Shown: piece by piece, positions 1 through 64,000 of the stretch
How positions within the stretch are numbered: the stretch's first letter is position 1
How the letters are laid out: each line of letters opens with the position of its first letter
Virus record (IMG/VR): IMGVR_UViG_3300028666_000022
Location: 1-64,000 of that record
Direction: 5' to 3' (one strand)
DNA length: 64,000 nucleotides
Translations under genes and position numbers: made by a program
The notes under the pieces: model-generated
Databases searched by the model: none
Told to the model about the DNA's origin: nothing
The model's input: only the letters and a program-made list of their open reading frames with translations

Positions 1-66
1 TTTAATATAAATACTTAAACAACGTACAATTATTAATACGATTAATTAATCATTTTTGTTACAAAT

Positions 67-1260
67 TTATTTAAAATCTTCAACAAAGATTTCAATATTA
101 TTATAATTACGAAAACTATATATTTTCTTTTCTTCTGTTTCTTTAATTGATTTTATGAAATCTGGAAGTAAAGAAATTTTACCAATGTTAGAATCAACAA
201 CAAATTGTGGACAAGCTAATCCAGATGTATGTCCTCTTAATGAGTCAATAATCTCTAATCCTTTTGATATGGGTGATTGAAAATGTTTACTGCCCGGTAT
301 TTTATCACAAGAAAAAATATAATATGGTTTCACTCTAAGTTTAAGTAAACTTTTATATAATTTTCTAAATATTTCTTTATTATCATTAATATTCTTAAGT
401 AATACACTTTGTGAACCTAATGATATTCCAGCATCAGCTAACATGTTACAAGCTTTTTGTGTTTCTATAGTTAATTCATCTGGATGAGTAAAATGTATAT
501 TTATAAACAAAGGATGATATTTTTTTAAAATATTAGTTAATTCAGTTGTTATTCTCATTGGTAACACTACTGGTGTCTTAGTTCCAATACGTATAATTTC
601 TACATGTTCAATACTTCTTAATTTTTTTAAGATATATTCAATTTGATCATCCCTTAAAGTTAAAGGATCACCACCAGAAATAATCACATCTCTAATGTTT
701 TTATTATTCTTAATATATTGAAAACCCTTCTCCCATTCTTTTTCTGAAGAAATAATTGAATTTTTCTTAGAAACTGCATAACTTCTACTACAAAATCTAC
801 AATTAATTGAACAAAAATTAGTTACTAAAAATAATGCTCTATCTGGATATTTATGTACGATATTTGAAACAGGAGAATATTTTCTTTCATCTAATGAATC
901 TTCTTTTTCTCCTTCACTTAAATCTAATTCATGAATAGTAGGAATTACTGTTTTACATAAAGGATGATTATTTGGTAATGTACTTAATAAGTAAGTAAAA
1001 TAAGGTGTAATTCTAAAAGGTAAATGATTTTTTGGTAAATCAAAAATAATATTATCTTCTTTATTTTTTAATATTTTGGTTAATTTTTCAACATTAGTAA
1101 TACTGTTTTTTATTTGCCAATTCCAATCATTCCAATCTTCAATTGTAGTATTTAGAAAATTATTATTAATAAAATTATTTAAAGAAATATTATTAACTAA
1201 AAGCGGCACATCAGATTCTTCTGATTCAATAAGGATAGGGGTTGTTGACTGTTCGTTCAT
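67..1260 (-). CDS. KamA-family radical SAM protein (lysine 2,3-aminomutase-like)
   Basis: WNDWNWQ N-terminal motif, HKYPDRAL, CxxxCxxC (CSINCRFC), DVIISGGDPL, IRIGTKTPVVLPMRIT, HFTHPDE, QSVLL, GHTSGLA. Start taken at MNEQ (1260). Confidence 0.9.
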   Translation of the reverse strand: MNEQSTTPILIESEESDVPLLVNNISLNNFINNNFLNTTIEDWNDWNWQIKNSITNVEKLTKILKNKEDNIIFDLPKNHLPFRITPYFTYLLSTLPNNHPLCKTVIPTIHELDLSEGEKEDSLDERKYSPVSNIVHKYPDRALFLVTNFCSINCRFCSRSYAVSKKNSIISSEKEWEKGFQYIKNNKNIRDVIISGGDPLTLRDDQIEYILKKLRSIEHVEIIRIGTKTPVVLPMRITTELTNILKKYHPLFINIHFTHPDELTIETQKACNMLADAGISLGSQSVLLKNINDNKEIFRKLYKSLLKLRVKPYYIFSCDKIPGSKHFQSPISKGLEIIDSLRGHTSGLACPQFVVDSNIGKISLLPDFIKSIKETEEKKIYSFRNYNNIEIFVEDFK

Positions 1261-1473
1261 GTTTTTGTTTTTATCGTTTATAAATAGAAAATTATATGTA
1301 AAAATCAAATAAATACAACGCTTTTTAATGATTATTTTCATTTAATTTTCGAAAACAAAAATATATTTAAATTTTAAATAAACAAAACAAATTAAATATT
1401 TTTTAAATTTATTATTATTTATGAATAATTTAGTTATATTTGTAAAAATAATTTTATATAAAATATATTCACA

Positions 1474-1950
1474 ATGAATTATTCATTTGTTTCGTTTTTT
1501 GTTATGTTAGTGGTATTTGTTTCATATGTATTATTTATTTGGATTAAATATGGTGTACAAGAATCAATATCAGACAGTTATTATAGACTTCCAAATAATT
1601 ATAATTTTATTTTTACTTTATTTTGTTGGGGATTTGCAATTCCAGCAATATTAGCTGGTAATACATTACTCATGTTTTTAGCTGGAAGTGGTATTGCTTT
1701 TGTTGGTGCTGCAGCTAGATTTAAAGAAATTATGACAAAACAAGTCCATATGATTGGAGCATTTTGTGGAGTAATATTTAGCCAATTATCAATATTTTTT
1801 GATTTTAAAATGTGGTATATTAATGTTGTGTTTATTGTTGGAGCGTTAATAATAATTTTATTGAAAAAACAAATAAAAAATTACACTTGGTGGATTGAAA
1901 TACTTGCTTTTTCTTTAATTTGTTATGCATTAGGAAGTAAATTATTGTAA
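1474..1950 (+). CDS. Multi-pass membrane protein, function unknown
   Basis: About 5 hydrophobic segments, SISDSYY motif; TATATTTG promoter upstream. Confidence 0.7.
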   Translation: MNYSFVSFFVMLVVFVSYVLFIWIKYGVQESISDSYYRLPNNYNFIFTLFCWGFAIPAILAGNTLLMFLAGSGIAFVGAAARFKEIMTKQVHMIGAFCGVIFSQLSIFFDFKMWYINVVFIVGALIIILLKKQIKNYTWWIEILAFSLICYALGSKLL

Positions 1951-1968
1951 ATTGTAAAATAATATGTT

Positions 1969-2688
1969 ATGTTAATATTATCTAAAAAGAAAGATTTTTA
2001 TGATGGAGTAGTCAATTCTACTGGTATTGACAAAACTATTATATATGATCGAGAATTGATTGAACTTGAGGAAAATAATTTTCCTGATTTGTTTAAACAC
2101 AAGTCAATATTCTCATATAAAAAAGATAAATCAATTTTAAGTGAATTAGAACATTTGAAAATAAAAAAAGAATATTCAAAAACATATCAACATCATAATT
2201 ATTTTGTTGTTGGATTCTGTGGAAAACTATACGTTGGTTGGAAAATCTATACATTAATAAAAAAACAATATAACGATGAATTGATTACAACAATTACTTA
2301 TGATAAAAATTTTATTAATTCAATATTAGAAAACAAATATTCGAAATCCAGTATTATTAGTATAATTAATCAAATTCAAGATTATGACTGTCTTCAATAT
2401 TTTAGAGACTTGAAAACACCCATATTTATTTTTGATAATGATTTTGGAAGAACTAATATCGATAGATTTAGAAATAATCAAAAATTCATTGTTAATCCAA
2501 ATCTAAAAGAATATGAATTTTATAAAATTTTTGATACTTTTCAAGCATTTCAAGAAATAGAAATGTTTTTAAGCGGTGTATTAGGATCTTCAGAAAAAGA
2601 AATCATAGAAGTTGCAGATAAATACAAGATTCAACAGTATGGTTTTAATAAATGGTCATTTAGGAAAGAAGGAAAAAATAGTAAATAA
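1969..2688 (+). CDS. Conserved phage hypothetical protein
   Basis: 239-aa ORF with KDFYD N-terminus, VGFCGK, and FQEIEMFL..YGF..SFRK C-terminus. Confidence 0.6.
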   Translation: MLILSKKKDFYDGVVNSTGIDKTIIYDRELIELEENNFPDLFKHKSIFSYKKDKSILSELEHLKIKKEYSKTYQHHNYFVVGFCGKLYVGWKIYTLIKKQYNDELITTITYDKNFINSILENKYSKSSIISIINQIQDYDCLQYFRDLKTPIFIFDNDFGRTNIDRFRNNQKFIVNPNLKEYEFYKIFDTFQAFQEIEMFLSGVLGSSEKEIIEVADKYKIQQYGFNKWSFRKEGKNSK

Positions 2689-2689
2689 T

Positions 2690-3178
2690 ATGAAAAAATT
2701 AGAAACTAATTTAATTAAAGAATGTAAAAAAGCAATTAGAAAAGAAATTGCCAAACAATATTATAAAGAATCGTATTTAATCATCGAATTAACTGATGAT
2801 AAAAATAGAAATGATTTTCTTAAATATCACAATGAAGATAAAGGTAATATTTGTTGTTTGGTTCTTGATTTTGCAAAACAAAAACTTGTTACAGAAGGAA
2901 AATTAGAACAAAATAAAGAAGATACTTTTGGTAAAGGACCATTTATACTTAAAGATACTTCAAAAAATAAAGAATTAAGTGAAATGGGAGATTTAATATC
3001 TAAAGAACTTGATTCAGATTTATTAGAAAAATTAGATCTAAATCTACATTCAGAACTATCATTAGTATTAGAGGAAGATATAATATTGGATTTAGAATCA
3101 GAACAAATTTCTGAATTAGATCCAGAATTAGAAGAGTTTTTAAAACTAGAAGAAAAATATAAAAATGAAAAACAATAA
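2690..3178 (+). CDS. Hypothetical protein with a C-terminal KNKEL/SELx-type acidic helical module
   Basis: ATG at 2690 follows the upstream stop. The C-terminal ~70 aa (KNKELSE..SKELDSDL..HSELSL..ISELDPEL) resemble the micro-protein family at 38-62 kb. Confidence 0.6.
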   Translation: MKKLETNLIKECKKAIRKEIAKQYYKESYLIIELTDDKNRNDFLKYHNEDKGNICCLVLDFAKQKLVTEGKLEQNKEDTFGKGPFILKDTSKNKELSEMGDLISKELDSDLLEKLDLNLHSELSLVLEEDIILDLESEQISELDPELEEFLKLEEKYKNEKQ

Positions 3179-3336
3179 TAAAACAAAAGAAGATTGCAAG
3201 TGTGGTAAATCATTAAAAATTAATGATCCGAGAAAAATAATTAAGAAACAAAAATAAATCGTATTTTTTAATAAATTTAAACATATGAAAAAAATTTTTA
3301 ATTTCTTGTAAGTTGCTCTAATGCAACACAAGAAAT

Positions 3337-3659
3337 ATGAAAGCAAAAAAAATTTCAGAAACAACTACTAATTGTGGTGAATTTAATCGTGCTTATAAAC
3401 ATTATTTAGAAAGAAAAGGTGAAATTCATTGTTCTTATTGCAAATATCATCAAAATGAAAATTGTACAGGTAAATGGTATGATGGAATTATTTACGATGA
3501 TATGGAAAATGTTGTGGTAAAAGAAAAGGAACCAATACCAGATTTCCTAATTGGAAATTAGTTTCAAAAAATAGAAAACAATGGATGAAAAAACCGATTA
3601 AAGTCATTGAAGAAAAATCGAAATACAATAACAATGTTTATATCGATATTAAACTCTAA
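3337..3659 (+). pseudogene. Small Cys/His protein gene interrupted by a -1 frameshift (pseudogene, sequencing error or programmed shift)
   Basis: The 0-frame ORF ends at 3561. The -1 frame continues from ~3501 as YGKCCGKRKGTNTRFPNWKLVSKNRKQWMKKPIK...DIKL* to 3659, just before the terminator. Confidence 0.5.
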
Positions 3660-3681
3660 AAACACGATTAAATGGAAAAAG

Positions 3682-3718
3682 AAAAGAGGATGACTAAAAA
3701 ATGTTTCATCCTCTTTTT
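3682..3718. terminator. Bidirectional intrinsic terminator
   Basis: AAAAGAGGATGA...TCATCCTCTTTT hairpin between convergent genes. Confidence 0.75.
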
Positions 3719-3757
3719 AATTTAAAAATGATCTAATTGCTGAAAAATAAAAATATA

Positions 3758-4273
3758 TTAAACTTCAGGAATTTCTATTTCTTCTTCACCAGATGTTTCA
3801 GGTTCTTCTTCAGCATCCATTTCACGATTTGGTCCTTCTACATTACCTTCTTCTTCCTCTTCTTCACCATGAAGCCATTCATTAATGTCATTAAGGTGTT
3901 CTTTGGCTATAACAATTTTATCTGAAACCCATGATGGTAATTCACCCTCTGGAAGATTTTCATAAGCAGTTTTAGCTAATTCAACTAATTCTTCTAATTT
4001 AGCTTTGTATGATGCACCCTCTAATTCTTCATTTTCTTTAAGAACTGACTTTTCATCAATACCTTTCTTAAATGTTTTTGCTAATGCTTTACGTTTAGGT
4101 GTACACGTTGGTTTAGTCATTGGACTGCAAAAACCTTTGTGTTCAGGATCTACTGCTTTTTGAATCCATTTTTTATCTTCTTTCTCTTCATTTAATGGTT
4201 TAGTATTAAAATTAGGAGCCACCCTTTGCATTACTTCGAAAAGTCTTTCTTTACTATCTTTTTTATTTATCAT
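3758..4273 (-). CDS. Putative virion-associated (internal head) protein
   Basis: KKWIQKAV..HKG and LPSWVSDKI motifs, LNE/LKE putative protease sites, acidic tail; in an operon behind a TATTTATA motif. Confidence 0.5.
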   Translation of the reverse strand: MINKKDSKERLFEVMQRVAPNFNTKPLNEEKEDKKWIQKAVDPEHKGFCSPMTKPTCTPKRKALAKTFKKGIDEKSVLKENEELEGASYKAKLEELVELAKTAYENLPEGELPSWVSDKIVIAKEHLNDINEWLHGEEEEEEGNVEGPNREMDAEEEPETSGEEEIEIPEV

Positions 4274-4306
4274 CTTATTTAAAATTTATATAATATTTAT
4301 CTTATT

Positions 4307-4738
4307 TTAAAAACTTACTGAACATGTTTGATTCTTAAAATCAAAAACTAAAGCACTTATATATAATGCACCACCTTTTGCAAGATTAGCATCACCAACA
4401 ATATATTTCCATTTATAATCATTAATATTTTTATCGTTTTCTTGTTTTAATTCATCACTATGTTTATCAAACAATTGCATTTTAAATGTACCTTCAAGAC
4501 TTTCAACATTAATTATAAGATTCTCAATACCAGCATCGTTTAGCCAAAAAGAAATACTCCAATTAACAACAACATTACTTTCTGTTACCTTACTATCGAA
4601 ATCAGCGGTGAAATTTTCATAATTACTAAATGTTGAATTATTTATTACTTGTTTAAACTTAAATCTTTCATCGTTCATTACATAACCTTCATTAAGAAAT
4701 TTATTCAACTCTTCACTAATAATAGTATTTATGTTCAT
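4307..4738 (-). CDS. Hypothetical late protein with IISEELNKFLNE N-terminus
   Basis: Clean ORF; TATTTATA motif on the minus strand at 4754-4761. Confidence 0.6.
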   Translation of the reverse strand: MNINTIISEELNKFLNEGYVMNDERFKFKQVINNSTFSNYENFTADFDSKVTESNVVVNWSISFWLNDAGIENLIINVESLEGTFKMQLFDKHSDELKQENDKNINDYKWKYIVGDANLAKGGALYISALVFDFKNQTCSVSF

Positions 4739-4814
4739 GATATAATATTTTTTTATAAATACTTAAAAATAATATAAAAAATTATTGTATATTTGTGAAA
4801 ATAAAAATCATGTT

Positions 4815-5906
4815 ATGAAATACGATCCTACCATATTAGAAAAAGTCGATTGGAATATAATCAACAAATATATTGAAATCGATAATATTATGCTTAATAA
4901 ACATCCCGATTATGATATTTGGATTTTGAATTATACCAAAAAATGCCAATATGAAAAACATTGGGATCTATATACTACTAGCTGCAGGGGATTAGTTATA
5001 GATAAAGAAGGGAATATTTTAGCTCGTTGTATGAAAAAATTCTTCAATTATGAAGAGCATGATCCTTCTGAAATAGATATGAATCAAGAATTTGAAATAT
5101 TTGAGAAATTAGATGGTTCAATGATTGAAATATTTTATTATGAAGAAGTAAATGAATGGATTATTGTTTCTAGGGGTTCATTTATATCTGATCAAGCATT
5201 AGAAGCTAAGAAAATGATTGATTCTAAACCAAATGTTTTAGATAATTTAGATAAGAAATATACTTTTGTGTTTGAAGTGCTTTTTAAAAGTAATCAAATA
5301 GTTATAAATTACGGTAATACTTATGATTTAGTTTTACTTACTACTATTGAAACTAAAACAGGAAAAGAATTATCTTATGATGATTTAGTTGAAAAATATT
5401 CAAAATGTTTTACTATTGTTAAAAAATATGATTTAAATAACATTACTGATTTATCTGATTTGAAAAAACTAGAAGAAGATAATAAAGAAGGTTTTGTAGT
5501 TAAATTTCCTAATTTCAGAACAAAGGTAAAATATAGCACCTATGTTAAACTTCATAAAATCATAACTGGTGTTTCTAATCTTGGTGTTTGGGAATACCTT
5601 AAAGAAGGTAAGAATTTTGATGAAATAATTAACAATGTACCTGATGAATGGTTCAACTGGTTAAATAAAACAATAAATTCATTAAAAGTCCAATATAATG
5701 CTATTGAAACCGAAGCACTTAATGAATACATTAGAATTTATCAAATCAATGATATTGTTAATGGTAAAGAATTTGCTGCAGAAGTGAAAAATCATAAATA
5801 TAAAACAATAATATTTAACATGTTTAATAAAAAACATTATGAAGATATTATTTGGAATATGATTCGTCCAAAATTCTGTCGGGGTTTTGGTGGTGAGGAT
5901 TTATAA
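4815..5906 (+). CDS. T4 Rnl1-like RNA ligase
   Basis: ILNYT, CRGLVID, KFFNYEE, motif I EKLDGS, SRGSF, EGFVV, KVKY..YVKLH. Confidence 0.9.
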   Translation: MKYDPTILEKVDWNIINKYIEIDNIMLNKHPDYDIWILNYTKKCQYEKHWDLYTTSCRGLVIDKEGNILARCMKKFFNYEEHDPSEIDMNQEFEIFEKLDGSMIEIFYYEEVNEWIIVSRGSFISDQALEAKKMIDSKPNVLDNLDKKYTFVFEVLFKSNQIVINYGNTYDLVLLTTIETKTGKELSYDDLVEKYSKCFTIVKKYDLNNITDLSDLKKLEEDNKEGFVVKFPNFRTKVKYSTYVKLHKIITGVSNLGVWEYLKEGKNFDEIINNVPDEWFNWLNKTINSLKVQYNAIETEALNEYIRIYQINDIVNGKEFAAEVKNHKYKTIIFNMFNKKHYEDIIWNMIRPKFCRGFGGEDL

Positions 5907-5929
5907 AATTACTGTTTTTATTTAATTTT

Positions 5930-5957
5930 TAGAGGCACTTTTGGGTGTCTTTTTTTG
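5930..5957 (+). terminator. Intrinsic terminator
   Basis: AGAGGCAC-TTTTGG-GTGTCTTT hairpin followed by a U-tract. Confidence 0.65.
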
Positions 5958-6084
5958 TTAATTCTTTCAGAATAAAATACTTAAAAATTCTTTAAAATAT
6001 TTTCATTTATTTTTTAAAACACTTGTATTTATTATTGTTATTTAATATTTTTACTAAAATAATTTTATAAAAATTTATTATTTC

Positions 6085-9000
6085 ATGGAAGAAAAAATCG
6101 TAAAAACTTACACAAAAACAGAAGTTCATAAAGCAACTTTAGAATATTTTAATGGTGATGAACTTGCAACAGATGTATGGATTAAAAAATATTGTTTAAA
6201 AGATTCAGAGGGTAATCTATATGAAAAAACTCCTGATGATATGCATAAAAGACTTGCAAAAGAATTCTATAATGTTGAAAAAACATATAGTAATGATTCT
6301 AGTGAAAATTTATCGGATTATGGTAAAAAAAGAGAAGTTTTAACAGAAGAAAAGATTTTTAATTATTTTAGAAATTTTAAATACATTTCCCCCCAAGGTT
6401 CAATAATGAATATTTTGGGTAATAAAAATGTAATTGGTTCATTATCTAATTGTGTTGTTTTACCAAAAGTTTTTGATAGTTATGGTGGTATTATGTATGC
6501 TGATCAACAATTAGCACAATTATTTAAAAGAAGATGTGGAGCAGGAATTGACATATCTACTTTAAGACCTAAAGACACTAAAGTAACAAATGCTGCTGGT
6601 TCAACAACTGGTGCAATATCTTTTATGGAGAGATATTCCAACACCACTCGTGAAGTAGGACAATCGGGCAGACGTGGTGCTCTAATGATTTCTATAGATG
6701 TTAGGCATCCAGATATTGAAGATTTTATTAAAATAAAAAGAGACTTAAAAAAAGTAACAGGTGCTAATATCTCAATTAAATTGCGAGATGATTTCATGCA
6801 AGCAGTTGAGAAAAATGAAAAATATATACTAAGATTTCCTGTAGATTCAACACCCGAAAATGCTAAATATACTAAAGAAATTAATGCTATTGACATTTGG
6901 AATGAGATAATAAAGTCTGCCCATAGTAGTGCTGAACCGGGTTTGATTTTTTCAGACAGACAACACATGTATTCAACATCATCAATATATCCTAATTGGG
7001 AAAATATTAGTACAAATCCGTGTTTTCCCTCATCAGAATATTTACTAACAAAAAATGGATATTGTTCTTTTGGAGACTTATTTGATTCAAAAAAAGAAAA
7101 TGAAATTATAGCAGATGGAAGAATTTCATATGTTGATGATGGTATTGAAAAACCTAGAAATTGGATCATCGGAAATAATGATAACAATACTTTAATTAGA
7201 AATGCTTCACCCGTATTTAAAACTCAAGAAAATGCTCAATTATTAGAAATAAAAACAGAAATTGGTTTTAATGTTAAATGTACTCCAGAACATCATTTTG
7301 CAACAAAAAGAGGTATGGTTGAAGCAAAAAATTTAGATGTTAACGAAGATGAAATATTAATTTCTCAACCAGAAACATATGATTCTATAATAAACAGAGA
7401 ACCTGAAACATCAGAAGAAATTTCAGCATTTTTAATGGGATTAATTACTGGTGATGGTACATTTAGTGATAGAAGTGGATCATATTCTGTGTGTGTTGAT
7501 ATTTGGGGTGAAGATAAAAATAGATTATTGGATTTATGTAAAAAATATATTAATAAATTATATGTTGAAAATTATGATAAATTAACATATTCAAAAAAAT
7601 GGAGTAATCGAAAATTATCACCATATTATGTCACTCATATAGAGAAATCAGATAAAATAAGAATTATGTCAACATGGTTATATATTTATTTAAATGAAAC
7701 ATATGGATTTAAAAAAGAAACTAAATTTATTGTTCCCAAAAAAATTATGAATAATAGTAGAACAACAATCGGAAAATATTATGTTGCTGGATTTTCATAT
7801 GCTGATGGAACAGTTAATATTTCACAAAAGAAAAAACAAATTTCAGTTAGATTTGGACAAATACATAAAAAATTATTAGATGATATACAATTAATTTTAC
7901 ATTCTAATGGTATTTTAAGTAAAGTATATTTAAGAAAAAAAGAAGGTACTACTGTTATATGGGGAAAAACATATAACACTAAAGCATTTTATGAATTAAT
8001 AACTATCAATAGTTCACATGTTAAATATTCTAAATTAATTGGATTTTTTAATCATCCAAAAAAAGATGATAAGTTAAATGAATATCTCAAAACACATGAA
8101 ACATATACAAAGAATTCATTTTATTCCAAACCAATAGAAATAAATGTAATTAAGAAAAAAGAAGATGTTTATTGTCTTAAAGAAGATATTGGACGAAATA
8201 TTATTGTTAATGGTTGTTCTGTTAGAAGATGTTCTGAAATAGCTATGAATGACGATAGTTGTAGATTAATGGTTGTTAATTATTTTAATTGTGTTGAAAA
8301 TCCATTTACAGAATCAGCAAAATTTAATTATGATAAACTATATGAAATTGTATATGAAGCACAAAGATTAATCGATGATTTGGTTGATTTAGAATTAATT
8401 GCTGTTGAAAAAATAACTGAAAAAATAAAAAGCGATCCTGAACCAGAACACATAAAAAAAATAGAATTAGATACATGGGAAAATTTATATAATAAAGGAA
8501 AAGCAGGCAGACGAACTGGATTAGGATTTACTGCACTTGGAGATACATTAGCAGCATTAGGACATAAATATGATTCTAATGATGCAATGAATGTTATTGA
8601 AAAAATATCTAAAACTAAATTTATTGCTGAATTTGATTCATCAATTGATATGGCAATACAAAGAGGTAAATTTGAAGATTTTAATCCAATATATGAAAAT
8701 AAATCAGACTTTGTAAAAATGATAAAAAATGAACACAATGATTTATATAATAGAATGATGAAATTTGGAAGAAGAAATATTTCAATTAGTACTGTTGCAC
8801 CCACTGGAAGTCTTAGCATTCTTACACAAACTTCCTCCGGCATAGAACCAATTTATCAAATTGGATATAAAAGAAGAAAAAAAATAAACCCACAAGATAA
8901 AGATGCTAAAATTGATTTTGTTGATGATTTGGGTGATTCTTGGACCGAATTTGATGTTTTACATTATAGAGTAAAACAATGGTTAAATATTAATAATATT

Positions 9001-9855
9001 AATAACATTAATGTTGCATATGAAAAAAGTCCATATGTGGGTTCAACAGCTCCAGAAATTGATTGGATTAAAAGAGTTAAGATTCAATCAATAGTTCAAC
9101 GTTATGTGACGCATAGTATAAGTTCTACAATTAATTTATGTGAAGATGTGTCAGTTGAGAAAGTTAGTGAAATATATTTAGAATCATGGAAACAAGGATT
9201 AAAAGGAATTACAGTATATCGTGATGGTAGTCGTAGTGGTGTTCTAGTAAGTAATAAAACAGAAAAGAAAGAAAATAATATTAATTTTCATGAAGACGTA
9301 CACGCACCAAAACGTCCCAAGAGATTAAAAGCTGAAATATATCGTTTTCAAAATAATTTAGAAAAATGGATTGCTGTTGTTGGAATGCTTGATGGTAGGC
9401 CATACGAGATCTTCACCGGGAAACTCATTAATGGGTTAAGTAAACTACCTAATAATATCAAGGATTGTGAAGTGGTAAAAAATATTATTGAAGATGAAAA
9501 TGGTAATAAAACAAAAAGATATGATATTGAATATACAGATGCCGATGGTATTAAACAATCTCATACTGGTTTAAACCATGCTTTTAATCCTGAGTATTGG
9601 AATAATGCCAAACTTATTTCGGGAATCTTGAGACATCGAATGCCGCTAATATCATTATATGAATTAATAAATTCTTTAAATTTCAAAGAAGAAACTATTA
9701 ATACATGGAAAAATGGCGTTGTTCGCGTAATTAAGAAATATATTAAAGATGGTGAAAAAATTAAAGGAAAATGTCCTTCTTGTGGTGGAGAGCATCTTGA
9801 ATTCAAAGAAGGATGTATGACGTGTATGGACTGTGGAGGATCGTTATGTTCTTGA
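6085..9855 (+). CDS. nrdJ: Class II (B12-dependent) ribonucleotide reductase containing an intein
   Basis: SLSNC, GRRGALM, VTGANISI, NP/CSE catalytic motif split by an intein, RRTGLG, TVAPTGS, SISSTINL, KGITVYRDGSR, C-terminal Zn ribbon. Confidence 0.95.
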   Translation: MEEKIVKTYTKTEVHKATLEYFNGDELATDVWIKKYCLKDSEGNLYEKTPDDMHKRLAKEFYNVEKTYSNDSSENLSDYGKKREVLTEEKIFNYFRNFKYISPQGSIMNILGNKNVIGSLSNCVVLPKVFDSYGGIMYADQQLAQLFKRRCGAGIDISTLRPKDTKVTNAAGSTTGAISFMERYSNTTREVGQSGRRGALMISIDVRHPDIEDFIKIKRDLKKVTGANISIKLRDDFMQAVEKNEKYILRFPVDSTPENAKYTKEINAIDIWNEIIKSAHSSAEPGLIFSDRQHMYSTSSIYPNWENISTNPCFPSSEYLLTKNGYCSFGDLFDSKKENEIIADGRISYVDDGIEKPRNWIIGNNDNNTLIRNASPVFKTQENAQLLEIKTEIGFNVKCTPEHHFATKRGMVEAKNLDVNEDEILISQPETYDSIINREPETSEEISAFLMGLITGDGTFSDRSGSYSVCVDIWGEDKNRLLDLCKKYINKLYVENYDKLTYSKKWSNRKLSPYYVTHIEKSDKIRIMSTWLYIYLNETYGFKKETKFIVPKKIMNNSRTTIGKYYVAGFSYADGTVNISQKKKQISVRFGQIHKKLLDDIQLILHSNGILSKVYLRKKEGTTVIWGKTYNTKAFYELITINSSHVKYSKLIGFFNHPKKDDKLNEYLKTHETYTKNSFYSKPIEINVIKKKEDVYCLKEDIGRNIIVNGCSVRRCSEIAMNDDSCRLMVVNYFNCVENPFTESAKFNYDKLYEIVYEAQRLIDDLVDLELIAVEKITEKIKSDPEPEHIKKIELDTWENLYNKGKAGRRTGLGFTALGDTLAALGHKYDSNDAMNVIEKISKTKFIAEFDSSIDMAIQRGKFEDFNPIYENKSDFVKMIKNEHNDLYNRMMKFGRRNISISTVAPTGSLSILTQTSSGIEPIYQIGYKRRKKINPQDKDAKIDFVDDLGDSWTEFDVLHYRVKQWLNINNINNINVAYEKSPYVGSTAPEIDWIKRVKIQSIVQRYVTHSISSTINLCEDVSVEKVSEIYLESWKQGLKGITVYRDGSRSGVLVSNKTEKKENNINFHEDVHAPKRPKRLKAEIYRFQNNLEKWIAVVGMLDGRPYEIFTGKLINGLSKLPNNIKDCEVVKNIIEDENGNKTKRYDIEYTDADGIKQSHTGLNHAFNPEYWNNAKLISGILRHRMPLISLYELINSLNFKEETINTWKNGVVRVIKKYIKDGEKIKGKCPSCGGEHLEFKEGCMTCMDCGGSLCS
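7021..8229 (+). mobile_element. Intein (403 aa) with LAGLIDADG homing endonuclease, inserted at the catalytic NP/C site of NrdJ
   Basis: Starts CFPSSEYLLT; block B CTPEHHF; LAGLIDADG-like FLMGLITGDG and YVAGFSYADG; block F EDVYCL; ends IIVNGCSVRR/C. Removal restores STNPCSEI. Confidence 0.9.
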
Positions 9856-9934
9856 TAATCAGATGATTATAAAAATTATTATGTTAAACGTATTTATATT
9901 GAATACGTTTAACATAATTTTAAAATTAATTAAC

Positions 9935-10549
9935 ATGAAAAATATAAAAGAAATTATTAATGAAGAGATTGAAAATTTAAATGAAATTTTTGATTCGAAG
10001 ATTAAAACTGAATATAAAATAATAACTAGTACCAAATATGATGCTGTTACATATCAATTCAGTACGAAAAGTGGTGTTGTATATGATTTAGAATTTTATA
10101 GAAATGAAATAAGTAATCAAACTAAATTAGAAAGAAAATTTAGGTTATGTGATATTATTAAAGCTAATTGTAATGATAATACTTATGCTGTTGATATTAG
10201 TTTTACTATTGATGATAGATTAAAAAATGATGATGATATTTCTGATGATGAATATAATAAATTAACAAACAATAATGAAACTGTTGAATTAATGGGAAAA
10301 ATTTCATATCTAGTCGATATTTTCATGAGAAGACATTCAGATATTAAAATATATTGTATTGGTGTTGATAGTAATGAAGATAATAGAGGTGAGGATAAAT
10401 TAATTGTTTATTCTAGAATGTTTGAAAATATATTTCGTAATAATTTTAAAAAATTTAAAGGTGATTCCGAAAATTATAAAGATAAAGATGATAATAATAT
10501 TGATACTGGAATTTATTTTATTAATAAAAATATACTAAAACAACAATAA
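9935..10549 (+). CDS. Hypothetical late protein (IINEEIENLNE N-terminus)
   Basis: TATTTATA at ~9891; shares ISYL..F..IY.IG..F....G....YFINK pattern with the next gene. Confidence 0.6.
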   Translation: MKNIKEIINEEIENLNEIFDSKIKTEYKIITSTKYDAVTYQFSTKSGVVYDLEFYRNEISNQTKLERKFRLCDIIKANCNDNTYAVDISFTIDDRLKNDDDISDDEYNKLTNNNETVELMGKISYLVDIFMRRHSDIKIYCIGVDSNEDNRGEDKLIVYSRMFENIFRNNFKKFKGDSENYKDKDDNNIDTGIYFINKNILKQQ

Positions 10550-10551
10550 AT

Positions 10552-11193
10552 ATGTCACGTCCTAGTCGAACTCCGATACCATATTCAGATGGAAAAAAAT
10601 TCTTATATAAGAATGAATTAAATATTATATTATATGCATTAAATATTAAATATAAATATCAAAAAATAGAGACAGAATATGAAAATTTATATAACATATT
10701 TGATAGATATTATAATAAAATATCAATATATCGATTCAACACAAGTTTCAATAAATTATTTGATTTAATGTTTTATAATGTTGATACAGATCACAAAATT
10801 ATGTTAAATAATGAAACAAGCATAACAGATATTGTTGATGAAAAAATATTGAATGAATCAATTGATAATACTTATGACATTTCATTAATAACCACACTAG
10901 AGAACAGATATTTTAAAGAATATCATGGACATAATAAGAAAGAATGTAATGAAATCATACGTAAACTATCATATTTAATTAATGAATTTATTAAAGATAA
11001 CCCAGAAATTAATATTTATGTTATTGGTAAAAACATTGATTTAGAATTACTAGAAAGATATAAAGAAGTGTTTGGTGGCATTTTTTCAGATGGATTTGAA
11101 GTTTTTGAAGGTACATCAAAAGGTTATACTGAAGGCGCAATATATTTCATCAATAAAAAAGTTTTAAAACCTTTGGAAAATAAAATTATTTAA
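10552..11193 (+). CDS. Hypothetical protein, paralog of the upstream gene
   Basis: Shared motifs KLSYLINEF..INIYVIG..GAIYFINKK. Confidence 0.6.
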   Translation: MSRPSRTPIPYSDGKKFLYKNELNIILYALNIKYKYQKIETEYENLYNIFDRYYNKISIYRFNTSFNKLFDLMFYNVDTDHKIMLNNETSITDIVDEKILNESIDNTYDISLITTLENRYFKEYHGHNKKECNEIIRKLSYLINEFIKDNPEINIYVIGKNIDLELLERYKEVFGGIFSDGFEVFEGTSKGYTEGAIYFINKKVLKPLENKII

Positions 11194-11207
11194 TATATCT
11201 TTGAATT

Positions 11208-11430
11208 GAAGAATTCTGCGATTGATTGTATCTTTTGGCGAGGATCTTCTTAATCAGATTAAACCCAAGGCACTGGATTTTCTCCTTTAAGTAAAAGTTT
11301 AATCTGATTTTTTATTTAATATTTGTATTTATATTCGACAGTACTTAAATGTTTACCATAAGAACAGCATTTAAGTCATTTTAATACACCCTTCATGCCT
11401 CTCATAGAAGCACACTTGGAGGGTTTTCTT
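11208..11430 (+). ncRNA. Candidate structured RNA(s)
   Basis: ORF-free interval after a TATCTTTG promoter. Stems: AATCAGATTAAAC/GTTTAATCTGATT, ACTTAAATG/CATTTAAGT, and ACCCTT/GAGGGT followed by a U-tract. A second promoter motif (GTATTTATA) lies at 11325. Confidence 0.35.
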
Positions 11431-11431
11431 T

Positions 11432-11707
11432 TTAATCGTATTTCTCCATTAATGGCTTAATCATCAAATATATTACATAACATAATAAACTACAAATAAA
11501 ACCATAATTAACAACTGGTAAAACATTTTTGAAAACCATAACAATACCTATTGACCAGAAACCAAAGCACATTGGACATGATATTAATTTTCCAAGATAT
11601 TTATTTTTCGACAACAAATATTCTCTTAGGGGTTTAAATAAAAAAGATTGGGTAACTATAATAGTCAACCCAATCGAGGCAATAATATCGGCAAAGCTAA
11701 CAACCAT
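11432..11707 (-). CDS. DUF1360-like small membrane protein
   Basis: FKPLRE...KLISCPMCFGFW motif with hydrophobic segments; ATG at 11707. Confidence 0.65.
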   Translation of the reverse strand: MVVSFADIIASIGLTIIVTQSFLFKPLREYLLSKNKYLGKLISCPMCFGFWSIGIVMVFKNVLPVVNYGFICSLLCYVIYLMIKPLMEKYD

Positions 11708-11765
11708 TTGAACAGTGTGAGGTTGCACGATTCATCCATTGAATTAAAAGAACATATTTTCTCAT
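11697..11765 (-). CDS. 22-aa peptide MRKYVLLIQWMNRATSHCSNGC
   Basis: ATG downstream of a GTATTTATA motif; its end overlaps the start of the DUF1360-like gene. Confidence 0.4.
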   Translation of the reverse strand: MRKYVLLIQWMNRATSHCSNGC

Positions 11766-11896
11766 AGTTAAATAATTTTCATATAAATACTGTTGGTGGT
11801 TATAATATTTTATAAATTTATTTTTAATTTTACTAAAATAATTTAAATTTATTTCTTATATTTGAAATCTGATTATTTATATTAAATAATATCATT

Positions 11897-12034
11897 ATGA
11901 TTATTTGCCCGAAATGTGGTCAACCATTACCCATCCCAATAAATAAAGATTATGTTATTTGTTGTGGAGAAGTATTATTCATTATAGATAAGCCAAAGAA
12001 AATTGATGATTTAATTAATAAAAAGTTAAAATAA
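11897..12034 (+). CDS. 45-aa zinc-ribbon micro-protein
   Basis: MIICPKCGQP...ICCGE; TATATTTG promoter upstream. Confidence 0.55.
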   Translation: MIICPKCGQPLPIPINKDYVICCGEVLFIIDKPKKIDDLINKKLK

Positions 12035-12039
12035 TATAT

Positions 12040-12113
12040 GCATCTGTAGCTCAATTGGATAGAGCATCTGATTACGGATCAGAAGGTTAAAAGTTCGAGT
12101 CTTTTCAGGTGTG
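12040..12113 (+). tRNA. tRNA-Arg (ACG)
   Basis: Cloverleaf: GCATCTG/CAGGTGT acceptor stem, GCTC/GAGC D arm, TCTGA-TTACGGA-TCAGA anticodon arm, GTTCGAG T loop; no encoded CCA. Confidence 0.92.
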
Positions 12114-12316
12114 CAGAATAATAACATTTAAATATTAAAATCATGAATTCTGCAGAAGAATTACTAAATTTTTTAAGTAAATGGGGAGCTGATAATGGGT
12201 TTGATTTTGTAGTACCCAAGGATGATACTTTTATTAATTTCATTAAAATTGATTTAAATTCGAGAAGAATTTTTGTTAATGAAATTGATGAACTAACTGA
12301 TTATATTGAATAGTTA

Positions 12317-13678
12317 ATGATTCTAATTCCAAAAATAATTCATCAGGTATGGGAAGGTAAATCTGAACCTTTACCAGAAAATTTAGCTGTATTAGCTAAA
12401 TCATGGAAAAAATATAATCCAGATTGGGAATATAGACTTTGGAATAAAGAACAAATGGAAGATCTGGTTTCAAAAGAATTTCCTGATTTGTTAGAAACAT
12501 ACTATTCTTTTCCTCAAGATGTACAACGTTGGGATGCAATTAGATATATGATATTATATCATATTGGTGGAGTATATGCTGATTTAGATTCCGAGTGTTT
12601 AGATTCTCTTGATGAATTATTAGATGATAAATCTTGTTGTTTTGGTTTAGAACCACCTGAACATGCAGAGGATTTAAACTCAAAATTTGTTATTAGTAAT
12701 GCTATTATGGCAACTAAGCCCAAACAATTATTTCTAAAGAAAGTAATTACTGAATTAAATAATTTTAAATCATTTGAAAATGAATCTTATTATGTTGTTA
12801 AATCAACTGGTCCATTATTATTAAATAGAGTTTATAAAACTTTTACACAAAAAAATAAAATAGATTTAATTGATTATAAATTAGTTACTCCACTTACAAA
12901 ACATGAATCAGATTTAATTTTTCAAGGTAAAGAAACTAACGAAATTGCTGAAAAATTTGATGCTGCTTATGTTGTTCATTATTTTTTTGGTTCTTGGTAT
13001 ACTCCAAAAAATAATATAATTAACAATAAAATCATAGTAAATACATCAATTTCACATAATACTTTTAGTACTAGAATAGTTATTGCGCATTATAATGAAG
13101 ATTTAAGTTGGATTAATAATCTAAATATACCATATTCAATCTATACACACGATAATTCTTTATTAACACATAATAATATTTTTGTTGAAAAAAATAAAGG
13201 AAATGAAGCAACATTATATTTGAAATATATAATCGATAATTATAATAATTTACCAGATAAAATATTATTTGTACATGGACATCAAAATTCATATCATCAA
13301 GAAAATGATACTAATTATATTGCAAATAATTTAAATTGGGGCTTGAATGAATATTTTAATATAGGTAAAAGAAGTGGTTATACTACGATGGATAGTGAAC
13401 ATTGGGAAAAAGAATTTAATTGGTTAATATCTAACTACGAAATTTTTGAAAAATATTTACCGAAGCCCAAAATTTTAAAATTATATCCATGTGCTCAGTT
13501 TGTTGTTTCTAAAAATTTAATCAAACAATATAACATTGAATTTTATGTTACATTATTTGATTGGTTACAAAACACTGAATTAGATAATTATGTTTCGGGA
13601 AGAATTTTTGAGTATATGTGGAATTATTTGTTTACTAAAAATGAAATAGAAAAAGAATTTGATAATATTTTAAAATAA
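12317..13678 (+). CDS. GT32 (OCH1-like, DXD) glycosyltransferase fused to a DUF3431-like domain
   Basis: IPKIIHQVW, RWDAIRY, GGVYADLD, TGP; C-terminal IVIAHYNEDLSW..GNEATLYL..FVHGH..AQFVVS..FEYMW. Confidence 0.85.
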   Translation: MILIPKIIHQVWEGKSEPLPENLAVLAKSWKKYNPDWEYRLWNKEQMEDLVSKEFPDLLETYYSFPQDVQRWDAIRYMILYHIGGVYADLDSECLDSLDELLDDKSCCFGLEPPEHAEDLNSKFVISNAIMATKPKQLFLKKVITELNNFKSFENESYYVVKSTGPLLLNRVYKTFTQKNKIDLIDYKLVTPLTKHESDLIFQGKETNEIAEKFDAAYVVHYFFGSWYTPKNNIINNKIIVNTSISHNTFSTRIVIAHYNEDLSWINNLNIPYSIYTHDNSLLTHNNIFVEKNKGNEATLYLKYIIDNYNNLPDKILFVHGHQNSYHQENDTNYIANNLNWGLNEYFNIGKRSGYTTMDSEHWEKEFNWLISNYEIFEKYLPKPKILKLYPCAQFVVSKNLIKQYNIEFYVTLFDWLQNTELDNYVSGRIFEYMWNYLFTKNEIEKEFDNILK

Positions 13679-14818
13679 ATGAATTTTACTGGTTGTAAAT
13701 ATATTATTGTTGGTTCAGGTATATTCGGCTCAGTTTTAGCGGAACGAATTACTAATATTTTAAACGAAAAGGTTATTGTTATTGAAAAACGTAATCATAT
13801 TGGTGGAAATTGTTATTCTGAAATTGATTCAGAAACCGGAATTGAATATCATACATATGGAACTCACATTTTTCATACCTCAAATCAAGAAGTATGGAAT
13901 TATATAAATAGATTTACTGGTTTTAATTCTTATATTCATCAAGTTCTTACAACATATAAGAATAAAGTTTATCAAATGCCAATAAATTTGGAAACTATAA
14001 ATTCATTTTATAATATTAATTTAAAACCATTTGAAGTACAAACTTTTCTGAACGAAGAAATTAATAAAGAAAATATTAAAAATCCTTCGAATTTTGAAGA
14101 AAAGGCAATTTCTTTAGTGGGAAGATCTCTCTATGAAGCATTTTTGAAAGGTTATACACAAAAACAATGGCAATGTGATCCTAAAGAATTACCAGTATCA
14201 ATATTAAATCGTTTACCGTTTAGAACTGATTATAATGAAAGTTATTTTCACGATAAATGGCAAGGAATTCCTGAAATTGGATATAATGCATTATTTAATA
14301 AATTATTAAATAATCAAAATATTAAGATTTTATTGAATACTGATTTTTCTTCAATTAAACATTTAATTTCTCCTGAAACTAAAATCATTTATGGTGGTTC
14401 AATTGATCAATATTTTGATTATTGTTATGGTAAACTTGAATATAGAAGTTTAAAATTTGAAAAAGAAATTATTGACGTATCTGATTATCAAGGTACATCA
14501 GTTATGAATTATGCCGAAAATTTTATTCCTTATACAAGAATACATGAACCTAAACATTTACATCCTGAAAGAAATTATGTAAAAGATAAAACATTAATAA
14601 TACGAGAATATTCAGTTGTTAACGAAAATGAACCATATTATCCAATTAATAATTTAAAAAATCAACAATTATATGATCAATATGATTTACTTACTAAAGA
14701 TTTAAAGAATGTTATTTTTGGTGGAAGATTGGGAAATTACAAGTACTACGATATGTGCCACGCAATTGAGAATTCATTAAATTTGTTCAAAAAATTAAAA
14801 ATAAACTACAAATTTTAG
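13679..14818 (+). CDS. glf: UDP-galactopyranose mutase
   Basis: IVGSGIFG FAD motif, EKRNHIGGNCY, YGTHIFHT, GYTQKQW, LEYRSL, YTRIHE, EPYYP, GRLGNYKYYDM. Confidence 0.95.
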   Translation: MNFTGCKYIIVGSGIFGSVLAERITNILNEKVIVIEKRNHIGGNCYSEIDSETGIEYHTYGTHIFHTSNQEVWNYINRFTGFNSYIHQVLTTYKNKVYQMPINLETINSFYNINLKPFEVQTFLNEEINKENIKNPSNFEEKAISLVGRSLYEAFLKGYTQKQWQCDPKELPVSILNRLPFRTDYNESYFHDKWQGIPEIGYNALFNKLLNNQNIKILLNTDFSSIKHLISPETKIIYGGSIDQYFDYCYGKLEYRSLKFEKEIIDVSDYQGTSVMNYAENFIPYTRIHEPKHLHPERNYVKDKTLIIREYSVVNENEPYYPINNLKNQQLYDQYDLLTKDLKNVIFGGRLGNYKYYDMCHAIENSLNLFKKLKINYKF

Positions 14819-14849
14819 AATTTTTTGTAGTTTATTAGTATTTATAGTT

Positions 14850-16028
14850 GTGAAAACAATTTATAAAGCTTATAAGTTTAAATTAGAACCTAATAATTCT
14901 CAAAAAGAATTGTTACATAAACATTTCGGATCATGTAGGTTTATTTATAATTATTATCTTAACTTAAGAAAAGAAAACTATTTAAATAATAAAACAAGTT
15001 TAAACTATTATGATAATTCTAAAGATCTAACTCTTTTAAGGAAAAAAGAAGAATATATTTGGCTAAATGAAATTAACGCTCAAAGTTTACAACAATCCTT
15101 AAGACATTTAGATACTGCTTATAATAGATTTTTTAGAAAACAAGGTAAATTTCCTAGATTTAAGAAAAAGAGTGATAGACAGAGTTTTATTATACCACAA
15201 TCTATTATATTAAAAAATAATAAGCTTTTTATTGCTAAGTTTAGAGAAGGAATTAGTTTGAATTTATATAAAGCAATTGAGGGTAAAATATTATTTGCAA
15301 CAATATCGAAATCGCCAGTTGGTAAATATTATGTTTCAATTACTTGTGAGGTACAATATGAACCATATTCTAAAACTAATTCTAAGATAGGTATTGATAC
15401 TGGTATTAAGGATTTAGCTATCTTATCTGATGGTAAGATCTATAAAAATATTAAGGTTTTAAAAACTAATTTAAAAAAAATTAAATATAATCATAGACAA
15501 TTAAGCAAGAAGGTTAAAGGTAGTAAATCAAGGTTAAAACAACAAAATAAATTAGGTAGAATACATGAAAATGTAACAAACATAAGATTAGATTATCTAC
15601 ATAAAGTCAGTACAGAAATCGTCAAAAACCACGATGTTATATGTATTGAAGACTTAGCAGTAAAGAATTTAATGAAAAACCATAAATTATCACAAGCCTT
15701 TTCAGATGTGGCTTTAGGTACGTTTTATAATATGCTTACTTATAAAGCTAATTGGAATGATAAGACTGTTGTAAAAATTGATCGTTGGTTTCCAAGTAGT
15801 AAGACATGTTCAAATTGTGGTTACATAAATCAAGATTTAACTTTAAGTATAAGAGAGTGGGTTTGTCCTGACTGTGGGATAAAACATGATAGGGATTTAA
15901 ATGCTTCAAAAAATATCCTAATACAAGGGTTGAATGTATTGTCTGGTTCAGGGATTGAGTCGGACACTAAACAAAAACAGGTGGAGTCGTTGTCAAAAGG
16001 CGAGGCTATGAAACCTGAAGCAAATTAA
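14850..16028 (+). CDS. tnpB: IS200/IS605-family TnpB RNA-guided endonuclease
   Basis: YKFKLEP, FGSCRFIYN, FPRFKKK, RuvC-I GIDTG, RuvC-II IEDL, FPSSKTCSNCG..CPDCG..HDRDLNAS. No tnpA nearby. Confidence 0.95.
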   Translation: MKTIYKAYKFKLEPNNSQKELLHKHFGSCRFIYNYYLNLRKENYLNNKTSLNYYDNSKDLTLLRKKEEYIWLNEINAQSLQQSLRHLDTAYNRFFRKQGKFPRFKKKSDRQSFIIPQSIILKNNKLFIAKFREGISLNLYKAIEGKILFATISKSPVGKYYVSITCEVQYEPYSKTNSKIGIDTGIKDLAILSDGKIYKNIKVLKTNLKKIKYNHRQLSKKVKGSKSRLKQQNKLGRIHENVTNIRLDYLHKVSTEIVKNHDVICIEDLAVKNLMKNHKLSQAFSDVALGTFYNMLTYKANWNDKTVVKIDRWFPSSKTCSNCGYINQDLTLSIREWVCPDCGIKHDRDLNASKNILIQGLNVLSGSGIESDTKQKQVESLSKGEAMKPEAN

Positions 16029-16070
16029 TATTATTTAATTTGTATTTCATGATATGCATCATGCAATTGA
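15940..16070 (+). ncRNA. Predicted TnpB omega-RNA scaffold plus guide
   Basis: GC-richer segment overlapping the tnpB 3' end, CAAATTAA/TTAATTTG hairpin, right end ...TATTTCA(T) followed by glf-like sequence as the putative guide. The 5' boundary is approximate. Confidence 0.6.
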
Positions 16071-16119
16071 AAGTGCATTAAATATATTTAAAAAAATTAA
16101 AAATAATCTTAATAACTAA
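16051..16119 (+). repeat. Displaced original 3' end of glf (DMHHAIESALNIFKKIKNNLNN*)
   Basis: Same length (69 nt) as, and homologous to, glf 14750-14818 (DMCHAIENSLNLFKKLKINYKF*). Confidence 0.85.
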
Positions 16120-18062
16120 TAAGCAAATAATTTCCATAAACGTTGCAAACAAATATTTTTTTATTTACATTTGTTTTTATTAAAAATAATTCTATTTAAA
16201 CATTAATTTCATGTGGGAATTTAAAAGAGTTGAATATAGTATTCATATAGATACTATTGTTGATATGATGAAAAAAATAAATAAAATGGGTGGTGATGGT
16301 TGGGATATCGTTTATTATAATGAAGAAAAATGTAAAAATTTTGATTCAACAGTTAAAATTGTTGTTTTATATAAAAAGTTAAAATCATGATAAATTTAAA
16401 AGATCATTATTATATCATAGGACTTGATGACAATGAAAAAATTACATTAGATCCAACAGATGTGGTATTATATCAAGGCAAAACTTCTGAAATCACAGAA
16501 GAATTGGCTACATTATATGTAAAATCTAAGACTCACAAAGATTGGAAAGAAGATTGTATTATTTATATTGATTATAATGATTCAATAGGTTGTTTTCATA
16601 TGGCCAAGGAGTCCATTTTGTCGGCCTGTAAAAAAGAAATGTGTGTGTTGATTGAACGCAAAGGTGAAATTGAACAACTTGTTATGAATCACCTAAAGAT
16701 CAACAATCGTACAATATTTGAAGAATATGGACTGATATGGCAAAACAAATCGATTTTATTCGGTGTCTATAAAAATTATGCTTTGTCAAAAGTTGAAGAA
16801 TTAACACCAACTACACGTGATGCTGAAAATATTGGATTGGAACAAGAATATGAACCAGAGTAAAATTTTAAACTATAGTTTTGTAACAAAATAAATGAAC
16901 ATTTCGTATAATAAACATATTAAAATGTTTAAATCATGGAAAAGCAAGATGATGAAAATTCAAATTTTAAAATAACCGAACTATTTCTAGTTAAAGCAGA
17001 TTGGTTTAGAACATTTATTGGACAAATTTTAAAAGAAAAAACAGAAGACAATAATTTAATTCTTCGAGGAAATGTTATTGTTAATGAAGGAAAAATTTGG
17101 AGTGTTGCAGATTCTGAGCAACAACTCGGAAAAAATCTTGATGAATTATGTAAACTAAAATTAGATTATTATATCAATGCTGTTGGTGGAATAAAAGAAA
17201 CTGTAGTAGAAATACCCTTTTATTTAAATTAAATATTACTTGCTAATTAAAATAATTTAATTTATATTTGTCGTAAACGATTGTAATTTTTATTGTTAAA
17301 TTTAATCAATTGAAAATGAACGCAAATGAATTCATTACTAGTAAATATGGTAAAGATGTTACTAATGAAAATCATATTTGTTTTTACATTAGTAAAAAAG
17401 AAGTTATTGATTTTTTAAATGAATATGCTAAATTGAAATGTAAAGAACAGCGACATCTTTGGCAAGTAGAATTTAATAAAAGAAGTTATTTTGATGACGA
17501 AAACAATTGCTATATACATTGTGATGATATTTTAAATGCAAATGAACCTAATTTAGAATAGAAAATGAAAGAATTTTACCATCAACTAATTCCTAATAGT
17601 CAATACTTTAATAATATTAATCAAATTATTGAACTAGTAAAATTTAGTACGTTAACTGAAATAGAGAAAAAATATTTTCTAATAGCATTAGAAAATACAA
17701 AAACAAATGGATATGAAATAAAAAAATCTGAATGTTCTTGTATTGAATGTAATTGTATTGAATGTAATTGTAAAACTAAAAAATAATAAAATTTATGAAA
17801 AAATTAGAACAATATATTGATAATATTAAAGAATTTTGGAGATATCATGGTTATGATACAAGTATAATTTTATTTATTATTATAGCGTTTTTTGTTGTTG
17901 GTTATATGGTGTGTCATTAATTTAAGTGTTATATGAAAAAACTTTGGAGTAAATTAAATGAATTTTCGGATCAAGTTTGGTTAAAATATCATTGGAATAT
18001 TTTAGGAATAGCTACACTTATAAATCTTATTTTAGTAATAATATTTTCATATATCATTTTTC

Positions 18063-18422
18063 ATGGATAATATCGATTTAAATAATACTTATTGGGATAG
18101 GTTAAATGGTTATGTAACTGAACTTCGTGTTGATGCACGATGGTTATTACGTGGAGAAGCAGATGATAAACCATATGGTTCATTAAGAATAGTGTCTCAT
18201 CCTGATTTAAAACCCGGTTATCTTCGTGCATATTTTACTTATGTTACTTCAGTTGTTGCAAAAACAAAAGAAGAAAAATTAAAAACAATTGAAGATTATC
18301 AAATGGAATTAATTGAATTAGAAGTTTATTCAATTAATGATGATATTAAAACAGAAGAAAAAATATATGAAGCACCTTTTAAAGAACTTGAAGGTTTATT
18401 TGGTGTAAAAATTTTTGAATGA
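18063..18422 (+). CDS. Conserved hypothetical phage protein
   Basis: 119-aa ORF with higher-complexity, conserved-looking sequence. Confidence 0.55.
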   Translation: MDNIDLNNTYWDRLNGYVTELRVDARWLLRGEADDKPYGSLRIVSHPDLKPGYLRAYFTYVTSVVAKTKEEKLKTIEDYQMELIELEVYSINDDIKTEEKIYEAPFKELEGLFGVKIFE

Positions 18423-18730
18423 AATCAATAAAAAAATCATCTGAAGAATTAAAAAATTCACATGATCTATATATTTCAGATAAATATATTATGGAGTTAA
18501 ATAATATTATTTGCAAATTATACGAAAATAACATTCCGAATATAATTTTGAATAATAATTTAGAGTTTGTTGAACGTAAGTATTCAGATGAAGTTGAAAA
18601 TCTTGTAAGTAAAATTAAAGAATTGATTGATGAATATACTGAAAAATATTATAGTAATTTATTAATTAAAAAATATATTAATAATAATTGAATCATAATA
18701 TAATTAATTAATAATTTTTCACGTATTTAT

Positions 18731-19564
18731 ATGAAAAGAATTGAAATGAAATTAATTAATTATAGTGGTAATACAAAAGCAACTGGTATATATTGTATAA
18801 AAAATCTAGTGAATAATAAAATATATATTGGTAGCACAAAAAGATCATTTGCAACAAGAAAAACGAGACATTTACGTTTATTGAGAAATAATACACATTA
18901 TAATGAGCATTTACAGAATGCTTGGAATTATTATAAAGAAGAAAATTTTAGTTTTGAAGTATTGTATATTTGTTTACCAAATGAATGTGAAAAATATGAA
19001 GGAGAATTCATGAAATTATATAATTCAAATAAAAGAGAATTTGGATATAACATTGCATGTGTATCAACATTTTGTTTTGATTATAAAATTTCCGAAAATC
19101 ATAATATTGAAAAAAGTATTCGAAAAAGAAAAAAATCAATAGAATTGAATGGATTATATACAACCGAAAGGGGTATACAAAAACCGTTCAAATTATATGA
19201 TATTAATGGTAAATTTATTAAAGAATATAATAGTTTTAAAGATTTTTTTAGTGACAATAAAGGTTCAAAAGCACATGTATCAACTATTTTAAGTAATAGA
19301 AAACTTTTATATAAAAATAATAATATAATATTATTTTCTAACGACAATCTTTCTGATGAAGATATTTTAATCGCAAAAAATAAAATAAGGAATATAAAAA
19401 AAATTGATTTATTTGATTTAAATAATAATTATATTAAAACATTTAATTCAGCAATTGAATGTGCTAAATTTATTGGATGTAAAGATGCTGAAATTAGAAT
19501 GTGTTGTACAAATAGAAGAAGTAGAATTAAAAATTATGTAACTAAATATAAAAAAAATGAATAA
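18731..19564 (+). CDS. Free-standing GIY-YIG homing endonuclease with NUMOD1-like C-terminal repeats
   Basis: GIYCIKNLVNNKIYIGST, HYNEHLQNAWN, GYNI; YDINGKFIKEYNS and FDLNNNYIKTFNSA repeats. Confidence 0.9.
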   Translation: MKRIEMKLINYSGNTKATGIYCIKNLVNNKIYIGSTKRSFATRKTRHLRLLRNNTHYNEHLQNAWNYYKEENFSFEVLYICLPNECEKYEGEFMKLYNSNKREFGYNIACVSTFCFDYKISENHNIEKSIRKRKKSIELNGLYTTERGIQKPFKLYDINGKFIKEYNSFKDFFSDNKGSKAHVSTILSNRKLLYKNNNIILFSNDNLSDEDILIAKNKIRNIKKIDLFDLNNNYIKTFNSAIECAKFIGCKDAEIRMCCTNRRSRIKNYVTKYKKNE

Positions 19565-20420
19565 AGTTGGTAAAGGTAGAAGATACAATAAAGGTAAATT
19601 AAGGTATGAATTAATATCAAACGTTGCTTTAAAAGAAATTGCAAAAATTTATACTGCTGGTGCAGAAAAATATACCATAAGAGATGATGATGGTAATATA
19701 ATTTCTGATGGTTCTAATAATTGGAGAAATGGACTTTCTTGGATGGATTGTATTGCTTCAACTAAAAGACATATAGAAAAATTTATTGAGGGAATTGATA
19801 TTGATGAAGAAACTAATACATTACATTTAGGTAATGCATGTTGGAATTTAATGACCATAATTGATTATTATAAATCGTTTCCTCAAGGAGATGATAGACC
19901 TAAAAGAATTCTTTCTTGTCCTAAAATTTCTTTGGATTTAGATGGTGTTCTCTCAGATTTTACTGGTTCTTGGAATAAAAAATTTCCTGATTCAAAATTA
20001 ATTACTTCTTCATGGTTTTTTGATAGAAAAATGAAAAAAAGATTTGAGGAAATGCAAAACAATGGAGAATTAGAACAATTCTATTTAGATATTGATCCAC
20101 TAATTAAACCAGAAGATCTTCCATTTGAACCACATTGTTATATTACTTCAAGGCCAGTACGAAAAGAAGTTACTGAAGAATGGTTAGATAAACATGGTTT
20201 TCCAGCAAGGCCAGTTCTTAGTGTTGAAATGATGGCAAGTAAGCTTGATGTAGCTAAACAAATGGAAGTAGAAATATTTATTGATGATTCATTTGAAAAT
20301 TTCATGGAATTAAATAATAATGGAATTTTTTGTTACTTATATTCTCAACCTTGGAATATGAAATATGATGTGGGTCACATGAGATTAAATTCATTAAATG
20401 AAATTCCATTATTGAAATAA
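19557..20420 (+). CDS. dATP/dGTP diphosphohydrolase (DUF5664-like) fused to a HAD 5'-nucleotidase-like domain
   Basis: RYNKGKLRYELI..GAEKY..NWRNG..RH..DEET..HLGNACWN; then LDLDGV, ITSR, FIDD, PWN. Confidence 0.85.
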   Translation: MNKVGKGRRYNKGKLRYELISNVALKEIAKIYTAGAEKYTIRDDDGNIISDGSNNWRNGLSWMDCIASTKRHIEKFIEGIDIDEETNTLHLGNACWNLMTIIDYYKSFPQGDDRPKRILSCPKISLDLDGVLSDFTGSWNKKFPDSKLITSSWFFDRKMKKRFEEMQNNGELEQFYLDIDPLIKPEDLPFEPHCYITSRPVRKEVTEEWLDKHGFPARPVLSVEMMASKLDVAKQMEVEIFIDDSFENFMELNNNGIFCYLYSQPWNMKYDVGHMRLNSLNEIPLLK

Positions 20421-20421
20421 T

Positions 20422-21249
20422 ATGGAACCAAAAATAATTAGTGTTACACCTGCAGGAAGAAAACGATATTTAGAAATACTTGTACCATATTTATTATTAG
20501 AAAAATATAAAGGAAATATAAGTAAACATATTTTTTGGATAAATACTTTTAATGAAGATGACATAAATTATTTAAATGAAATATGTACCCAGCATTCAGA
20601 TTTTTTTGAACTTTTATATATGCCAGAAGAAGTTCGTGATTGTAATTGTAAATGCTTTACCCATTTTTATAAACATTGTTGTGAATCAAATACAATTTAC
20701 ATTAAAATTGATGATGACATTTGTTGGATTGATGATTATTGTATTAAAAACCTAATTCAATGTAGAAAAGAATATATTGAACCTTTATTGATAATTGCTA
20801 ATACAATAAATCATCCGATTTGTTCTCATTTACATCAACGTTTTAATATCTTGCCAATTGATTTTGGAATTGTTAAATATGATCCATATGATAATTATGG
20901 ATGGATGAGTGGAGAATTTGCTAAATTTGTACATGAATATTTTCTCAATAATTTGAAAAATAACAATACTAAAAACTATTATTTTTCAAATTGGTTTAAT
21001 TGGGAAAATATTCGTACTTCAATAAATATGATTTCTTGGTGGGGAAGTACAATGAAAAATGTGTATGATTTGATGGGTAATAATGATGAACAATCACTAT
21101 CAGTAGATATTCCTAATGCAATTAATACATCAACAATTATTGCTGGAAATGCTCTTGCTGTTCATTTTGCATATTTTACTCAACGAGAATATCTTGAATC
21201 TTCAACAAATTTACTCACAGTATATAAACAAATTTCAGAAAATTCATAA
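20422..21249 (+). CDS. Putative GT-A glycosyltransferase
   Basis: TPAGRKRYLEIL, YIKIDDDI (DXD-like), SINMISW, HFAYFTQ. Confidence 0.7.
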   Translation: MEPKIISVTPAGRKRYLEILVPYLLLEKYKGNISKHIFWINTFNEDDINYLNEICTQHSDFFELLYMPEEVRDCNCKCFTHFYKHCCESNTIYIKIDDDICWIDDYCIKNLIQCRKEYIEPLLIIANTINHPICSHLHQRFNILPIDFGIVKYDPYDNYGWMSGEFAKFVHEYFLNNLKNNNTKNYYFSNWFNWENIRTSINMISWWGSTMKNVYDLMGNNDEQSLSVDIPNAINTSTIIAGNALAVHFAYFTQREYLESSTNLLTVYKQISENS

Positions 21250-21252
21250 AAT

Positions 21253-21915
21253 ATGGTTTCAATTTGTATAATATCTGACACTCACAACAAACATAAACAA
21301 CTAATTTTACCACCAGCAGATATTATTATTCATTGTGGTGATTTTAGTTCAATGGGTTACGAGCATGAGATAAAAATTTTTATGAATTGGTTTTCAAATT
21401 TAAATCAATTTACATATAAGTTATGCATCGCAGGTAATCATGATTGGTTGTATGAAAGAAATCCTATTTTAGCTAGAAGTTTAGTTCCCGATAATGTAAT
21501 ATATTTGGAAGATTCTAGTGTTGAATTATTTGGTTTAAAATTCTACGGCACACCAGTTCAAAAAATATTTTATAATTGGGCATTTAATAGAAGTGAAGAA
21601 AAACTTGAACAACATTGGAAAGCAATTCCAGATGATACTGATGTCTTAATAACACATACTCCACCATATTCAATTTTAGATTATGTGCCACAAAGCAATT
21701 GTCACGAAGGTTCACCATCTTTATATTATGAAGTTTTGAATAGAATTAAGCCTTGTATTCATATGTGCGGTCATCTCCATAGCAATCATGGGGTTAAAGT
21801 AATTGAAAACACTACATTCATAAATGCTTCAAATTTAGATGAAGGGTATAAATGTGTTTACTCTCCAATACTAATAGAAATTGAAGATAGAAAAGTAAAC
21901 GTAGTTAATTACTAA
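21253..21915 (+). CDS. Calcineurin-like metallophosphoesterase
   Basis: ISDTH, HCGD, AGNHD, LITHTPP, GHLH. Confidence 0.92.
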   Translation: MVSICIISDTHNKHKQLILPPADIIIHCGDFSSMGYEHEIKIFMNWFSNLNQFTYKLCIAGNHDWLYERNPILARSLVPDNVIYLEDSSVELFGLKFYGTPVQKIFYNWAFNRSEEKLEQHWKAIPDDTDVLITHTPPYSILDYVPQSNCHEGSPSLYYEVLNRIKPCIHMCGHLHSNHGVKVIENTTFINASNLDEGYKCVYSPILIEIEDRKVNVVNY

Positions 21916-22338
21916 TTTTTCATAATGTTTACTATTTATTGAAAATAATTTTATTTAAAACATGGTTTTATGAATATTAAGAATTTATTTGAATTTTTAG
22001 AAAAAAATTTAGTTGATGATATAAACGGTGAATTAGTATTAGATACTAATCAAATTGTTTGGACATTCGATCTCAATAAAGACTCTGAAGAAATTGATGA
22101 AGATAATGATTGCGATGAATTTAGTTATAATTTACAAAGCAATGAAGAAATACTTCAAGAAATATATGTTGAGGATCTTGATTGTATCGTAGAGTTGATT
22201 TCTGATTTTGATGATGAAAGTACATATACTTTTTCAGAACCAGAAATTGGTGAATATATAATTTCTTTTAAAATTTCTAAAGAAAAATAAAATAATCATT
22301 GCAAATTAAAATTAAATCATTTACATTTGTAATTATAA

Positions 22339-22410
22339 GCGAGAGTAGCACAGTGATAGTGCTTAAGATTTCCAATCTTAAGGTCGTGGGTTTGAATCCC
22401 ACCTCTCGCT
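22339..22410 (+). tRNA. tRNA-Gly (TCC)
   Basis: GCGAGAG/CTCTCGC acceptor stem, TAAGA-TTTCCAA-TCTTA anticodon arm, GTGGG/CCCAC T stem. Atypical T loop (TTTGAAT) and D loop (GA instead of GG). Confidence 0.85.
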
Positions 22411-22438
22411 CAAAAAAATTTAATTAAACACATAAATC

Positions 22439-22894
22439 ATGAAATTATTTAAAGCACTTAAATTAAAAAAGAAATTAATTGGTGAAATCACCAAATTAAA
22501 AGAACAAATTAAAGAAAAAAATTCTTATATTGTTGGTTCACTAAATTCAGAAAAATTTGATGTTAACGAACTCTATTCTGAATTACAAATAAAATTAGAT
22601 GGATTAGTTAGTTTAAAATTTGCAATTAATGAAGCAAATAGAGAGATTCAATCTAAAATATTTGTGCTTTCTGAACAAAAAGCATTATTAAGTTTTTGGA
22701 ACGAAGTTTCTGTTGTCGAAGGAATGCAACAACTAGGATATTCAGATACCATAAGAGAATATAAAGTTCAGGTTGATGAACAAAAACGTAATGAAATGGT
22801 TAAAGAATTCCAAAAAAAGATTGATGCCTTGCAGGAAGAACTTGATATATTTAATTATAATACTGAAATACCTTGGGACTCTTTAACTGAATAA
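22439..22894 (+). CDS. DIP1984-like coiled-coil protein
   Basis: MKLFKAL...LKFAINEAN...IDALQEELDIFNYNTEI pattern. Confidence 0.6.
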   Translation: MKLFKALKLKKKLIGEITKLKEQIKEKNSYIVGSLNSEKFDVNELYSELQIKLDGLVSLKFAINEANREIQSKIFVLSEQKALLSFWNEVSVVEGMQQLGYSDTIREYKVQVDEQKRNEMVKEFQKKIDALQEELDIFNYNTEIPWDSLTE

Positions 22895-22905
22895 TTATCT
22901 TATAT

Positions 22906-23069
22906 AGAAGTGTGATATTGAAAATTTAAAAGCATAATGAAAACAAGACTCAACGAAAACGATAGTGATTAGAATGTTCAAAATTTTTGTATTCATGTTT
23001 TTAAGATTTAAACTTTAAGATTCAAGACTTATTTTATCATTTAACTTTTGAATTAGATTTCACACTTCT
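22906..23069 (+). ncRNA. Candidate 3' structured RNA of the DIP1984-like gene
   Basis: Perfect 10-bp closing stem AGAAGTGTGA/TCACACTTCT enclosing ~145 nt with TTYAAR heptad repeats, followed by a U-tract. Confidence 0.45.
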
Positions 23070-23110
23070 TTTTATTTTCTTATTATAAATTTCGTAATCA
23101 TAATTTCATT

Positions 23111-24142
23111 ATGAAAGATTCAGCAATTAAGTTCGATTTTAATGATATAACAATAATACCTACAGTTCTAAGTGACATTGATTCAAGAAGCGAAATAAAT
23201 CCATTTTTAGGTGTAAATTTACCAATATTTACTGCACCTATGGATATGGTAATCAATGAAAATAATATACATATATTTGAATCAAACAATATTAATATTT
23301 GTTTACCCAGAAATATTAAGTATGAAAAAATAAAAAATGAAAATTATTTTTATTCATATGGACTTGATGAAATTATTGAAAAATATAATGATGGTGTAAA
23401 ATTACCAAAAAGAGTATTGATTGATACTGCTAATGCACACATGTTAAAAACATTTAATATTTCCAAAGCATTAAAAGAAAAATTTGGTAATGAAATTGTA
23501 TTAATGGTTGGTAATATTGCAAATCCCGAAACATATAGAAAATATTGTGAAATTGGTGTTAATTGGCTAAGAGTTGGAATTGGCGGGGGTTCAGTGTGTA
23601 CAACTTCGGCTAATGTTTCTATACATTTTGCAATGGCTTCATTAATTAATGAATGTTATTTAATTTCCAAAGAATTTGAAAATCCAACAAAAATAATTGG
23701 AGATGGTGGATTTAAAAATTTTGCTGATATAATTAAAGGTCTTGCATTAGGATCATCAGCAATTATGCTTGGTGGAATTTTTAATAAAACATTGGAGAGT
23801 TGTAGTGATACGTTTATTTTAGATGATGAAAACGATTATATTAGAGTCGATTATGAAGAATCATTAAAACTTTTTAATGAAGGTTGTAATCTATATAAAT
23901 ATTATAGGGGGATGTCAACCAAAGAAGTTCAAAAAATTTGGAATAGAAAAGAATTAAAAACTAGTGAAGGTATAACTAAATTTAATAAAGTAGAATATAT
24001 TCTTCCTAAATGGTGTGAAAATTTTACTGATTATTTAAGAAGTGCTATGTCATATACTGGTGCAAGAACATTAAATGACTTTATTGGCAAAGTTGAATTT
24101 TGTCAAATCACAAAAAATGCATATGAGCGATTTAATAAATAA
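23111..24142 (+). CDS. GMP reductase / IMP dehydrogenase family
   Basis: FDFNDITIIP, APMD, IDTANAH, GNIA, VGIGGGSVCTT, IIGDGG, MLGG, YRGMST, LRSAMSYTGAR. Confidence 0.9.
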   Translation: MKDSAIKFDFNDITIIPTVLSDIDSRSEINPFLGVNLPIFTAPMDMVINENNIHIFESNNINICLPRNIKYEKIKNENYFYSYGLDEIIEKYNDGVKLPKRVLIDTANAHMLKTFNISKALKEKFGNEIVLMVGNIANPETYRKYCEIGVNWLRVGIGGGSVCTTSANVSIHFAMASLINECYLISKEFENPTKIIGDGGFKNFADIIKGLALGSSAIMLGGIFNKTLESCSDTFILDDENDYIRVDYEESLKLFNEGCNLYKYYRGMSTKEVQKIWNRKELKTSEGITKFNKVEYILPKWCENFTDYLRSAMSYTGARTLNDFIGKVEFCQITKNAYERFNK

Positions 24143-24629
24143 AACTGATTATTCTGAATTAATTCAAAAATATAGTAATATATTAGAATTGATTAATGCT
24201 GGTGATAACATTTCAAACCTTGCTGTTGTTATTGATATTGGAACTAAATATATTAAAGAAAAACATAATGATTTAAATCCAGATTGGAAAACTTGGTCAC
24301 TGTTTTATTTACTTAAGAAATATTTGAAAAATAATGTTCAAAACAAATTTGAGATAAATAAAATTATCGATGAATTTGTTATTTATTATAAATTAGAATA
24401 TCAAAATTATAATAATGAATTAGAATTATATGTGAGTGATTTTGATAGAGATTATGAATTTGTTTATGAAAAACTTTGAAATAAACTCTGAATTACATGA
24501 TCAACTTAAATTAATACATTCTTTTCATAATGAATTAAAAAAAATTCGAAAAGAAATGGGAATTGATTCATATTTTGAATTATATAATGAACTTATATCT
24601 GAATTAAAAAATTAATTAAATTTATAATA

Positions 24630-24824
24630 ATGAACGATAAGCTTGAAGAATTATATAATAAAGGTATTGAAATTTTTGGTACTGAAATAGATTTTAGTTT
24701 ATGGTTACATAAAAATTCTTATGGTTTAGGAAATGTAAAACCAATTAAATTAATTGTTACTTCAGAAGGTATTGATTTGGTATTAGATGCACTAACCTCA
24801 ATCGAATTTGGTACAACAGCTTAA
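24630..24824 (+). CDS. Stand-alone Xre/MbcA/ParS antitoxin C-terminal domain
   Basis: GIEIFG..F.LWL...YGLGNVKPI.LI.T.EG..LV...L..IEFG signature. Confidence 0.8.
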   Translation: MNDKLEELYNKGIEIFGTEIDFSLWLHKNSYGLGNVKPIKLIVTSEGIDLVLDALTSIEFGTTA

Positions 24825-24868
24825 AATTTTAATTTAATTCAATTAACTATTTATAGAAAATAGTTTTT

Positions 24869-25402
24869 ATGAAATCATTACTACAATTAATAAAAGAAGA
24901 AATTCATGATTTTGTCTCAGATTATTGGGGAGACTCATCGGCTGAACCAACATTAGCAGATAAAGTGTATTTTAGAAATCAAGGAATAGAAACTAAACCT
25001 GCAGAAACTCAAGTAAGCGGTGAATTGATTGGTTATATTAAAAAACAAGTAGATAGACCACTAAGAGAAGCTGTTCCAGTGTATAAAAATCCAAAAAATC
25101 TTAATGGATATACTTCTAATACTAGAGGTGTTTTATTAACTAATGGTGATTTCTATGTGGCAAAAAGTTTTAATGCACTACATGATAGTATATTAGATTT
25201 ACTTGCTGAAAAAAATATAATACCGTTAGCATCTAAATTTGATTATGCTGAAAAATACCCCAAAGAATTTGTTGCGGTTCAGAGAATTGAAAATTCAAAT
25301 ACATTTGGTCAATCAAGTGCTTATGATAGTTTTCCAAATTATTATATTGAAATATTTGATAACGGAGAAGCAAAACAACCCTATGGTTTTAGTCAATATT
25401 AA
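24869..25402 (+). CDS. Hypothetical late protein (LIKEEI N-terminus)
   Basis: TATTTATA at 24848 immediately upstream. Confidence 0.55.
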   Translation: MKSLLQLIKEEIHDFVSDYWGDSSAEPTLADKVYFRNQGIETKPAETQVSGELIGYIKKQVDRPLREAVPVYKNPKNLNGYTSNTRGVLLTNGDFYVAKSFNALHDSILDLLAEKNIIPLASKFDYAEKYPKEFVAVQRIENSNTFGQSSAYDSFPNYYIEIFDNGEAKQPYGFSQY

Positions 25403-25434
25403 TATTTTTTTGTTTAATAAAAAATTTCTCGCAG

Positions 25435-25875
25435 ATGAAGGCAAGTATTGAAAGAATTAACAGAGAAAAGATTTTACTTATTTTAAACTGGTGTGAAAAA
25501 AAATTTGGAAAATCAAAATATTGGGAAACAATGCCAAGATTGAGGGTTTATAAAACAAATGGTCACACAAAAATAAAAAGATATAAAGAAGGAATATTTG
25601 GATATTTCATAGATAATGAAATTGTTATATTTGTTGGGAAACATAATTCAATAAAAAGTTTGTGTAGTACAGTAATTCATGAATATAAACATTATTTATC
25701 TGATTTTAGAGAATGGGAAACAATTCTTAATAAGAAAAATAATTCAACCGATAGCATTCACGATTCTAAATATGATGTATACAATTCTTCTTTTGAAAAG
25801 AAGGCCAGAAGATTTGAAAATAAATGGAAAGACGTTTGTTTTAATGAATTAAGAAATAAATTATATCAAAAATAA
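25435..25875 (+). CDS. HEXXH zinc metallopeptidase-like protein
   Basis: STVIHEYKHY with downstream FEKKAR. Confidence 0.6.
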   Translation: MKASIERINREKILLILNWCEKKFGKSKYWETMPRLRVYKTNGHTKIKRYKEGIFGYFIDNEIVIFVGKHNSIKSLCSTVIHEYKHYLSDFREWETILNKKNNSTDSIHDSKYDVYNSSFEKKARRFENKWKDVCFNELRNKLYQK

Positions 25876-26486
25876 TTAAATGGAAAGTCCATTAGATAAT
25901 AACAATCAATATTCTTTTATTCCTCAGGGATATGAGCATAACATTTTGGATGAATTAGAAAAAATTGTGAAAGAAGAAATTGAGAAATTAGCAGAAAAAG
26001 AAAACCTGAACAAATAATAATTATATTCAGGTTTTTATTATCATATTATTTACTAATTTTTCTTATTTTAATATTTCTTAATTGTAAATTTAAATTCTTT
26101 ATTCTCTACATCCATAAACACATAATTCTCTTCACATTTTACTTTGTATTTTAAATCAATATTGAAAAATAAATTACCAATATTTTCTGGTAAATCACTT
26201 AAAATGGATGTTTTAATAAAAAAATTAATACTATTATCTAAATTAATCTTAGATTCGGTAACAGAAAAATTATCATCATCCTCCAATAGTTTTAATGCTA
26301 TTAGTAAATGTTTATAGAGTTCAATCTCTTCTTTATTTGCAAAATCATACTTAAGTGCCAAATCAAGAATATTTGTGCTTTCACAACATTCATCATCTTC
26401 GTCATCATCGAATTTTCCCATAAGTAAAAAATATAGATAATCAAATGTATGAAATATTATTTAATAAAAAAAGAAATTTAGAAAAT

Positions 26487-26918
26487 TTATGTGAATAATT
26501 TATCCGAAATTGTATGAACAGCAGCTCCTGACTCCAAACCAATAAAAATGAGAATAAATGTATGTGGATGAATAAATTTGAAAATAATATAAACATCATG
26601 ATTTAAAAATAGAATAACTAAAGGAATAATTGAGATATACAGAATTCTTATTATTGTACCAATAATTAAACCATGACTGAAAATACTTCTATGGTGAAAC
26701 ATCAACTGATATGGTATCCACACCATTTTCAATAGCCACCATCGGTTATATGGTTTTGAATTCATATCCAAATCTCCATTGAACATCAAAGATGAAAATA
26801 AATATAAACCAAAAATAATGCCTGTTGTTTTAATTTCTTTAGTTAAATAATAAGTAATAACTAAAACTACTGGTGAAACAACTAATGTAATAATGTCATG
26901 TGTTTTTCCGTTTGGCAT
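26487..26918 (-). CDS. DUF2227-like metal-binding membrane protein
   Basis: MPNGKTHD, GDLD, WIPY, HRSIFSHG..IGT..R, VHTISD. Confidence 0.8.
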   Translation of the reverse strand: MPNGKTHDIITLVVSPVVLVITYYLTKEIKTTGIIFGLYLFSSLMFNGDLDMNSKPYNRWWLLKMVWIPYQLMFHHRSIFSHGLIIGTIIRILYISIIPLVILFLNHDVYIIFKFIHPHTFILIFIGLESGAAVHTISDKLFT

Positions 26919-27345
26919 GATAATATGTATTTAATTCAACAATAATTATTATGGTTATATATTACGAAAATTATTAATGATTGTTACAAGAAATATTTTG
27001 AAATTTTCATTGCAAATAAAATAAATTAGTTTATCTTTGTTCTCTAATAACAAATTTTTAATTCTTAAATGACAAATTAAAGTAAATAATCACATTAAAT
27101 AATGAAGATGATATAATATATCATTATTAAGCCAAATATCAAAAAATGGTAAGATAAACATACTTAAACATAAAAAATTAATGAATACCAAACCATATAA
27201 AATTAGAAAATCCTATAAACTAACAAAGAAAGATTTAAAACTAATTGAAAAAAGATGTGAAGAAATTAAAAAATTTCTTGATGATTCAAGAAAAATTGAT
27301 TATGAACAACTGAATAAGCCAATGGATATATAAAAATATTTTATA

Positions 27346-27606
27346 ATGGAATATTCTCTTAAAATTGCCGAACTCCTAAAAAGAGAAAAGATTAGAAACG
27401 ATAAATCATTCGAATTCATGAATAGAATGAACAATATGGAAATCATTCAATTTGAAAGAGAAATAGAATTAATACTAACTGAAGAGAATGTAGAAAAAAA
27501 ATATCCTGATTGGAATTACGAATTCCTGAATAAACTAATTAACAGAGAAGCATTATATAAAATTTTTATAGAGAATGAAATTGATAAGAAATTTATCGTA
27601 AAATAA
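27346..27606 (+). CDS. Hypothetical protein, paralog of 28608-28883
   Basis: Shared LKI.E...IRNDKS.EF.N.M...EIE..L.EE.VE.K.PDWN. Confidence 0.65.
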   Translation: MEYSLKIAELLKREKIRNDKSFEFMNRMNNMEIIQFEREIELILTEENVEKKYPDWNYEFLNKLINREALYKIFIENEIDKKFIVK

Positions 27607-28607
27607 CATTTAATTAATATATTATGAAAACATTAAAAGATAAAATCTTTAAACTAAGAAATGAATAATAAATATATTTCAATAAAGCAAGATTTACATA
27701 ATCTAGGTTTTAACATAACCAAAAATATTGTTTTAGCTGATATTTGCGATCTCTTCGAAAATTCGGATATCACCACCAGAATTACCTATAGATACGGAAA
27801 TAAAAACTTTTGTTTAGAAAAACTAGATTTAAAAACAGATAAATGGATAACAATATTTAAGGGAATAGTAAATAATAAGAATGATTTAATGAAAATTCTA
27901 AAAAAACATGATAATAATTAATTTTAATTAAAACACAATTCAATGAAAACAAAAGAAGAAACAAACAATCTTGACCCCAATATTAATCCACAACTTACAA
28001 ATCATGTTTATTTGGTAAAATATGATAGTGGTCTATGGGATACTTATGAGTGGAAAATAATTGGAATATTTTCAAACAGAATAGATGCACAAAAAGTTTG
28101 TGACGATATAAAAAGAAAAATTGAAGAAATTAAATTAATACCATGTCCAGTTGATGAAGAAAAAGAACTTGAATTTACAGAGGAAGAAGATGATCTGTAC
28201 TTTAAATGGTTATGTGAACTTAACGATGCAAAAGAATTCAATAAATGTGTTGTTGTAGAATTTGTACTAGATAAAATGGTGGAATAAAACTGTGACTTAA
28301 ATGTAATTAAAACTTAATATATTATGAAATCAGAAAATATAGATTACCTCTTTAATGAAGGATTTATTCCACTAATTGATTATGAAACCAAATTTAATGA
28401 TAAATTATTAATTTGGTTCCCCTCTTCTAAATATAGAAAAAATAATATCATCGCAACTCCATATGAAAACCATATAATCTATTTTGAAATAACTAACGTT
28501 AATGTAAATCCTCTAACAGGATATAGAACACCTGATTTAAAAGAAATTAAATATAAAAATAATTAAAATAAGAATTTAAATTTAATAGTATTAATAAATA
28601 AAACACA

Positions 28608-28883
28608 ATGATCCATACCCTTAAAATAAGTGAAATAGTCAATAGAAAAATCATTAGAAATGATAAGTCCGAAGAATTCCTTAATAAAATGACTGACGAG
28701 GAAATAGAAATCTATTTTAAAGAAATTGAACATAGTCTAAATGAAGAAGAGGTTGAACATAAATTTCCAGATTGGAATATTGCAGTTTTAGCTAAAATAA
28801 TCGATAGAAGTATTTTATATAATTTTTTCATTGACAATGATGTGGAAAAACATATTAATAAACCAATAATTATTACAAAATAA
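28608..28883 (+). CDS. Hypothetical protein, paralog of 27346-27606
   Basis: Same motif pattern as 27346-27606. Confidence 0.65.
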   Translation: MIHTLKISEIVNRKIIRNDKSEEFLNKMTDEEIEIYFKEIEHSLNEEEVEHKFPDWNIAVLAKIIDRSILYNFFIDNDVEKHINKPIIITK

Positions 28884-29748
28884 AATTCAACATGATAACA
28901 AAAATAAAGGAAATTGGAAATTATTATGGTTCTTTACATGTAAAAAAAGACAATAGAAAATATTATATGAAAGTATTTTGTGAAGTATCAGAAAGAGAAT
29001 GGAAAGAAATAAGCAAAGAACTTTATGATTTGTTAATTATACTAAATTGTGAATAAAATAATTTTATATTAAAACTTTTATTATGGGTGTAGATTATGAT
29101 GCCAACTTTGGAATTGGTTACAGGCTTAAGAACAAATTCTTCGAGGATGATGAAAACGGTGAAGAATTTGATATGGAATCATATCTTGATGATGTAATCA
29201 CTGATGATTTCAGATATTTTAAAACTGGAAGCGGTAGTTATACTGGTGAAGAAAATGAATATTATCTGGTCATAAAAAATCCTTTTGAAACAGGATTGGA
29301 TTTAACTGAGAAGAAAAAATTGCTTGATGATTTCCTTGCGAAAAATGATCTTGAAGTCGATGGTGATTTTGATGTAGTTGGTGGATTACATGTTTGGTAA
29401 TAATGTGTTGTGAAATATGTGCCTTAATGAAGGGGTTTTATAAATTATATTTGTCCAGTTTATTTACTAAAATACTGGACATTTAAATGATGGTATTATT
29501 AACAATAAATTTTATGAAAGGTATCTCATCGAAACAATTTTGCCCTACAAATGATTTTAAGGTAGGAAAACCAGAAGGTAAATGCTGGAGCAATGGTAAT
29601 TATCATTGTAACGAATGTAAGTGGTTAAATCCATTCTTTTTAGATAAAGAGGTTTTAAATAATGCATTAAGTTCTCAAGGTGGAATTAGAATAACAACAT
29701 TTAATAATAGGTTTTTGTAAATGGAGAAATTTTTTTATAAAATTTTTA

Positions 29749-29782
29749 ACAAGTCACTTTTAATAGGGTGACTTTCTTTTTC
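29749..29782 (+). terminator. Intrinsic terminator
   Basis: AAGTCAC..GTGACTT hairpin followed by a U-tract. Confidence 0.6.
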
Positions 29783-29962
29783 TGGTTTTTATAAAAGAGG
29801 TTTTATTAAAACAGAAAAATTATTTTGAAAAAATTTTAACCTTTAGAAATATTACTTCTGTAGCACCCACAGGGGTTTTGACGGGAGGGACCGGCATCCC
29901 TAGAGCCGGAGGATACCCAATACCCATATACATGTAAGTTAGTTTAGAATCATTCCATATAA

Positions 29963-30535
29963 CTAAATTAAATCAATACTATCTTTATTTACCTTAATAT
30001 TATCTACATTACCTATAATAAAATCCCTGAACTTATCTGATCTTAAGTCTAAGTATTTCTTAATGGCGTTCTTTGCAAGAGTCTTATCATTGCTCTTTAC
30101 TTCTTTATATTCACCCTTAACCAGAACAGTTTTATTAATAGCTTGACCAAAGATATGAAGCTCACAAGTTTCTTTATGCAGTCTTATAGCAGGAGTAAGA
30201 TTTATATAAGTATCACTTTGTGCTTTACTCTGTGTTGATCTTTCGTCAGGGTCTTTACTAAGGTTTTTTTCTGCACTGGATAAAAGTTCCTGAAGAGCAA
30301 GTTTACAAACTTCAATAGCAATATTAGATTTACCAGCTATTTCCTTTAGGTTTTCATCATTACAATTACTTAGCTTTTCAAAATCTGTTTGTTTAGCATT
30401 ATAAACACTAAGATTGACATTAATGATGTGATTAGCTATCTCACCAGTGCTTTTGCTTTTATAGTTGTTAAGGCTAATAAAAGAAACACCCTTAAGGGAT
30501 TGAAATTTGTTTATAAGTTCTTTAGTGTTTTTCAT
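29963..30535 (-). CDS. Conserved hypothetical phage protein
   Basis: 190-aa ORF (GVSFISLNNY..GEIANHIINV..GEYKEVKS.DKTLAK). Confidence 0.6.
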   Translation of the reverse strand: MKNTKELINKFQSLKGVSFISLNNYKSKSTGEIANHIINVNLSVYNAKQTDFEKLSNCNDENLKEIAGKSNIAIEVCKLALQELLSSAEKNLSKDPDERSTQSKAQSDTYINLTPAIRLHKETCELHIFGQAINKTVLVKGEYKEVKSNDKTLAKNAIKKYLDLRSDKFRDFIIGNVDNIKVNKDSIDLI

Positions 30536-32867
30536 TTTATTTTGCAGTTAAAGTATACGCATATTTTGGATCTATTATAATTTCTATTTCTGTTTTACCC
30601 AATTCTATTAATTTAGATGCAACCAATTTATTTGATAATCTTTCACCATCAGTATCAAATATATTTTGTGCAATACTAAATAAATCCATTGGTCTAAATT
30701 GTCTAACATCAATTACAGTAGAATTAAAAGTTATACCTAATTTTGTGTATGTTGTTTTCATTGTGTTATATTTTATTCAGTATCTAAAAAATCGGTTTTA
30801 GTATCATACATTTGTTCGTAGTTTGTATACGTGTATGTTTTGATTCCTGCTGCCTTTGCAGCTTCAATCATAAGTAATATATGTTCTTCCATGATGTTTT
30901 ATTTTATTGGTTTTTCATATCGTTAATTACCTCTTGAAACTTATTTTGCAAATAGGTTGCTTCTTGTTTTGTTAATCTATCTTTGGTTAATACAAAGAAT
31001 GCTGTTTCTTCGTCATTTATTACAACATCAATATTGTAGGTATTACCCTTAACTTTATTTCCTATTGACATTTCAATTGTATTCATGTTATTTTGTTTTA
31101 ATTGGTTTATGAGAACAAATATAAACTATAGTTTATTGTTTTCCAAATTATTTAACACTTATTTTAGTTTAGATTCAAACCAGTCTCTAAATTTAGTCAA
31201 ATATTTATCTGCAATAATAAAACTATATAATAGTAATATATAAAATGCTATGTTACCAAGTGTTGTAAATCCATATGTTGAAATTATTGCTATAGGTAAA
31301 TAGATAATTAATATCAATATTATTATGCAAAACCATTTAATTATTCTCATAATGTTTTAGTTTTTATATACATTAAAATTTAGGTTTCTATTGTTTGGAT
31401 TAAGGGCATATTTAAAATCTATTTCTTCTGGAGGTAAAAGAGAATGATTAATTGTATTAAATTTGTTTGTGTTAGTTCTTAGAAATATTTCATTCATTTC
31501 CTTATTAGGAATTGGATTACTGTACATGATCATTTCTTCAAAAGAAATTACATAGTCTAAGGTTAATTTATTCATGGTTGTTTGTTTTTATTGGTTTATG
31601 ACAGTAAAGATATAACAAGAAAAATTTAAAACCAAATTATTTAACACTTATTATTTTAATAAACTTTATAACCCTTTTCTTTAAGATGAGAAATAGCTTG
31701 GTTATATTCTATTTCAGTTTCATATGATGTTAAATACATATAACCATATAGAGGATTGCTTTTATTCTCTGCTTCTTTCTTTGTTAATTGTCCATATATT
31801 TTATAATATGTTTTTTTTAACTGTATGTTATGTCTTTCACCTATGTAAAACTTTAACTTTTTCATTGCTGTTTGGTTTTTAATTAAGATTCATATTCATT
31901 ACATCTATGTTTGAGATTCCAAGTATATTTGTTTTGATTATAGTTAAATATTATTTCTTTTACGAAGGTAATTATTTCATCATAAGATAAATTATCTAAT
32001 TCAGGCAAATGTTTTTCATTAGGGTAATCTTTAATAAATTTTTTGTTTGATGAGAATTTAAATAAAATATTGCCAGAATATTTACCTAAGAAATTTAAAC
32101 CTACTATTATTATATGTGTTTCTAACTCAAAATTGTGATCATCTCTGATCCTTCTAATATAAACAGTATGATCAGATTCAATAATAGTTCTATTGAATTC
32201 TTTTTCTATTGTTGAGGTATTATTGAATAGGTTTAAAGTTTTCATAATACTTTCTTTTTGGTTTACATCTATATTACGTAAGTTGTATATGATTTGTTAC
32301 AAAGATGTTTATTTAATTCTATATATTATATGTCAGTGCATATAAATTAAGATTAATTTAGTTAATTATATTCTATTACATATAGTATTATGTTCACTCT
32401 TTTTATCTGTTCATTGTAAATGAACATTAGATTATATTGAACACTTTTATTTAGATTTAATATAAATTATGATTTTATTTAAAAATAAACCTCTTTAAAT
32501 TTTTTTATTCTTATATGTTGACATATATTTGTATTCATAAACCAAATAAAACAAAAAACAATATGAAAACTTCAAAAGAAAACATTATTGACAATGCAAT
32601 TAAAGCAAAGTTAAGCAAATTGCTACCTGACAGTAATTTTGGTGTCTTTATTAGACAAACGATATTCTCAATAACTGTTTGGAATTGGGTTATTGTGGCT
32701 AAACGAATGCAAAATTACTTTCCAGAAGAAAAAGAAAACATTCAAAGAATATTAGATTTTAATTTATCAAATAACGAAATAAAAAGATTTGATTATGAAT
32801 AGTATTTTAAGAGAGGTTCTAACACAACCTCTTTTTTATTTTACTATTATTTCATATTTTTTCTAAA

Positions 32868-32944
32868 AATAAGTGTTAAATAATTTTTTTATTTCAAACC
32901 TTTGGTCTATCTTTGTTTTCATAAACCAATAAACAAAAAACAAT
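32868..32944 (+). promoter_or_regulatory. Early promoter/leader cassette (TAAGTGTTAAA...TATCTTTG...ATAAACCAATAAA)
   Basis: Bacteroidota -7 box TAnnTTTG. The same cassette occurs at 33554, 34860, 36355, 36655 and 39403, and on the minus strand at ~31090-31160 and ~31580-31650. Confidence 0.75.
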
Positions 32945-33481
32945 ATGAAAAATTTTAACCAAATTTACGCTCAGTTCTACACTGTAGTATTGAACTTCAT
33001 TTCTTTTAAGCTACATAATTCTGAAGTAGCTGAAGAACTAACAAATGATGTGTTTATTAAGGTAAACAATCATTTAGAACAGTACAATGATAAGTACAGT
33101 TTTAAAACTTGGTTATTTGCAATTGTAAGAAATTGCATTATTGATTATTACCGAAGTGAAGGTAAAAGAAACAATCTTACTGTTAATGTAGGATCATTTG
33201 TTAACGATGAAGGTAAAGAGTTTTTTAGCTTTATCGAAAATGATAGTGCTTCGGACAATGTAGAAAACAACCAGCTCAGTAATAAAATTACTGAAGCACT
33301 TAACAATCTTAAAGGTAATTATAAGCTTGTGGCTGATCTTTTCTTTGTTCATGAAAAACAATATAGCGAAATAGCAGAGATTTTACAAATACCTATCAAT
33401 ACTGTTAAGGTAACATTAATGAGAGCCAAAGAAATGTTACAAACTGAATTAGTGCAGGAATATGAAAACATGTTAGCTTAA
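32945..33481 (+). CDS. ECF-type RNA polymerase sigma factor
   Basis: Region 2 AEELTNDVFIKV..SFKTWLFAIVRNCIIDYYR; region 4 YSEIAEILQIPINTVKVTLMRAKEML. Confidence 0.93.
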   Translation: MKNFNQIYAQFYTVVLNFISFKLHNSEVAEELTNDVFIKVNNHLEQYNDKYSFKTWLFAIVRNCIIDYYRSEGKRNNLTVNVGSFVNDEGKEFFSFIENDSASDNVENNQLSNKITEALNNLKGNYKLVADLFFVHEKQYSEIAEILQIPINTVKVTLMRAKEMLQTELVQEYENMLA

Positions 33482-33553
33482 GAAAATTTAATAAAAAACT
33501 ATTATTTTTAAAGAGGTTATTTATTGACCTCTTTTTATTTTACTATTTTTCAT

Positions 33554-33621
33554 AAAATAAGTGTTAAAAAATTTGGTTTTAAACCTTTCTTGACTTATCT
33601 TTGTTTGTATAAACCAATAAA
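33554..33621 (+). repeat. 68-nt promoter/leader repeat, copy 1
   Basis: Identical to 36355-36422. Confidence 0.85.
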
Positions 33622-34395
33622 CAAAAACTATTATGAAAGCAAAAATTAAAACAATAGATATTCAAGCCAAAGAATGGTTTGATAAAGTAAACGGTAATTC
33701 TTATTTTTCTGCAACAGTAACAATAAACTTCGGTTTAAAAAGTGAAGAGAGTTTCTTTATTCCTTTGCATTATGGCTATGGTGATCAGTATAGCCACGAA
33801 GCATTTAAACAATTAATTGCAAAGGGATATTTTAAGAATGTTCCTAAAAATATTGCTTATTGTAATTTCTTTGAAGAAAATAAAATTATCTTTAGAGCCA
33901 GTATATATAAGAATTGCTTAAAACGTGAATTAAGTTATTAAATACTTATTGGAACATTTACCACAATTTAAAATAAAGTGGTGAATGTTCTCTTTTATTA
34001 ATTTTCTTAAACCAAACCACAATGAATATAAAGGAATTACCTAAAGGCACTGCACTATATGAATATAATCAATTATCTTTGAGTGCTAAAGAAATAGCCA
34101 GAAAAGAAATAATTGCAATAGGACTACAATATTATAATATTGATTTAAATAAATATAAAGCAAAAAGTAAAAACGAATATTCATTTTTGTATTAATTCAC
34201 CTCAATTTAGATATCTCATGAGCAGAAAAATACAGATTAATAAATTAAATATACTTAAATATTGTGAGAACTATATAATTAGTAATGTTTCTCATTTTAC
34301 TGTAGAAGGGAATTACGTAACTTTTTTTATTAAATAATACAGAATTTTTGTAACAAATAAGATTTAATTACGTATAATATTAAAACAAAACAACA

Positions 34396-34752
34396 ATGAA
34401 ATATAGATATAGAAAGACAAACTTTATGGTAAGGTTCTTTAAAAACTTTTTTAAAGAAAAAGGTAAAAAGTTATCTTCAAGTAAGGAAATGAGTTATAAA
34501 TTTCATATAAGATCTTTTTTTGATGGTTCAGAATATGTAGAACCTATGGTTAATGTTTCTTTATCTTCTTTAGGTATAACAAACCTTTCTTTTAGAAAGT
34601 TCAAGAAAGAAATTGTAATTACAATAACACTTGAAAGACCGGGGTTATTAATTGGTAAAGGAGGATCAACTATTAATAGATTAGAATCTTATCTTTCTAC
34701 TCCTGAATTGCCTGTAAATATAGAAATAATTGAGTCAAGGCTTTGGAATTAA
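34396..34752 (+). CDS. Type II KH-domain RNA-binding protein (resembles the ribosomal protein S3 KH domain)
   Basis: ITITLERPGLLIGKGGSTINRL..VNIEIIE (GxxG loop). Confidence 0.8.
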   Translation: MKYRYRKTNFMVRFFKNFFKEKGKKLSSSKEMSYKFHIRSFFDGSEYVEPMVNVSLSSLGITNLSFRKFKKEIVITITLERPGLLIGKGGSTINRLESYLSTPELPVNIEIIESRLWN

Positions 34753-34759
34753 AAATACA

Positions 34760-34829
34760 TTCATAATATTGGTTTATTGGTTTGGTTTAAAAATCCCTTG
34801 ATTATAGAAATATATTTCAGGGGATTTTT
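34760..34829 (+). ncRNA. Anti-leader element plus terminator, copy 1
   Basis: TTCATAATATTGGTTTATTGGTTTGGTTT followed by an AATCCC/GGGATT hairpin and U-tract. Confidence 0.55.
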
Positions 34830-34941
34830 ATTTATAATGATTTTAAATTAAAACTTTATTAAAAATAAACCCTAATAAATTTTTTTATTCTAGGGTTTTG
34901 ATCTATCTTTGATACCATAAACCAATAAACAAATAATAATT

Positions 34942-35751
34942 ATGAAAACAATTGAAACATACTTACCAATATTTCCGGGGTTTTATGAAACAATGTTTGA
35001 ACCCTATGAAGATAATGAGATCGATCATTTCAATGACTTAAGGATTGAAAACAAATTAACTCCAGTTACTTATGATCAATTTAAGTTTGATTATGAAGAG
35101 TATGAAAACTCAATAGGTAAACAATGTTGTGTATTTATTGAAAATCAATTAAGTTCTTACATAAGTGAAATTAAATTTCAATCAATTTGCTCACCAAGAG
35201 AATATAACTTCGCAAACGATTCAATTAACTGTGAAGTTCTTTTGTCTGATGAGAACATTTTATCAATCAAAAACTTTATAGAATCTCATTCAAAGGAATT
35301 CGAAACATACATAAAAGATAACTATAGTTCTTATGATGGTTTCTTTTCTCATTATTCTAATAATCCTAATGAATGGATTAACGAACTTGATAAGGCATTA
35401 GAACATAAACACCAATTAGGTAGTATTCTAAATTTCATTTGCTTGTGCTTAGATGTTAACGAAAGTGATATGTTTGAAGCTTGTAGCGATATTTATTTTC
35501 AACCTGAAAATAGTGAAGATTTAGAGTATAATGAATTTTGCCCGGTTTGTAAAGAGTTTGTTTCTGTAAATAGTTTTGCTGGTAATTGCTGTACAACTTG
35601 CAGGGATGAAAAAATATCTAATTTCGAGTTGTTCTTATGTTCTAAGTGTAAAGACGAGATAACCAATGTACAAGAAAAAAGACATTTAACATATCAATTA
35701 TTACACGGGCTAACATTGTACAGTGAAATACTATGCAATAAATGTCAATAA
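34942..35751 (+). CDS. Early acidic phage protein with a C-terminal Cys cluster
   Basis: FPGFYET, SPREYNF, SYDGFFS, several CxxC motifs; early cassette upstream. Confidence 0.6.
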   Translation: MKTIETYLPIFPGFYETMFEPYEDNEIDHFNDLRIENKLTPVTYDQFKFDYEEYENSIGKQCCVFIENQLSSYISEIKFQSICSPREYNFANDSINCEVLLSDENILSIKNFIESHSKEFETYIKDNYSSYDGFFSHYSNNPNEWINELDKALEHKHQLGSILNFICLCLDVNESDMFEACSDIYFQPENSEDLEYNEFCPVCKEFVSVNSFAGNCCTTCRDEKISNFELFLCSKCKDEITNVQEKRHLTYQLLHGLTLYSEILCNKCQ

Positions 35752-36354
35752 GATTATTGTAACCTTATTCAATTAATTACGTATAAGAAATATAAACCAA
35801 TAAAAACAAAATATTATGAGCAGTGATACTAAATTTTATACTCCGGTAAAACCTTCATTTAATGAAATAATGATCGTTTTAAAATTAGAATTCGAGAATG
35901 TAATGATAATTGACGATAACAAAAAAGATGAATTTCGCTTTTTTCGTGTTATGTTAACTTACCAAGGTGAAGAGAGAATGATGTGGGTTTTCTTTGATTC
36001 ACCTGATTTTGATAAAGAAAAACCTCATACATGCTTTGATTTAGGTGCATATAGTAATAGTGTTGAGATTATGCAAACCATTGCAAAGTATTTCGGCGGC
36101 TGGTTAATCGAAAATGATTGTAATGATAATATTAAACCTTATTACATTGAAAACAATTGTTCAATTGATAAGAAAAATTCAGATTATCTTTATGAAGCAC
36201 TTGCAAAAGAATTCAGCTATAAAGATGTTGAAAAACTCTGTAAGTTTATTCAGGAAAACAAAAAGCTTATTACCGATCTTAATTTTGGTTTAAAATAAAA
36301 TACTATAATAGATTGATTTTTTAAAGAGGTTCTAATAGACCTCTTTTTTATTTA

Positions 36355-36422
36355 AAAATAAGTGTTAAAAAATTTGGTTTTAAACCTTTCTTGACTTATC
36401 TTTGTTTGTATAAACCAATAAA
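36355..36422 (+). repeat. 68-nt promoter/leader repeat, copy 2
   Basis: Identical to 33554-33621. Confidence 0.85.
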
Positions 36423-38390
36423 AACAAAATGATAATAATTGCAAACATAAGATATGCTGATGAACCAAGCGAATTGATTCCATTAACTAAAATGAATATT
36501 AAATTTGTTAAAAGATATGGCGATACAAAAATAGGTTATTATTCTCTTAATTATAATGATGTTAATAATTTTGGATATGCTTCATTAGGTAAAGAATTAC
36601 CCGAAAGTTATTTCTTAAATAAGAAAGTAAAATATATTAATTCAAAATACATTAAATAAGTGTTAAATAATTTGGAATACATAAACTTTTGTTATATCTT
36701 TGATAGCATAAACCAATAAACAAATAAGATTATGAAAACTAAAGTAAATAATACCAGAAAAGAAATTACCTACAACAAAATAGTTAATTTTGAAAACAAT
36801 GAAATTACTGTCTTAGATGGTGTATTCAATTATGGTGACATACATAATGAAGGTAAAGTTTTTAAGGGTGCAACGGGTTCAAAATTTGAGGTTGTTTCAA
36901 AAAAACAGTATTGTAATACAATGCAAAAAAAGAACGTAATTGATAAATTGGAGGATCTTGAAATTCCTGAACATTTTGGCAAGGGTAAAAGTGCTTTAAA
37001 TAAATGTTATTTAGCAATGAAAGTAAATAATGAGATTGAAGATTTTATGTTTGATCTTAGTTATTTTGAATTGTGGGATTATTTAAGAGAAGAACTTAAT
37101 TTAAGTTTAGATCAGGCATATATTTTTAATTGTATTGGTGGTGGTCGTTGTTTTGAAAAAGATTTTCAGGGCAATATTAACCCTGAATTATCAGAAGTAA
37201 TAAGAGAATACGAAAGCTAATAATTAATGTACTTTTTGCCCTGCTCTGAAATAAAAGCAGGGTTTAGTTAGTAGAAACCAAAAGATATGATGTTATGAAA
37301 AATATTATAATTGATAACTACCTAAAAGCTAAATCAGTGTTTAATAAGGCTGATGAAGATTTACACAAATATTTCAAAAAGAAACATGAGAAAAGTATTA
37401 ATGATGCAACCTCATTAGAAGAACTTAATCAAATAAAAGAACAATTGAGAATTATGCCAGAGAGTGTGGGAAAAGTTCTTTTGTTTAGAGAAATTATAAT
37501 TAAAGAAGAAAATATTAAACAATCTTTGTAACAAACAATGTCCAATGTACGTATAGTATATATAAATCAATAAACAAATAATGTCATGAGCTATAGAATA
37601 ACTAAAAAAGATATTGAAAGACAAGTTAATATTTTAGCTGAACTTTCAAATACAAAGAAAACCGAAGATTGTAAGCAATACCTTGCTATTGATTATGCAC
37701 CTGTTTATGGTGGTTATCGTTTGGTAATGGTAGGAAGTGAAAACGGTGCACATTACGGTGCATTTAATCAATCTTCATGCTGTAGTAGAATGAGTGCAAA
37801 AGAATTTAGTTTTTATCTTAGTGGTTTAATTTCTGGTATTGAATCAGTAAAGAAAAATAGTGTTATAGGAAATTTATAATTAAGTTTCCTTCTTAAACAT
37901 TTTATTTTTATTATACATTTTTAAACCAAAACAATTATGAACCAGTCAATAAAATACTTTGAAGTCTTTAGAAGTAAATTTGATAAGAAAAATAATATTG
38001 CTTCTATCAATACTATTGCTATTTTCACAGATACTTTTAAAAGAATTAGTGATAACTATACACAATGTTCATTTAAAAATTATGGGTATGAGTGCTTAAT
38101 GCCAATGGCTATGAAAAAATATGTAGCTATTAAGGCAGTAACAGCACAATTCATAAATGATTGTTGTAAAGAGATAACAGTTGATAAGGTAGATCAAATA
38201 TTAATACAGGAAGTTAACAAAAGATAAAACGATCAATGTACATATTAATAACTGAGATTATGAAAATATAAATATTAATTTTTCATAAGGGATTTTTTAT
38301 AATTTTTTATAAAAAAGATTCTAAAGAAATAGAAAAGAGAAAAAAGTTTTGTGTGTAAGCCCCCAAAAAGTAATAATATTTACAAATAAT

Positions 38391-38492
38391 ATGAAAAACA
38401 AAGAACTAAGATCAAAACTAAATTTAGAACTAAATTCAGAACTATATTCAGAACTAAGATCAGAACTAGATTCAGAACTAACTTCAATATAA
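38391..38492 (+). CDS. SELx-repeat micro-protein (33 aa)
   Basis: MKNKELRSKLNLELNSELYSELRSELDSELTSI*, built from 12-nt TCAGAACTANNN units. Confidence 0.6.
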   Translation: MKNKELRSKLNLELNSELYSELRSELDSELTSI

Positions 38493-38669
38493 GAATTAAT
38501 AAATTATCCCATACTACCAACAATATTTAATATTAATTATTGTTACAAACTCAGTATTAATGCTATTTATTGAAAGGTTCATTAACAGTATGTTTTACAT
38601 ATTTTTATATAGTTAAAGTACAATTAAAACATAATTAACTTGGTTAAAATCAAATTTAGAAAAAGCATT

Positions 38670-38855
38670 ATGAAAAACAAAGAACTATATTCAGAACTAA
38701 ATTCAGAACTATATTCAGAACTAAGATCAGAACTAGATTCAGAACTATATTCAGAACTAAATTTAGAACTAAGATCAAAACTATATTCAGAACTATATTC
38801 AGAACTAAATTCAGAACTAGATTCAGAACTAAATTCAGAACTATCTTCAATATAA
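38670..38855 (+). CDS. SELx-repeat micro-protein (61 aa); 12-nt tandem repeat
   Basis: MKNKELY(SELx)n..SSI*. Shares its start (ATGAAAAACAAAGAACTA) and 3' flank (CTTCAATATAAGAATTAATAAATTA) with 38391-38492. Confidence 0.7.
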   Translation: MKNKELYSELNSELYSELRSELDSELYSELNLELRSKLYSELYSELNSELDSELNSELSSI

Positions 38856-38933
38856 GAATTAATAAATTAACCTTCCTGTAACAAAAGATATTTATTCTCG
38901 TATAGTATTTTATAAACCAAAAATAAAACTATT

Positions 38934-39392
38934 ATGACACCAGAAGAAATAATAAACGGGAATATATTAATAGCTGAATTTTTAAATTGGGACACCTGCG
39001 AATATATTCAAAGAATAACTAACTCAAAACATCCTTTATATAAGATTAAAAAAGAACCAATAACAGTTTTTTGTTTACCAATTGATCACCCTATTGTTAA
39101 CGATATCTATACAGATAGACCCGGATTTAGTTGGAATTATGACAAAGAAGATGAAAACGGGAATACTATAATAAGATTAATATTCTTTAATGAAGATTTA
39201 ATTTTTCACTCTTCATGGAATTGGTTAATACCAGTTATTGATAAAATTACCTCAACAAATGATTATTTTGATTTTAAAGATAAAACAACTAGCATTGTAG
39301 ATGAAGGAGGTATTTTTATTAATTACAGGTTTATTGAAAACACATTTGAGCAAGTAATAGAGTTTATTAAGTATTATAATAGTATTCAATAA
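38934..39392 (+). CDS. Conserved hypothetical phage protein
   Basis: NILIAEFL...FHSSWNWLIPVIDKI...V.EFIK.YN pattern, recalled from Bacteroidota phages. Confidence 0.6.
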   Translation: MTPEEIINGNILIAEFLNWDTCEYIQRITNSKHPLYKIKKEPITVFCLPIDHPIVNDIYTDRPGFSWNYDKEDENGNTIIRLIFFNEDLIFHSSWNWLIPVIDKITSTNDYFDFKDKTTSIVDEGGIFINYRFIENTFEQVIEFIKYYNSIQ

Positions 39393-39481
39393 TATTATTT
39401 TAAAAATAAGTGTTAAAAAATTAGGTTTTAAACTTTTCTTGTTATATATTTGTACTCATAAACCAATAAATAAAAAACATT

Positions 39482-40063
39482 ATGGAAACCAATACAAATT
39501 TATTAAAAGCATTAGCCTTAATGCAATTCTTAGGTAATAATTATATTCTAATTAATGATACTGAAGATCCTGATCTTTTTCAGGCTTTTGAAGGTAATGA
39601 AATAGAAGAAAGAGATAAATATATTTTATATTGTTTCGAAAAAAATCTTACTGAAGAAGATTTTACCTTTCTTGAGTTCTGTAATGAAAACCTTACCGAA
39701 GTAGAAGGAATTGAAGGCGATGAAGAAAGAGAGAATTATATGGTTTTAACTGATGAAGAAGCTCAAGAAAAAGTAACCGAATATATAAAAGAATCTATTT
39801 GGGCTTTTAATGCTGATTTTATTATCGGTGAATGTGAATTGGATTTTTCAGGTGAAAAAAGTTTACAAAAAATGCAAAGTGATTCTTGTGAAAATTGTAA
39901 CGATTTTTTACTATCATTAGTTGAAAAAACCTGTGGTATTGAGACATTTGTTGACGATGCAATAAGATCAGATGGTAGAGGCCATTTTATGAGTTCTTAT
40001 GATAGTAATGAAAATGAAGAAACTGTAGAAGGTGAAACATTTTATATTTATAGAATAAATTAA
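39482..40063 (+). CDS. Acidic early phage protein
   Basis: YMVLTDEEA, WAFNADFI, DGRGHFMSSYD..E, YIYRIN; early cassette upstream. Confidence 0.6.
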   Translation: METNTNLLKALALMQFLGNNYILINDTEDPDLFQAFEGNEIEERDKYILYCFEKNLTEEDFTFLEFCNENLTEVEGIEGDEERENYMVLTDEEAQEKVTEYIKESIWAFNADFIIGECELDFSGEKSLQKMQSDSCENCNDFLLSLVEKTCGIETFVDDAIRSDGRGHFMSSYDSNENEETVEGETFYIYRIN

Positions 40064-41404
40064 GTTTTCCTGCTTAAACTTAATAAAACACCTTAGATAA
40101 TTGTAACATTGTTTAAGGTGTTTACGTATAATGTACAAACCAAAATAATATGATTATGGAAACCAATAATATTAAATATGCTTTAACATTAAGAGAAATA
40201 TCTAACGATGCTTTTGTACGTATACCAATAAGAGAAATTAATAATTGGTATGTGGGTAATATTAATCCACTAACATTTTATAAGAATGTACTAAAGGAAT
40301 TTTTTAAAAAAGAATTAGAACCGATAAAAGAATCTAATTATTATAATTCAACTATTGATATATTAATTGCTAACGAAGTGAATATTTATAGTGATTTTTT
40401 TGGTTATTACAATAGTAGATTAATATATAAAAATGAATTTTTGTTTTTAAATCCAGAACCTTATAATGGTTCTCAGTCAGATTTTATGCTAAAATATGAT
40501 GAAACATTATTATCTTATTTGTAACAATATTCTAATTTAATACGTATAATATCAATGTACATAACTAATATTGTAATTATGGAACCGAAATATATTGCAC
40601 AGGGTTTAGCTGAAACTTGGAAGAAAGAAAAATTAAAAGATAGTGAAAATAATAAAGTAGCTCCTTTAATGAGATTTTTAGAATTTAATTATAATGAGAG
40701 ATATGTTGCTCTTTGTTATAGATTAAATATTACTCCTGTTTCTTTAGGTAAATGGTTAAGGAAAGAAATTAAAGATGTAGTTTAAATACAATGTACAAAT
40801 AGTTTAATTTAAAACATACTGAAATGAAAAAGGGTTATGTAATTTACAAAATTTTTGATAAGACATATTTTTTTGGTGCTAATCCTAAACCGATCTTTTC
40901 TTCTGATAATTGGATTATATTTGATACAGAAGAACAAGCAATAAACAGATTAAAAGAAGAGTATGAACTATTTGAAACATATTTTGAAGGACAATATTTA
41001 ATTATTATTCCTATTATATATTTTGAATATTAGATCAATGTACATAACTAATACAATAATATCATGTATAACTATAAAGAAGAAAGAGAAAAGATATTTA
41101 CAGAACAAGGTCAAAAATTGTTTATTAAAATAAGAGATAAATCTAAGGAATTATTATATATTTCTGGTGCTTTTAGATTAGATAAAGTAATTGAAGGTTG
41201 TTTGGGTAATAGTTGGGTTATGCTTGCTTGTATTGATTATTTAGTCGAAACAAAAGAAATTATAGAAGTAAATAAAGATCAGGAAATAGCTGCACAACAC
41301 AGAGTTTTTGTTAAAGGATAAATAAAACGTTTTCTATTGTAACAATATCCATTAAACATACGTATAATTAAAATAATAATATTAAATATAATAAATTTTA
41401 AAAT

Positions 41405-42379
41405 ATGAGACACATTAATAACCTTAAAAAAATTAACGATTTTCTTTTATCCTTAGATATTCCTTTTAGAAATGAAGGAAATATTTTTTATTTAAACGAA
41501 GACAAATTTCAAATTCGTTATGTAGATTCAGAAAATCATAAAATGGATTATGAGAAAAGATTTGGCATTAAAGGCATTCCACATAATTACTTTATTAACA
41601 TAACAAAAAAGAATAAAGAATTAGGCATTAGAACGATGTGGATCAAAGATTGGGAATTAGAGGAAACTAAAACAATTACTAGTATAGAAGGAAATGTATT
41701 GACTGATTATAACCGTAAATGGAATGTTTTACAGTCATATATTAAAACTGCAACGGGTAAAATTAATAACCGTGTCTTTGCCAGAGATTGTGAAATAAAA
41801 CAAATAACAAATAAAGAACTTAGACCGTTTTTAGATGAAAATTGTTTCTACGGTTATAGAAGTTCTAATATTAATTTGGGTTTATATCTTAAGAAAGATA
41901 AGAATAATGTTAAAGCTGGTACATTATTAATGTGCTATACATTTGGACACCCTTTCTTTGGAAAGGGTTTGTACGATGTTGAAATAATTAGGGTAGCTAC
42001 AAAACTAAATCACCAAGTAATTGGCGGTGCAAGTAAATTATTAACTAATTTCTTAAAAAATTATCCGGTTTTGAATATAGCTGGTAAAGAAGTTAATGTT
42101 AATAAAATAGTTTTTATAGTCGATGCTGATCACAATGATGCTAAATCTTTAGATACTTTAGGTTTTACTTTTGTCAGTCATTCTGGTAATGGTTTTATGA
42201 ATGTTGAGGCAGCAACAGGAAAAGTATTTCATCGTCAACCAATGCACCATAAACTTATCATGGAAAGAATGGCAAAGGGTGAAGTTTATAGCGTTGCTAA
42301 TGCTGGCTCAATTATTTATACAATAGATAAAAATGAGTATTTGAAAAAACTTGATAATAAAACAGAGGTTGAAAACTAA
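41405..42379 (+). CDS. Hef-like / GNAT-fold (Mom-like) phage protein
   Basis: FARDCEIKQI..FLDENCFYG..LGLY..YTFG..EIIRVATKLNHQVIGGASKLL..D..LGF; ECF-type promoter upstream. Confidence 0.6.
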   Translation: MRHINNLKKINDFLLSLDIPFRNEGNIFYLNEDKFQIRYVDSENHKMDYEKRFGIKGIPHNYFINITKKNKELGIRTMWIKDWELEETKTITSIEGNVLTDYNRKWNVLQSYIKTATGKINNRVFARDCEIKQITNKELRPFLDENCFYGYRSSNINLGLYLKKDKNNVKAGTLLMCYTFGHPFFGKGLYDVEIIRVATKLNHQVIGGASKLLTNFLKNYPVLNIAGKEVNVNKIVFIVDADHNDAKSLDTLGFTFVSHSGNGFMNVEAATGKVFHRQPMHHKLIMERMAKGEVYSVANAGSIIYTIDKNEYLKKLDNKTEVEN

Positions 42380-42642
42380 TTTGTAAAATAGAGAAATTTT
42401 ATAAATATCTATTCTTACAATGTCCACTTAAGATCGTATAATGTACAAACAACTTAATAAAAACAATTATGAATTACACTGAAATAGAAATTGAAACCAT
42501 TAAAGCTAATGCCTTTGATAAGGGCTGGAGATATGGTTTATTTACTGGTTTAACAATTGTATTAATATGTTTTATTGTTGCGTGTATTTTAATATAACAT
42601 TATTGTAACAATGTCCATAAAATATACGTATATTATAACATA

Positions 42643-42777
42643 GTTCATTCAAATGAATTAAGACTGGAGTTTAAGAGACTCTAATAAAGGATAAGCCAAC
42701 TAAAATAAAAATGGCTAAAGATAAAATGTCTTTCGAGAAGAAGAGAGGAAGCAGTCAATAAATTTGTTTGAATGAAC
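42643..42777 (+). ncRNA. Candidate multibranch ncRNA
   Basis: 11-bp closing stem GTTCATTCAAA/TTTGAATGAAC; internal GACTG/CAGTC, GAGT/ACTC, AGCCA/TGGCT, AAAGATA/TGTCTTT; begins right after the ECF-type promoter at 42604. Confidence 0.5.
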
Positions 42778-44715
42778 GAATAATTAAAATATGTATTAGT
42801 ATAAATCAAACCAAAATTATTATGTATACAAAAGGAAATTGGACAATAGACGGTTCACAAATAGTATCTGTAGAAAACCATAAAGAAATGGATCAATCAA
42901 ACGAAACTATTTGCGATTTTAATCCCGAAACAGAATATCCAACAGTACACGAAAGAAGTGTAAAAGAATCTTTTGAAAATGCTAAACTTATTTGTAAAGC
43001 TCCACAAATGTATGAAGCTATCAAAGAAGTATTAGATCTATTCGATGGTAATGGTGTTCCAAATATCGAATGGATTAAAAATCGACTTACTGAAAGTATA
43101 TCTTAAAATAAATTAAATCTTATGCGAAGACATAAATTATTATCTGAAATATTTGAACATGCTAAAGTTATTGGAGCAAATACAAATACATTAGCTTTTT
43201 TAATAGCAACAATGACAGATAAAGCACTTACAAAATTTCATAAAGAATTTATGAAAAAACAACCATATAAAGAAAATAACAAATAATCTAATCTTATGTC
43301 AAGATTCATCCTTAGAAACCAAGATAAAATATCAAAAGCTTTAGGTAAGGATTATGTTAAGCTTTTATTAGATAGCCTTAAGGATCATTTTAATTCTAAT
43401 AAGGAAATAGAAGAACATACATATGAGAATCTAAAGTATAAGATAATACACATACAGAATGTACAAAAGAATACTGATTCAATATTTGAGTTTGCAATAG
43501 TAAAGAAAACATTCGATGTTTATACTCTTGCTTATTATTCTTGTATGAGTTAAAAACCTAAAATAAATAATATCATGACTGTAGATGAATTTATAATAGT
43601 ATTACAAAATCTGAATCCTGCTTTAAGAGCAAAGGAAATTGTAATAACTGCACCAAATGGATTACAGTTTGAACCAAAAGTAAAACAACAACTAATTGAA
43701 CCCTATAATATTTTTGGTGGTATTGAAAACGTTAAAAGCATGGTAATAACTTATGAATAAATGTTTATTAACAATGTACATAATTAATACCATAAGAAAA
43801 TGAAATATAATTCAATTGTATTATTAAAAAATAATGAACCAGTTAAACTATTTGATAACTGGTTCAATGCAGGTAAATGGACTGATGAGAATATTAAATC
43901 AGAACATACTTTATATTCATTTAAAAAACTTAATTATTTTAAATCATTATTATACAAATTAGAAATATGGTTATGAATAAAATAAACTTTTCCATGAGTA
44001 GAATGTACAATTATTTTATTTTTTCGAAAACACTAGATAAAATAAAATCAACACTAAGAAGAGATTTAGATTCAAAACTAGAATCAGATCTATTTACTGA
44101 ATTATACTTAAAACTAGATTCAGAATTAGAAGTAGAATTCTATGATGAACTAGATTCAGATATAGCAAGATCTATTTACAAAATTATTTAAATAAAACCA
44201 AATGAAAAATATTTTATTAAAAATTGGCGATACTGTAGAATTATATAATGGAACTAAAGGTACTGTTAGTGCTTTGAACTTAGAAACATATGAAATTGAA
44301 ATATCTAATCCAAATTCATATCCACAATGGTTTCATAAAATGAATATTAAAACCTTAAATAGTAAAGAAGTACTAGCTCAAGATTTAATAATTGAACCTT
44401 ATTTTTTGTAACATTTCAATCTTATCTCACGTATAATATAAAAACAATACTATATGAAAACAATAATTGTAATTTCAATAATTTATCTTATTAGTTTTGT
44501 CGGTGCTTATTTCTTTATTAAAAAAGCATATTCTAAAAATGGTAAATGGTTTGATCTTAATCCAGATTTTGTTGATTTTTTAATTGTTATTTTACCTTTA
44601 AGTAATACAATATTAGGTTTTATGTTTATCTTTGGTGTTTGGAGAAAAGATAGAAAGAAATATGATCATAACCTATCTAAATTCTTTGGAGTTAAAAAAT
44701 TATAATGATATTTAC

Positions 44716-44783
44716 TTTTTTCATAATTGTTTGTTTGGTTTGTTTAACTCCCCTTCGGTTATTGGTTTACCTAGGGGAGTTTT
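44716..44783 (+). ncRNA. Anti-leader element plus terminator, copy 2
   Basis: TTTTTTCATAATTGTTTGTTTGGTTT plus an AACTCCCCT/AGGGGAGTT stem with TATTGGTTT in the loop. Confidence 0.55.
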
Positions 44784-45361
44784 ACTGTTTTAAAAAGATT
44801 TGATGAGATGGTAAATATTGAATACAATAAAAATTTTAACCTTAATTTTATTTTCAATGTCATTGATAATTTATATTTTACTTTAGTTGATTTAGTGCAG
44901 CAAGAAGGTAGAATGATATTTGCTTCTGAATTAGATGAGATAATATAATAACATGTCTTATGAAGAATAAAATATTAGTTGATGCTTTACATCAAAAAGG
45001 AAATTATCTTAATATGGAAAATATTAATTTAAATGTAGATTTAAAAATGAGTTTTGGTGAAGATTTAGAGACATTTCACAGAGAATTTGATGTGGCATTA
45101 TTAATTTCATTATATAATAATTAAATAATTTTATGAAAAATATAATTATTGATATTCTACTAAAAAGAGAACTATGTAAGATGAAAAGTATTATTAATTC
45201 TGTTCGAATGAATGATGATAACATAGAGGATTATTTAAATACTAATTTATATTTAATATTGAAAGCAAACTTAATATTTGAAATAAATAATGACTTTGGT
45301 ATTAATTTAGATACAGAACTAAGTTCTGATATAGATACTGAGTTTTTAAACTAATTGCTAA

Positions 45362-45712
45362 ATGAAAAAGTTTATAATAGACATATACAATAATAAGTTT
45401 CAGTTATATTTGGGTTTTACTTTGGTATCTGAGTCTGGTTTTAGTATTGAGCAACCAGATGAATTTTTTAATGAAAAATATTTTACACTATATGAATTAA
45501 AGACATTAGAGGAATTTCAGAGACAAGGATTTGCAAAATATTTATTATATCAGATATTTGATTATGTAAAGAATGAACTTAGGATTAATATTATTACATT
45601 AATTGTTTATAAAAATAATCATAGTGCAGTAAATTTATATTTAGATAGTGGATTTGAAATATATAATGACTATGATGATTCATATTCACTAATAAAAACT
45701 TTTGTCTTATGA
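45362..45712 (+). CDS. GNAT-family N-acetyltransferase
   Basis: EEFQRQGFAKYLL acetyl-CoA loop; LIVYKNNHSAVNLYLDSGF. Confidence 0.88.
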   Translation: MKKFIIDIYNNKFQLYLGFTLVSESGFSIEQPDEFFNEKYFTLYELKTLEEFQRQGFAKYLLYQIFDYVKNELRINIITLIVYKNNHSAVNLYLDSGFEIYNDYDDSYSLIKTFVL

Positions 45713-48700
45713 AAAATGAAGTTTTAAATAATAGTAATATGTTCTCTAATTTACATATGTTTCATAGTGAATTAGGTACTGACTTAGATTCTGAATTATT
45801 TTATAAAGTTTCAATTAGAAATGAATATGTTGAATTAAATGTTATTTTTTATGAGGAGTTAAATTTTGATAATTAATTAAAATAGATATTATATGAATAA
45901 TATTGAAAATTTAAATAGTTTGGAAAATAATTTATTTTTGTTACATAATAGTTTTAATATATTAACAAATAATACTCTAGATTTAGATTTATACTTTTTC
46001 GTTGATAAAACATTATGTGAAGAAATGGAAGTTGTTATATCATTAATTGAATTAGAATTAAAGTATGAATTACATTAAATAAATTTAGTAATGGTAAATA
46101 TTGAAAAAGAAATTTATTTGAAGAATAGTTATAATTTGTTTATATACTTATTAGAATGTTCTTTAGATTTTAAATTAGATGTTTATTTAAATGATAATTT
46201 ATATAATAATTTGAATGATGAATTAAGAATTGAATTAAGTAATATATTAAACGATGAGTTAAAATAGGTATATGAAAAACAAAGAGATTGTTTTAAAGAA
46301 GAAAGGAAAATTATATTATTCATTTGGTTCTAAAGATATTGATTTAAATGATGGGTTAAATAATATGATTAGAAAATCTATTAATAATAAGCTTTATTTT
46401 GAATTTAATGAATTATATTCTGATATTAATAACAACATAAATGATTTAGATGGTGATTTGTTTCGAGAATTGAGGTAAATATAATATTCGTATTATGATT
46501 AACAAAGTAGAGTTTATATTTCATCATTTAGATATTTTACGTAGTGATTTGACTATTGATTTAGATGATAAATTAAAGTATAATTTTTCTATATTATTAA
46601 GTAGGAATTTATATATTAATTTACGTTTAGATATGAGTAATGAATTTGATGTTGAAATAGAAAATGATATAAAACAATTATAGTTATGCTTAATAAAGTA
46701 ATAAAACTAGAATTAGCTGAATTTTTTGTCTATGGTTTAGGAAACGAAATAGAAAAAGAATTATCTATGACGAACTTATCCTATTGTAATTTAAGTTTAG
46801 AATTATATGATACTATATATGATAATTATAATAATTTGGATGACGAATTAAAGAATGATTTAAATTAATATATTCATATGAAAAACAATAAAACATTAGA
46901 GTTTGAATTAAGAAGTAATTTATATGCTAGATTAAATTCTATGTTTGATTTTAAATTTGATTTAATATGTGAATTAGATAGAAAATATAATTTAGATTTG
47001 AGGCAGGAAATTTTTATTGAATTTGATGATGAATTGACATGGAATGAAATAAATATTATATAAATTGTATGAAAAACATTGAACTTATACATTCATATCC
47101 TTTTACTTATAAATTATATGATCTTACTGATGATTTAATTATAGATACAATAAGCAGTAATTTAAATCATAAAACGTTTGATGATATTAATATAATTGAT
47201 TTAGATGAATTAAGATCAGAACTATCTTTAATATTAGAATAAATATTTATATGGTTAATAAGGAAATAATTGGAGTAAATATAATAGAATTTGATGATTT
47301 ACTTCTTGTTGATTTAAAACAATTAAGGTTTAATGAAATTGAATACGGGCTTGATGATTATATTTATATTAATTTAATTAGAGATGTTTATAATACATTA
47401 CATAATGAATTAGAGATTATATTATGGGATGAAATAGAAATTATATAAATGATATGAAAAATTTTGAAACATGTCTTTTGCTTGAAAGGAAAATAAATCT
47501 GGATATTTATGATTCTTTATATAAAGATATATTAGGTGAAATCAGTTCTGTTTTATATTTTTATACATATGATAATGATTTGAGAATTGAGCTAACAACT
47601 GAATTAAATCGAGAATTAAAGTTTATGTTAGAATAATAAAATAATATGTTTTATGGTTAATAAAGAAATTAAATTAGAATCTATTTCAGAATATTTTAAA
47701 TGGGAAATCACATTAGATTTAGATTTTGCATTAGATTCAAAAGGTAATTTAGTTAAAGACTCTAATGAATTAACAAAAGAATTTAAGATTGAATATCTTG
47801 ATGATATACCTCAAAATTATACCAGAGTTTATCTTTATGGTGTATTTGAAGTAATTAAGGATTGTATTAGATCAAATAAGAAATTTATAAAGTTTAATGA
47901 AGAACCAATACGTGTAATGATTAAAACCACTGATGATTGGTCACCAAATTTTGACAACAACAAAGTAAAATTATCTTATCTTGGATTAATAGCTAAAAAT
48001 ACATATAGAGTATGTATTTGGGGTGCTGATGATTGTGGAATGGAATATGATACTCCAAATAAAAATGATGCAAAAACAATGTTTGAAAAATTAAAACAAC
48101 AAGGAATTGTTACTAAAAAGGAATTGGAAAAATTAAAATTTAATTTTTGTTAAGATATAATATGAAAAATAAAATTCTGATTCTTTGTTTTGATTCAAGT
48201 CTTTTTAGTGAGTTAACTACTGAAACATTACATATTCAGGATCATATATTTGGTTTTAATATGTATGTTGAAATTAATGACTTTGATGATATTTTAGAAT
48301 TAGAATTAAATTTGTAACAAACAAGATTTTAATTAAAAAACAAACATTATGAAAACATTTGGAGAAATTGCTAAAAGTCATGGATTTGATTCTGTTAGTG
48401 ATTTTTATAATAATGTCAATAAAGAAATTAATGTGGCTAAAAATAAATCATTTAATGTTGGCGATAAAGTTAAACTAAAAACAATTTATAATGCCACACA
48501 TTTTGGAAAAGAAAATATATTATCTAAAAACACAACATTTATCATAACCGAAAAAAGTAATTTTACTTTAGATAGTTATAGTATAAAAATTGAAGGTTAT
48601 GATAATTGGTTTTGTGCATCTGTTTTTGAGCTTTGTGTATAATAATTAATAATAGTTTTATTGTATTATTTTAATATTATATTCAATTATTTTGTAACAA

Positions 48701-51272
48701 CTAAAATTTATTCTCGTATACTATAACATAAACCAATAAAAACAAAGGTCATGATAAAGCTAGAAATTTCAAAAGATAAGAAAGAACTTAAGATTGTTCT
48801 ATTAAATAAAGAAGAATTTATTGAAAAATATGGAAATGACAATCCATATCCTGAAATTTGGGATCTATTAGAAGATAGCGGTTATTTAGGTAATGGATAT
48901 TTTGATCTTACAGATCAGGTTGGGTTAACATCTTCTCCAATTATTGGTTACGATATTGACATAGATGATAAAGGAAATTTTGTTGAAGGCGATGTATATT
49001 GGTATCCAGATTATCAAGTAATTAATCCCTTTAGAATTTTATTAGAACAAGGTAAAGTTGTATTTGTAAATTCAGAAAATTAAATTATTATGAATAATAT
49101 ACCTTTTACACCTAATCAACAAATAATCTGGTGTTCAAGTTTTGGTTATGAGATTGGCTATTTTCTTAAAGAAGATCCTAATCAATATTATAAATATGTT
49201 GTTGATTTAGTTACTGGAGTAGTAATTGGTGAAGGTAGTTTTTCTCGATCTGAAATAAAACCATATTCAGAAGAATTAATTAATGAGTTAGCTAATGATT
49301 ATGGCTATATAAAGAAATTTTAAGAAAAATAATTAATAATATGAAAAAATTTGATTTAATATTACCTGAAGATCCAGCTCCAATAAAAATTGGTTCTAAG
49401 GTTGTGTTTATTGATGGAAGTTTTACATTGTCCATCAATAAAGATTCATTTGAATTAACACATGATTCAGTTGGTTTATCCGAAGAAATTTATACTGTTA
49501 TTGCAGTTAATGTTCCATGTCCAACTAAGGAAAGTACAATTGATTGTTTGAATACTCTTAACAATTGTATAGTAAAATCAGATGATGGTGACATTGTTTT
49601 TTGTTCTGAAATAAACATAATGAATATTAGAAAAATTGGTAAATACGAACCACCATTTAATTCAATTTTACCAATTAAACATATATGAAAACAAACAATA
49701 ACATAAAAATTCAATTAGATAATACATTCTTTTATATTGAATCTAAAGAAGAAACATTCAAATGTTTACACCAACATGAATTTAAAGATTGTATTAATAT
49801 ACTCTTAACAAATAAGCAATACGAAGATTATATTTGTGAAGATATAAGAAAATTTGATGTTAATCAAAAGAAATTAGAAAAAATAAAAGAATATCTATCA
49901 GATAATATTTGGAGAAAAAATAAGTAATATTGTAACAAATTATGTTTTATTTCGTATATTATTGAAATAATCAATAAATAATTAATATTATGAAAAACAA
50001 TAACAATTTACAGGTTGCATTAAATGATTATATTAATGATTTGGCTCAAATAAATAATACAATTGATCTTGATGCAGTAGCTAAAGGAGCAATTGAATTT
50101 GCTAACTCTAATGCAGTTAGAGAATATCACACGCAAGAAGATTTCAAGACAATGTACGATGCATTAGAATATCAATTAACTACAATTAAGAATTTGATTG
50201 CATCTAAGCCTGTGAGAGATCTGGATGAAACAATATTGTACAGTGAAAAACTTTTGGAAAAATATAAGAAATAAAATTATGAAAAAAATAATAGCAATAG
50301 TAGGTTTATTAATGATGTTTTTATTAATTTTAGGTTATGTATTGTATGATATGTTCATTGAACCAATTATTACATTGTATAATAAATTTGGATTTAATGG
50401 CATAATAATATTTATTATCATGTGGATTGTTATTATAGTAATATATTACCTTATTTTTAAATTCATTAATTGGGCAATTGATAATGCATAATATTCAAAC
50501 CACAGTATTTCTCGAAAATTATTTTCATAATATAGGATTTAATGATATTTCTTTTGATGATAATTTGGATATTGAAACCAATAATGAATTAAATCATTTT
50601 CTTTATATTGGTTTGACATTTGAACTTGCTTTTGATTTTGATGTTGCAATACAACTTGATTTATGATAAACAAAGAAAATTTTGTTACGGATAATTCTAT
50701 TTTGCATAACCTTGATTTTGATTTGAAAATTCAAATTAATAATGACCTAGCATTAAATATTTCATCGCTTAAACGAAATGAATTAATAGAATTACATAAT
50801 GTTTTAATTCATGAACTTTTTTATTCCGAATAAAATATTATGATTTATGATAAACGAAACGATGCAAGAAAATTTATGTCAAAAATATTTATATAATTTT
50901 GATAATGTCCTAATTTTAGATTTAAACAATATTTTGTGTGATTATACATATAGTAAGTTAAATAATTTATTAATTGATAACATCAATATAGAATTAAGTG
51001 AATTTAATGTGGAATTAAATCCAGTTTTTAAAGAATTTAAGTAATGAAATATGAAAAATAATGTATTAGGTTCAGACGATGAATTAGAAGAGAAATTAAA
51101 TTATTCAATAGCCATGCCACTTGATGTATGGTTAAAAAATAGTATTTTCGATGAATTGGATGATGATGAATTTTTTATAAATTTTAATGATGAAATTGAA
51201 ATAATATTAAAATAATTTTACATATATTTGCAACAACAAAAAATTTAATAATAACTTTAAACTTTTAAAAAA

Positions 51273-52304
51273 ATGAAAACATTAGAAGATTTAACGCCCG
51301 AAATTAAGGCAAAAATTCCTATGTACAAAGAAAGATGTACTAAAGATCTATATTCCGGCGTGGAATATGATAATTTTAATCCTGAACAAAGTACTGCTTA
51401 TGTAGATAAGTTGTATGAGATATGTGGATTTGAAAAACCAGTTGTAATCTTTGCTGATGATCCAAATGATTACAAAAAGAAGTTAAAAGAACTTGAAAAA
51501 GGTAAGAAACTTCAGAAGGTATATGAACAGTATCTTAAGAAGAATAACTTGGAAAACGATGGTACAGTATTCGAAAATTGCAAATATGAGAATAAGTCTC
51601 ATTGGCTTTTCTTGTGTTCATCTTATCATAGAGTGTACCTAATGTGGTACAAGTTTATTCAAGATGAATTTCAAATAGATCATAAGAATAAAGATATTCT
51701 TAATTGGTTGTATGAAAATGCCAATAACAATATCGCTCGTTGTTTCTTTACAAAGATGTTTGTTCTTGTTCTTAGAATGCCTAAATACATTCATAGAAAT
51801 GCAATAGGTTTCCACAGTATAGATGGTGGTGCAATACATTGGCCTAATTATAATATGTATTACATTAATGGTCGTAGAATACCTGAAGATTTGTTCTTAA
51901 AAACAATCAATAAGGAACTTACTTTCGATGAGTTTATTAAGTTAACTGATGAAAATGTTAAGGGTTCATTGATAACTCTTATGAAAGAAAAGTTCGGAAA
52001 TGAATACTTAATGGCATTTCTTAATGCCAAAGTAATTGATGAACAAACTATTAATCATAGTAGTGGTTATAGTGAAGTAGTTAAACTTTGGCACACCAAT
52101 GAGAAATTTAGTTTTCTTGTTGATATTAACGGTGTTGAAAATCAACCTTATTCTTGGTTGGAACTTCATTGCCCCTCAACTGGTTCGATGTTTTTAATTG
52201 ATACCAGTGCTCACTTTGATAATGCAATAGAAGCTTGTAAGTATCATAGACCTCAACAAATTCCTGCTGAATTGAAATATGATTTCAATGAGTTTAACAA
52301 CTAA
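51273..52304 (+). CDS. DUF6745-like protein lacking the usual internal tetrapeptide repeat
   Basis: LTPEIKAKIP.Y.E N-terminus, FEKPVVIFADDP, WYKFI, GFHSIDGGAIHWPNYNMYYINGRRIP, CPSTG..FLI; own TATATTTG promoter at 51223. Family assignment is from recalled motifs. Confidence 0.7.
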   Translation: MKTLEDLTPEIKAKIPMYKERCTKDLYSGVEYDNFNPEQSTAYVDKLYEICGFEKPVVIFADDPNDYKKKLKELEKGKKLQKVYEQYLKKNNLENDGTVFENCKYENKSHWLFLCSSYHRVYLMWYKFIQDEFQIDHKNKDILNWLYENANNNIARCFFTKMFVLVLRMPKYIHRNAIGFHSIDGGAIHWPNYNMYYINGRRIPEDLFLKTINKELTFDEFIKLTDENVKGSLITLMKEKFGNEYLMAFLNAKVIDEQTINHSSGYSEVVKLWHTNEKFSFLVDINGVENQPYSWLELHCPSTGSMFLIDTSAHFDNAIEACKYHRPQQIPAELKYDFNEFNN

Positions 52305-52316
52305 AAAGGTGTTTGA

Positions 52317-52362
52317 AAATAAGGAATTGGATAATGATCTTAAGTTATCCAATTCCTTATTT
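52317..52362 (+). terminator. 18-bp perfect hairpin after the DUF6745-like gene
   Basis: AAATAAGGAATTGGATAA-N10-TTATCCAATTCCTTATTT, overlapping the micro-ORF at 52309. Confidence 0.65.
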
Positions 52363-54598
52363 GATAATTTAAGACTAATGGATGATTTTAATATGTTGAA
52401 TTATGAAGAGCATATTGAATTGGGTAGTGAATTATGTTCCGATATATAATTTCAATGAATTTAACAACTAAAATGAAATTTGAGAATATAGAACTGGATT
52501 ATACTCTTCTGGAATTATCCTCCAGTTCTATGCTCATTGATTTAACTGATACATTTTCTTCAGATTTAGAATTTAGATTATTAACTAAAACAATTATAAT
52601 GTCAAACAGTGAAGAGTTTGTTGAATTAGCCGATAATTTATTTAATGAATTAAAATAATATTATTATGTTTGATAATAAAGAAATAGATAACAGTTTATT
52701 TATTAATATGTTTTCATTTGAAAATGAATTAAGATATAATAAAATATCTAATGATTTAGATAATGTAATAAAAGAATTTGTTTTAAATAGTTTAAGAATT
52801 GAAATGTCTGTTGTATTAGGTTTAGTGTTTTATCTTGAAATAATTAATAATTAAATTCATAATATGAAAAATAATGAAATTGCTAATGAACTAGATATTC
52901 CAATATCTAATATAATCTCTCTAAAGATATGTAAAGAAAACAATAGATTTAGTGCCAATATATCATACAGCAAAATATTTGATTTAATGAATGATGAAAT
53001 ATTTATAGATTTACGTAATGCAATTTATTCTAATATAAGACATGAATAATAAATGAAAAATAATATACTAATAGAAAATGAATTTATTGCTCTAAATAAC
53101 ATGGGTGATAATTTTATTAATGATTTAATAAGTGGATTAAATTTTCATGATGCATTAACTGAGCTACGGTTAATGATAAGAGTTAATGATTTAGAAGAAA
53201 TATTTTTTAAAGATTTTGATTTTTTTAATTAAAAATATAATATAAATAATGAAATTTCAGAATATTGAAATTGTTGATATGTTTTTTAAAAAATCAAATA
53301 TGTTCTTTCAAGATTTAAAATACTCAATTTTAGATCTTAAGTTAGATGGAGAATTATTTGATAAAATTATATTTGAGGGAGATACAACATTATTGAACGA
53401 AATTGCTAATGATTTAGAAGATGAATTAAAATGATTACTGAAACTAAGAACGATATTGAATTAAGAAAAATAAAACTATTGATTGAATCATTATATAATG
53501 ATTTATATATTAATATTCATATTGATTTAATGTTTAAAACCACCGATGAATTATTTGATGGATCATTAGGTGGATTAGAAAATGATATTGATAATGAATT
53601 AAAACAATGAATAATAGTGATATTGCATTAGATTATATGTTATCAAAAAATAATTTTATTTTTAATAATGATTTTAATGTTAAATTAGATATGACACTAC
53701 AACATCAATTAATAAATCAACTTAGAATTAGATTATTTAGTGATTTATTAAATGAAGTTTACGATGAAACAGAAATAATAACCATATGAAAAATTATGAA
53801 ATAAGTAAAATATTATCTTTTAAATTAGAATTTATTTCTGATATAACAGATAGATTTAATTATCATACTCATAAAAATATATATTTAGATTCTCTTGAAT
53901 TAATTGAACTTTTATTAGATGATTTAAATAGTGAGTTACAATTAGATTTAAAATAATAGAATGAAAAATGTTACTCTTGAAGATTTGGATGAAAAAATAA
54001 TATTTCTTGATAATGATTTCGGATTATTTATGATTGAAATTTGCTCATATGGTTTAAATGATTATTTATATAGAGAATTTAATGAACTATTTGCAGATTT
54101 ATTTATAGAGATTAATAACGAAATTCAAATAAATAATTAAATTCATATTATGAAAAATATTGAAATTGCAAACCGAAGGCAAAATATTAAAGCAATTATT
54201 AATTTGGAAGATAAATTACACGATTTTTTATATTCTTTCTTTAATGAAAATGATGAAATAAATATTGATTTACTCAATGAATTAGATCCAATCTTAAAAA
54301 ATAATTTACGAGAAGAGTTATTTAGTTTAAATATTGAAATCTTTATAATAATATAATATTGATTATGAAAAACATTGAAATGCTTTTAGATTTAGAGTTA
54401 AAATTAGATCCTAATTCAGGTACTATATTATTTTTAGAATTAAGATCAGCAGTAAATTCAAAATTATTTAATTTATTCCCTTTTACAGAACAAGAATTAA
54501 TACTATATTTAGATATTGATATTTAATTAAAATTTTTCTTGCGTATTTAAAAATAATAGTATATATTTGCTACATAAAAACAATTTAAAATTAAAAGT

Positions 54599-54970
54599 AT
54601 GAAAATTCTAAAACAAGTAGGTCATCAAGGTGACACACAATGGTTTGCAATAGATGCAGTACCAGAAAATGCTAAGTTGTGTAAGAAACAATTTATTGCA
54701 GCAAGTGAAAAATCAGGCAACGTACATGCTCTTAGTGGAAATTACGATATGTACGAGTATGAGGACGGATTCGTAATTGATGTGAAAGATGATTGCGCAA
54801 TGCTTAATCATACAGCAATATCAGAACTTAACGAAAAAACTTGGAATAATCCTCAAGTACTTCCTCCACGTGATCATAGAAGTTCTGAGATTAAGAAGGG
54901 TGTTTATTTTGTAGGCATTCAAAGAAGGTTTAATCCTTTGAGTAAGCTTATGGAGAAAGTTAAGGATTAA
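54599..54970 (+). CDS. QGD/His-motif beta-rich protein, recalled as the usual DUF6745 partner
   Basis: HQGD, ASEKSGNVHAL, LNH..DH, GVYFVGIQRRF..KVKD; own TATATTTG promoter at 54562. Confidence 0.65.
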   Translation: MKILKQVGHQGDTQWFAIDAVPENAKLCKKQFIAASEKSGNVHALSGNYDMYEYEDGFVIDVKDDCAMLNHTAISELNEKTWNNPQVLPPRDHRSSEIKKGVYFVGIQRRFNPLSKLMEKVKD

Positions 54971-57175
54971 GAATAACAAAAATTAAAAATTTAAAAGCTA
55001 TAATGGTAATTATATCATAATTATTGTTATGGCTTTTGTTATTAAAAATGTAGGTATGAAATTTGAAAACTATATAGCAATTGATCAATTAGATAATATT
55101 TTATTTGATTATTTTAAAATATCGAAAGAAACCACATATAGTTTAGATAGATTTATTAATACTGAATTATTAATGGAGCTAAGAAATGAATTAGAAGATC
55201 AATTAGAAATTGAAACATATGAAAAATATTGTATTATTTGAAGAATTAAATTCTAAGCTTATTATTGATGATGAATTAACTACATTAAATAATAAACTAA
55301 AATTTAATTTAAAACAAGCAATTAACCATCAAATTTTTGATGAATCATATTATTCATTAAGAAAAGAAATTATTAATGAATAAGAATAACATGAAAAATA
55401 CTATATTAAATAATAATTTGGATTATTCTTTAGATGGAGAATTACCAACAATATTAGTTGAAAATATTCACAATATATTAATGTTCGATGTTTTAATTAT
55501 TGATTTAGATATATTATTTTAATATGAAAAATATTGAAGCAGGAAATGTTATTACAGAAAATTCAATTTTTATTAATTTAATATTAATATCTTCTGATTT
55601 ATATAATACTTCGTGGAATGAACTAGATATAAAATTAATTAAATCAACTAGTTCTGATGATGAATTTAGAGGTGATCACATGAAAGAATTAAATGATGAA
55701 ATATCAGAAGAATTATAATAATATGAAAAATACAATATCTGTTGATGCATTAGATTATGTATTAACAAAAAAATATTTTGATGATATTTTATCTCAAAAA
55801 TTATCAATAAAATTATTTGGAGAAATTAATGAAAAATTATATGTTGAATTATTTACTGAACTAAATTTGGGTTTAGATCCAACAATTGGTTCAATTTTAG
55901 AAATATGATTATTGTAACAAAATGCATTTATTATTCGTATATCAAAAGATAAAAATATAAAACTATGAAAAATATTGAAATGGATCGGTGTGACATCATA
56001 GGAATTGAATTTCTATTAATGTCAACATTAAAAAATAATATATTTATTAATAGTAAGAATGCTTTATATTATGAAACAAAAAAAATTTTTATTTCTAACT
56101 TTAATGAAGATTTGGATATTATTCTTCGTGATGAATTACATAATAATCTGTAACAAAATCATTCTTTTATTCGTATTATAAACCAAATTTAAAACACAAA
56201 TTTTATGAAAAAACAAGGCATTTATATTGAGAAACATTCAAAAACACAAACCAAGAAGTTATATAATAATGGTTATCTCACAATAAGATATTTGTTTCAG
56301 CCACATTCAATTAATTTCAAAAATGAAATGATTAATGATGACAATCAACATTTTTGTGGTGGATATAGTGTTAATAATATGGATTTATCTAACGATGCAC
56401 TTCTTAATCGAGTATTAGTCGGTAAGAAACCAATGGGTGTTATTTATGAAAGAGATGATGAAAAATTATATAATTATTTTAAAAATATTGACATAACTAA
56501 ATTTTTTGTTGAAGTATGTAAAAATACAATAACAAATTATAATTATATCATTGTTGCTTACAAAGGTAATTTTGATGATCTTTTTGATTTAGAAACATTA
56601 AAATCTGATTACAAAAATAGTGGAATTGATATAGATTTAAATGAAGTCAAAGGAAAAACACTCAAAGATTTTTTTGAAACTTGGGATGACAATCTTTGGA
56701 TTACTGGATTAATGTTAGGATATCCAATTGAAAATACTATTTCAATTTATAAAGATGGTGTGAGATGAAAACATTAAAAGTTAAATTTAAATATAGGTTA
56801 TTGGGACAATATTTTCCAATGATAACACAAGAATTAGTTAATGTTGAAAGTGATTCTAATGAAGAAGAAATGCAACAACAAATTAATTTTGCATATAAGG
56901 AATTTATTAAATATATTGGTAATAATGTTGTTGAAATATATCCATACGAAATTCTTTAAAATAAAAATTATCATGAGAAACTACGATAGGGATTGGTTTG
57001 AAAAATATGATGAACCGGGAAATAAAATTCTCAATCTAATTGGATTTGATGAAAATGATATTGAAATTTGTCATGAATATTTATGTGACAAAGATGATTG
57101 TAATTGTTCTGGACATTGGAAGGTTGGTAATGATAAAAATGTTCACACTTGGATTGGTCGACCTGTTTAAAAATA

Positions 57176-57233
57176 TTTTCATAATTATTTGGTTTAAATC
57201 CTTTGAAGCAATAAAATGTTTCAAAGGATTTTT
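57176..57233 (+). ncRNA. Anti-leader element plus terminator, copy 3
   Basis: TTTTCATAATTATTTGGTTT plus an AAATCCTTTGAA/TTCAAAGGATTT hairpin. Confidence 0.5.
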
Positions 57234-57512
57234 GTTTTATGTAACAAATTTATTTATTTTTCGTATAATTTATTTTTAACTAACAAAACTAAAATTATAC
57301 GATATGTTAATCACTAAACTAGATTTAATCGAAGGCATAATAAACATGACCTTTGCTGATTCAATACCTAAGAGAAAGTATAATAAAATGATATTGAGAC
57401 TTTCAAAAGAAAGTAATTTTCTTTTAGCTGAGTCATATTATAAATCGACTGGTAAAAGATTAAGGCCAATCATGCATGACATTTTTATTGATGAATGATT
57501 TTTTATTATGTT

Positions 57513-57541
57513 TGTAACAAACCAAATTATTTTTCGTATAT
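57513..57541 (+). promoter_or_regulatory. Representative ECF-type promoter TGTAAC-N16/17-CGTAT
   Basis: TGTAACAAACCAAATTATTTTTCGTATAT, identical at 58391; more than 20 copies in the window. Confidence 0.8.
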
Positions 57542-60161
57542 TTGTTTAATCAAAACAATATTATCATGAAAAAATTACAAAAAATAATAACAATAGATAC
57601 AGATAAAACATACCCAGAAACTTGTCTAATAAAGAAAGGTGATAAATATCATTATTGTTTAGCTGGTGGTGAGTTTAGAAGATTAGTTGCAAATGGTTGG
57701 CAACCTCAAGAATTAATATTAATATCTAATGAAGAAATAAAAGAAGGTGATTTAGTATTATATGAAATGAATAGTATTGAATATGCAACTATTGATTATA
57801 TTGAAGCAAATTCTTATAATGGTAAAATAATTGCAGCATATCCTCAAATTGAAAATCTTCCTTTATTTTCAAAGGAATTTCTTCAAGAATGGTGCAATAA
57901 TCCAGTTGAAAAGATTGGAGTACAATATGATGAGATAAGTACCAAAGTAAATAGAAATGGATTGTTAATTAGGTATATATTAAATTTAACATCAAATAAT
58001 GAAGTAATTTGTAATCTACCTCAAGATTTTAAAAGTGTTAAACTTCTTAAAGAATATTTAGAAGAAACGCCAAAAGAAGAATTAACTAAACATTGGAATG
58101 ATATTAATAAAACAAGATTATATAGTGAAGACGATTTACTTTCTTTAGCTAATTATATTAGTGATAGTAACACTTTTCATTATACCATTAAATCATTAGT
58201 TGAAAACTGGAAAAATCAAAAATGAATATATCAATAAATGATTCAAACAATAATTTCTTTAGAATTTTTGAGATTAAATTTTAAAATATTCTTTGGAATA
58301 ACTTAGACAATAATTTAATTTATTTAGATAATGATGAAAATGTTGATGTTGAAATTGCTATTTCAAGGGAATTAGAATTTTAAAGTATTTTGTAACAAAC
58401 CAAATTATTTTTCGTATATTATATCATAAAACAATTAAAAATTAAATATTATGCAATTTACTGTTACAACCATTAGGCTAAACTCTAACACAAAAGAGTT
58501 TCAGAACACAGAAACAAATAATTTCTTGTTGTGTGAAGAAGTAGTAAAAGAACTAGAACGTATCAATTGTGATGATGAACAATTTGAAAAGTTCTTTTCT
58601 ATGAAAAGAGGTGAAAACATAACAATTGAAACTGTTGATGAAGATGAGAATAAATTGAGGTTTTGTTATATTTTTAGAGTTAGTTGATAAAAAGAAAAAA
58701 CACAAATAATAAAATCATGATACTTGAAAAGAAATTAACAATCGAAGAACAAAATGAGATATTAGGTAATCTTTTTGGATTCCAATTAAAGGATTACGAA
58801 AACGATGGACGTTTTATTTTGTATGATGAAGAAGGACTTGAGTTTTACGGAAAAGATTCGAATTTAAAATATGATTTTTCAACCCTTTCGGGAATATTTC
58901 ATTATGTTAATCAAATTGGCATAGAAAGAGGTGAATATAATAAACAACTAGAAATAAAAAGAGCATTGGGTTTGTAACAATTAGAATTTGTTTACGTATA
59001 ATATTGTAAATTAAACCAAAAACATTATGAAAACAACTGAAAACGAATTTAAAACCAATATTGAAACTTCGATTCAAAAAGAAATTAATGAAGCATCTCG
59101 AATTTTTGGTTATGAAAAGAAATTGATTATAAAAACAGCTAAAGAAATAGTTAAAGAAAATAATCAAGAATTAGAAGCTATTCATATTAGTTTAGCTATT
59201 ACTAAATTAGAAAAACAAAGAAGTGACATTCAATTAAAAATAAAAGAAAATATAAAACGAGTTGAGAGTATTCCTTATGAAACTCATTTAAAAAATTATG
59301 AGAATGCAATATCTGAATTAACTAAAGAAACAACTGTTGAAGGATTAAACAAATTATATTCTGAAATAGTCAATAAGCAAGAATTTATTGATATACCAGT
59401 TAATTTACAAATTGATTTAGCTGATGAAACAGATGAACTAGAACAAAAATTAATTAATCCGACAAAAGAAAGATATTATACTCTGTTTGATGAAACTGGC
59501 TACATTGTTAGAGATTCTCACGATAATAATAAAATTGTTTTCAAAGGTAAACATGTAAATGGTAATGACGCTAAGAAATGGGCCTACGAACATAATAATA
59601 AAATCGTTTAAATCATGAATAAATTATTTAAAGCAAAGAATAAGAATAATAATTTTCAGTGGGTAATTGCTGAAAATGAAGAACAAGCATATGAAATTTG
59701 CATTAAATCTAAATTTGTAAAAAATATTAATAATTATACATTATATTTAGGTGATAAAGACACTCCTAATTTTTATGAGTATTTTAAAAATAAAAAAAAT
59801 GATATGACTGAAGTAGATAATAAAATTGGTGTTGGTTGTGTTTATATTAATAATGTTTCTTCGGTTTGGAAAGTAATGTGTGTTTAAATTTTAAAAAAAT
59901 AACATGAAAGACGATAACGGTAACACAATTAAAATTAAATCATACACATTGTATTGGCTTAATGGCAAACGTCAAGTAATTAAAGGTTTTGATTTTGTTA
60001 ATGCCTTTACTTTAGCTGGTTACAAACAAAAAGATTTATCTTCGGTTGATTTTACTAAAATGGGAAACTGTAATAAATATGTTTGGAACAAGAAAATAAT
60101 TAAGTGGGAATTAACCGAAAGGGCGAGAATGTATGAACACTTCAAACAAAGTATATAAACG

Positions 60162-60228
60162 TTTTTCATAATTGTTTTGTTTTGGTTTAACTCCCCTTTG
60201 TTTATTGGTTTACAAAGGGGAGTTTTTT
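60162..60228 (+). ncRNA. Anti-leader element plus terminator, copy 4
   Basis: TTTTTCATAATTGTTTTGTTTTGGTTT plus an AACTCCCCTTTGT/ACAAAGGGGAGTT stem with loop TTATTGGTTT. Confidence 0.55.
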
Positions 60229-60509
60229 ATTAATAATTTTGTAACAAATTTGAGTTATTTACGTATTATATTTAAGGATATTAATTTAAACAAAATAATT
60301 TATGAAAAATGTTGAACTAGAATTTAGTTTTGTTAATGATAAAAGAAAGTTATATGTTTGTTATTTACATGCATTTAGAACTGAAGATGGAGAAGCAAAA
60401 CTTACTACAGAATTAAAAACAGGAAATAAAATTTGGATTGATATTTCTGCTTTTACTACTGATGGATCGTTTAAATAATACATTGTAATGAGTTAAAACT
60501 AACGGGTTT

Positions 60510-60891
60510 ATGAAAAATATTGAATATATCGTTGATTTAAATTTTATGCTTCCAAATAAAACAATTAAAATATATTGTATGAATAAAAATTTAACATTTA
60601 AATCATATAAAAAATTAAAAATTAATTTATTTGATGTATCTTATGATGAATTATATTTTGAATTATCAAGAATTTTCGAATTTGAATTAGATTATGAATA
60701 ATGTTGAATTTGAATGTTATTTACTTAATAACATTAAGCTTCCATTTAATTATCCTCTAAATGATATTAATTTGACAAATCATTTATATGTTAATATAAA
60801 AACACAATTATTTGGTACATCATTTAATGAATTATTTTCTGATTTAAATAATGATATTGCTAATGATTTAAATTTAATTTATCGTTTGTAA
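60510..60891 (+). CDS. Two further micro-protein family members (60510-60701, 60694-60891)
   Basis: MKNIE and MNNVE starts; the two are similar to each other (S[YF][DN]EL[YF]..L). Confidence 0.6.
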
Positions 60892-62425
60892 CAAAATGAA
60901 TTTTCATACGTATATTATAGAAACAAATATGTATTAACAATTAAAACAAAAATTTTATGAAAACAAATACTATTGATCCAATAAAGTATTTTGATGATTT
61001 TTCAGATGAAGATTTATATACTATGGCAATGGAATTACAAGAACCATTTATTTCAAATGATGCTTTAATTAGAAAACATTCTGAAATTATCTACGGTAAA
61101 AGTAATTTAGTTAATTTCGTTGGTTTAGGAACAATATTGTGCAAAACATTAGCTTTTAGATTAAAAGAATATTCACCAAATTTAAATGAATTATTATGAA
61201 AAAACAATTTTCTCAATGTTTATTAATGTCGTTAGGACTTACAATAATATTTTTACCAATATTTTTTGGAATGATGTTGAATAAACCCTTTTTTGTTTTT
61301 GGTTTAGTGATTATAATGCCAATTGGATTACAAATTATTAATATAGCAATTAATGATGATATATAATACTTAAACAAACAAATATCTGATCTTGAAGAAA
61401 GAATTTCGGAATTAGAAAATGAAGATTAATACAATGTGCAACAAATAAAAACTAAAATTATGGTAAGTCCAAAACTCTTCGAATCCCAGAAAACATCATG
61501 TTCTTGCTGTGGAGAACAAATGGAAAAAAATAATTGTTGTACCTATGAAAATGTATTGTATTGTGATAATTGTTTAAAAACAATAATAAAAAATGATCTT
61601 CAAAAATTAGAACAAAAAGTAAGTGAAGCAGAAAAGTTTGTAAGTTTAATTTATCCAATAAAATCAACTAATGTTTCATCTATTGACGATGTGATGTCAG
61701 GAACTACAATTAACATTAATCATTAAAAATAATTTTTATGAAAAAACAAACTTTATTTGCAATCGTTTGCGGTATTATGTTTGGTAACCTTACCAATGCA
61801 ATTGGACTTTCAATATTAAATCCCGGATTTTGGATTATTGTTCTTCTTGGTTCAGTACTTATGAATATCATTTATTTTAAATGTAAAAATTAGAATTCTT
61901 GTAACAATTGCAAGGATTTTTACGTATATTATATCATTAATAATTTAAAACCAAAGTCATGCAAATAGAAGTAATAAAACAAATTGATGGTGAAAACAGA
62001 GAAACATATAGATTTAATATGTTTGATACAATTGCTGTTTTAGTTAGATATTTTAAAGAAAATAAACCAAAGGGCAAAAGAACATGGAAAATTGTAGCAT
62101 TTTGGGATACATATAATACTAGAGAATCTAAAATTGAAGAACCTGAGTTATCAGAATCAATTAGAAACGAAGCTTTAAATGAATTGTTTAAACTTTGTCA
62201 AGTAAAGACATGGGCAGAATGGAAATCTAAATAAAGATATTATATGATTAATGATTATATTAGTTTAAATTATTGTTATAAAATTGATGGTGAAATTTAT
62301 AGAAAATTAGATTTTGAACTAGAATTTTCGTTAAATGTTTATTTAACAAATTCGTTAATTAATCAATTGCGCATTGAATTTGATAATGATTTAACTTCTG
62401 CTTTAATTAATGTAATGGAATAATT

Positions 62426-62953
62426 ATGAAAACATTAATCAATTTTTTTAAAAATATTTTTTGTGACATTGTTATTTTCATTCCTGCTCCAAAACAAATT
62501 TATTTTAAAATAAATACATTAAAAGATGTTCAACGGTATTTAAATAGTATTATATTCATCAACTCTGGTGGTTGTGGTATTGCTGCATTAGCAATGTTTA
62601 AGTGGCTTAAGAAAAACAATTTGATTGAAGAAAATACAACTAATTTTGTATTTCTATATAAATCTGACGATGGAACAGACTATTTAAACAATTCCTCTGT
62701 TTTAAAACAAAAATCAGGAATACCAGTAGCTCCAGCACATGTTATTTTATTTCATAAAGGTAATTATATTGATTCTGAAGGCATTGTTGAAGTTAACGAA
62801 TATCATTGGTTGCAAAATGTTAATGAAGAAAACTTTGTTGTAAGAGCTAATAATAATTTATTCACATGGTGCGGTTTCTTTGATAGAAACAATATTAAAG
62901 ATATTGAGAAAATGTTAGAAATTGATATGGACGATATTTTGATATTAAACTAA
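62426..62953 (+). CDS. Hypothetical protein with a GGCG..H..D pattern (possible papain/transglutaminase-like fold)
   Basis: INSGGCGIAA...AHVIL...YIDSEG. Confidence 0.4.
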   Translation: MKTLINFFKNIFCDIVIFIPAPKQIYFKINTLKDVQRYLNSIIFINSGGCGIAALAMFKWLKKNNLIEENTTNFVFLYKSDDGTDYLNNSSVLKQKSGIPVAPAHVILFHKGNYIDSEGIVEVNEYHWLQNVNEENFVVRANNNLFTWCGFFDRNNIKDIEKMLEIDMDDILILN

Positions 62954-64000
62954 GAATGTAACAAAATAAAATTATTTTCGTATAATATTTAAACGATAAA
63001 AATAATCAATATGAAAATAGTATTAAATAAATGTATGAATATCAACGAAATGGTTAATACTGTTAGTTCTTTTTCTAATATTGATACTGCTTTAGATATT
63101 ATTAATAAATTTAAACTGAATGAAAAAGTTGTTTTAATTTGGCATAATAATAAACTTATATTAAAATAAATCATGGAAAAATTAACTGAATCTCAAGAAA
63201 ATAATCTTAAATGGTTAGAAGATTTTAGTGGAGCTGAAAAAGAAGTTACTTTTTCAGATGTTTCTAATATTAGTGATGCAATGAATAATATGTTTTTAAA
63301 CGCTTATCTATATTTTTCAAGCGAATTAGATTCTGAAGATAGAATTAATGAACTAATCGAAATATATAAATCAGGTTATAAATTAATTTTAAATGATTAA
63401 ATTATGAAAGCTATATTGAAAATCGGTGATACTATAAAAATATCAAATAAAAACAAAAATCATTCAGATAATGATGTTTGTGCCTATGCAAATATGTGTG
63501 GTGTTGTAACCAATATTTGGGAAGATAATTCCTTTGCTTTATGTTGTGGAAATTCAACATTAATTGTACCAATGCGAAATGCGTTTAAGAAAAAAATAAA
63601 GGGTATTTGGATATATTTAAATGAAGAATTATTATTTCATAAAAGCAAATAAATTATATGCAAGAATATATTACCACACATAAAAAAGAAAATAAAAACA
63701 AATATATTTATTTTACACAAAAAGTAGAATTAGGTATTGAGAATGAAATTGGTTATGAATTAATGTGGAGTGGTAAAGTTAGTAAAGAAGAATGGAATTG
63801 GTCACAAGAAATTGCTAATGAACAACCAAATAGAGTAATAATAAATGAAAATAATGTTATTTGTATAAAAAATTAAACATGACTGATTTACAAAATAAGA
63901 TATTAGAATTAATGAAATCTCAAGATGAATATGAAAAATGGGGATTTTGTTGTATGGGATATAGAGAAATTTCAAATATATTAAAACTAGAAGCTATATC

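What the first reader, a model, noticed from the sequence alone, without database searches (positions are those of the whole stretch)
7021..8232. RNR intein ends in Arg-Arg instead of His-Asn/Gln
Seen: the C-terminal splice junction reads IIVNGCSVRR/CSEI (GTT AGA AGA TGT), and block F has Cys (VYCL) while Cys1 is retained. Established: canonical splicing needs cyclisation of a terminal Asn (or Gln/Asp), and the +1 Cys here is the essential thiyl-radical Cys of NPCxE, so excision should be required. The rest of nrdJ and the LAGLIDADG motifs look intact. Inference: non-canonical splicing chemistry, a helper-dependent step, or a recently dead intein.
Basis: partly seen in the sequence, partly recalled or inferred. 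Interest (0 to 1): 0.72.

Follow-up and report, generated by a model that had tools for sequence, protein, structure and literature searches.

The report
RNR inteins that end in arginine
The self-splicing protein insert (intein) in this jumbo phage's only ribonucleotide reductase ends in Arg-Arg instead of the asparagine or glutamine that textbook splicing chemistry needs. This is not an error or a dead element: it belongs to a large, conserved, mobile group of phage inteins that all end in arginine, so a still undescribed way of finishing protein splicing probably exists.

Summary
ORF 6085-9855 is an AdoCbl-dependent RNR (NrdJ). A 403-aa LAGLIDADG intein (7021-8229) sits directly before the radical Cys. 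It keeps Cys1 and block B Thr/His, has Cys at block F position 4, and ends Arg714-Arg715 before Cys716. Contigs from two other samples are identical across the junction.

It is not a recent death. All 79 Arg-terminal inteins among 191 relatives at this site fall in one well-supported clade. At least 31 of these are representatives of 50%-identity clusters. The terminal Arg is invariant and never Lys, and it is encoded by varied synonymous codons. Arg or Lys also replaces the block F His in every member, and Arg usually replaces the penultimate His. Five nested members that end in Gln or Asn have all returned to His or Asn in block F.

These inteins are scattered over the host-gene tree (at least 14 gains or losses), and this phage's closest RNR relatives have the empty site. 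Members with a dead or lost endonuclease keep all splicing residues, and dN/dS is below 0.5.

Best reading: a functional, mobile intein lineage with a remodelled C-terminal cleavage step. The chemistry is unproven. Candidates are Arg side-chain cyclisation, attack by the block F Cys, or a helper protease. I found no published description.

The parts
6085..9855 (+). nrdJ ORF. It encodes an adenosylcobalamin-dependent ribonucleotide reductase precursor of 1256 aa plus stop, and is the only RNR gene in the 339,898-bp phage genome.
   Evidence: TIGR02504, 446 bits, above cut-off. Searches find one PF02867 hit and no NrdD or small subunit in the genome.
6085..7020 (+). N-extein, residues 1-312, ending ...ENISTNP.
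   Evidence: Intein-free relatives read NISTNP|CSEIAMN.
7021..8229 (+). Intein, residues 313-715 (403 aa). It is a HINT splicing domain with an inserted LAGLIDADG homing endonuclease.
   Evidence: PF14890, PF14528. The AF2 model has pLDDT 93.7. Top Foldseek PDB hits are the TliVMA, PI-PfuI and PI-SceI inteins.
7021..7059 (+). Block A, CFPSSEYLLTKNG. Cys1 (7021-7023) is invariant in the family.
7279..7317 (+). Block B, CTPEHHFATKRGM. Thr400 and His403 are conserved. The clade-specific Ala406 and Met411 follow.
7429..7464 (+). First LAGLIDADG motif, FLMGLITGDGTF. The catalytic Asp is retained.
   Evidence: This Asp is conserved in 92% of the Arg clade.
7777..7815 (+). Second LAGLIDADG motif, YYVAGFSYADGTV. 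The catalytic Asp is retained.
   Evidence: This Asp is conserved in 94% of the Arg clade.
8161..8214 (+). Block F, EDVYCLKEDIGRNIIVNG. Cys697 (8173-8175) takes the place of the usual F:4 Asp. Arg704 (8194-8196) takes the place of the block F His.
   Evidence: One search aligns this block with EEVFDLTVPGPHNFVAND of the Ssp DnaB intein (1mi8).
8215..8229 (+). Block G, CSVRR. Arg714 (8224-8226) stands where the penultimate His is usual. Arg715 (8227-8229) stands where the terminal Asn, Gln or Asp is usual.
   Evidence: Codon variation in relatives is shown.
8230..8232 (+). +1 Cys716. It is the first residue of the C-extein and the Cys of the NPCxE motif, the thiyl-radical Cys according to established RNR knowledge.
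8230..9852 (+). C-extein, residues 716-1256. It includes CSEIAMNDDSCRL and a C-terminal Cys-rich tail.
   Evidence: The closest relative, L024, is 75% identical and has no intein.

Best explanation
The insert is a functional, mobile intein. It belongs to an old and diverse lineage of phage-borne RNR inteins in which the catalytic set for the third splicing step (cleavage at the C-terminal junction) has been exchanged as a unit. Block F His, penultimate His and terminal Asn/Gln have become Arg/Lys, Arg and Arg, on a background where block F position 4 is Cys instead of Asp.

Shown: the residues, their conservation, their coupled switching, the mobility of the element, and purifying selection on both the intein and the host gene.

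Inferred: the first two steps run as in class 1 inteins, namely the Cys1 N-to-S acyl shift helped by block B Thr/His, then transfer of the N-extein to Cys716. The Arg715-Cys716 bond is then broken autocatalytically without Asn or Gln.

My preferred chemistry, which is pure inference, is cyclisation of the terminal Arg. Its N-epsilon lies exactly as many atoms from the backbone carbonyl as the amide N of Gln, so attack would give a six-membered delta-lactam, analogous to the glutarimide formed by Gln-terminal inteins. The two neighbouring cationic residues would lower the guanidinium pKa and stabilise the oxyanion. The lineage arose among Gln/Asn-terminal inteins, and Gln to Arg is a single nucleotide change (CAR to CGR).

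The confidence given is for 'functional, autocatalytic, non-canonical third step', not for the specific chemistry. I put the Arg-cyclisation chemistry at about 0.3.
For: 1. Family trait. About 55 homologs at 29-55% identity end in Arg|Cys and have Cys at F:4. Of the 191 related inteins analysed, 79 end in Arg. Of 139 full-length representatives of 50%-identity clusters, 31 end in Arg.

2. Selection acts on the amino acid. In 14 viral loci the penultimate Arg is encoded by CGT, CGA, CGC or AGA and the terminal Arg by AGA or AGG.

3. One clade with a coherent signature. All 79 lie in an 84-row clade (SH-aLRT 99), nested in a 110-row F:4-Cys clade whose other members end in Gln or Asn. Clade-specific residues include Arg at the block F His position, G:6 and G:7. 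The block F position was fixed by alignment to the Ssp DnaB intein.

4. Coupling.
- Terminal Arg always occurs with Arg (77) or Lys (2) at the block F His position.
- The five nested members ending in Gln or Asn have His or Asn there.
- No mixed state is seen among F:4-Cys inteins.
- Four of four independent contrasts go the same way.
- An AU test rejects strict monophyly of the Arg-terminal rows at p = 0.016.

5. Specificity. Lys is tolerated at the block F and penultimate positions but never at the terminus.

6. Mobility without damage to the host gene.
- On the C-extein tree the Arg inteins need at least 14 gains or losses, at least 11 on well-supported branches.
- The window's sister L024 and the next relative L093 have the empty site.
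- Of the 76 related viral RNRs in which the junction could be read, 59 are empty and 5 carry Arg inteins.

7. Splicing residues outlast the endonuclease. P0051 has lost both LAGLIDADG Asp residues. P0052 (300 aa) and P0060 (243 aa) have degraded endonucleases. All three keep Cys1, block B, F:4 Cys and RR.

8. Purifying selection. dN/dS is 0.06-0.4 for most extein comparisons and 0.21-0.48 for Arg inteins.

9. The gene matters to the phage. It is the only RNR in a complete 340-kb genome. Three other inteins in the same genome end canonically in Asn.

10. The model folds confidently as a complete intein.

11. Background. The review PMC4031507 names the block F His, the penultimate His and the terminal Asn as the residues of step 3, and lists only Asn, Gln, Asp and Glu as terminal residues.
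Against: - No splicing product has been observed. Everything here is comparative.
- A guanidinium group is a very poor nucleophile at physiological pH, and no protein is known to cleave its own backbone through Arg.
- The covariation test has only 4-5 independent contrasts (p = 0.125). The two coupled positions are 11 codons apart, so linkage could contribute.
- The AU test group was defined after the tree had been seen.
- dS is near saturation.
- The RNR is probably dispensable for a phage in the laboratory, so being the only RNR is weaker evidence than it would be in a cell.
- All members come from metagenomic viral contigs. No cultured phage or organism with an Arg-terminal intein was found.
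- The coordinates of the AF2 model were not available, so I could not measure distances between Cys697, Arg704, Arg714 and the scissile bond.
Confidence: 0.68

Rival explanations
1. The intein is functional and autocatalytic, but the block F Cys (Cys697) does the cleavage. Its thiolate, stabilised by the arginines, attacks the Arg715 carbonyl as a cysteine protease would. This releases the amine of Cys716 for the final S-to-N shift. The intein is left as a thiolactone that later hydrolyses. A variant has the Arg-Cys716 bond first undergo its own N-to-S shift.
For: Terminal Arg occurs only on the F:4-Cys background: 87 of 87 including partial rows and 79 of 79 in the tree set. In class 3 inteins the F:4 Cys is a proven nucleophile located in the active site (PMC4031507). 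Arginines commonly lower thiol pKa and form oxyanion holes, which is established enzymology.
Against: F:4 Cys is equally present in about 50 sister inteins that end in Gln or Asn, so it does not by itself go with Arg. F:4 never changes across the 4-5 switches of the terminal residue. This model does not explain why the terminus must be Arg and never Lys or any other residue.
Confidence: 0.15
2. Helper-dependent splicing. A host or phage protease that cuts after Arg frees the N-terminal Cys of the C-extein. That Cys then ligates with the N-extein thioester on Cys1, as in native chemical ligation.
For: The terminal residue is invariably Arg and usually preceded by a basic residue, which resembles a protease site. 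The chemistry after cleavage is well established in expressed protein ligation.
Against: The intein moves alone between RNR genes of many different phages, so a phage-encoded helper would not travel with it. The terminal Arg is coupled to an internal active-site residue, the block F His position, which an external protease would not require. The penultimate residue can be Thr, Val, Ala, Ser or Gln. Neighbouring genes here are an RNA ligase and unknown proteins, with no recognisable peptidase.
Confidence: 0.08
3. The Arg-terminal inteins do not splice. They are selfish homing elements that inactivate a dispensable phage gene, or the RNR works with the insert still in place.
For: A phage RNR is an auxiliary gene. 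A homing endonuclease can spread despite a fitness cost. No product has been observed.
Against: Cys1, block B Thr/His, F:4 Cys and the terminal Arg are 99-100% conserved over deep divergence. They are kept even where the endonuclease is dead or deleted, which selfish homing cannot explain. Exteins stay full length with dN/dS of 0.06-0.4 in most comparisons. The insert sits directly before the Cys of the NPCxE motif. From RNR structures, which I did not test here, that Cys lies at the tip of the finger loop inside the barrel, where a 45-kDa domain cannot be accommodated.
Confidence: 0.07
4. Artefact or recoding: a sequencing or assembly error, reassigned AGA codons, or removal of the insert at the RNA level.
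For: None found.
Against: Contigs from two other runs are identical across the junction, and no joint skips the intein. Relatives encode the same two arginines with CGN and AGR codons. AGA encodes conserved RNR arginines in the same gene. No Rfam family, including introns, matches 6000-10000 at E <= 1. The insert boundaries coincide exactly with a HINT domain.
Confidence: 0.02

Closest known systems
Gln-terminal RNR inteins, for example the Chilo iridescent virus RNR intein
   Same: These are inteins in RNR large subunits with a non-Asn terminal residue and a non-His penultimate residue. Sister clades of the Arg lineage at the same NP|C site end in GQ, AQ or SQ. The CIV intein splices better with its native Gln than with Asn (PMC4031507). 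The side-chain nitrogen of Gln and the N-epsilon of Arg are equally far from the backbone carbonyl.
   Different: Gln carries an amide that can cyclise to a glutarimide, and its splicing has been demonstrated. Arg carries a guanidinium, for which no such reaction is known. The Arg lineage also swaps the block F His for Arg or Lys.
Class 3 inteins (mycobacteriophage Bethlehem DnaB, Deinococcus Snf2)
   Same: Cys at block F position 4, and a phage-associated lineage that appears to have arisen once (PMC2807308 and PMC4031507).
   Different: Class 3 inteins lack a functional N-terminal nucleophile, carry the Trp(B:12)-Cys(F:4)-Thr(G:5) triplet (recalled from the class 3 literature, not read here), and still end in Asn. 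Here Cys1 is invariant, B:12 is Ile or Phe, and the terminus is Arg.
SPbeta bnrdE intein (Bacillus phage SPBc2)
   Same: This is the nearest relative in the GenBank phage collection, at 26% identity over the whole intein. It occupies the same site before the radical Cys of an RNR and has the same LAGLIDADG architecture.
   Different: It is fully canonical around the C-terminal junction: Asp at F:4, His in block F, and it ends in Gly-Asn|Cys.
Bacteroides phage SJC03 NrdJ intein
   Same: It occupies the same site in a homologous NrdJ and has F:4 Cys and Cys1. The sister phage DAC22 has the empty site with nearly identical exteins, so it is recently mobile.
   Different: It ends in Ser-Gln|Cys and is only 321 aa long. 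It comes from a cultured phage, whereas all Arg-type members are metagenomic.
NrdJ-1 split intein (PDB 8ubs) and PI-PfuI (1dq3)
   Same: Solved intein structures that match the family by sequence profile or by fold. NrdJ-1 is a NrdJ intein by its depositors' name; PI-PfuI is the Pyrococcus furiosus RNR intein only from my own knowledge, as the entry title says just 'archaeal intein-encoded homing endonuclease'.
   Different: As far as I recall, both have canonical block F and G residues. I did not read their sequences here.

Membership tests
Intein (HINT splicing domain with homing endonuclease) | In-frame insert in a conserved site of a host protein, with the host sequence continuous across it | tested here: met
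   The NrdJ_Z profile resumes at position 282 exactly at Cys716. Intein-free relatives read STNP|CSEI.
Intein (HINT splicing domain with homing endonuclease) | HINT fold with blocks A, B, F and G | tested here: met
   PF14890 and TIGR01445 match. The AF2 model has pLDDT 93.7, and intein structures are the top Foldseek hits.
Intein (HINT splicing domain with homing endonuclease) | Demonstrated excision of the insert and ligation of the exteins | not testable with these tools
   Requires expression plus SDS-PAGE and mass spectrometry.
Class 1 (canonical) intein | Cys or Ser at position 1 and Cys, Ser or Thr at +1 | tested here: met
   Cys313 and Cys716, both invariant in the family.
Class 1 (canonical) intein | Block B Thr and His | tested here: met
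   Thr400 and His403, 99-100% conserved.
Class 1 (canonical) intein | C-terminal residue able to cyclise (Asn, or Gln, Asp or Glu) | tested here: not met
   Arg715. Arg is present in 79 of 79 Arg-terminal clade members. The accepted residues are listed in PMC4031507.
Class 1 (canonical) intein | Assisting residues: F:4 Asp, block F His, penultimate His (common, not obligatory) | tested here: not met
   Cys697, Arg704 and Arg714.
Class 3 intein | No N-terminal Cys or Ser nucleophile | tested here: not met
   Cys1 is invariant.
Class 3 intein | Trp at B:12, Cys at F:4 and Thr at G:5 | tested here: not met
   The triplet definition is from my recollection of the class 3 literature, not from a paper read here. 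Cys at F:4 is present. B:12 is Phe405 here and Ile in the consensus. G:5 is Val here and Thr, Ala or Val in relatives.
Class 3 intein | C-terminal Asn | tested here: not met
   Arg715.
Bacterial intein-like (BIL) domain | Lacks the +1 nucleophile and is not inserted in conserved sites of essential enzymes | tested here: not met
   +1 is Cys, and the site is the catalytic NPCxE motif.
LAGLIDADG homing endonuclease | Two LAGLIDADG motifs with their acidic residues | tested here: met
   GDG at 7429-7464 and ADG at 7777-7815. PF14528 matches at 7e-14. I-DmoI-like fold matches were found.
LAGLIDADG homing endonuclease | Cleavage of the intein-free allele | not testable with these tools
   Indirect support only: sporadic distribution on the extein tree.
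Class II (AdoCbl-dependent) ribonucleotide reductase NrdJ | Score above the equivalog cut-off, with no small subunit gene | tested here: met
   TIGR02504 scores 446 bits against a cut-off of 399.95. PF00268 and PF13597 are absent from the genome.

The most novel reading that the evidence does not exclude
Arg-terminal inteins are a fourth mechanistic class of protein splicing. In it, the third step is cyclisation of the C-terminal arginine to a delta-lactam. The reaction is made possible by a cluster of basic residues that replaces the two catalytic histidines. This would be the first case of an arginine side chain acting as the nucleophile that breaks a protein backbone.
Probability: 0.3. Interest if true: 0.95.

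Novelty: new variant of a known kind. Interest (0 to 1): 0.85.

Why it matters
All three recognised intein classes converge on one final chemistry, cyclisation of a terminal Asn (or Gln, Asp or Glu). A natural, diverse lineage that has kept a terminal Arg through deep divergence means one of two things. Either a new backbone-cleavage chemistry exists, or splicing can depend on something outside the intein.

Either answer would revise the textbook mechanism. It could also supply protein-engineering tools with a different pH or redox dependence and a different C-terminal end product.

The finding also shows that current intein annotation is blind to this group. The C-terminal intein model gave no hit here. 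All members found come from uncultured phages.

The coupled switching between the His/Asn-type and Arg/Arg-type configurations is a ready-made natural mutagenesis series for dissecting step 3.

Tried and rejected
- Sequencing or assembly error: rejected. Other samples give identical contigs and the family conserves the residues.
- Codon reassignment or a tandem rare-codon effect at AGA AGA: rejected. Relatives use CGN for the first Arg, and AGA encodes conserved RNR arginines.
- RNA-level removal: no Rfam match, and no joint skips the intein in the DNA contigs. No RNA data were available.
- Alternative splice boundary at Asn709 (IIVN|G): rejected. The next residue is Gly, the Cys711 of this phage is Ile in most relatives, and the host profile resumes only at Cys716.
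- Class 3 membership: rejected (see membership test).
- Strict covariation of F:4 Cys with terminal Arg: only one-directional. F:4 Cys also occurs with Gln or Asn.
- Cellular or cultured carriers: the genome-contig scan gave two low-GC MAG contigs only. The GenBank phage collection holds no Arg-type intein.
- Names and accessions of NCBI-sourced members: none returned.
- Literature: five full-text searches and three papers read turned up no Arg-terminal intein. Subscription journals are not covered, so an earlier mention cannot be excluded.
- Geometry: the AF2 coordinates were not exposed to the Python box, so no distances could be measured.
Full report
**What is there.** The window is the first 64 kb of a complete 339,898-bp virus record with direct terminal repeats and 25% GC. 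It is a T4-like jumbo phage. It has a T4-type portal gene, itself split by an intein, and no match to the NCLDV capsid model, a search that also rang in no control genome and so proves little. It was assembled from, and recurs in, rhizosphere metagenomes.

ORF 6085-9855 (+) encodes a 1256-aa protein.
- It scores above the curated cut-off for adenosylcobalamin-dependent ribonucleotide reductase (TIGR02504, 446 bits).
- It covers the whole Pfam RNR barrel model.
- It is the only RNR in the genome. No second large subunit, no class III enzyme and no small subunit were found.

Residues 313-715 (window 7021-8229) are an intein with an inserted LAGLIDADG endonuclease. This rests on the Pfam and NCBIfam hits, an AlphaFold model with mean pLDDT 93.7, and archaeal and yeast intein-endonucleases as the best structural matches.

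**The observation.** The junctions read STNP|CFPSSEYLL and IIVNGCSVRR|CSEI, the latter encoded GTT AGA AGA TGT.
- Cys1 and the block B Thr and His are present.
- Block F reads VYCLKEDIGRN.

Alignment to the Ssp DnaB mini-intein places Cys697 on the usual Asp (F:4) and Arg704 on the block F His. The three residues that the review literature assigns to the third splicing step are the block F His, the penultimate His and the terminal Asn (PMC4031507). All three are Arg here.

The ending is not an artefact.
- Contigs from two other samples are identical over the junction.
- AGA is the normal Arg codon in this gene.
- No RNA family matches the region.
- The three other inteins of the same genome end in Asn.

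**It is a family, not an accident.** A search with the intein found 61 RNRs carrying a related intein at the same site. About 55 of them, at 29-55% identity, end in Arg|Cys and have Cys at F:4. Only the most distant ones have Asp at F:4 and end in Gly/Ala-Gln.

A profile search of 1.8 billion cluster representatives found 1,145 proteins at E < 1e-30. I could analyse 191 full-length inteins, all inserted at NP|C(x)E.
- 79 of the 191 end in Arg.
- Of 139 representatives of 50%-identity clusters, 31 end in Arg.
- In 14 viral contigs the two arginines are encoded by CGT, CGA, CGC, AGA and AGG, so the amino acid is what is selected.

**Phylogeny.** I built a tree without the trait columns. All Arg-terminal inteins lie in one 84-member clade (SH-aLRT 99). 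That clade is nested in a 110-member clade with Cys at F:4 whose other branches end in Gln or Asn. Inteins with Asp at F:4 and HN, GN or GQ endings lie outside.

The Arg clade has its own signature:
- Leu9, Phe17, Trp48, Ala94 and Met99;
- Arg (97%) or Lys at the block F His position;
- Arg (90%) at the penultimate position;
- Arg (100%) at the terminus.

Five members nested inside the clade end in Arg-Gln, Arg-Asn, Lys-Asn or Thr-Asn, and all five carry His or Asn at the block F position. Conversely, all 79 Arg-terminal members carry Arg or Lys there. No mixed state occurs among F:4-Cys inteins.
- Four of four independent contrasts agree. That is too few for significance (sign test p = 0.125).
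- An AU test rejects strict monophyly of the Arg-terminal rows at p = 0.016, with the caveat that the group was defined after seeing the tree.
- The exceptions differ from their sisters by point changes in an otherwise similar block F-G. That argues against wholesale recombination of the C-terminal segment, but the two sites are only 11 codons apart.
- Lys is accepted at the block F and penultimate positions but never at the terminus.

**Is it functional?** Four lines of evidence say yes.

1. Mobility. I could read the junction in 76 viral relatives of this C-extein. Of these, 59 have the empty site, 5 carry Arg-type inteins, and 12 carry other inteins (HN, AN, SN, KN, GQ). On the extein tree the Arg-type inteins need at least 14 gains or losses. 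This phage's sister (L024, 75% identical) and the next relative (L093) are empty. An element that destroyed the gene at each invasion would not leave intact genes everywhere.
2. The catalytic Asp residues of both LAGLIDADG motifs are conserved in 92-94% of the clade. Where they are lost (P0051), or the endonuclease is degraded (P0052, 300 aa; P0060, 243 aa), Cys1, block B, F:4 Cys and Arg-Arg all remain. This is the classic signature of selection for splicing rather than for homing.
3. dN/dS is 0.06-0.4 for most extein comparisons and 0.21-0.48 for Arg-type inteins, with dS near saturation, so these are upper estimates. Two N-extein comparisons involving L009 gave 0.65 and 0.71, and WIN vs L006 C-extein gave 0.54. 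L009's RNR ORF is much longer than the others and probably carries a further intein in the compared stretch, which I did not check.
4. The insert lies directly before the Cys of NPCxE. From established RNR structures, that Cys sits at the tip of the finger loop inside the barrel. I infer that the enzyme cannot work unexcised.

**How it most likely works.** Steps 1 and 2 are probably canonical, because Cys1, block B Thr/His and the +1 Cys are intact. Step 3 cannot be Asn or Gln cyclisation.

The coupled exchange of the block F residue and the terminal residue points to chemistry inside the active site, not to an external protease.

I favour cyclisation of the terminal Arg, for these reasons:
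- Its N-epsilon is positionally equivalent to the amide N of Gln, so attack gives a six-membered ring.
- The lineage arose among Gln/Asn-terminal inteins.
- Gln to Arg is one transition.
- A cluster of cationic neighbours is the known way enzymes depress an Arg pKa.
- Lys is never accepted at the terminus.

Delta-lactam formation from activated Arg is familiar in peptide synthesis. That is my own knowledge and was not tested here.

The main alternative is attack by the F:4 Cys thiolate. F:4 Cys is a precondition for terminal Arg (79 of 79). However, it is equally present in Gln/Asn-terminal sisters, including the Bacteroides phage SJC03 intein (Ser-Gln|Cys), and it never changes when the terminus switches.

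A protease-assisted, ligation-type route and a non-splicing selfish element remain possible but fit the data less well.

**Comparison with what is known.** This is an intein by architecture, fold and site. It fails the class 1 definition at the terminal residue. It fails the class 3 definition at three of four features: Cys1 is present, there is no Trp at B:12, and there is no terminal Asn.

Its nearest described functional analogues are the Gln-terminal RNR inteins, such as the Chilo iridescent virus intein. The nearest relative in the GenBank phage collection is the canonical SPbeta bnrdE intein, at 26% identity.

Five full-text searches and three papers gave no report of an Arg-terminal intein. 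The library lacks most subscription journals. No cultured phage or organism carrying one was found, which may explain why the group has gone unnoticed.

**Verdict.** The 'recently dead intein' and 'sequencing error' readings are refuted. A conserved, mobile lineage with a non-canonical third step is well supported by comparative evidence, but no biochemistry exists. The specific chemistry is open.

Noticed in passing
G000:C1:288443-291016 (+), outside the window: A UvrD/helicase-like ORF carries a LAGLIDADG intein with a fully canonical ending: VDE|CLPKETYILT at the N-junction, YDMSVEDNHNF in block F, and GIVAHN|CQDTG at the C-junction.
   Followed up: partly
G000:C1:311219-314716 (-), outside the window: The T4-type portal gene (PF07230, matched in two pieces) is split by a large intein, LPGA|CLALDTKIDLL ... 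CGIFTKN|S. Its middle part is Cys-rich and looks like zinc fingers and HNH rather than LAGLIDADG.
   Followed up: partly
G000:C1:302640-304577 (-), outside the window: A third intein-bearing ORF, HPD|CVNASESKICTKDG ... KAHWTGN|S. Its block F seems to read IACVRV, which would be another Cys1 plus F:4-Cys intein, but it ends in Asn. The Pfam hit was below cut-off (20 bits).
   Followed up: no
L022 (Bacteroides phage SJC03, MT074146) against L023 (DAC22, MT074141): Two cultured B. thetaiotaomicron phages have almost identical NrdJ genes. SJC03 has a 321-aa intein (F:4 Cys, ending Ser-Gln|Cys) and DAC22 has the empty site. Both genes are annotated only as 'hypothetical protein'. This is a tractable system for studying F:4-Cys/Gln inteins.
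   Followed up: partly
window 14850-16028 (+): A TnpB/IS605 OrfB-type gene (OrfB_IS605, Cas12f1-like TNB and HTH domains) lies inside the phage genome.
   Followed up: no
window 18731-19564 (+): A free-standing GIY-YIG/NUMOD1 homing endonuclease gene. Together with four inteins, this makes the genome rich in selfish elements.
   Followed up: no
window 9833-10549 and 10552-11193 (+): Two adjacent ORFs with no Pfam match lie directly downstream of nrdJ. They share similar C-terminal motifs (IYCIGVD / IYVIGKN, and GIYFINKNILK / AIYFINKKVLK), so they look like tandem paralogs of unknown function.
   Followed up: no
window 67-1341 (-), 12317-14818 (+), 23111-24142 (+): Auxiliary metabolic genes that are unusual for a phage: a radical-SAM lysine-2,3-aminomutase-like protein, a glycosyltransferase with DUF3431, a UDP-galactopyranose mutase, and an IMPDH/GMP-reductase family protein.
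   Followed up: no
L007/L038, L009, L011; P0003, P0005, P0007, P0023 and others: Many RNRs that carry an Arg-type intein are 1,500-1,760 aa long. They appear to hold one or more further inteins elsewhere in the same gene.
   Followed up: no
window 6085-9852, NCBIfam scan: The N-terminal intein model (TIGR01445) matches, but no C-terminal intein model matches at E <= 0.001. Annotation rules that require both ends would miss this lineage.
   Followed up: partly

What the first reader, a model, noticed from the sequence alone, without database searches (positions are those of the whole stretch)
34760..60228. Four 3'-UTR hairpin elements antisense to the conserved phage leader and start codon
Seen: at 34760, 44716, 57176 and 60162, directly after stop codons, the pattern TTCATAAT...TTGGTTT is followed by a terminator hairpin. 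Two hairpins (44746, 60189) share the stem AACTCCCCT/AGGGGAGTT and display TATTGGTTT in the loop. These sequences are reverse complements of the leader AAACCAATAAA...ATTATGAA found before many early and middle genes (e.g. 32945, 33633, 34942, 35816, 36732, 39482, 48751). The minus-strand ATGs open only short frames antisense to real genes. Inference: 3'-UTR-derived sRNAs or kissing loops that repress translation of a whole gene class, acting as a temporal shut-off switch.
Basis: partly seen in the sequence, partly recalled or inferred. Interest (0 to 1): 0.7.

Follow-up and report, generated by a model that had tools for sequence, protein, structure and literature searches.

The report
Inverted leader copies before phage terminators
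A 340-kb phage of a probable Bacteroidota host carries four non-coding, back-to-front copies of its own mRNA leader and start codon just before transcription terminators; two of them should fold back onto the next gene's start site in read-through RNA and silence it, a known phage device in a new setting.

Summary
Four orphan reverse-complement copies of the leader and start codon (TTCATAAT...TTGGTTT) lie 8-16 nt after + strand stop codons and directly abut strong hairpins with U tails. They are not minus-strand genes: the frames are 9, 10, 33 and 49 codons, and no promoter precedes them.

The leader is the 5' end of mRNAs made from two promoter classes: a Bacteroidota sigma-A type, and a phage type, TGTAAC-N15-19-CGTATAAT. 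Start regions lack Shine-Dalgarno motifs.

At 34760 and 60165 the best partner is the start region of the next gene. Read-through RNA is predicted to form a 25-27 bp helix over the terminator and the next promoter, burying the AUG. RNA started at the gene's own promoter stays open. This is the logic of T4 genes e, soc, 49 and I-TevI.

The elements at 44720 and 57178 have no such partner.

Five related jumbo phages share the promoter and leader and have analogous, non-homologous inverted leaders at terminators. A family-wide test of cis pairing was not significant. No RNA data exist, so every function is inferred.

Verdict: a real feature, and a new variant of a known kind.

The parts
34760..34788 (+). 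S1 inverted leader plus anti-start codon. It has three overlapping TTGGTTT repeats and forms the 5' arm of the long-range helix.
34789..34829 (+). S1 terminator hairpin with U tail
   Evidence: -20.9 kcal/mol
34904..34911 (+). TATCTTTG, a Bacteroidota-type -7 promoter element for gene 34942. It lies inside the loop of the S1 long-range helix.
   Evidence: consensus TAnnTTTG from PMC6847099
34914..34946 (+). Leader and start codon of gene 34942-35751, the 3' arm that pairs with S1
   Evidence: -22 kcal/mol, rank 1 of 192
44720..44741 (+). S2 inverted leader plus anti-start codon, with no strong cis partner
   Evidence: rank 35 of 197
44746..44781 (+). S2 terminator hairpin. The loop at 44759-44769 shows TTATTGGTTTA, the complement of the leader's 5' end.
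57178..57195 (+). S3 inverted leader plus anti-start codon, with no cis partner downstream
   Evidence: rank 119 of 200
57196..57231 (+). S3 terminator hairpin (15 pairs) with U tail
60158..60188 (+). S4 inverted leader plus anti-start codon. Positions 60158-60182 form the 5' arm of a 25-bp helix.
60189..60224 (+). S4 terminator hairpin. The loop at 60202-60211 shows TTATTGGTTT.
60240..60269 (+). Phage-type promoter (TGTAAC-N-CGTATTAT) of gene 60302, inside the loop of the S4 long-range helix
60288..60313 (+). Leader, AUG and first four codons of gene 60302-60478, the 3' arm that pairs with S4
   Evidence: -27.7 kcal/mol, rank 1 of 197
33611..33637 (+). Example of the sense leader (AAACCAATAAAC...ATTATGAA) behind a host-type promoter. 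Similar leaders lie at 32945, 34942, 35816, 36429, 36732, 39482 and 48751.
32241..32264 (-). True leader of the minus-strand gene 31883-32245, with its own phage-type promoter. It is not an orphan element.

Best explanation
The four elements are short RNA-level anti-start-site modules. Each is an inverted copy of the phage's own 5' leader and AUG, placed in the 3' UTR directly in front of an intrinsic terminator.

At S1 and S4, the module and the start region of the next gene form the two arms of an inverted repeat. This repeat brackets a composite terminator-promoter. RNA that reads through the terminator folds into a 25-27 bp helix that buries the next gene's AUG and its A-rich leader. The gene's own promoter lies inside the loop, so its transcripts begin after the 5' arm and stay open. 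The next gene is therefore translated only from its own promoter.

S2 and S3 are further copies of the same two module types, and they have no cis partner. I take them to be modules carried along when regulatory cassettes were shuffled. They remain free to pair in trans.

- Shown: sequence, position, non-coding status, complementarity and predicted folds.
- Inferred: the transcription start sites, read-through, and any effect on translation.
For: **The leader is the 5' end of transcripts**
- It begins 0-10 nt (typically 6-7) after CGTATAAT of the phage-type promoter, and about 5 nt after TAnnTTTG of the host-type promoter (PMC6847099).
- None of 96 start regions has a Shine-Dalgarno core, and 56% have A at -3. 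Translation should therefore depend on an open, A-rich start region (PMC6847099).

**Predicted folds**
- Read-through RNA at S4: -45.9 kcal/mol, z -6.6. A 25-bp helix joins 60158-60182 to 60288-60313 and includes the AUG.
- Read-through RNA at S1: -50.9 kcal/mol, z -5.2. The helix joins 34760-34786 to 34914-34946.
- The same starts, in RNA begun at the predicted start sites, fold at only -3.6 and -3.0 kcal/mol.

**Specificity**
- The duplex between each start region and its own upstream sequence is -27.7 and -22.0 kcal/mol at these two sites. It is -4 to -15 at 20 other intergenic gaps.
- The adjacent gene ranks 1 of 197 and 1 of 192 among start regions.
- S4 matches 60302 through its first four codons.

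**Relatives**
- The same layout (anti-start, terminator, promoter, start), with lineage-specific sequence, occurs at G004 34048 (-24.9), G005 9203 (-23.4), G004 36561 and G001 36559.

**Strain variants**
- Eight variable sites lie between or outside the paired S1 arms and none lie within them (p about 0.08).

**Precedent**
- T4 genes e, soc, 49 and I-TevI work this way (PMC3014915).
Against: - S2 and S3 have no strong downstream partner (ranks 35 and 119), so the cis model explains only half of the sites.
- An unbiased test in six genomes found no general excess of pairing between a start region and its own upstream sequence: 6 observed against 4.1 expected at -18 kcal/mol or better, with own ranks near uniform.
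- The S1 and S4 hairpins look like efficient terminators, so read-through may be rare.
- Start sites are inferred from motifs only.
- There are no RNA data.
- The conserved loop motif of S2 and S4 is not explained by this model.
Confidence: 0.4

Rival explanations
1. Trans-acting riboregulators. After termination, or after processing, the 3' UTR (single-stranded anti-leader plus terminator hairpin) pairs with the leaders and start codons of many early mRNAs and shuts off their translation. The S2 and S4 loops start the pairing by a kissing contact with the leader's 5' end.
For: - The anti-leader is predicted to be unpaired next to a stable hairpin, which is the usual build of a small RNA.
- It pairs at -15 kcal/mol or better with 23-28 of 107 early-region starts for S1, S2 and S4 (3 of 107 for S3), against 18-29 of 551 (S3: 2 of 551) elsewhere and about 3-4 for shuffles.
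- All four lie in units driven by the phage-type promoter, while many targets have host-type promoters.
- The S4 loop is an exact 14-nt complement of the consensus leader 5' end. The loop is identical in S2 and S4, although the upper stem differs.
- This model covers S2 and S3, which have no cis partner.
Against: - No RNA evidence exists at all.
- The class-wide complementarity follows automatically from the element being an inverted leader copy.
- The loop display is one evolutionary event, and terminator loops in five relatives show no such enrichment.
- S1 and S4 match their neighbour better than any other target.
- Loop identity between two copies that are about 90% alike is weak evidence.
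Confidence: 0.2
2. Neutral by-products of cassette shuffling. The early region is built from repeated terminator-promoter-leader cassettes. Recombination or local inverted duplication between them has left orphan inverted leader fragments with no RNA function.
For: - Regulatory cassettes are clearly repeated: hairpin AAAGAGGTT..ACCTCTTT followed by AAATAAGTGTTAAA and the promoter occurs at 32809, 33510 and 36323. S2 and S4 are a roughly 70-nt module found behind unrelated genes.
- Contigs from other samples cross-map between cassette copies.
- Early genes are barely conserved between relatives, so turnover is fast.
- PeSL cassettes in T4-like phages are a precedent (PMC2839356, PMC4122927).
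- The family-wide cis test was negative.
Against: - All four orphans have the same orientation, the same place (8-16 nt after a stop codon) and the same contact with a hairpin (0-5 nt). They also keep an intact CAT and TTGGTTT.
- Relatives have non-homologous elements with the same geometry that follow their own leader consensus.
- TTGGTT is three times as frequent as AACCAA in the 14 nt before terminators: 21 against 7 across six genomes.
Confidence: 0.2
3. Pairing of the 5' and 3' UTRs within one transcription unit, as in icaR. The inverted leader at the 3' end pairs with the leader of the first gene of the same mRNA, closing the molecule and limiting its translation or decay.
For: Bases specific to each variant agree with the leader of the element's own unit. 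S1 and the leader of 34022 share TTAAACCAAACCA, which is unique among 17 leaders. S3 and the leader of 56205 share AAACCAAAT, also unique. S4 and the leader of 59027 share TTAAACCAAAA plus ATTATGAAAA.
Against: - By duplex energy the unit's own leader ranks only 5, 74, 8 and 22 of 101.
- The leader of S2's own unit has no AAACCAA.
- The limits of the transcription units are inferred.
Confidence: 0.1
4. DNA-level role. The inverted repeats are either binding sites for a protein that recognises the leader DNA (a roadblock or repressor), or the ends of an invertible promoter segment.
For: - S1 and S4 form inverted repeats that flank 100-130 bp containing a promoter, which is the layout of Bacteroidota invertible promoters (general knowledge).
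- The genome encodes two serine recombinases.
Against: - Both recombinases have an N-terminal MerR-type HTH and sit next to TnpB genes, so they are IS607-type transposases and not invertases.
- There is no tyrosine recombinase.
- No strand-switch joints appear in contigs, even at about 120-fold depth.
- S2 and S3 have no nearby partner arm.
- A DNA-binding site gives no reason to retain the start codon.
Confidence: 0.06
5. They are leaders of real, translated minus-strand small genes.
For: - A perfect leader and an ATG are present.
- S4 opens a 49-codon frame and S3 a 33-codon frame.
Against: - No promoter of either class lies upstream on the minus strand; the hairpin abuts the leader directly.
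- Frame lengths are 9, 10, 33 and 49 codons, and all the frames are antisense to + strand genes.
- There are no family matches.
- The hydrophobic composition is what antisense of A-rich codons would give.
Confidence: 0.02

Closest known systems
T4 genes e, soc, 49 and I-TevI: start-site occlusion in read-through transcripts (PMC3014915)
   Same: - A sequence upstream of the gene's own promoter pairs with its start region in long transcripts.
- Transcripts from the proximal promoter lack the 5' arm and are translated.
- S1 with 34942, and S4 with 60302, have this layout.
   Different: - Here the 5' arm lies in the previous gene's 3' UTR, so the helix spans a whole terminator plus promoter (100-130 nt loop) and is 25-27 bp long.
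- The target is a leader without a Shine-Dalgarno sequence, and the 5' arm is a recognisable inverted copy of the leader.
- Two of the four copies have no cis target.
- Nothing has been tested experimentally.
P1/P7 c4 antisense RNA and 3'-UTR-derived small RNAs such as CpxQ (named from my own knowledge)
   Same: - An antisense sequence is encoded on the same strand as its targets, upstream of them.
- It is displayed in a loop or next to a terminator hairpin, and it covers the ribosome-binding region.
   Different: - No stable RNA species has been shown here.
- No chaperone is known.
- The targets would be a whole class that shares one leader.
icaR 5'-3' UTR pairing in Staphylococcus aureus (PMC3868564) and hbs in B. 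subtilis (PMC5737220)
   Same: A 3' UTR motif is complementary to the translation start region of an mRNA.
   Different: - icaR uses an anti-SD motif within the same mRNA.
- Here, pairing with the own-unit leader is only moderate, and the best partners are downstream genes.
PeSL promoter-terminator cassettes of T4-like phages (PMC2839356, PMC4122927)
   Same: - Short composite terminator-promoter modules are repeated at the borders of small, variable early genes.
- S2 and S4 are one module found behind unrelated genes.
   Different: - PeSLs are not described as carrying inverted leader copies.
- Recombination at these modules could not be tested, because no close relative was found.
Lambda sib retroregulation (named from my own knowledge)
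   Same: A structure that spans a terminator exists only in read-through RNA and decides the fate of the message. A 25-bp helix would be an RNase III substrate.
   Different: - sib acts on the upstream gene through RNA decay.
- Here the helix covers the downstream gene's start site.

Membership tests
T4-type read-through start-site occlusion | The 3' arm of the helix covers the start codon and ribosome-binding region of the regulated gene. | tested here: met
   S4: the helix includes the AUG at 60302-04. S1: the helix includes the AUG at 34942-44. Not met for S3. Weak for S2.
T4-type read-through start-site occlusion | The gene's own promoter and start site lie between the arms, so its own transcripts lack the 5' arm. 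| tested here: inconclusive
   Promoter motifs lie inside the loop, and RNA begun at the predicted start sites is unstructured. The start sites themselves are inferred and not mapped.
T4-type read-through start-site occlusion | Long read-through transcripts exist and are poorly translated. | not testable with these tools
   No RNA run was listed for this phage.
Trans-acting antisense or 3'-UTR-derived small RNA | A discrete, stable RNA species is made from the locus. | not testable with these tools
   No RNA data. No Rfam family matches.
Trans-acting antisense or 3'-UTR-derived small RNA | An accessible seed with target complementarity beyond chance. | tested here: met
   The seed is predicted single-stranded. 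For S1, S2 and S4, 21-26% of early start regions pair at -15 kcal/mol or better, against 3-5% elsewhere and about 3-4 starts for shuffles; S3 reaches this with only 3 of 107.
icaR-like 5'-3' UTR pairing | The 3' UTR motif pairs specifically with the start region of the same mRNA. | tested here: inconclusive
   The own-unit leader ranks 5, 74, 8 and 22 of 101 by duplex energy. Variant-specific bases do match for S1 and S3.
PeSL-like mobile regulatory cassettes | Repeated composite terminator-promoter modules flank variable early genes. | tested here: met
   Relatives place terminator hairpins inside promoter spacers.
PeSL-like mobile regulatory cassettes | Insertions, deletions and replacements between close relatives have their ends at the modules. 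| not testable with these tools
   No close relative was found. Relatives G001-G006 share few early genes.
Invertible promoter (inverton) | A dedicated invertase is present and both orientations occur in the population. | tested here: not met
   The serine recombinases are IS607-type TnpA proteins next to TnpB. There is no tyrosine recombinase. No strand-switch joints were seen, although contigs drop rare variants.
Protein-coding minus-strand genes | A promoter, an open frame of plausible length, and homologues. | tested here: not met
   No promoter. The frames are 9-49 codons and antisense to + strand genes. No family match.

The most novel reading that the evidence does not exclude
The modules are phage-made 3'-UTR riboregulators. 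They act in trans on a whole class of early mRNAs that lack a Shine-Dalgarno sequence and share one 5' leader, and so give an RNA-only temporal shut-off in a jumbo phage of Bacteroidota. The loop-displayed anti-leader of S2 and S4 serves as the kissing seed. The small KH-domain protein encoded next to S1 may act as a helper.
Probability: 0.15. Interest if true: 0.75.

Novelty: new variant of a known kind. Interest (0 to 1): 0.48.

Why it matters
Bacteroidota and their phages start translation without Shine-Dalgarno pairing, so an open, A-rich leader is the main signal. An inverted copy of that leader is the simplest possible off-switch.

If the cis model holds, these phages keep neighbouring genes insulated from terminator leakage by RNA folding alone. 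They would have reached the T4 solution independently, but with a helix that spans a whole terminator-promoter unit.

If the trans model holds, it would be a rare case of class-wide RNA control of phage timing.

In either case the shared promoter and leader define a clade of 300-360 kb phages known only from metagenome assemblies. They also give ready-made parts for gene expression work in Flavobacteria.

Tried and rejected
- **Own-unit specificity.** I expected each element to match the leader of its own transcription unit best. Duplex ranking did not bear this out, although a few variant-specific bases do agree.
- **General cis design.** I tested whether each start region pairs with its own upstream sequence across six genomes. 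The result was not significant.
- **Inverton idea.** Dropped once the two serine recombinases proved to be IS607 TnpA-TnpB pairs and no inversion joints appeared.
- **Resemblance to Hin/Gin sites.** The resemblance of AAACCAA to Hin/Gin recombination sites is recalled from memory. There is no dyad-symmetric site, so I did not pursue it.
- **Close relatives.** Not found. No phage isolates matched. Two protein searches of IMG/VR found nothing. The JGI metagenome search returned only the source contig. A search with the leader 17-mer gave mostly single, chance-level hits and no enrichment of the leader in the two jumbo contigs it found.
- **RNA runs.** None was listed.
- **Covariance model of the four modules.** It recovered only those four in the whole genome (58.8-84.5 bits; the next hit, at 32.7 bits, is the reverse of a real leader). 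It found nothing significant in five relatives.
- **Rfam.** No family matched.
- **Generic promoter and terminator scan.** Uninformative in this AT-rich DNA.


Full report
**Context.** The window is the first 64 kb of a complete 339,898-bp virus record. It has 25% G+C and direct terminal repeats, and it was assembled from a rhizosphere metagenome. The left part encodes metabolic genes, including a ribonucleotide reductase with an intein. From about 32.4 kb to 64 kb roughly a hundred small genes run on the + strand, and a short divergent block (29.9-32.3 kb) runs on the minus strand. None of 96 start regions has a Shine-Dalgarno core, against a background of 4.6% of windows. The base at -3 is A in 56% of genes, and the upstream 20 nt are 52% A. 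That is the Bacteroidota mode of initiation (PMC6847099).

**Observation.** Exact coordinates are in the parts list. The pattern AAACCAA-N(0-30)-ATTATGAA occurs ten times in the window, against 0.12 expected. Genome-wide it is confined to 32-60 kb. One of the five minus-strand copies (32241-32264) is the real leader of a minus-strand gene with its own promoter. The other four lie 8-16 nt after + strand stop codons and touch the 5' side of hairpins of -18 to -21 kcal/mol followed by U runs. The minus-strand ATGs open frames of 9, 10, 33 and 49 codons. These frames are antisense to + strand genes, have no promoter of either class and have no family match. Contigs from other samples reproduce S1, S3 and S4.

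**What the leader is.** Sense copies lie just downstream of two promoter types.
- Class a is TGTAAC-N15-19-CGTATAAT, with AAACCAA starting typically 6-7 nt (0-10 overall) after it.
- Class b matches the Bacteroidota sigma-A consensus (TTTG, about 20 nt, then TAnnTTTG) and is preceded by a conserved AAATAAGTGTTAAA box. It stands before 32945, 33633, 34942, 36429, 36732 and 39482.

AAACCAA is therefore the first stretch of the transcript, and the leader runs unstructured to the AUG.

**Module anatomy.** S2 and S4 are copies of one module of about 70 nt, made of the anti-leader and the hairpin. The similarity starts at TTTTTCAT and ends after the stem, and the genes in front of them are unrelated. 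Their loops are identical, while the upper stem differs, including one compensated pair. The stems of S1 and S3 resemble each other more loosely. A covariance model built from the four finds only those four in the whole genome, and nothing significant in five relatives. Rfam has no match.

**Relatives.** Pattern searches of IMG/VR found five other large phage contigs (G001, G003-G006; 102-363 kb). They have many copies of the class a promoter and a leader that begins (A/T)AACCAA(T/A)A about 5 nt after it. Early proteins are barely shared between these genomes. In these genomes terminator hairpins often sit inside the promoter spacer. They also contain orphan inverted leaders that abut terminators and follow their own leader consensus: G001 29967 and 36559, G003 46398, G004 36561 and 34048, and G005 9203 and 311807. 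Over 827 predicted terminators, TTGGTT occurs 21 times in the 14 nt before the stem, against 7 times for AACCAA.

**Mechanism tests.**
- *Cis, next gene.* Read-through RNA across S4 folds at -45.9 kcal/mol (z -6.6). A 25-bp helix joins 60158-60182 to 60288-60313, burying the AUG of 60302 and enclosing the terminator and the 60240 promoter. S1 does the same with 34942. RNA begun at the predicted start sites is open, at -3.6 and -3.0 kcal/mol. The two duplexes (-27.7 and -22.0) are outliers among 22 intergenic gaps. The neighbour ranks first of about 190 start regions. S2 and S3 fail this test, with ranks 35 and 119. The general test across six genomes is negative, although isolated strong composites exist in G004 and G005.
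- *Own unit.* Ranks are unremarkable, but S1 and S3 share unique variant bases with the first leader of their own unit.
- *Trans.* The anti-leaders of S1, S2 and S4 are complementary to 21-26% of early-region starts (S3: 3 of 107), against 3-5% (S3: 2 of 551) elsewhere. This follows from their being leader copies.
- *DNA level.* The two serine recombinases are IS607 transposases, there is no tyrosine recombinase, and there are no inversion joints.

**Variation.** Two strain variants differ at eight sites between 34802 and 34934. None of these falls in the paired arms of S1 and 34942. The one change in the leader (34934) lies in the predicted internal loop. This is suggestive only (p about 0.08).

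**Comparison and verdict.** The closest known device is the occlusion of the T4 e, soc, 49 and I-TevI start sites in read-through RNA (PMC3014915). Module spread resembles that of PeSL cassettes (PMC2839356, PMC4122927). The icaR and hbs UTR pairing (PMC3868564, PMC5737220) and the P1 c4 RNA are looser parallels.

The feature is real and ordered. Its most likely role is RNA-level masking of start sites. That role is in cis for two sites and unresolved for the other two. I rate it a new variant of a known kind. No function has been demonstrated.

Noticed in passing
window 32300-63000, + strand (for example 34349, 35758, 38877, 48693, 58973, 60240): A phage-specific promoter, TGTAAC-N15-19-CGTATAAT, has 27 + strand and 11 minus-strand copies in the genome. 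Most lie in the early region. At least five other jumbo phage contigs of 100-360 kb in IMG/VR share it. In those relatives the terminator hairpin often sits inside the promoter spacer.
   Followed up: partly
window 34396-34752 (+): The 118-aa gene directly upstream of S1 has a type II KH RNA-binding domain (PF07650, 27.9 bits, above the cut-off). It could be a phage RNA-binding protein linked to leader or anti-leader biology.
   Followed up: no
G000 66106-68058 (-) and 72551-75126 (+); L210 2106-4058 and 8551-11126: There are two IS607-type pairs, each with a TnpA (MerR-type HTH plus resolvase domain) and a TnpB (OrfB_IS605 plus Cas12f-like TNB). In the second pair an M24 metallopeptidase gene lies between TnpA and TnpB.
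   Followed up: partly
window 32809-32945, 33510-33633, 36323-36429: A host-type promoter cassette is repeated. It consists of hairpin AAAGAGGTT..ACCTCTTT, then AAATAAGTGTTAAA(A/T)AATTTGG, then TAnnTTTG, then the leader. Before 32945 and 33633, a TTTCATA(T/A) segment upstream of the promoter complements the gene's own start context, with a matching difference at position -2.
   Followed up: partly
window 57262-57303: The -10 element of the 57240 promoter (CGTATAATTTA) is complementary to the leader just before the AUG of 57304 (TAAATTATACG). Read-through RNA would form a hairpin there that promoter-initiated RNA cannot form.
   Followed up: no
window 33960-34022, 37250-37295, 37880-37937: Sense leaders with AAACCAA follow a hairpin directly, with no recognisable promoter of either class. 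They may mark processing sites or a third promoter type.
   Followed up: no
window 34022 and 34760; 56181 and 57178: S1 shares the unique variant TTAAACCAAACCA with the leader of 34022. S3 shares the unique variant AAACCAAAT with the leader of 56205. Each of these leaders belongs to the first gene of the element's own putative transcription unit. This is unexplained by the cis-downstream model.
   Followed up: partly
window 6085-9855 (+): The ribonucleotide reductase large subunit is interrupted by an intein with a LAGLIDADG domain.
   Followed up: no
window 38640-38855 (+) and G001 20.7-23.1 kb: A 61-aa reading of this ORF matches dozens of overlapping places in a 2.4-kb stretch of relative G001 at 50-68% identity. 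That points to a long array of short peptide repeats there.
   Followed up: no
window 34800-34935: Strain variants from two other samples differ at 34802, 34824 (insertion), 34852, 34854, 34872, 34873, 34893 and 34934. The change at 34872 together with 34893 would turn a C-G pair of the second hairpin into T-A.
   Followed up: partly

What the first reader, a model, noticed from the sequence alone, without database searches (positions are those of the whole stretch)
38391..38855. Nascent family members made purely of a 12-nt SELx repeat suggest how the library is generated
Seen: two ORFs have an identical start (ATGAAAAACAAAGAACTA) and 3' flank but different numbers and orders of TCA-GAA-CTA-NNN units, with the fourth codon TAT, AAT, AGA or GAT. 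They encode 33 and 61 aa. 43967-44191 retains decayed copies of the unit (GATTCAAAACTA, GATTCAGAATTA). Inference: members are born from a slippage-prone tetrapeptide repeat and then diverge rapidly. This links the family to the SxLx repeat recalled from DUF6745 proteins.
Basis: partly seen in the sequence, partly recalled or inferred. Interest (0 to 1): 0.7.

Follow-up and report, generated by a model that had tools for sequence, protein, structure and literature searches.

The report
Tetrapeptide-repeat minigenes of a jumbo phage
Two tiny genes in a 340-kb phage are made almost wholly of one 12-base unit, change unit number between natural strains, and are the freshest members of a family of about 45 single-helix peptides that matches the repeat linker of DUF6745, a widespread phage protein family of unknown function.

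Summary
ORF1 (38391-38492, 33 aa) and ORF2 (38670-38855, 61 aa) share the same start and 3' flank and hold 7 and 14 in-frame units of TCA-GAA-CTA-NNN. A rhizosphere strain carries a 2-unit allele of ORF1, so the array slips in nature.

The link to the diverged peptides is statistically supported. Thirty-nine neighbouring minigenes of about 60 aa show Leu at lags 4/8/12 (z 13.8, 9.4 and 7.4) and 12-nt DNA periodicity. A profile built from them alone ranks ORF2, ORF1 and 43967-44191 as the top three other ORFs of the genome.

The DUF6745 recollection is right in substance. The family profile's best hits among 1.84 billion proteins are 300-720 aa proteins with an N-domain, 16-75 xS[E/Q]L units and a DUF6745 C-domain. 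The phage's own DUF6745-like gene (51273-52304) sits inside the cluster and lacks the array.

A related jumbo phage has one 509-aa repeat ORF at the syntenic site, and another has nothing there.

Two things remain open. The direction (arrays giving rise to the family, or an old member re-homogenised) is not shown, because only 43967-44191 keeps the array's rare CTA codon. Function is unknown; models give one long acidic helix. The closest analogues are the TAEL repeats of HsdS and the four-residue repeats of Rpn.

The parts
38391..38492 (+). ORF1, 33 aa: MKNK, then 7 units of the 12-nt repeat (38403-38486), then I-stop
   Evidence: A 2-unit allele (13 aa) occurs in runs X7 and X3.
38670..38855 (+). 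ORF2, 61 aa: MKNK, then 14 units (38682-38849), then I-stop
   Evidence: AlphaFold2 gives a single helix over residues 2-59, pLDDT 97. It is the best non-training hit of the family profile, 36.4 bits.
38493..38509 (+). 3' flank shared with 38856-38872 (GAATTAATAAATTA plus 3 nt); marks the end of the duplicated segment
38228..38390 (.). 163-nt spacer upstream of ORF1, not homologous to the 177-nt spacer (38493-38669) upstream of ORF2. Both are unusually long for this tightly packed genome.
   Evidence: No promoter or terminator excess and no Rfam family.
43967..44191 (+). 74-aa ORF whose C-terminal ~40 residues are a decayed copy of the array; the only intermediate form found
   Evidence: BLASTP to ORF2 E 1.7e-5. 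6 of 10 Leu codons are CTA against 6.8% in the genome, p 1.6e-5. 20.5 bits with the family profile.
44808..48317 (+). Tandem block of 14 minigenes of 46-73 aa (plus unrelated 45362-45712 and 166-aa 47653-48153): MKN-E start, Leu every 4th residue
50484..51215 (+). Four more minigenes directly upstream of the DUF6745-like gene
51273..52304 (+). DUF6745-like gene, 343 aa: N-domain plus C-domain, with no array at the junction ...KKNN|LEN... where homologues carry 24-40 xSEL units
   Evidence: 42-47% identity to P0012 and P0010 in both domains. hhalign against DUF6745 C-domains: probability 99.4%, E 4e-21. Atlas score 0.96 to DUF6745 clusters. Alignment. It is the only copy in the genome.
52279..54526 (+). 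Twelve minigenes filling the gap between the DUF6745-like gene and the conserved 123-aa gene
   Evidence: In G001 the syntenic site holds one 509-aa repeat ORF; in G002 it holds nothing.
54599..54970 (+). Conserved 123-aa gene (HQGDTQW...), the downstream synteny anchor in all three jumbo phages
55029..56153 (+). Six more minigenes
60510..60891 (+). Two outlying minigenes
   Evidence: P0038, P0052
62244..62423 (+). Outlying minigene with the LRIE motif

Best explanation
ORF1 and ORF2 are two copies of a protein-coding minisatellite. The copied segment runs from the start codon to about 20 nt past the stop. Its body is an in-frame 12-nt unit (TCA GAA CTA NNN) that expands and contracts by replication slippage or unequal recombination. 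Each unit adds four residues, about 6 A, to one continuous acidic alpha-helix with Leu at every fourth position.

The two ORFs are the youngest, most homogeneous members of a lineage-specific family of about 45 minigenes. Members start MKN-E, have a median length of 60 aa and a mean net charge near -6. The family surrounds the phage's DUF6745-like gene.

The same xS[E/Q]L array is the hallmark inter-domain helix of DUF6745-family proteins, where it runs 16-75 units. In this jumbo-phage clade the DUF6745 gene has no array, and the repeat DNA lives beside it as free-standing ORFs.

Shown here: the repeat, its polymorphism, the family's register, the profile relationship, the DUF6745 architecture and the synteny.

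Inferred: the family and the arrays descend from the DUF6745 linker, and the family is renewed by a cycle of slippage, whole-minigene duplication and decay.

Inferred with low confidence: the peptides act as linker-only helices whose length and variable fourth residue set which partner helix they pair with, as in RpnS/RpnL and the HsdS coiled coil.
For: Repeat and coding frame. Only the S-E-L-x frame carries an ATG and stays open on the gene-bearing strand.

Polymorphism. X7 shows a 60-nt (5-unit) deletion, with 72 nt on the shorter side of the joint. X3 shows the same junction. X2 and X6 carry the reference allele.

Youth of the arrays: every array Leu is CTA, a codon used for 6.8% of Leu genome-wide.

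Family register: Leu-Leu pairs at lag 4 number 137 against 52.6 +/- 6.1 in shuffles (z 13.8), with lags 3 and 7 depleted. Relative to Leu, position +1 is enriched in D/R/Y/K, +2 in N/D/S and +3 in E/D, which is the same register as L-x-S-E. DNA self-identity is 0.406 at lag 12 against 0.33-0.35 at other multiples of three.

Profile test: a profile built from the diverged members alone scores ORF2 36.4, ORF1 24.6 and 43967 20.5 bits, the top three of all other ORFs. Shuffles of those sequences reach at most 12.2.

Shared 5' end: ATGAAAAACAAAGA is also the start of 46272.

DUF6745 link.

Synteny.

Helix: pLDDT 96-97 for ORF2 and for a diverged member.

Known precedents for 12-nt helical repeats that tune pairing or spacing: PMC3874165 and bioRxiv 10.1101/2023.05.02.539157.
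Against: There is no evidence of transcription or translation; no RNA run was listed.

The 2-unit allele encodes only 13 aa, so ORF1 is not under length constraint.

Repeat sequences can converge. Arrays in homologues use other Leu codons (CTT, TTG), and xSEL arrays also occur in unrelated contexts, including a 63% GC contig.

Pairwise BLAST does not link the diverged members to each other.

The MKN start is common among unrelated genes of this AT-rich phage, so the junction similarity is weak evidence.

The oligomer prediction gave no answer.

The direction of evolution is unresolved.
Confidence: 0.6

Rival explanations
1. Re-homogenised old members. ORF1 and ORF2 are ordinary members of an old minigene family in which one 12-nt unit recently swept through the body by slippage. 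The family itself grows only by duplication of whole ~190-nt minigenes, and the arrays play no part in generating it.
For: The 38 diverged minigenes tested show no excess of the array's CTA codon (7.5% against 6.8%). Family lengths are narrow (median 60 aa), whereas array alleles span 13-61 aa. The minigene 5' ends are shared. The order ELRS-ELDS at the end of ORF1 resembles the family's C-terminal motif ELR[IS]EL.
Against: 43967-44191 is a decayed array with a CTA relic and a different N-terminus, so arrays do decay into family-like ORFs. G001 holds about 115 decayed units in one ORF with nested higher-order repeats, which shows that array growth itself creates new coding DNA at this locus.
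Confidence: 0.3
2. Non-coding minisatellite. The arrays are DNA-level repeats in intergenic spacers that merely happen to be open, and they encode nothing.
For: The upstream spacers are long (163 and 177 nt). No promoter-like excess was found. A 13-aa allele exists. No RNA evidence was found.
Against: The ATG and the next 11-14 nt are those of family minigenes. The frame that matches the family profile is the only one with a start. A unit length that is a multiple of three keeps the frame open. The same repeat is translated inside hundreds of large ORFs. There is no GC-skew turn or iteron-like context.
Confidence: 0.12
3. Debris of one long repeat ORF. The 'family' is the broken remains of a G001-like ORF of about 500 aa, not a set of genes.
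For: G001 has a single 509-aa repeat ORF at the syntenic place. Most minigenes give local BLASTP matches to it (composition correction was off, so the E-values are inflated).
Against: Each piece has its own ATG with a conserved MKN-E start, a length near 60 aa and tight or overlapping stop-start junctions such as ATGA. The matches to the long ORF are not colinear. G002 also has about 12 separate ORFs of 53-81 aa.
Confidence: 0.1
4. Convergence only. The similarity among the arrays, the minigenes and the DUF6745 linkers reflects a common biophysical solution (x-polar-acidic-Leu) and not descent.
For: The sequence is low-complexity. Homologues use different codons. xSEL arrays occur in unrelated proteins and at other GC contents. 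The HsdS profile also matches ORF2.
Against: The only DUF6745-like gene of the genome lies inside the cluster. An array ORF lies at the syntenic site in G001. The distribution is complementary: the three jumbo phages have array-less genes plus free-standing repeats, while G003/L028, P0008, P0010 and P0012 have arrays inside the gene.
Confidence: 0.15

Closest known systems
Inter-domain tetrapeptide array of DUF6745 (PF20530) proteins, mostly from phages
   Same: It is the same unit, x-S-[E/Q/K/N]-L, with the same variable residues (D, Y, R, N, H, G, S, C). The register is perfect over 16-75 units. The array follows a lysine-rich ...KN(K/N) junction that resembles the MKNK start of ORF1 and ORF2. 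A DUF6745-like gene lies inside the minigene cluster.
   Different: ORF1, ORF2 and the minigenes have no N- or C-domain and do not match PF20530. The phage's own DUF6745-like gene has no array. No paper in the library mentions DUF6745, so its function is unknown.
TAEL 12-bp repeats in the central conserved (coiled-coil) region of type IC HsdS subunits (EcoR124I/II, EcoDXXI)
   Same: A 12-bp unit encodes x-[A/S]-E-L, just over one helical turn. Copy number changes by recombination and alters the length of a helix that spaces two domains (PMC3874165). The PADLOC Type I specificity model matches ORF2 at E 1.4e-7 over its central region, positions 159-213 of 439.
   Different: HsdS has 2-4 units between two target-recognition domains. 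Here there are 7-14 units and no domains. The 39 diverged members and 43967-44191 do not match the HsdS model. No hsdM or hsdR context was seen.
Four-amino-acid (dodecamer) repeats of Rpn toxin-antitoxin proteins (RpnL/RpnS)
   Same: The repeats extend a long alpha-helix in a dimer interface. [quoted passage not shown] A small helix-only protein pairs with the long protein only when the repeat numbers match (bioRxiv 10.1101/2023.05.02.539157).
   Different: The Rpn units are one hydrophobic residue plus three charged residues or glycine (for example KGIE) and are few in number. The short form is encoded within the long gene. Rpn is a host defence nuclease. No sequence relationship to Rpn was seen.
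Canonical heptad coiled coils
   Same: Both are long amphipathic helices rich in Leu and acidic residues.
   Different: Leu recurs at lag 4, and lags 3 and 7 are depleted. On a regular helix this puts the Leu stripe on a steep right-handed path of about +40 degrees per unit, which is not a heptad pattern.

Membership tests
In-genome MKN-E minigene family (this phage) | Profile-level similarity to the diverged members | tested here: met
   A profile trained without them scores ORF2 36.4 and ORF1 24.6 bits, the top two of all other ORFs. 200 shuffles of each reach at most 12.2 and 9.8.
In-genome MKN-E minigene family (this phage) | Leu or another hydrophobic residue every 4th position, E/D just before it, a polar residue two before it, and a variable residue after it | tested here: met
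   The arrays are the idealised form of this register.
In-genome MKN-E minigene family (this phage) | Shared 5' end ATGAAAAAYAWWGAA and a length near 60 aa | tested here: inconclusive
   The 5' end is shared. ORF2 is 61 aa, but ORF1 is 33 aa in the reference and 13 aa in X7. MKN starts are also common in unrelated genes.
DUF6745 (PF20530) | Match to the PF20530 model (C-terminal domain of about 200 aa) | tested here: not met
   ORF1, ORF2 and six other family members gave no hit at E<=10. The whole genome gave no hit at E<=10.
DUF6745 (PF20530) | x-S-[E/Q]-L array as found between the N- and C-domains of family members | tested here: met
   Seven of the ten best hits of the family profile carry PF20530, and all hits above 200 aa hold 14-75 units in register. 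ORF1 and ORF2 correspond to that part only.
DUF6745 (PF20530), for the neighbouring gene 51273-52304 | Homology of the C-domain to DUF6745 | tested here: met
   PF20530 itself fails. However, hhalign gives probability 99.4%, E 4e-21, and the Atlas scores 0.95-0.96 to three DUF6745 clusters.
Type I R-M specificity subunit (HsdS) | Two target-recognition domains flanking the repeat helix | tested here: not met
   The products are 33 and 61 aa, and the match covers only profile positions 159-213 of 439. No Pfam HsdS domain was found.
Type I R-M specificity subunit (HsdS) | 12-bp unit encoding x-[A/S]-E-L in a helical spacer | tested here: met
   compared with PMC3874165.
Rpn L/S toxin-antitoxin | Number of four-residue repeats polymorphic among strains | tested here: met
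   2 against 7 units in ORF1.
Rpn L/S toxin-antitoxin | Short protein encoded inside a long nuclease gene, and pairing with it | tested here: not met
   ORF1 and ORF2 are free-standing, with no overlapping long ORF on the + strand. Pairing cannot be tested here.
Heptad coiled coil | Hydrophobic recurrence at lags 3/4/7 | tested here: not met
   Lag 3 has z -3.9, lag 7 has z -2.0 and lag 4 has z +13.8.

The most novel reading that the evidence does not exclude
A jumbo-phage clade has taken the repeat linker out of its DUF6745 gene and turned it into a self-renewing coding minisatellite. This spawns a library of about 45 single-helix peptides that differ in length and in the exposed fourth residue. 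The library would serve as decoys or modulators that pair with tetrapeptide-repeat helices of host or rival-phage proteins, such as DUF6745 proteins, the HsdS coiled coil or Rpn-type proteins. That would make it an anti-defence or inter-phage weapon diversified by slippage.
Probability: 0.1. Interest if true: 0.9.

Novelty: new variant of a known kind. Interest (0 to 1): 0.62.

Why it matters
In-frame 12-nt repeats that lengthen a helix and retune pairing or spacing are known from HsdS and Rpn, but only as a few units inside larger proteins. Three things here go beyond that.

1. The same principle is the defining, undescribed feature of a large, mostly viral family of unknown function (DUF6745), with up to 75 units.
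2. In one clade of jumbo phages the repeat exists as free-standing genes. These range from perfect, polymorphic arrays to about 45 diverged minigenes, and to a 509-aa repeat ORF in a relative.
3. The locus therefore offers snapshots of several stages by which repeat DNA may become a multigene family. It also gives a concrete handle (helix length) for working out what DUF6745 proteins do.

Tried and rejected
- Megablast of 36-46 kb against GenBank phages: no match.
- Exact-pattern scan of IMG/VR: seven hits, all unrelated 12-nt repeats, none at a homologous locus.
- Flank genes as synteny anchors (38934-39392, 39482-40063, 37586-37879): only distant hits in IMG/VR and none in G001 or G002, so the site of ORF1 and ORF2 cannot be compared across relatives.
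- Pfam and PHROGs on the peptides: nothing meaningful.
- PADLOC on the 39 diverged members and 43967-44191: no Type I specificity match, only chance-level Cas hits.
- Word-index protein search with the family alignment: found only itself.
- Word-index search with ORF2: found three small proteins with N-terminal xSEL arrays and other C-termini.
- Promoter and terminator scan and Rfam: nothing.
- Origin or iteron idea: rejected. There is no GC-skew turn, and a 12-bp spacing is out of helical phase.
- Homotetramer prediction for ORF2: 'no answer', not used as evidence.
- PDB sequence search with DUF6745 C-domains: no hit.
- RNA runs: none was listed.
- Logan contigs break inside the arrays, so the allele spectrum of ORF2 could not be read.
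- First whole-peptide Fourier test: diluted by register shifts and replaced by lag statistics.

Full report
**Context.** The window is the first 64 kb of a 339,898-bp IMG/VR virus record with direct terminal repeats, rated 100% complete. GC content is 25%. It is a jumbo phage. Its genes include a ribonucleotide reductase with an intein, a TnpB-like gene, GIY-YIG homing-endonuclease-like genes and two tRNAs. From about 32.9 kb onward nearly all genes are small and lie on the + strand. The phage occurs in at least 12 rhizosphere metagenome runs.

**The observation.** ORF1 (38391-38492) and ORF2 (38670-38855) are as described. Both start ATGAAAAACAAAGAACTA. Both then run through 12-nt units of the form GAA-CTA-NNN-TCA, 7 units in ORF1 and 14 in ORF2, and end ATA-TAA followed by GAATTAATAAATTA.
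- Tandem Repeats Finder reports period 12 with 7.1 and 13.6 copies.
- The variable codon is TAT, AAT, AGA or GAT, with ACT or TCT in the last unit.
- Rare variants (TTA for TCA, AAA for GAA) and a 48-nt block (N-Y-R-D units) are shared by the two arrays, so they have a common origin.
- Homology stops at the ATG on one side and about 17-27 nt past the stop on the other. The 163- and 177-nt upstream spacers are unrelated.
- The pattern is found nowhere else in the genome, and the reversed-pattern control gives zero matches.

**Slippage in nature.** Logan contigs break inside the arrays, but two results are informative.
- A 567-nt contig of run X7 runs from the ORF1 upstream spacer into the ORF, joins 38401 to 38462, and continues to 38710. 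That is a clean 60-nt (5-unit) deletion with 72 nt on the shorter side of the joint. In this allele a single 31-mer spans from the start-specific ACAAA to the end-specific ACTTCAAT, so it cannot be a repeat collapse. It encodes MKNK-ELDS-ELTS-I, 13 aa.
- Run X3 shares a nearby SNP (38373 A>T) and shows the same junction as a loose end. It also shows an ORF1 start followed by a Y unit instead of the reference R unit.

X2 and X6 carry the reference form. Unit number and order are therefore polymorphic among natural strains. The ORF2 alleles could not be resolved.

**Relation to the diverged peptides.** Pairwise BLASTP joins only ORF1, ORF2, 43967-44191 and one ORF at 326.8 kb. The tetrapeptide register is nevertheless strong in the diverged minigenes, with the two arrays and 43967-44191 left out.
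- In 38 diverged minigenes, Leu-Leu recurrence is 2.37, 1.98, 1.77 and 1.54 times expectation at lags 4, 8, 12 and 16, and is depleted at every other lag. Large proteins of the phage are flat.
- In 39 (46878-47063 added), lag 4 gives 137 pairs against 52.6 +/- 6.1 in 2000 shuffles (z 13.8). Lags 3 and 7, expected for heptad coiled coils, are depleted.
- Relative to the periodic hydrophobic residue, position +3 is E (2.3x) or D (1.7x), +2 is N/D/S, and +1 is D/R/Y/K. This is the L-x-S-E register of the arrays, including the same kind of variable residue.
- At the DNA level, self-identity is 0.406, 0.392 and 0.382 at lags 12, 24 and 36, against 0.33-0.35 at other multiples of three. Tandem Repeats Finder also picks up short period-12 tracts inside 45709-45876, 46091-46267 and 60694-60891.
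- A profile built from the 39 diverged members alone ranks ORF2 (36.4 bits, E 6e-10), ORF1 (24.6) and 43967-44191 (20.5) as the three best of all other ORFs in the genome. 200 shuffles of each reach at most 12.2, 9.8 and 9.5.

The minigenes share a 5' end, ATGAAAAAYAWWGAA. The start of 46272 equals the ORF1/ORF2 start over its first 14 nt. Spacers are tight or overlapping (-26 to +16 nt), median length is 60 aa and mean net charge is -5.8. I count 42 members in the window and about five more elsewhere in the genome.

**Structure.** AlphaFold2 gives one uninterrupted helix for ORF2 (residues 2-59, pLDDT 97.3) and for the diverged member 46091-46267 folded with the family alignment (residues 4-57, pLDDT 95.9). 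On a regular alpha-helix, a Leu every fourth residue puts the hydrophobic stripe on a right-handed path of about +40 degrees per unit. That is not a heptad coiled coil (inference from helix geometry). A four-copy complex prediction returned 'no answer' and is not used.

**The DUF6745 link.** The peptides do not match PF20530, nor does anything in the genome at E<=10. However, an exhaustive profile search of 1.84 billion representative proteins with the family alignment returned 59 hits.
- Eight of these 59 are the phage's own peptides. Nearly all the rest are 300-720 aa proteins matched in their first third.
- Seven of the top ten carry PF20530 at the C-terminus.
- Their sequences show an N-domain of about 70-90 aa, then 16-75 units of x-S-[E/Q/K/N]-L in perfect register, then the DUF6745 domain.

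The 343-aa gene at 51273-52304, in the middle of the minigene cluster, is 42-47% identical to P0012 and P0010 in both the N- and the C-domain. Its C-domain aligns to DUF6745 C-domains with hhalign probability 99.4%, E 4e-21. The ESM Atlas places it at 0.95-0.96 next to three DUF6745 clusters. It is the only such gene in the genome.

In the alignment it lacks the array exactly where P0008, P0010, P0012 and G003 have 24-40 xSEL units, directly after a ...(K/M)KN(N/K) junction. That junction (for example FKMKNN-LYSEL, VKNKKK-ELNSKLHLEL) resembles the MKNK-ELRSKLNLEL start of ORF1. I treat this as weak evidence, because MKN starts are common in this phage.

**Relatives.** Two other jumbo phages carry the array-less gene: G001 (327 kb, 64% identity) and G002 (334 kb, 57% identity). 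Downstream in all three lies a conserved gene of about 123 aa (window 54599-54970). Between the two anchors:
- G002 has nothing.
- G001 has one 509-aa ORF of about 115 decayed tetrapeptide units with nested higher-order repeats (Leu lag-4 enrichment 3.2x; Leu codons TTA/TTG).
- This phage has 12 minigenes.

G002 has about 12 family-like ORFs of 53-81 aa elsewhere. The smaller phage G003 and the contig L028 keep the array inside the gene, and no free-standing repeats were found within the 9-20 kb fetched. So array-less genes go together with free-standing repeat ORFs. This rests on a single clade and is therefore one evolutionary event at most.

**Direction of evolution.** Every Leu in the arrays is CTA, against 6.8% genome-wide, so the arrays are young. 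43967-44191 keeps 6 CTA among 10 Leu (binomial p 1.6e-5) and units 55-90% identical to the array consensus. It is a decaying array with a different N-terminus, the one clear intermediate.

The 38 diverged minigenes tested have background CTA use (7.5%), so nothing ties them to this particular unit. Their uniform length and shared 5' end fit duplication of a whole minigene.

My reading is that the locus evolves by three coupled processes: unit slippage, duplication of start-to-stop segments (as between ORF1 and ORF2), and decay. The arrays show that the first process is active now. Whether each family member began as a perfect array, or ORF1 and ORF2 are old members that were re-homogenised, remains open. 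I give the second reading about 0.3.

**Function.** Function is unknown, and no RNA run was listed. The nearest mechanistic precedents are two.
- The 12-bp TAEL repeats of type IC HsdS subunits. One extra unit lengthens the coiled-coil spacer and changes the recognised gap from N6 to N7 (PMC3874165). The PADLOC Type I specificity model matches ORF2 at E 1.4e-7 over its central helical region only and matches none of the other 40 aligned family members.
- The four-residue repeats of Rpn proteins. They extend a helix in the dimer interface and vary among strains, and the short RpnS blocks the long RpnL only when repeat numbers match (bioRxiv 10.1101/2023.05.02.539157).

By analogy I propose that the array is an evolvable helical spacer or pairing element in DUF6745 proteins, and that the free-standing peptides pair with such helices. 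This is inference with low confidence.

**Verdict.** Slippage and the DUF6745 link are now shown, and family membership is statistically supported. The claim that the arrays are the source of the library is plausible but unproven.

Noticed in passing
window 51273-52304: A clear DUF6745-family gene that PF20530 does not detect even at E<=10. Its close homologues P0008, P0010 and P0012 are also missed, so the Pfam model misses this branch of the family.
   Followed up: yes
L025:11060-12589 (G001): A 509-aa ORF of about 115 decayed tetrapeptide units with nested 24-, 48-, 72- and 132-nt higher-order repeats, 6 nt downstream of the array-less DUF6745 gene. The same gap is empty in L026 (G002).
   Followed up: partly
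window 47653-48153: A 166-aa ORF that starts like a family minigene (MVNKEI..., periodic L/D) and then continues into a longer unrelated-looking body. It may be a minigene fused to another domain.
   Followed up: no
genome 24454-24615(+), 211113-211292(-), 263467-263853(-), 326615-327027(-): Family-like small ORFs outside the main cluster, scoring E 1e-4 to 3e-3 with the profile of diverged members. Those beyond 64 kb lie outside the window.
   Followed up: partly
window 38140-38373: Runs X3 and X7 carry a variant strain. X3 differs at seven SNPs here, six in the 3' end of gene 37937-38227 plus 38373 in the spacer. X7, laid only from 38330, shares 38373 A>T. This is the same strain that has the 2-unit ORF1 allele.
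   Followed up: partly
L021 (ENA contig, 63% GC) and L020 (29% GC): Small proteins with an N-terminal xSEL array (TCG-GAG-CTG or TCT-GAA-TTG units) and unrelated C-terminal domains. The same tetrapeptide array recurs at very different GC contents and outside DUF6745 proteins.
   Followed up: partly
L010, L011, L015 (giant-virus MAG contigs) and L009, L012-L014: Exact matches to the 12-nt pattern in other viral contigs. When translated in the pattern's own S-E-L frame, most are interrupted by or flanked with stop codons. Whether they are coding there, and on which strand, was not checked.
   Followed up: no
window 6085-9855: The ribonucleotide reductase large subunit is interrupted by an intein with a LAGLIDADG endonuclease domain.
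   Followed up: no
window 14850-16028: A TnpB / IS605 OrfB-like gene (HTH, OrfB and Cas12f1-like TNB domains) inside a phage genome.
   Followed up: no
window 18731-19564 and 41405-42379, plus 11 more across the genome: A 13-member paralogue group. The one member scanned that gave a hit (18731-19564) has GIY-YIG and NUMOD1 domains, suggesting a large set of homing-endonuclease-like genes.
   Followed up: no
window 67-1341 (-), 12317-14818 (+), 23111-24142 (+): Auxiliary metabolic-looking genes: a radical SAM / lysine-2,3-aminomutase-like gene, a glycosyltransferase with DUF3431, UDP-galactopyranose mutase, and an IMPDH/GMP-reductase-like gene.
   Followed up: no
window, gene starts generally: No Shine-Dalgarno-like motif is visible upstream of the genes inspected, only A/T-rich leaders. 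This would fit a host that does not rely on Shine-Dalgarno sequences (for example Bacteroidota). The host was not determined.
   Followed up: no

What the first reader, a model, noticed from the sequence alone, without database searches (positions are those of the whole stretch)
52282..52473. Duplicated 3' end of the DUF6745-like gene brackets the first downstream cassette
Seen: ATTTCAATGA(G/A)TTTAACAACTAAAA (25 nt, one mismatch) occurs at 52282-52306, covering the last codons and stop of the DUF6745-like gene, and again at 52449-52473. Each copy is directly followed by an FEN-type micro-ORF (VFENKELD.., MKFENIELD..). The first cassette contains an 18-bp perfect hairpin. Inference: the array grows by tandem duplication or insertion at the DUF6745-proximal end, possibly in a polarised way, and the hairpin may attenuate read-through into the array.
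Basis: partly seen in the sequence, partly recalled or inferred. Interest (0 to 1): 0.6.

Follow-up and report, generated by a model that had tools for sequence, protein, structure and literature searches.

The report
Duplicated gene tail and hairpin
In an uncultured 340-kb T4-like phage, a 167-base stretch holding the last 30 bases of a conserved gene, the hairpin behind it and the first small gene of a fast-changing array was copied in tandem; this is a real but fairly ordinary trace of how such arrays grow.

Summary
The 25-mer occurs at 52282-52306 and 52449-52473 (24/25) and nowhere else in the 339,898-bp genome. It extends to 31/36 with a sharp left edge at 52274. An independent sample's contig spans both copies without a difference, so it is not an assembly artefact.

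Copy 1 is the native 3' end of a 343-aa gene. The tail ELKYDFxxFNN* is conserved in all close relatives examined, and none of them has a second copy.

The duplicated module is the tail plus a hairpin that starts 13-17 nt after the stop. Hairpin 2 is orthologous to the hairpin at that place in relative L013. Hairpin 1 differs from it by three compensatory pairs and is the longest, most stable perfect hairpin in the genome.

The best reading is one lineage-specific unequal-recombination event that copied the gene's 3' module and the first cassette. Cassette 1 has lost its ATG and looks like a relic.

Polarised growth is not supported. Other paralogous islands are internal or dispersed, and arrays flank the gene on both sides.

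The micro-ORFs keep a 12-nt periodicity. Relatives carry pure (xxEL)n repeats at the same hot spot between two conserved genes. Terminator or attenuator function is plausible but untested.

The parts
51273..52304 (+). 343-aa conserved gene ('gp343', a distant DUF6745 relative). Its tail ELKYDFNEFNN* is native.
   Evidence: ORF. Homologues at 57-73% identity over the full length occur in 310-340-kb phage contigs, and all close ones end in ELKYDFxxFNN* or a near variant. Only distant homologues carry PF20530. The Pfam scan itself is blank.
52274..52306 (+). Repeat copy 1: the last 10 codons and stop of gp343 (core 52282-52306).
52317..52362 (+). Hairpin 1: 18 perfect bp with a 10-nt loop, starting 13 nt after the gp343 stop.
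   Evidence: At -23.2 kcal/mol it is the longest and most stable perfect hairpin in the genome. Its 5' arm GGAATTGGATAATGA equals the repeat-unit consensus of relative L003.
52309..52449 (+). Cassette c1 (46 codons from GTG), probably a relic. It has AAG where c2 has ATG. In-frame ATGs lie inside the gene tail at 52279 and 52288.
   Evidence: Its body is no closer to c2 than to other cassettes, and no other copy exists in the genome or in relatives.
52441..52473 (+). Repeat copy 2: a duplicate of the gp343 tail. It reads ..IYNFNEFNN* in the frame of a 22-codon ORF (52403-52471), and its TAA lies 1 nt before the ATG of c2.
52488..52531 (+). Hairpin 2: 11 perfect bp with a 22-nt loop, starting 17 nt after the copy-2 stop. 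It is orthologous to the hairpin behind the gene in L013.
   Evidence: It shares AATATAGAACT / AGTTCTAT with L013.
52473..52658 (+). Cassette c2 (61 aa, MKFENIELD...), probably the original first cassette.
   Evidence: The AlphaFold model shows three helices with mean pLDDT 76.
52666..54526 (+). Cassettes c3-c12: ten tightly packed 53-68-aa ORFs with an MKN head and acidic (xxEL)-type tails.
   Evidence: ATG-ORFs of 45 aa or more cover 97% of 52473-54526, against 1.8% in shuffles. The 12-nt periodicity has z = 5.0.
54599..54970 (+). 123-aa conserved gene ('gp123'), the syntenic partner of gp343 in all relatives.
50478..51215 (+). Four cassettes upstream of gp343 (u1-u4).
55029..56153 (+). Six cassettes downstream of gp123 (d1-d6).
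52841..52887 (+). Second junction repeat (c3 tail + c4 head). It matches 54127-54173 (c10 tail + c11 head) at 41/47.
   Evidence: (D8, D13).

Best explanation
The repeat is the scar of one lineage-specific unequal or illegitimate recombination event in a hyperplastic region of a T4-like jumbo phage. The partners could have been sister genomes or co-infecting strains.

The event copied in tandem, with a 167-nt period, a block holding three things: the last 30 nt of the conserved 343-aa gene, the terminator-like hairpin that sits 13-17 nt behind its stop, and the head of the first micro-ORF.

Copy 2 with cassette 2 keeps the ancestral junction: the stop, one base, then ATG, followed by the hairpin type seen in relative L013. 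The proximal unit (cassette 1) has lost the family ATG, is short, and carries the strongest hairpin of the genome 8 nt after its only possible GTG start. It probably now serves as the 3' untranslated and terminator region of the 343-aa gene rather than as a gene.

Shown: the duplication, its uniqueness to this lineage, the conserved position of the hairpin and the compensatory changes in it. Inferred: the recombination mechanism, the relic status of cassette 1, and termination or attenuation by the hairpins.

The array as a whole grows by such out-of-register duplications at many places and scales, from 12-nt units up to whole cassettes. It does not grow from one end.
For: Only two copies of the repeat exist in the genome, and chance expects none. 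The 5' edge lies sharply inside the gene at 52274.

The tail is conserved in all close relatives examined, no relative has a second copy, and copy 2 shares the codons TTC/AAC/AAC only with copy 1.

An independent contig spans both copies with no difference.

Hairpins of 10 bp or more start 13-21 nt after the stop in both window copies and in L011, L013 and L022, against a background of 0.021. Six stem columns change on both sides while keeping pairing among hairpin 1, hairpin 2 and L013.

Hairpin 1 is the longest and most stable perfect hairpin of the genome, and 13 of the 28 long hairpins lie within 60 nt after an ORF stop.

The spacer between gp343 and gp123 ranges from 8 to 2294 nt among relatives. 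It holds (xxEL)n repeats or micro-ORFs.

A second out-of-register junction repeat lies inside the array. T4-type phages recombine on patches under 50 bp, as reviewed in PMC2839356.
Against: Divergence is uneven along the unit. The tail is 28/30 and the head 24/35 (Fisher p = 0.015), while the bodies of c1 and c2 are no closer to each other than to any other cassette. A simple recent duplication of one genome's sequence predicts near-identical cassettes. So one of three things must be added: the partners were diverged strains, the event is old and copy 2 is held by selection or gene conversion, or the bodies diverge very fast.

The consensus terminator scan did not call either hairpin. Hairpin 2 has no U-rich tail. 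Both hairpins lie inside open reading frames. There are no RNA data.
Confidence: 0.68

Rival explanations
1. This was recombination between two diverged co-infecting strains, not sister genomes. Strain A supplied gp343 with its own first cassette (c1). Strain B supplied the last 30 nt of its gp343 with its own first cassette (c2) and the rest of the array. The two tails are then orthologues that protein-level selection kept alike until the event, and c1 and c2 are alleles of a hypervariable site.
For: This reading explains the near-identical tails next to unrelated cassette bodies. A co-occurring strain about 10% diverged exists in the same habitat. Its contig matches 52042-52326 and then runs on unlike the window. 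Its tail carries only synonymous changes, including 52292 G>A, which is the state of copy 2. The tail DNA stays 90% identical even to a relative at 59% protein identity (L022).
Against: Copy 2 shares only one of the four tail variants of that strain. No parental arrangement was recovered. The data cannot tell this reading from an old duplication plus constraint.
Confidence: 0.25
2. This is a PeSL-like mobile cassette. The 30-mer plus hairpin would be a linker on which small ORFs are excised as mini-circles and re-inserted, and c1 arrived that way.
For: Direct repeats bracket a single small ORF in a hyperplastic region of a T4-type phage, each repeat next to a stem-loop. That is the layout described for PeSLs (PMC2839356, PMC4122927). 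The same intergenic site holds a LAGLIDADG ORF in relative L024, so it does accept insertions.
Against: The motif has only two copies in 340 kb. The 28 long hairpins of the genome share no sequence. No promoter-like hexamer pair lies within the repeated 68 nt. No donor copy of c1 exists in the genome or in the relatives. No contig joins 52306 to 52473.
Confidence: 0.08
3. The second copy is kept by selection as a working cis element for cassette 2. One possibility is a termination-reinitiation site: the 22-codon ORF 52403-52471 stops 1 nt before the ATG of c2. Another is that it encodes an N-terminal extension of c2 (MNLTTK... from ATG 52455).
For: The tail is better conserved than the adjacent head. 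The stop-A-ATG junction of copy 2 mirrors the tight coupling of gp343 to its first micro-ORF in the closest relative, where the two genes overlap by 1 nt. Both in-frame extensions are open.
Against: No other cassette junction uses this sequence. The family consensus start is MK(N/F), which equals ATG 52473. The variant strain destroys the equivalent ATG 52279 in copy 1. With only 30 nt, 2 differences is a weak clock.
Confidence: 0.15
4. The match is a chance or convergent similarity, because cassette tails (..FNELK*) resemble the gene tail (..FNEFNN*); or it is an assembly artefact.
For: The cassette C-terminus TTT AAT GAA TTA AAA TAA does resemble TTC AAT GAG TTT AAC AAC TAA (read).
Against: The match is 24/25 identical, includes three rare C-ending codons, and continues in a different frame from cassette 1. 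None of 100 shuffles gave a match. An independent contig from another sample spans both copies.
Confidence: 0.02

Closest known systems
PeSL (promoter-early stem-loop) cassettes in hyperplastic regions of T4-type phages (Arbiol et al. 2010, PMC2839356; Comeau et al. 2014, PMC4122927)
   Same: The phage is T4-type, with a Gp23 capsid. The region is rich in ORFans with no family hits. A small ORF is bracketed by short direct repeats, each next to a stem-loop. Recombination between the repeats would delete or duplicate the ORF.
   Different: The repeat is a piece of a conserved gene's coding end, not an intergenic promoter-terminator unit. It has two copies, not dozens. No promoter lies within it. 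The hairpins lie inside ORFs, and hairpins elsewhere in the genome share no sequence with them.
Tandem segmental duplication by unequal or illegitimate recombination, as in gene 'accordions' of poxviruses and duplications in T4 and lambda (from general knowledge, not tested here)
   Same: The copies lie head to tail with a fixed 167-nt period. The unit is out of register with gene borders, so a gene fragment is carried along. The event is lineage-specific.
   Different: The copies are not uniformly diverged. There is no evidence of dosage selection or of copy-number variation among the four samples examined.
Intrinsic terminator or 3' stabilising hairpin behind a gene
   Same: The position is 13 nt after the stop. 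The stem has A-rich 5' and U-rich 3' flanks. The position is conserved, with unrelated stems, in L011 and L022, and pairing is kept by compensatory changes.
   Different: The U tract is broken (UUAUUUGAUAAUUU). The consensus scan did not call it. It overlaps an ORF. Activity is untested.
Coding minisatellites and repeat-protein genes that expand by slippage
   Same: Relatives carry 12/24/48/132-nt tandem repeats encoding (xxEL)n at the same site. The window's micro-ORFs keep a 12-nt periodicity.
   Different: In the window the repeats are broken into separate ORFs of about 60 codons, each with its own MKN start. They have diverged so far that Tandem Repeats Finder sees nothing.

Membership tests
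PeSL regulatory cassettes (T4-type phages) | A conserved composite motif of about 100 bp repeated many times across hyperplastic regions | tested here: not met
   The genome holds only 2 copies at up to 2 mismatches. A genome-wide scan for local direct repeats finds no further copy. The 28 long hairpins share no sequence.
PeSL regulatory cassettes (T4-type phages) | Contains a strong sigma-70-like early promoter | tested here: not met
   No promoter-like hexamer pair lies within 52274-52341 or 52441-52508. The nearest on the + strand starts at 52572.
PeSL regulatory cassettes (T4-type phages) | Contains a stem-loop that terminates transcription | tested here: inconclusive
   Strong stem-loops are present beside both copies. 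Termination is untested, and the consensus scan was negative.
PeSL regulatory cassettes (T4-type phages) | Copies flank ORFans, and recombination between them yields deletions or mini-circles | not testable with these tools
   The layout fits, since c1 is bracketed. The public runs are kept only as contigs, and none joins 52306 to 52473. Rare forms would not be seen this way.
Simple tandem duplication | Adjacent head-to-tail copies with one period, carrying a fragment of the flanking unique gene that relatives have only once | tested here: met
   The period is 167 nt. The edge lies inside the gene at 52274. All relatives have a single tail.
Simple tandem duplication | Even divergence along the two units | tested here: not met
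   The tail is 28/30 and the head 24/35 (p = 0.015). The bodies are at family background.
Intrinsic terminator | A stable stem followed directly by a U tract | tested here: inconclusive
   The core stem has 13 bp at -16.5 kcal/mol and is followed by TTATTTGATAATTT. The consensus scan did not report it. Hairpin 2 has no T-rich tail.
Intrinsic terminator | Lies just behind a stop codon, and the position is conserved in orthologous loci | tested here: met
   The hairpins start 13 and 17 nt after the stop in the window, and 13, 21 and 13 nt after it in L013, L011 and L022. The background for a stem of 10 bp or more is 0.021.
DUF6745 (PF20530) | Match to the Pfam model at its gathering score | tested here: not met
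   No hit at E up to 10 by hmmscan or by a six-frame family search of the genome.
DUF6745 (PF20530) | Significant sequence homology to proteins that carry the domain | tested here: met
   P0088, P0089, P0092, P0093 and P0094 (E 1e-16 to 1e-33, 29-33% identity) are annotated with PF20530.
   Three of the four high-identity islands are internal or dispersed. The best protein pairs are c6-d1, c8-d5 and u1-c11. Cassettes lie on both sides of the gene, as they do in L008 and L021.

The most novel reading that the evidence does not exclude
The micro-ORF arrays of about 60 aa in this clade of 310-340-kb T4-like phages may be a gene nursery. A 12-nt coding repeat, (xxEL)n, would expand at hot spots such as the spacer between gp343 and gp123. 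It would acquire an MKN start, be cut into ORFs of about 60 codons, and diverge into dozens of helical acidic micro-proteins.

The duplicated gene tail would then be one caught-in-the-act scar of that process. The hairpins built from a repeat unit and its inverted copy would be recruited as terminators.
Probability: 0.4. Interest if true: 0.6.

Novelty: new variant of a known kind. Interest (0 to 1): 0.4.

Why it matters
This is a dated-by-context footprint of how ORFan arrays in large phages change. A duplication out of register with gene borders dragged a conserved gene's end and its 3' hairpin into the array.

Together with the relatives, it marks the spacer between two conserved genes as a hot spot. 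There the same (xxEL) repeat appears as a pure minisatellite, as a 509-aa repeat ORF, or as a dozen separate micro-ORFs. That series could make the birth and turnover of small phage genes testable.

The duplication itself is an expected kind of event, and the functions of the cassettes remain unknown.

Tried and rejected
- **DNA search of 5.8 kb of the array and of the capsid locus against 50,697 phage records:** no match.
- **Pattern scan of viral contigs for the tail motif:** one unrelated chance hit, L007.
- **Pfam and PHROGs on cassettes, repeat ORFs and neighbouring ORFs:** nothing above cut-off.
- **Rfam:** only sub-threshold generic hairpin matches.
- **ESM Atlas on cassette 2:** low recognition, no lead.
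- **Paper searches:** the search for DUF6745 found nothing, and the search for phage tandem arrays returned only unrelated papers.
- **Closest relative (P0002, 73% identity):** a four-micro-ORF array starts at the gene's stop, but no DNA is held.
- **MAFFT alignment of the three hairpins:** it misaligned the 3' arms, so pairs were tabulated by script instead.
- **Idea that the gene tail was captured from a cassette C-terminus (FNELK*):** rejected, because the tail is conserved in relatives that have no array next to it.
- **Transposon or MITE with a target-site duplication:** rejected. There are no terminal inverted repeats, and 30 nt is too long for a target-site duplication.
- **Bacteroidota host inferred from TAnnTTTG-like motifs:** dropped. 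The motif count is at chance, and relatives show a TGTAAC-N17-CGTATAAT type instead.
Full report
**Setting.** The window is the first 64 kb of a 339,898-bp virus record with direct terminal repeats. It has 22-27% G+C and came from rhizosphere metagenomes; nine runs from nine studies hold the stretch. The phage encodes a Gp23-type major capsid protein. Its best cultured matches are only 40-43% identical: Microcystis phage Mel-JY01 and Flavobacterium phage immuto. It is therefore a deep-branching T4-like jumbo phage. The region from 36 to 64 kb is rich in ORFans, and none of nine larger ORFs has a Pfam family.

**The observation.** The 25-mer is at the stated coordinates with one mismatch, at 52292 G / 52459 A.
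- Shuffles give no match, and the whole genome has just these two copies.
- In the +167 register the similarity starts abruptly at 52274; blocks upstream match 1-4 per 10 nt.
- It runs 31/36 to 52309 and continues at lower identity to 52341, 79% over 68 nt.
- Copy 1 is the end of a 343-aa ORF, 51273-52304.
- The heads VFENKELD (GTG 52309) and MKFENIELD (ATG 52473) follow the two copies. In strict register, cassette 1 has AAG where cassette 2 has ATG.
- The hairpin is real: 18 perfect pairs, 52317-52334 with 52345-52362.
- A contig from a different sample and study spans 51723-52616 without a single difference (X3 record 11). The copies share exact words of only 10 and 14 nt, so an assembler could not have made the repeat.

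**Which copy is the original.** I took homologues of the 343-aa protein from viral contigs, metagenomes and the protein collection: 57-73% identity over the full length, on 310-340-kb contigs. All close ones end in ELKYDFxxFNN* or a near variant. The tail is therefore native to the gene and was not borrowed from a cassette. None of the relatives has a second copy downstream. Copy 2 shares with copy 1 the C-ending codons TTC, AAC and AAC, a combination no relative uses. It was therefore copied from this lineage's own gene or from a very close strain.

The Pfam scan of the protein is blank. Distant homologues at E 1e-16 to 1e-33 carry PF20530, so 'DUF6745-like' is fair as a remote relationship.

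**The locus in relatives.** The 343-aa gene and the 123-aa gene (54599-54970) are a conserved pair. The spacer between them varies widely:

| Locus | Spacer between the two genes | Content |
|---|---|---|
| L021 | 8 nt | none |
| L022, L014, L004 | 113-135 nt | non-coding |
| L013 | 437 nt | (xxEL)n repeats |
| L016 | 617 nt | (xxEL)n repeats |
| L024 | about 1.3 kb | LAGLIDADG ORF |
| L003 | 1564 nt | one 509-aa (SELDNELF)n ORF |
| L011 | 1772 nt | micro-ORFs of about 60 aa |
| window | 2294 nt | micro-ORFs of about 60 aa |

- L003, L013 and L016 carry 12-nt-period repeats encoding (xxEL)n at this site. L008, whose contig ends before any gp123, has the same kind of repeat directly downstream of the gene. 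In L003 the repeats form one 509-aa ORF with 24-, 48- and 132-nt higher-order units.
- L011, the closest relative P0002 and the window carry tightly packed micro-ORFs of about 60 aa.
- In the window, ATG-ORFs of 45 aa or more cover 97% of 52473-54526 on the + strand, against 1.8% in shuffles and 0% on the - strand. They are therefore maintained reading frames.
- They keep a 12-nt periodicity. Identity at lags 12, 24 and 36 is 0.39, 0.39 and 0.38, against 0.33-0.35 at other multiples of 3. This gives z = 5.0 and 4.1 against codon shuffles. The same signal is present in L011 and L021.
- The same genome also holds 'young' forms at 38349-38855: an MKNKEL head followed by pure (xSEL)n.

The cassettes and the repeats are therefore one evolving family. 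An HMM of the cassettes finds further weak members elsewhere in the genome. A model of cassette 2 is three helices with pLDDT 76. No library names them.

**What was duplicated.** The two cassette bodies are no closer to each other than to other cassettes: protein z is 3.8 for c1-c2 against 4.1 for c1-u4, and DNA scores fall within the family range. What c1 and c2 specifically share is the tail (28/30), the head (24/35) and a hairpin at the same place.

- Hairpin 2 (52488-52531, 11 bp) shares AATATAGAACT and AGTTCTAT with the 16-bp hairpin that starts 13 nt after the stop in L013. It is the ancestral element behind this gene.
- Hairpin 1 differs from hairpin 2 at three stem positions, each changed on both sides (A-T/T-A, G-C/A-T, T-A/C-G). 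L013 differs at three more, again keeping pairs.
- Perfect stems of 10 bp or more starting 13-21 nt after the stop also occur in L011 and L022 with unrelated sequence. Only 2.1% of random 90-nt windows of this genome have such a stem.
- Hairpin 1 is the longest and most stable (-23.2 kcal/mol) of the 28 perfect hairpins of 12 bp or more in the genome. Thirteen of those 28 sit within 60 nt after an ORF stop.
- Its 5' arm, GGAATTGGATAATGA, is the consensus repeat unit of L003, and its 3' arm is the inverted copy.

The duplicated module is thus the gene's 3' end: tail, short spacer and hairpin.

**Mechanism.** I read this as one unequal or illegitimate recombination event that produced a 167-nt tandem unit. 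T4-type phages recombine on patches under 50 bp (PMC2839356).
- Copy 2 keeps the ancestral tight junction (TAA, one base, ATG). This resembles the 1-nt overlap between the gene and its first micro-ORF in the closest relative.
- Cassette 1 lost that ATG, is the shortest cassette, and has an 18-bp stem starting 8 nt after its GTG. I take it for a relic that now forms the 3' region of the 343-aa gene.
- The uneven divergence (Fisher p = 0.015 for tail vs head) is not explained by a recent same-genome duplication.
  - One alternative is that the partners were diverged strains. A strain about 10% diverged, with a different sequence after 52326 and only synonymous tail changes, co-occurs in run X4.
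  - The other is that the event is old and copy 2 is held by conversion or by a role in starting cassette 2. The 22-codon ORF 52403-52471 ends 1 nt before that ATG.
  - I cannot separate these.

**Polarity.** Only four islands of 22/25 or better exist in 50400-56200, against about 0.25 per shuffle. The other three are c3-tail/c4-head vs c10-tail/c11-head (41/47), c4 vs c11 bodies, and c8 vs d5 heads across the 123-aa gene. The first has the same kind of out-of-register junction as the finding, but it lies inside the array. Cassettes lie on both sides of the 343-aa gene here, and also in L008 and L021. Growth from one end is therefore not supported.

**Comparison with known systems.** The nearest described system is the PeSL cassette of T4-type phages (PMC2839356, PMC4122927). 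In it, short conserved promoter-terminator units flank ORFans and mediate their gain, loss and excision as mini-circles.
- The layout here is alike: direct repeats with stem-loops bracket one small ORF in a hyperplastic region.
- Two defining features fail. The motif is not a multi-copy family, and it holds no promoter.
- It works like a PeSL pair could, but it is not one. Rfam has nothing.

**Limits.**
- No RNA data exist for this phage, so termination is inferred only.
- The public runs are kept as contigs, so rare deletion or circle forms are invisible.
- The big protein search was used once, because the family scans left the 343-aa protein open.

Noticed in passing
window 38349-38492 and 38640-38855: Two micro-ORFs consist of an MKNKEL head followed by pure (xSEL)n 12-nt repeats. 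Blocks of 59/60 identity lie 267 nt apart. They look like young members of the same family as the diverged cassettes at 50-56 kb.
   Followed up: partly
window 50478-56153; L011 2068-3299; L021 199-5869: The micro-ORF arrays keep a 12-nt (4-residue) periodicity (z = 5 in the window). This links them to the (xxEL)n tandem repeats that fill the same spacer in L003, L013 and L016 and follow the gene in L008.
   Followed up: yes
L024 7188-8057; L021 7071-7080; L004 7069-7203: The spacer between the two conserved genes is an insertion hot spot. It is 8 nt in L021 and about 130 nt in L004 and L014, and in L024 it holds a 289-aa ORF with a faint LAGLIDADG hit.
   Followed up: partly
window 52841-52887 vs 54127-54173; 52990-53014 vs 54249-54273; 53624-53650 vs 55746-55772: There are three further short islands of 87-89% identity between otherwise diverged cassettes. 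One of them spans an ORF tail, a spacer and the next ORF head, like the finding.
   Followed up: partly
window 52042-52326 (run X4, record 18): A co-occurring strain about 10% diverged matches the gene end and then runs on unlike the window for 125 nt. Its tail changes (52280, 52283, 52286, 52292) are all synonymous for the 343-aa gene.
   Followed up: partly
window 53962-54162 (run X2): One contig joins 53962 to 54162, skipping 199 nt, roughly cassette c10. Only 30 nt lie on the shorter side, so it may be a variant lacking c10 or a mis-lay.
   Followed up: no
window 57510-57543 and 58388-58421; L011, L014, L021, L022 upstream of the gp343 homologue: A promoter-like motif, TTTGTAAC - about 17 nt - CGTATATTT / CGTATAAT, recurs before genes. 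In the window, the 343-aa and 123-aa genes instead both have TATATTTGC about 40 nt before their ATG (51223, 54562), a count that is not above chance.
   Followed up: partly
window 52403-52471: A 22-codon ORF in another frame of cassette 1 ends with the copied tail (..IYNFNEFNN*), 1 nt before the ATG of cassette 2. This could be a termination-reinitiation arrangement.
   Followed up: no
L021 1-5869: This relative has 32 called micro-ORFs of 30-69 aa directly upstream of the gene: 21 on the + strand, then 11 on the - strand.
   Followed up: partly
G000 156-157.5 kb, 212.4-213.4 kb, 334-335 kb (outside the window): Other dense families of local direct repeats with periods of 126-800 nt, apparently inside repeat-containing genes.
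   Followed up: no
L022 3280-4410; L024 2366-2668: ORFs with Cas12f1-like TNB (TnpB-type) Pfam hits lie a few kb upstream of the gene in two relatives.
   Followed up: no
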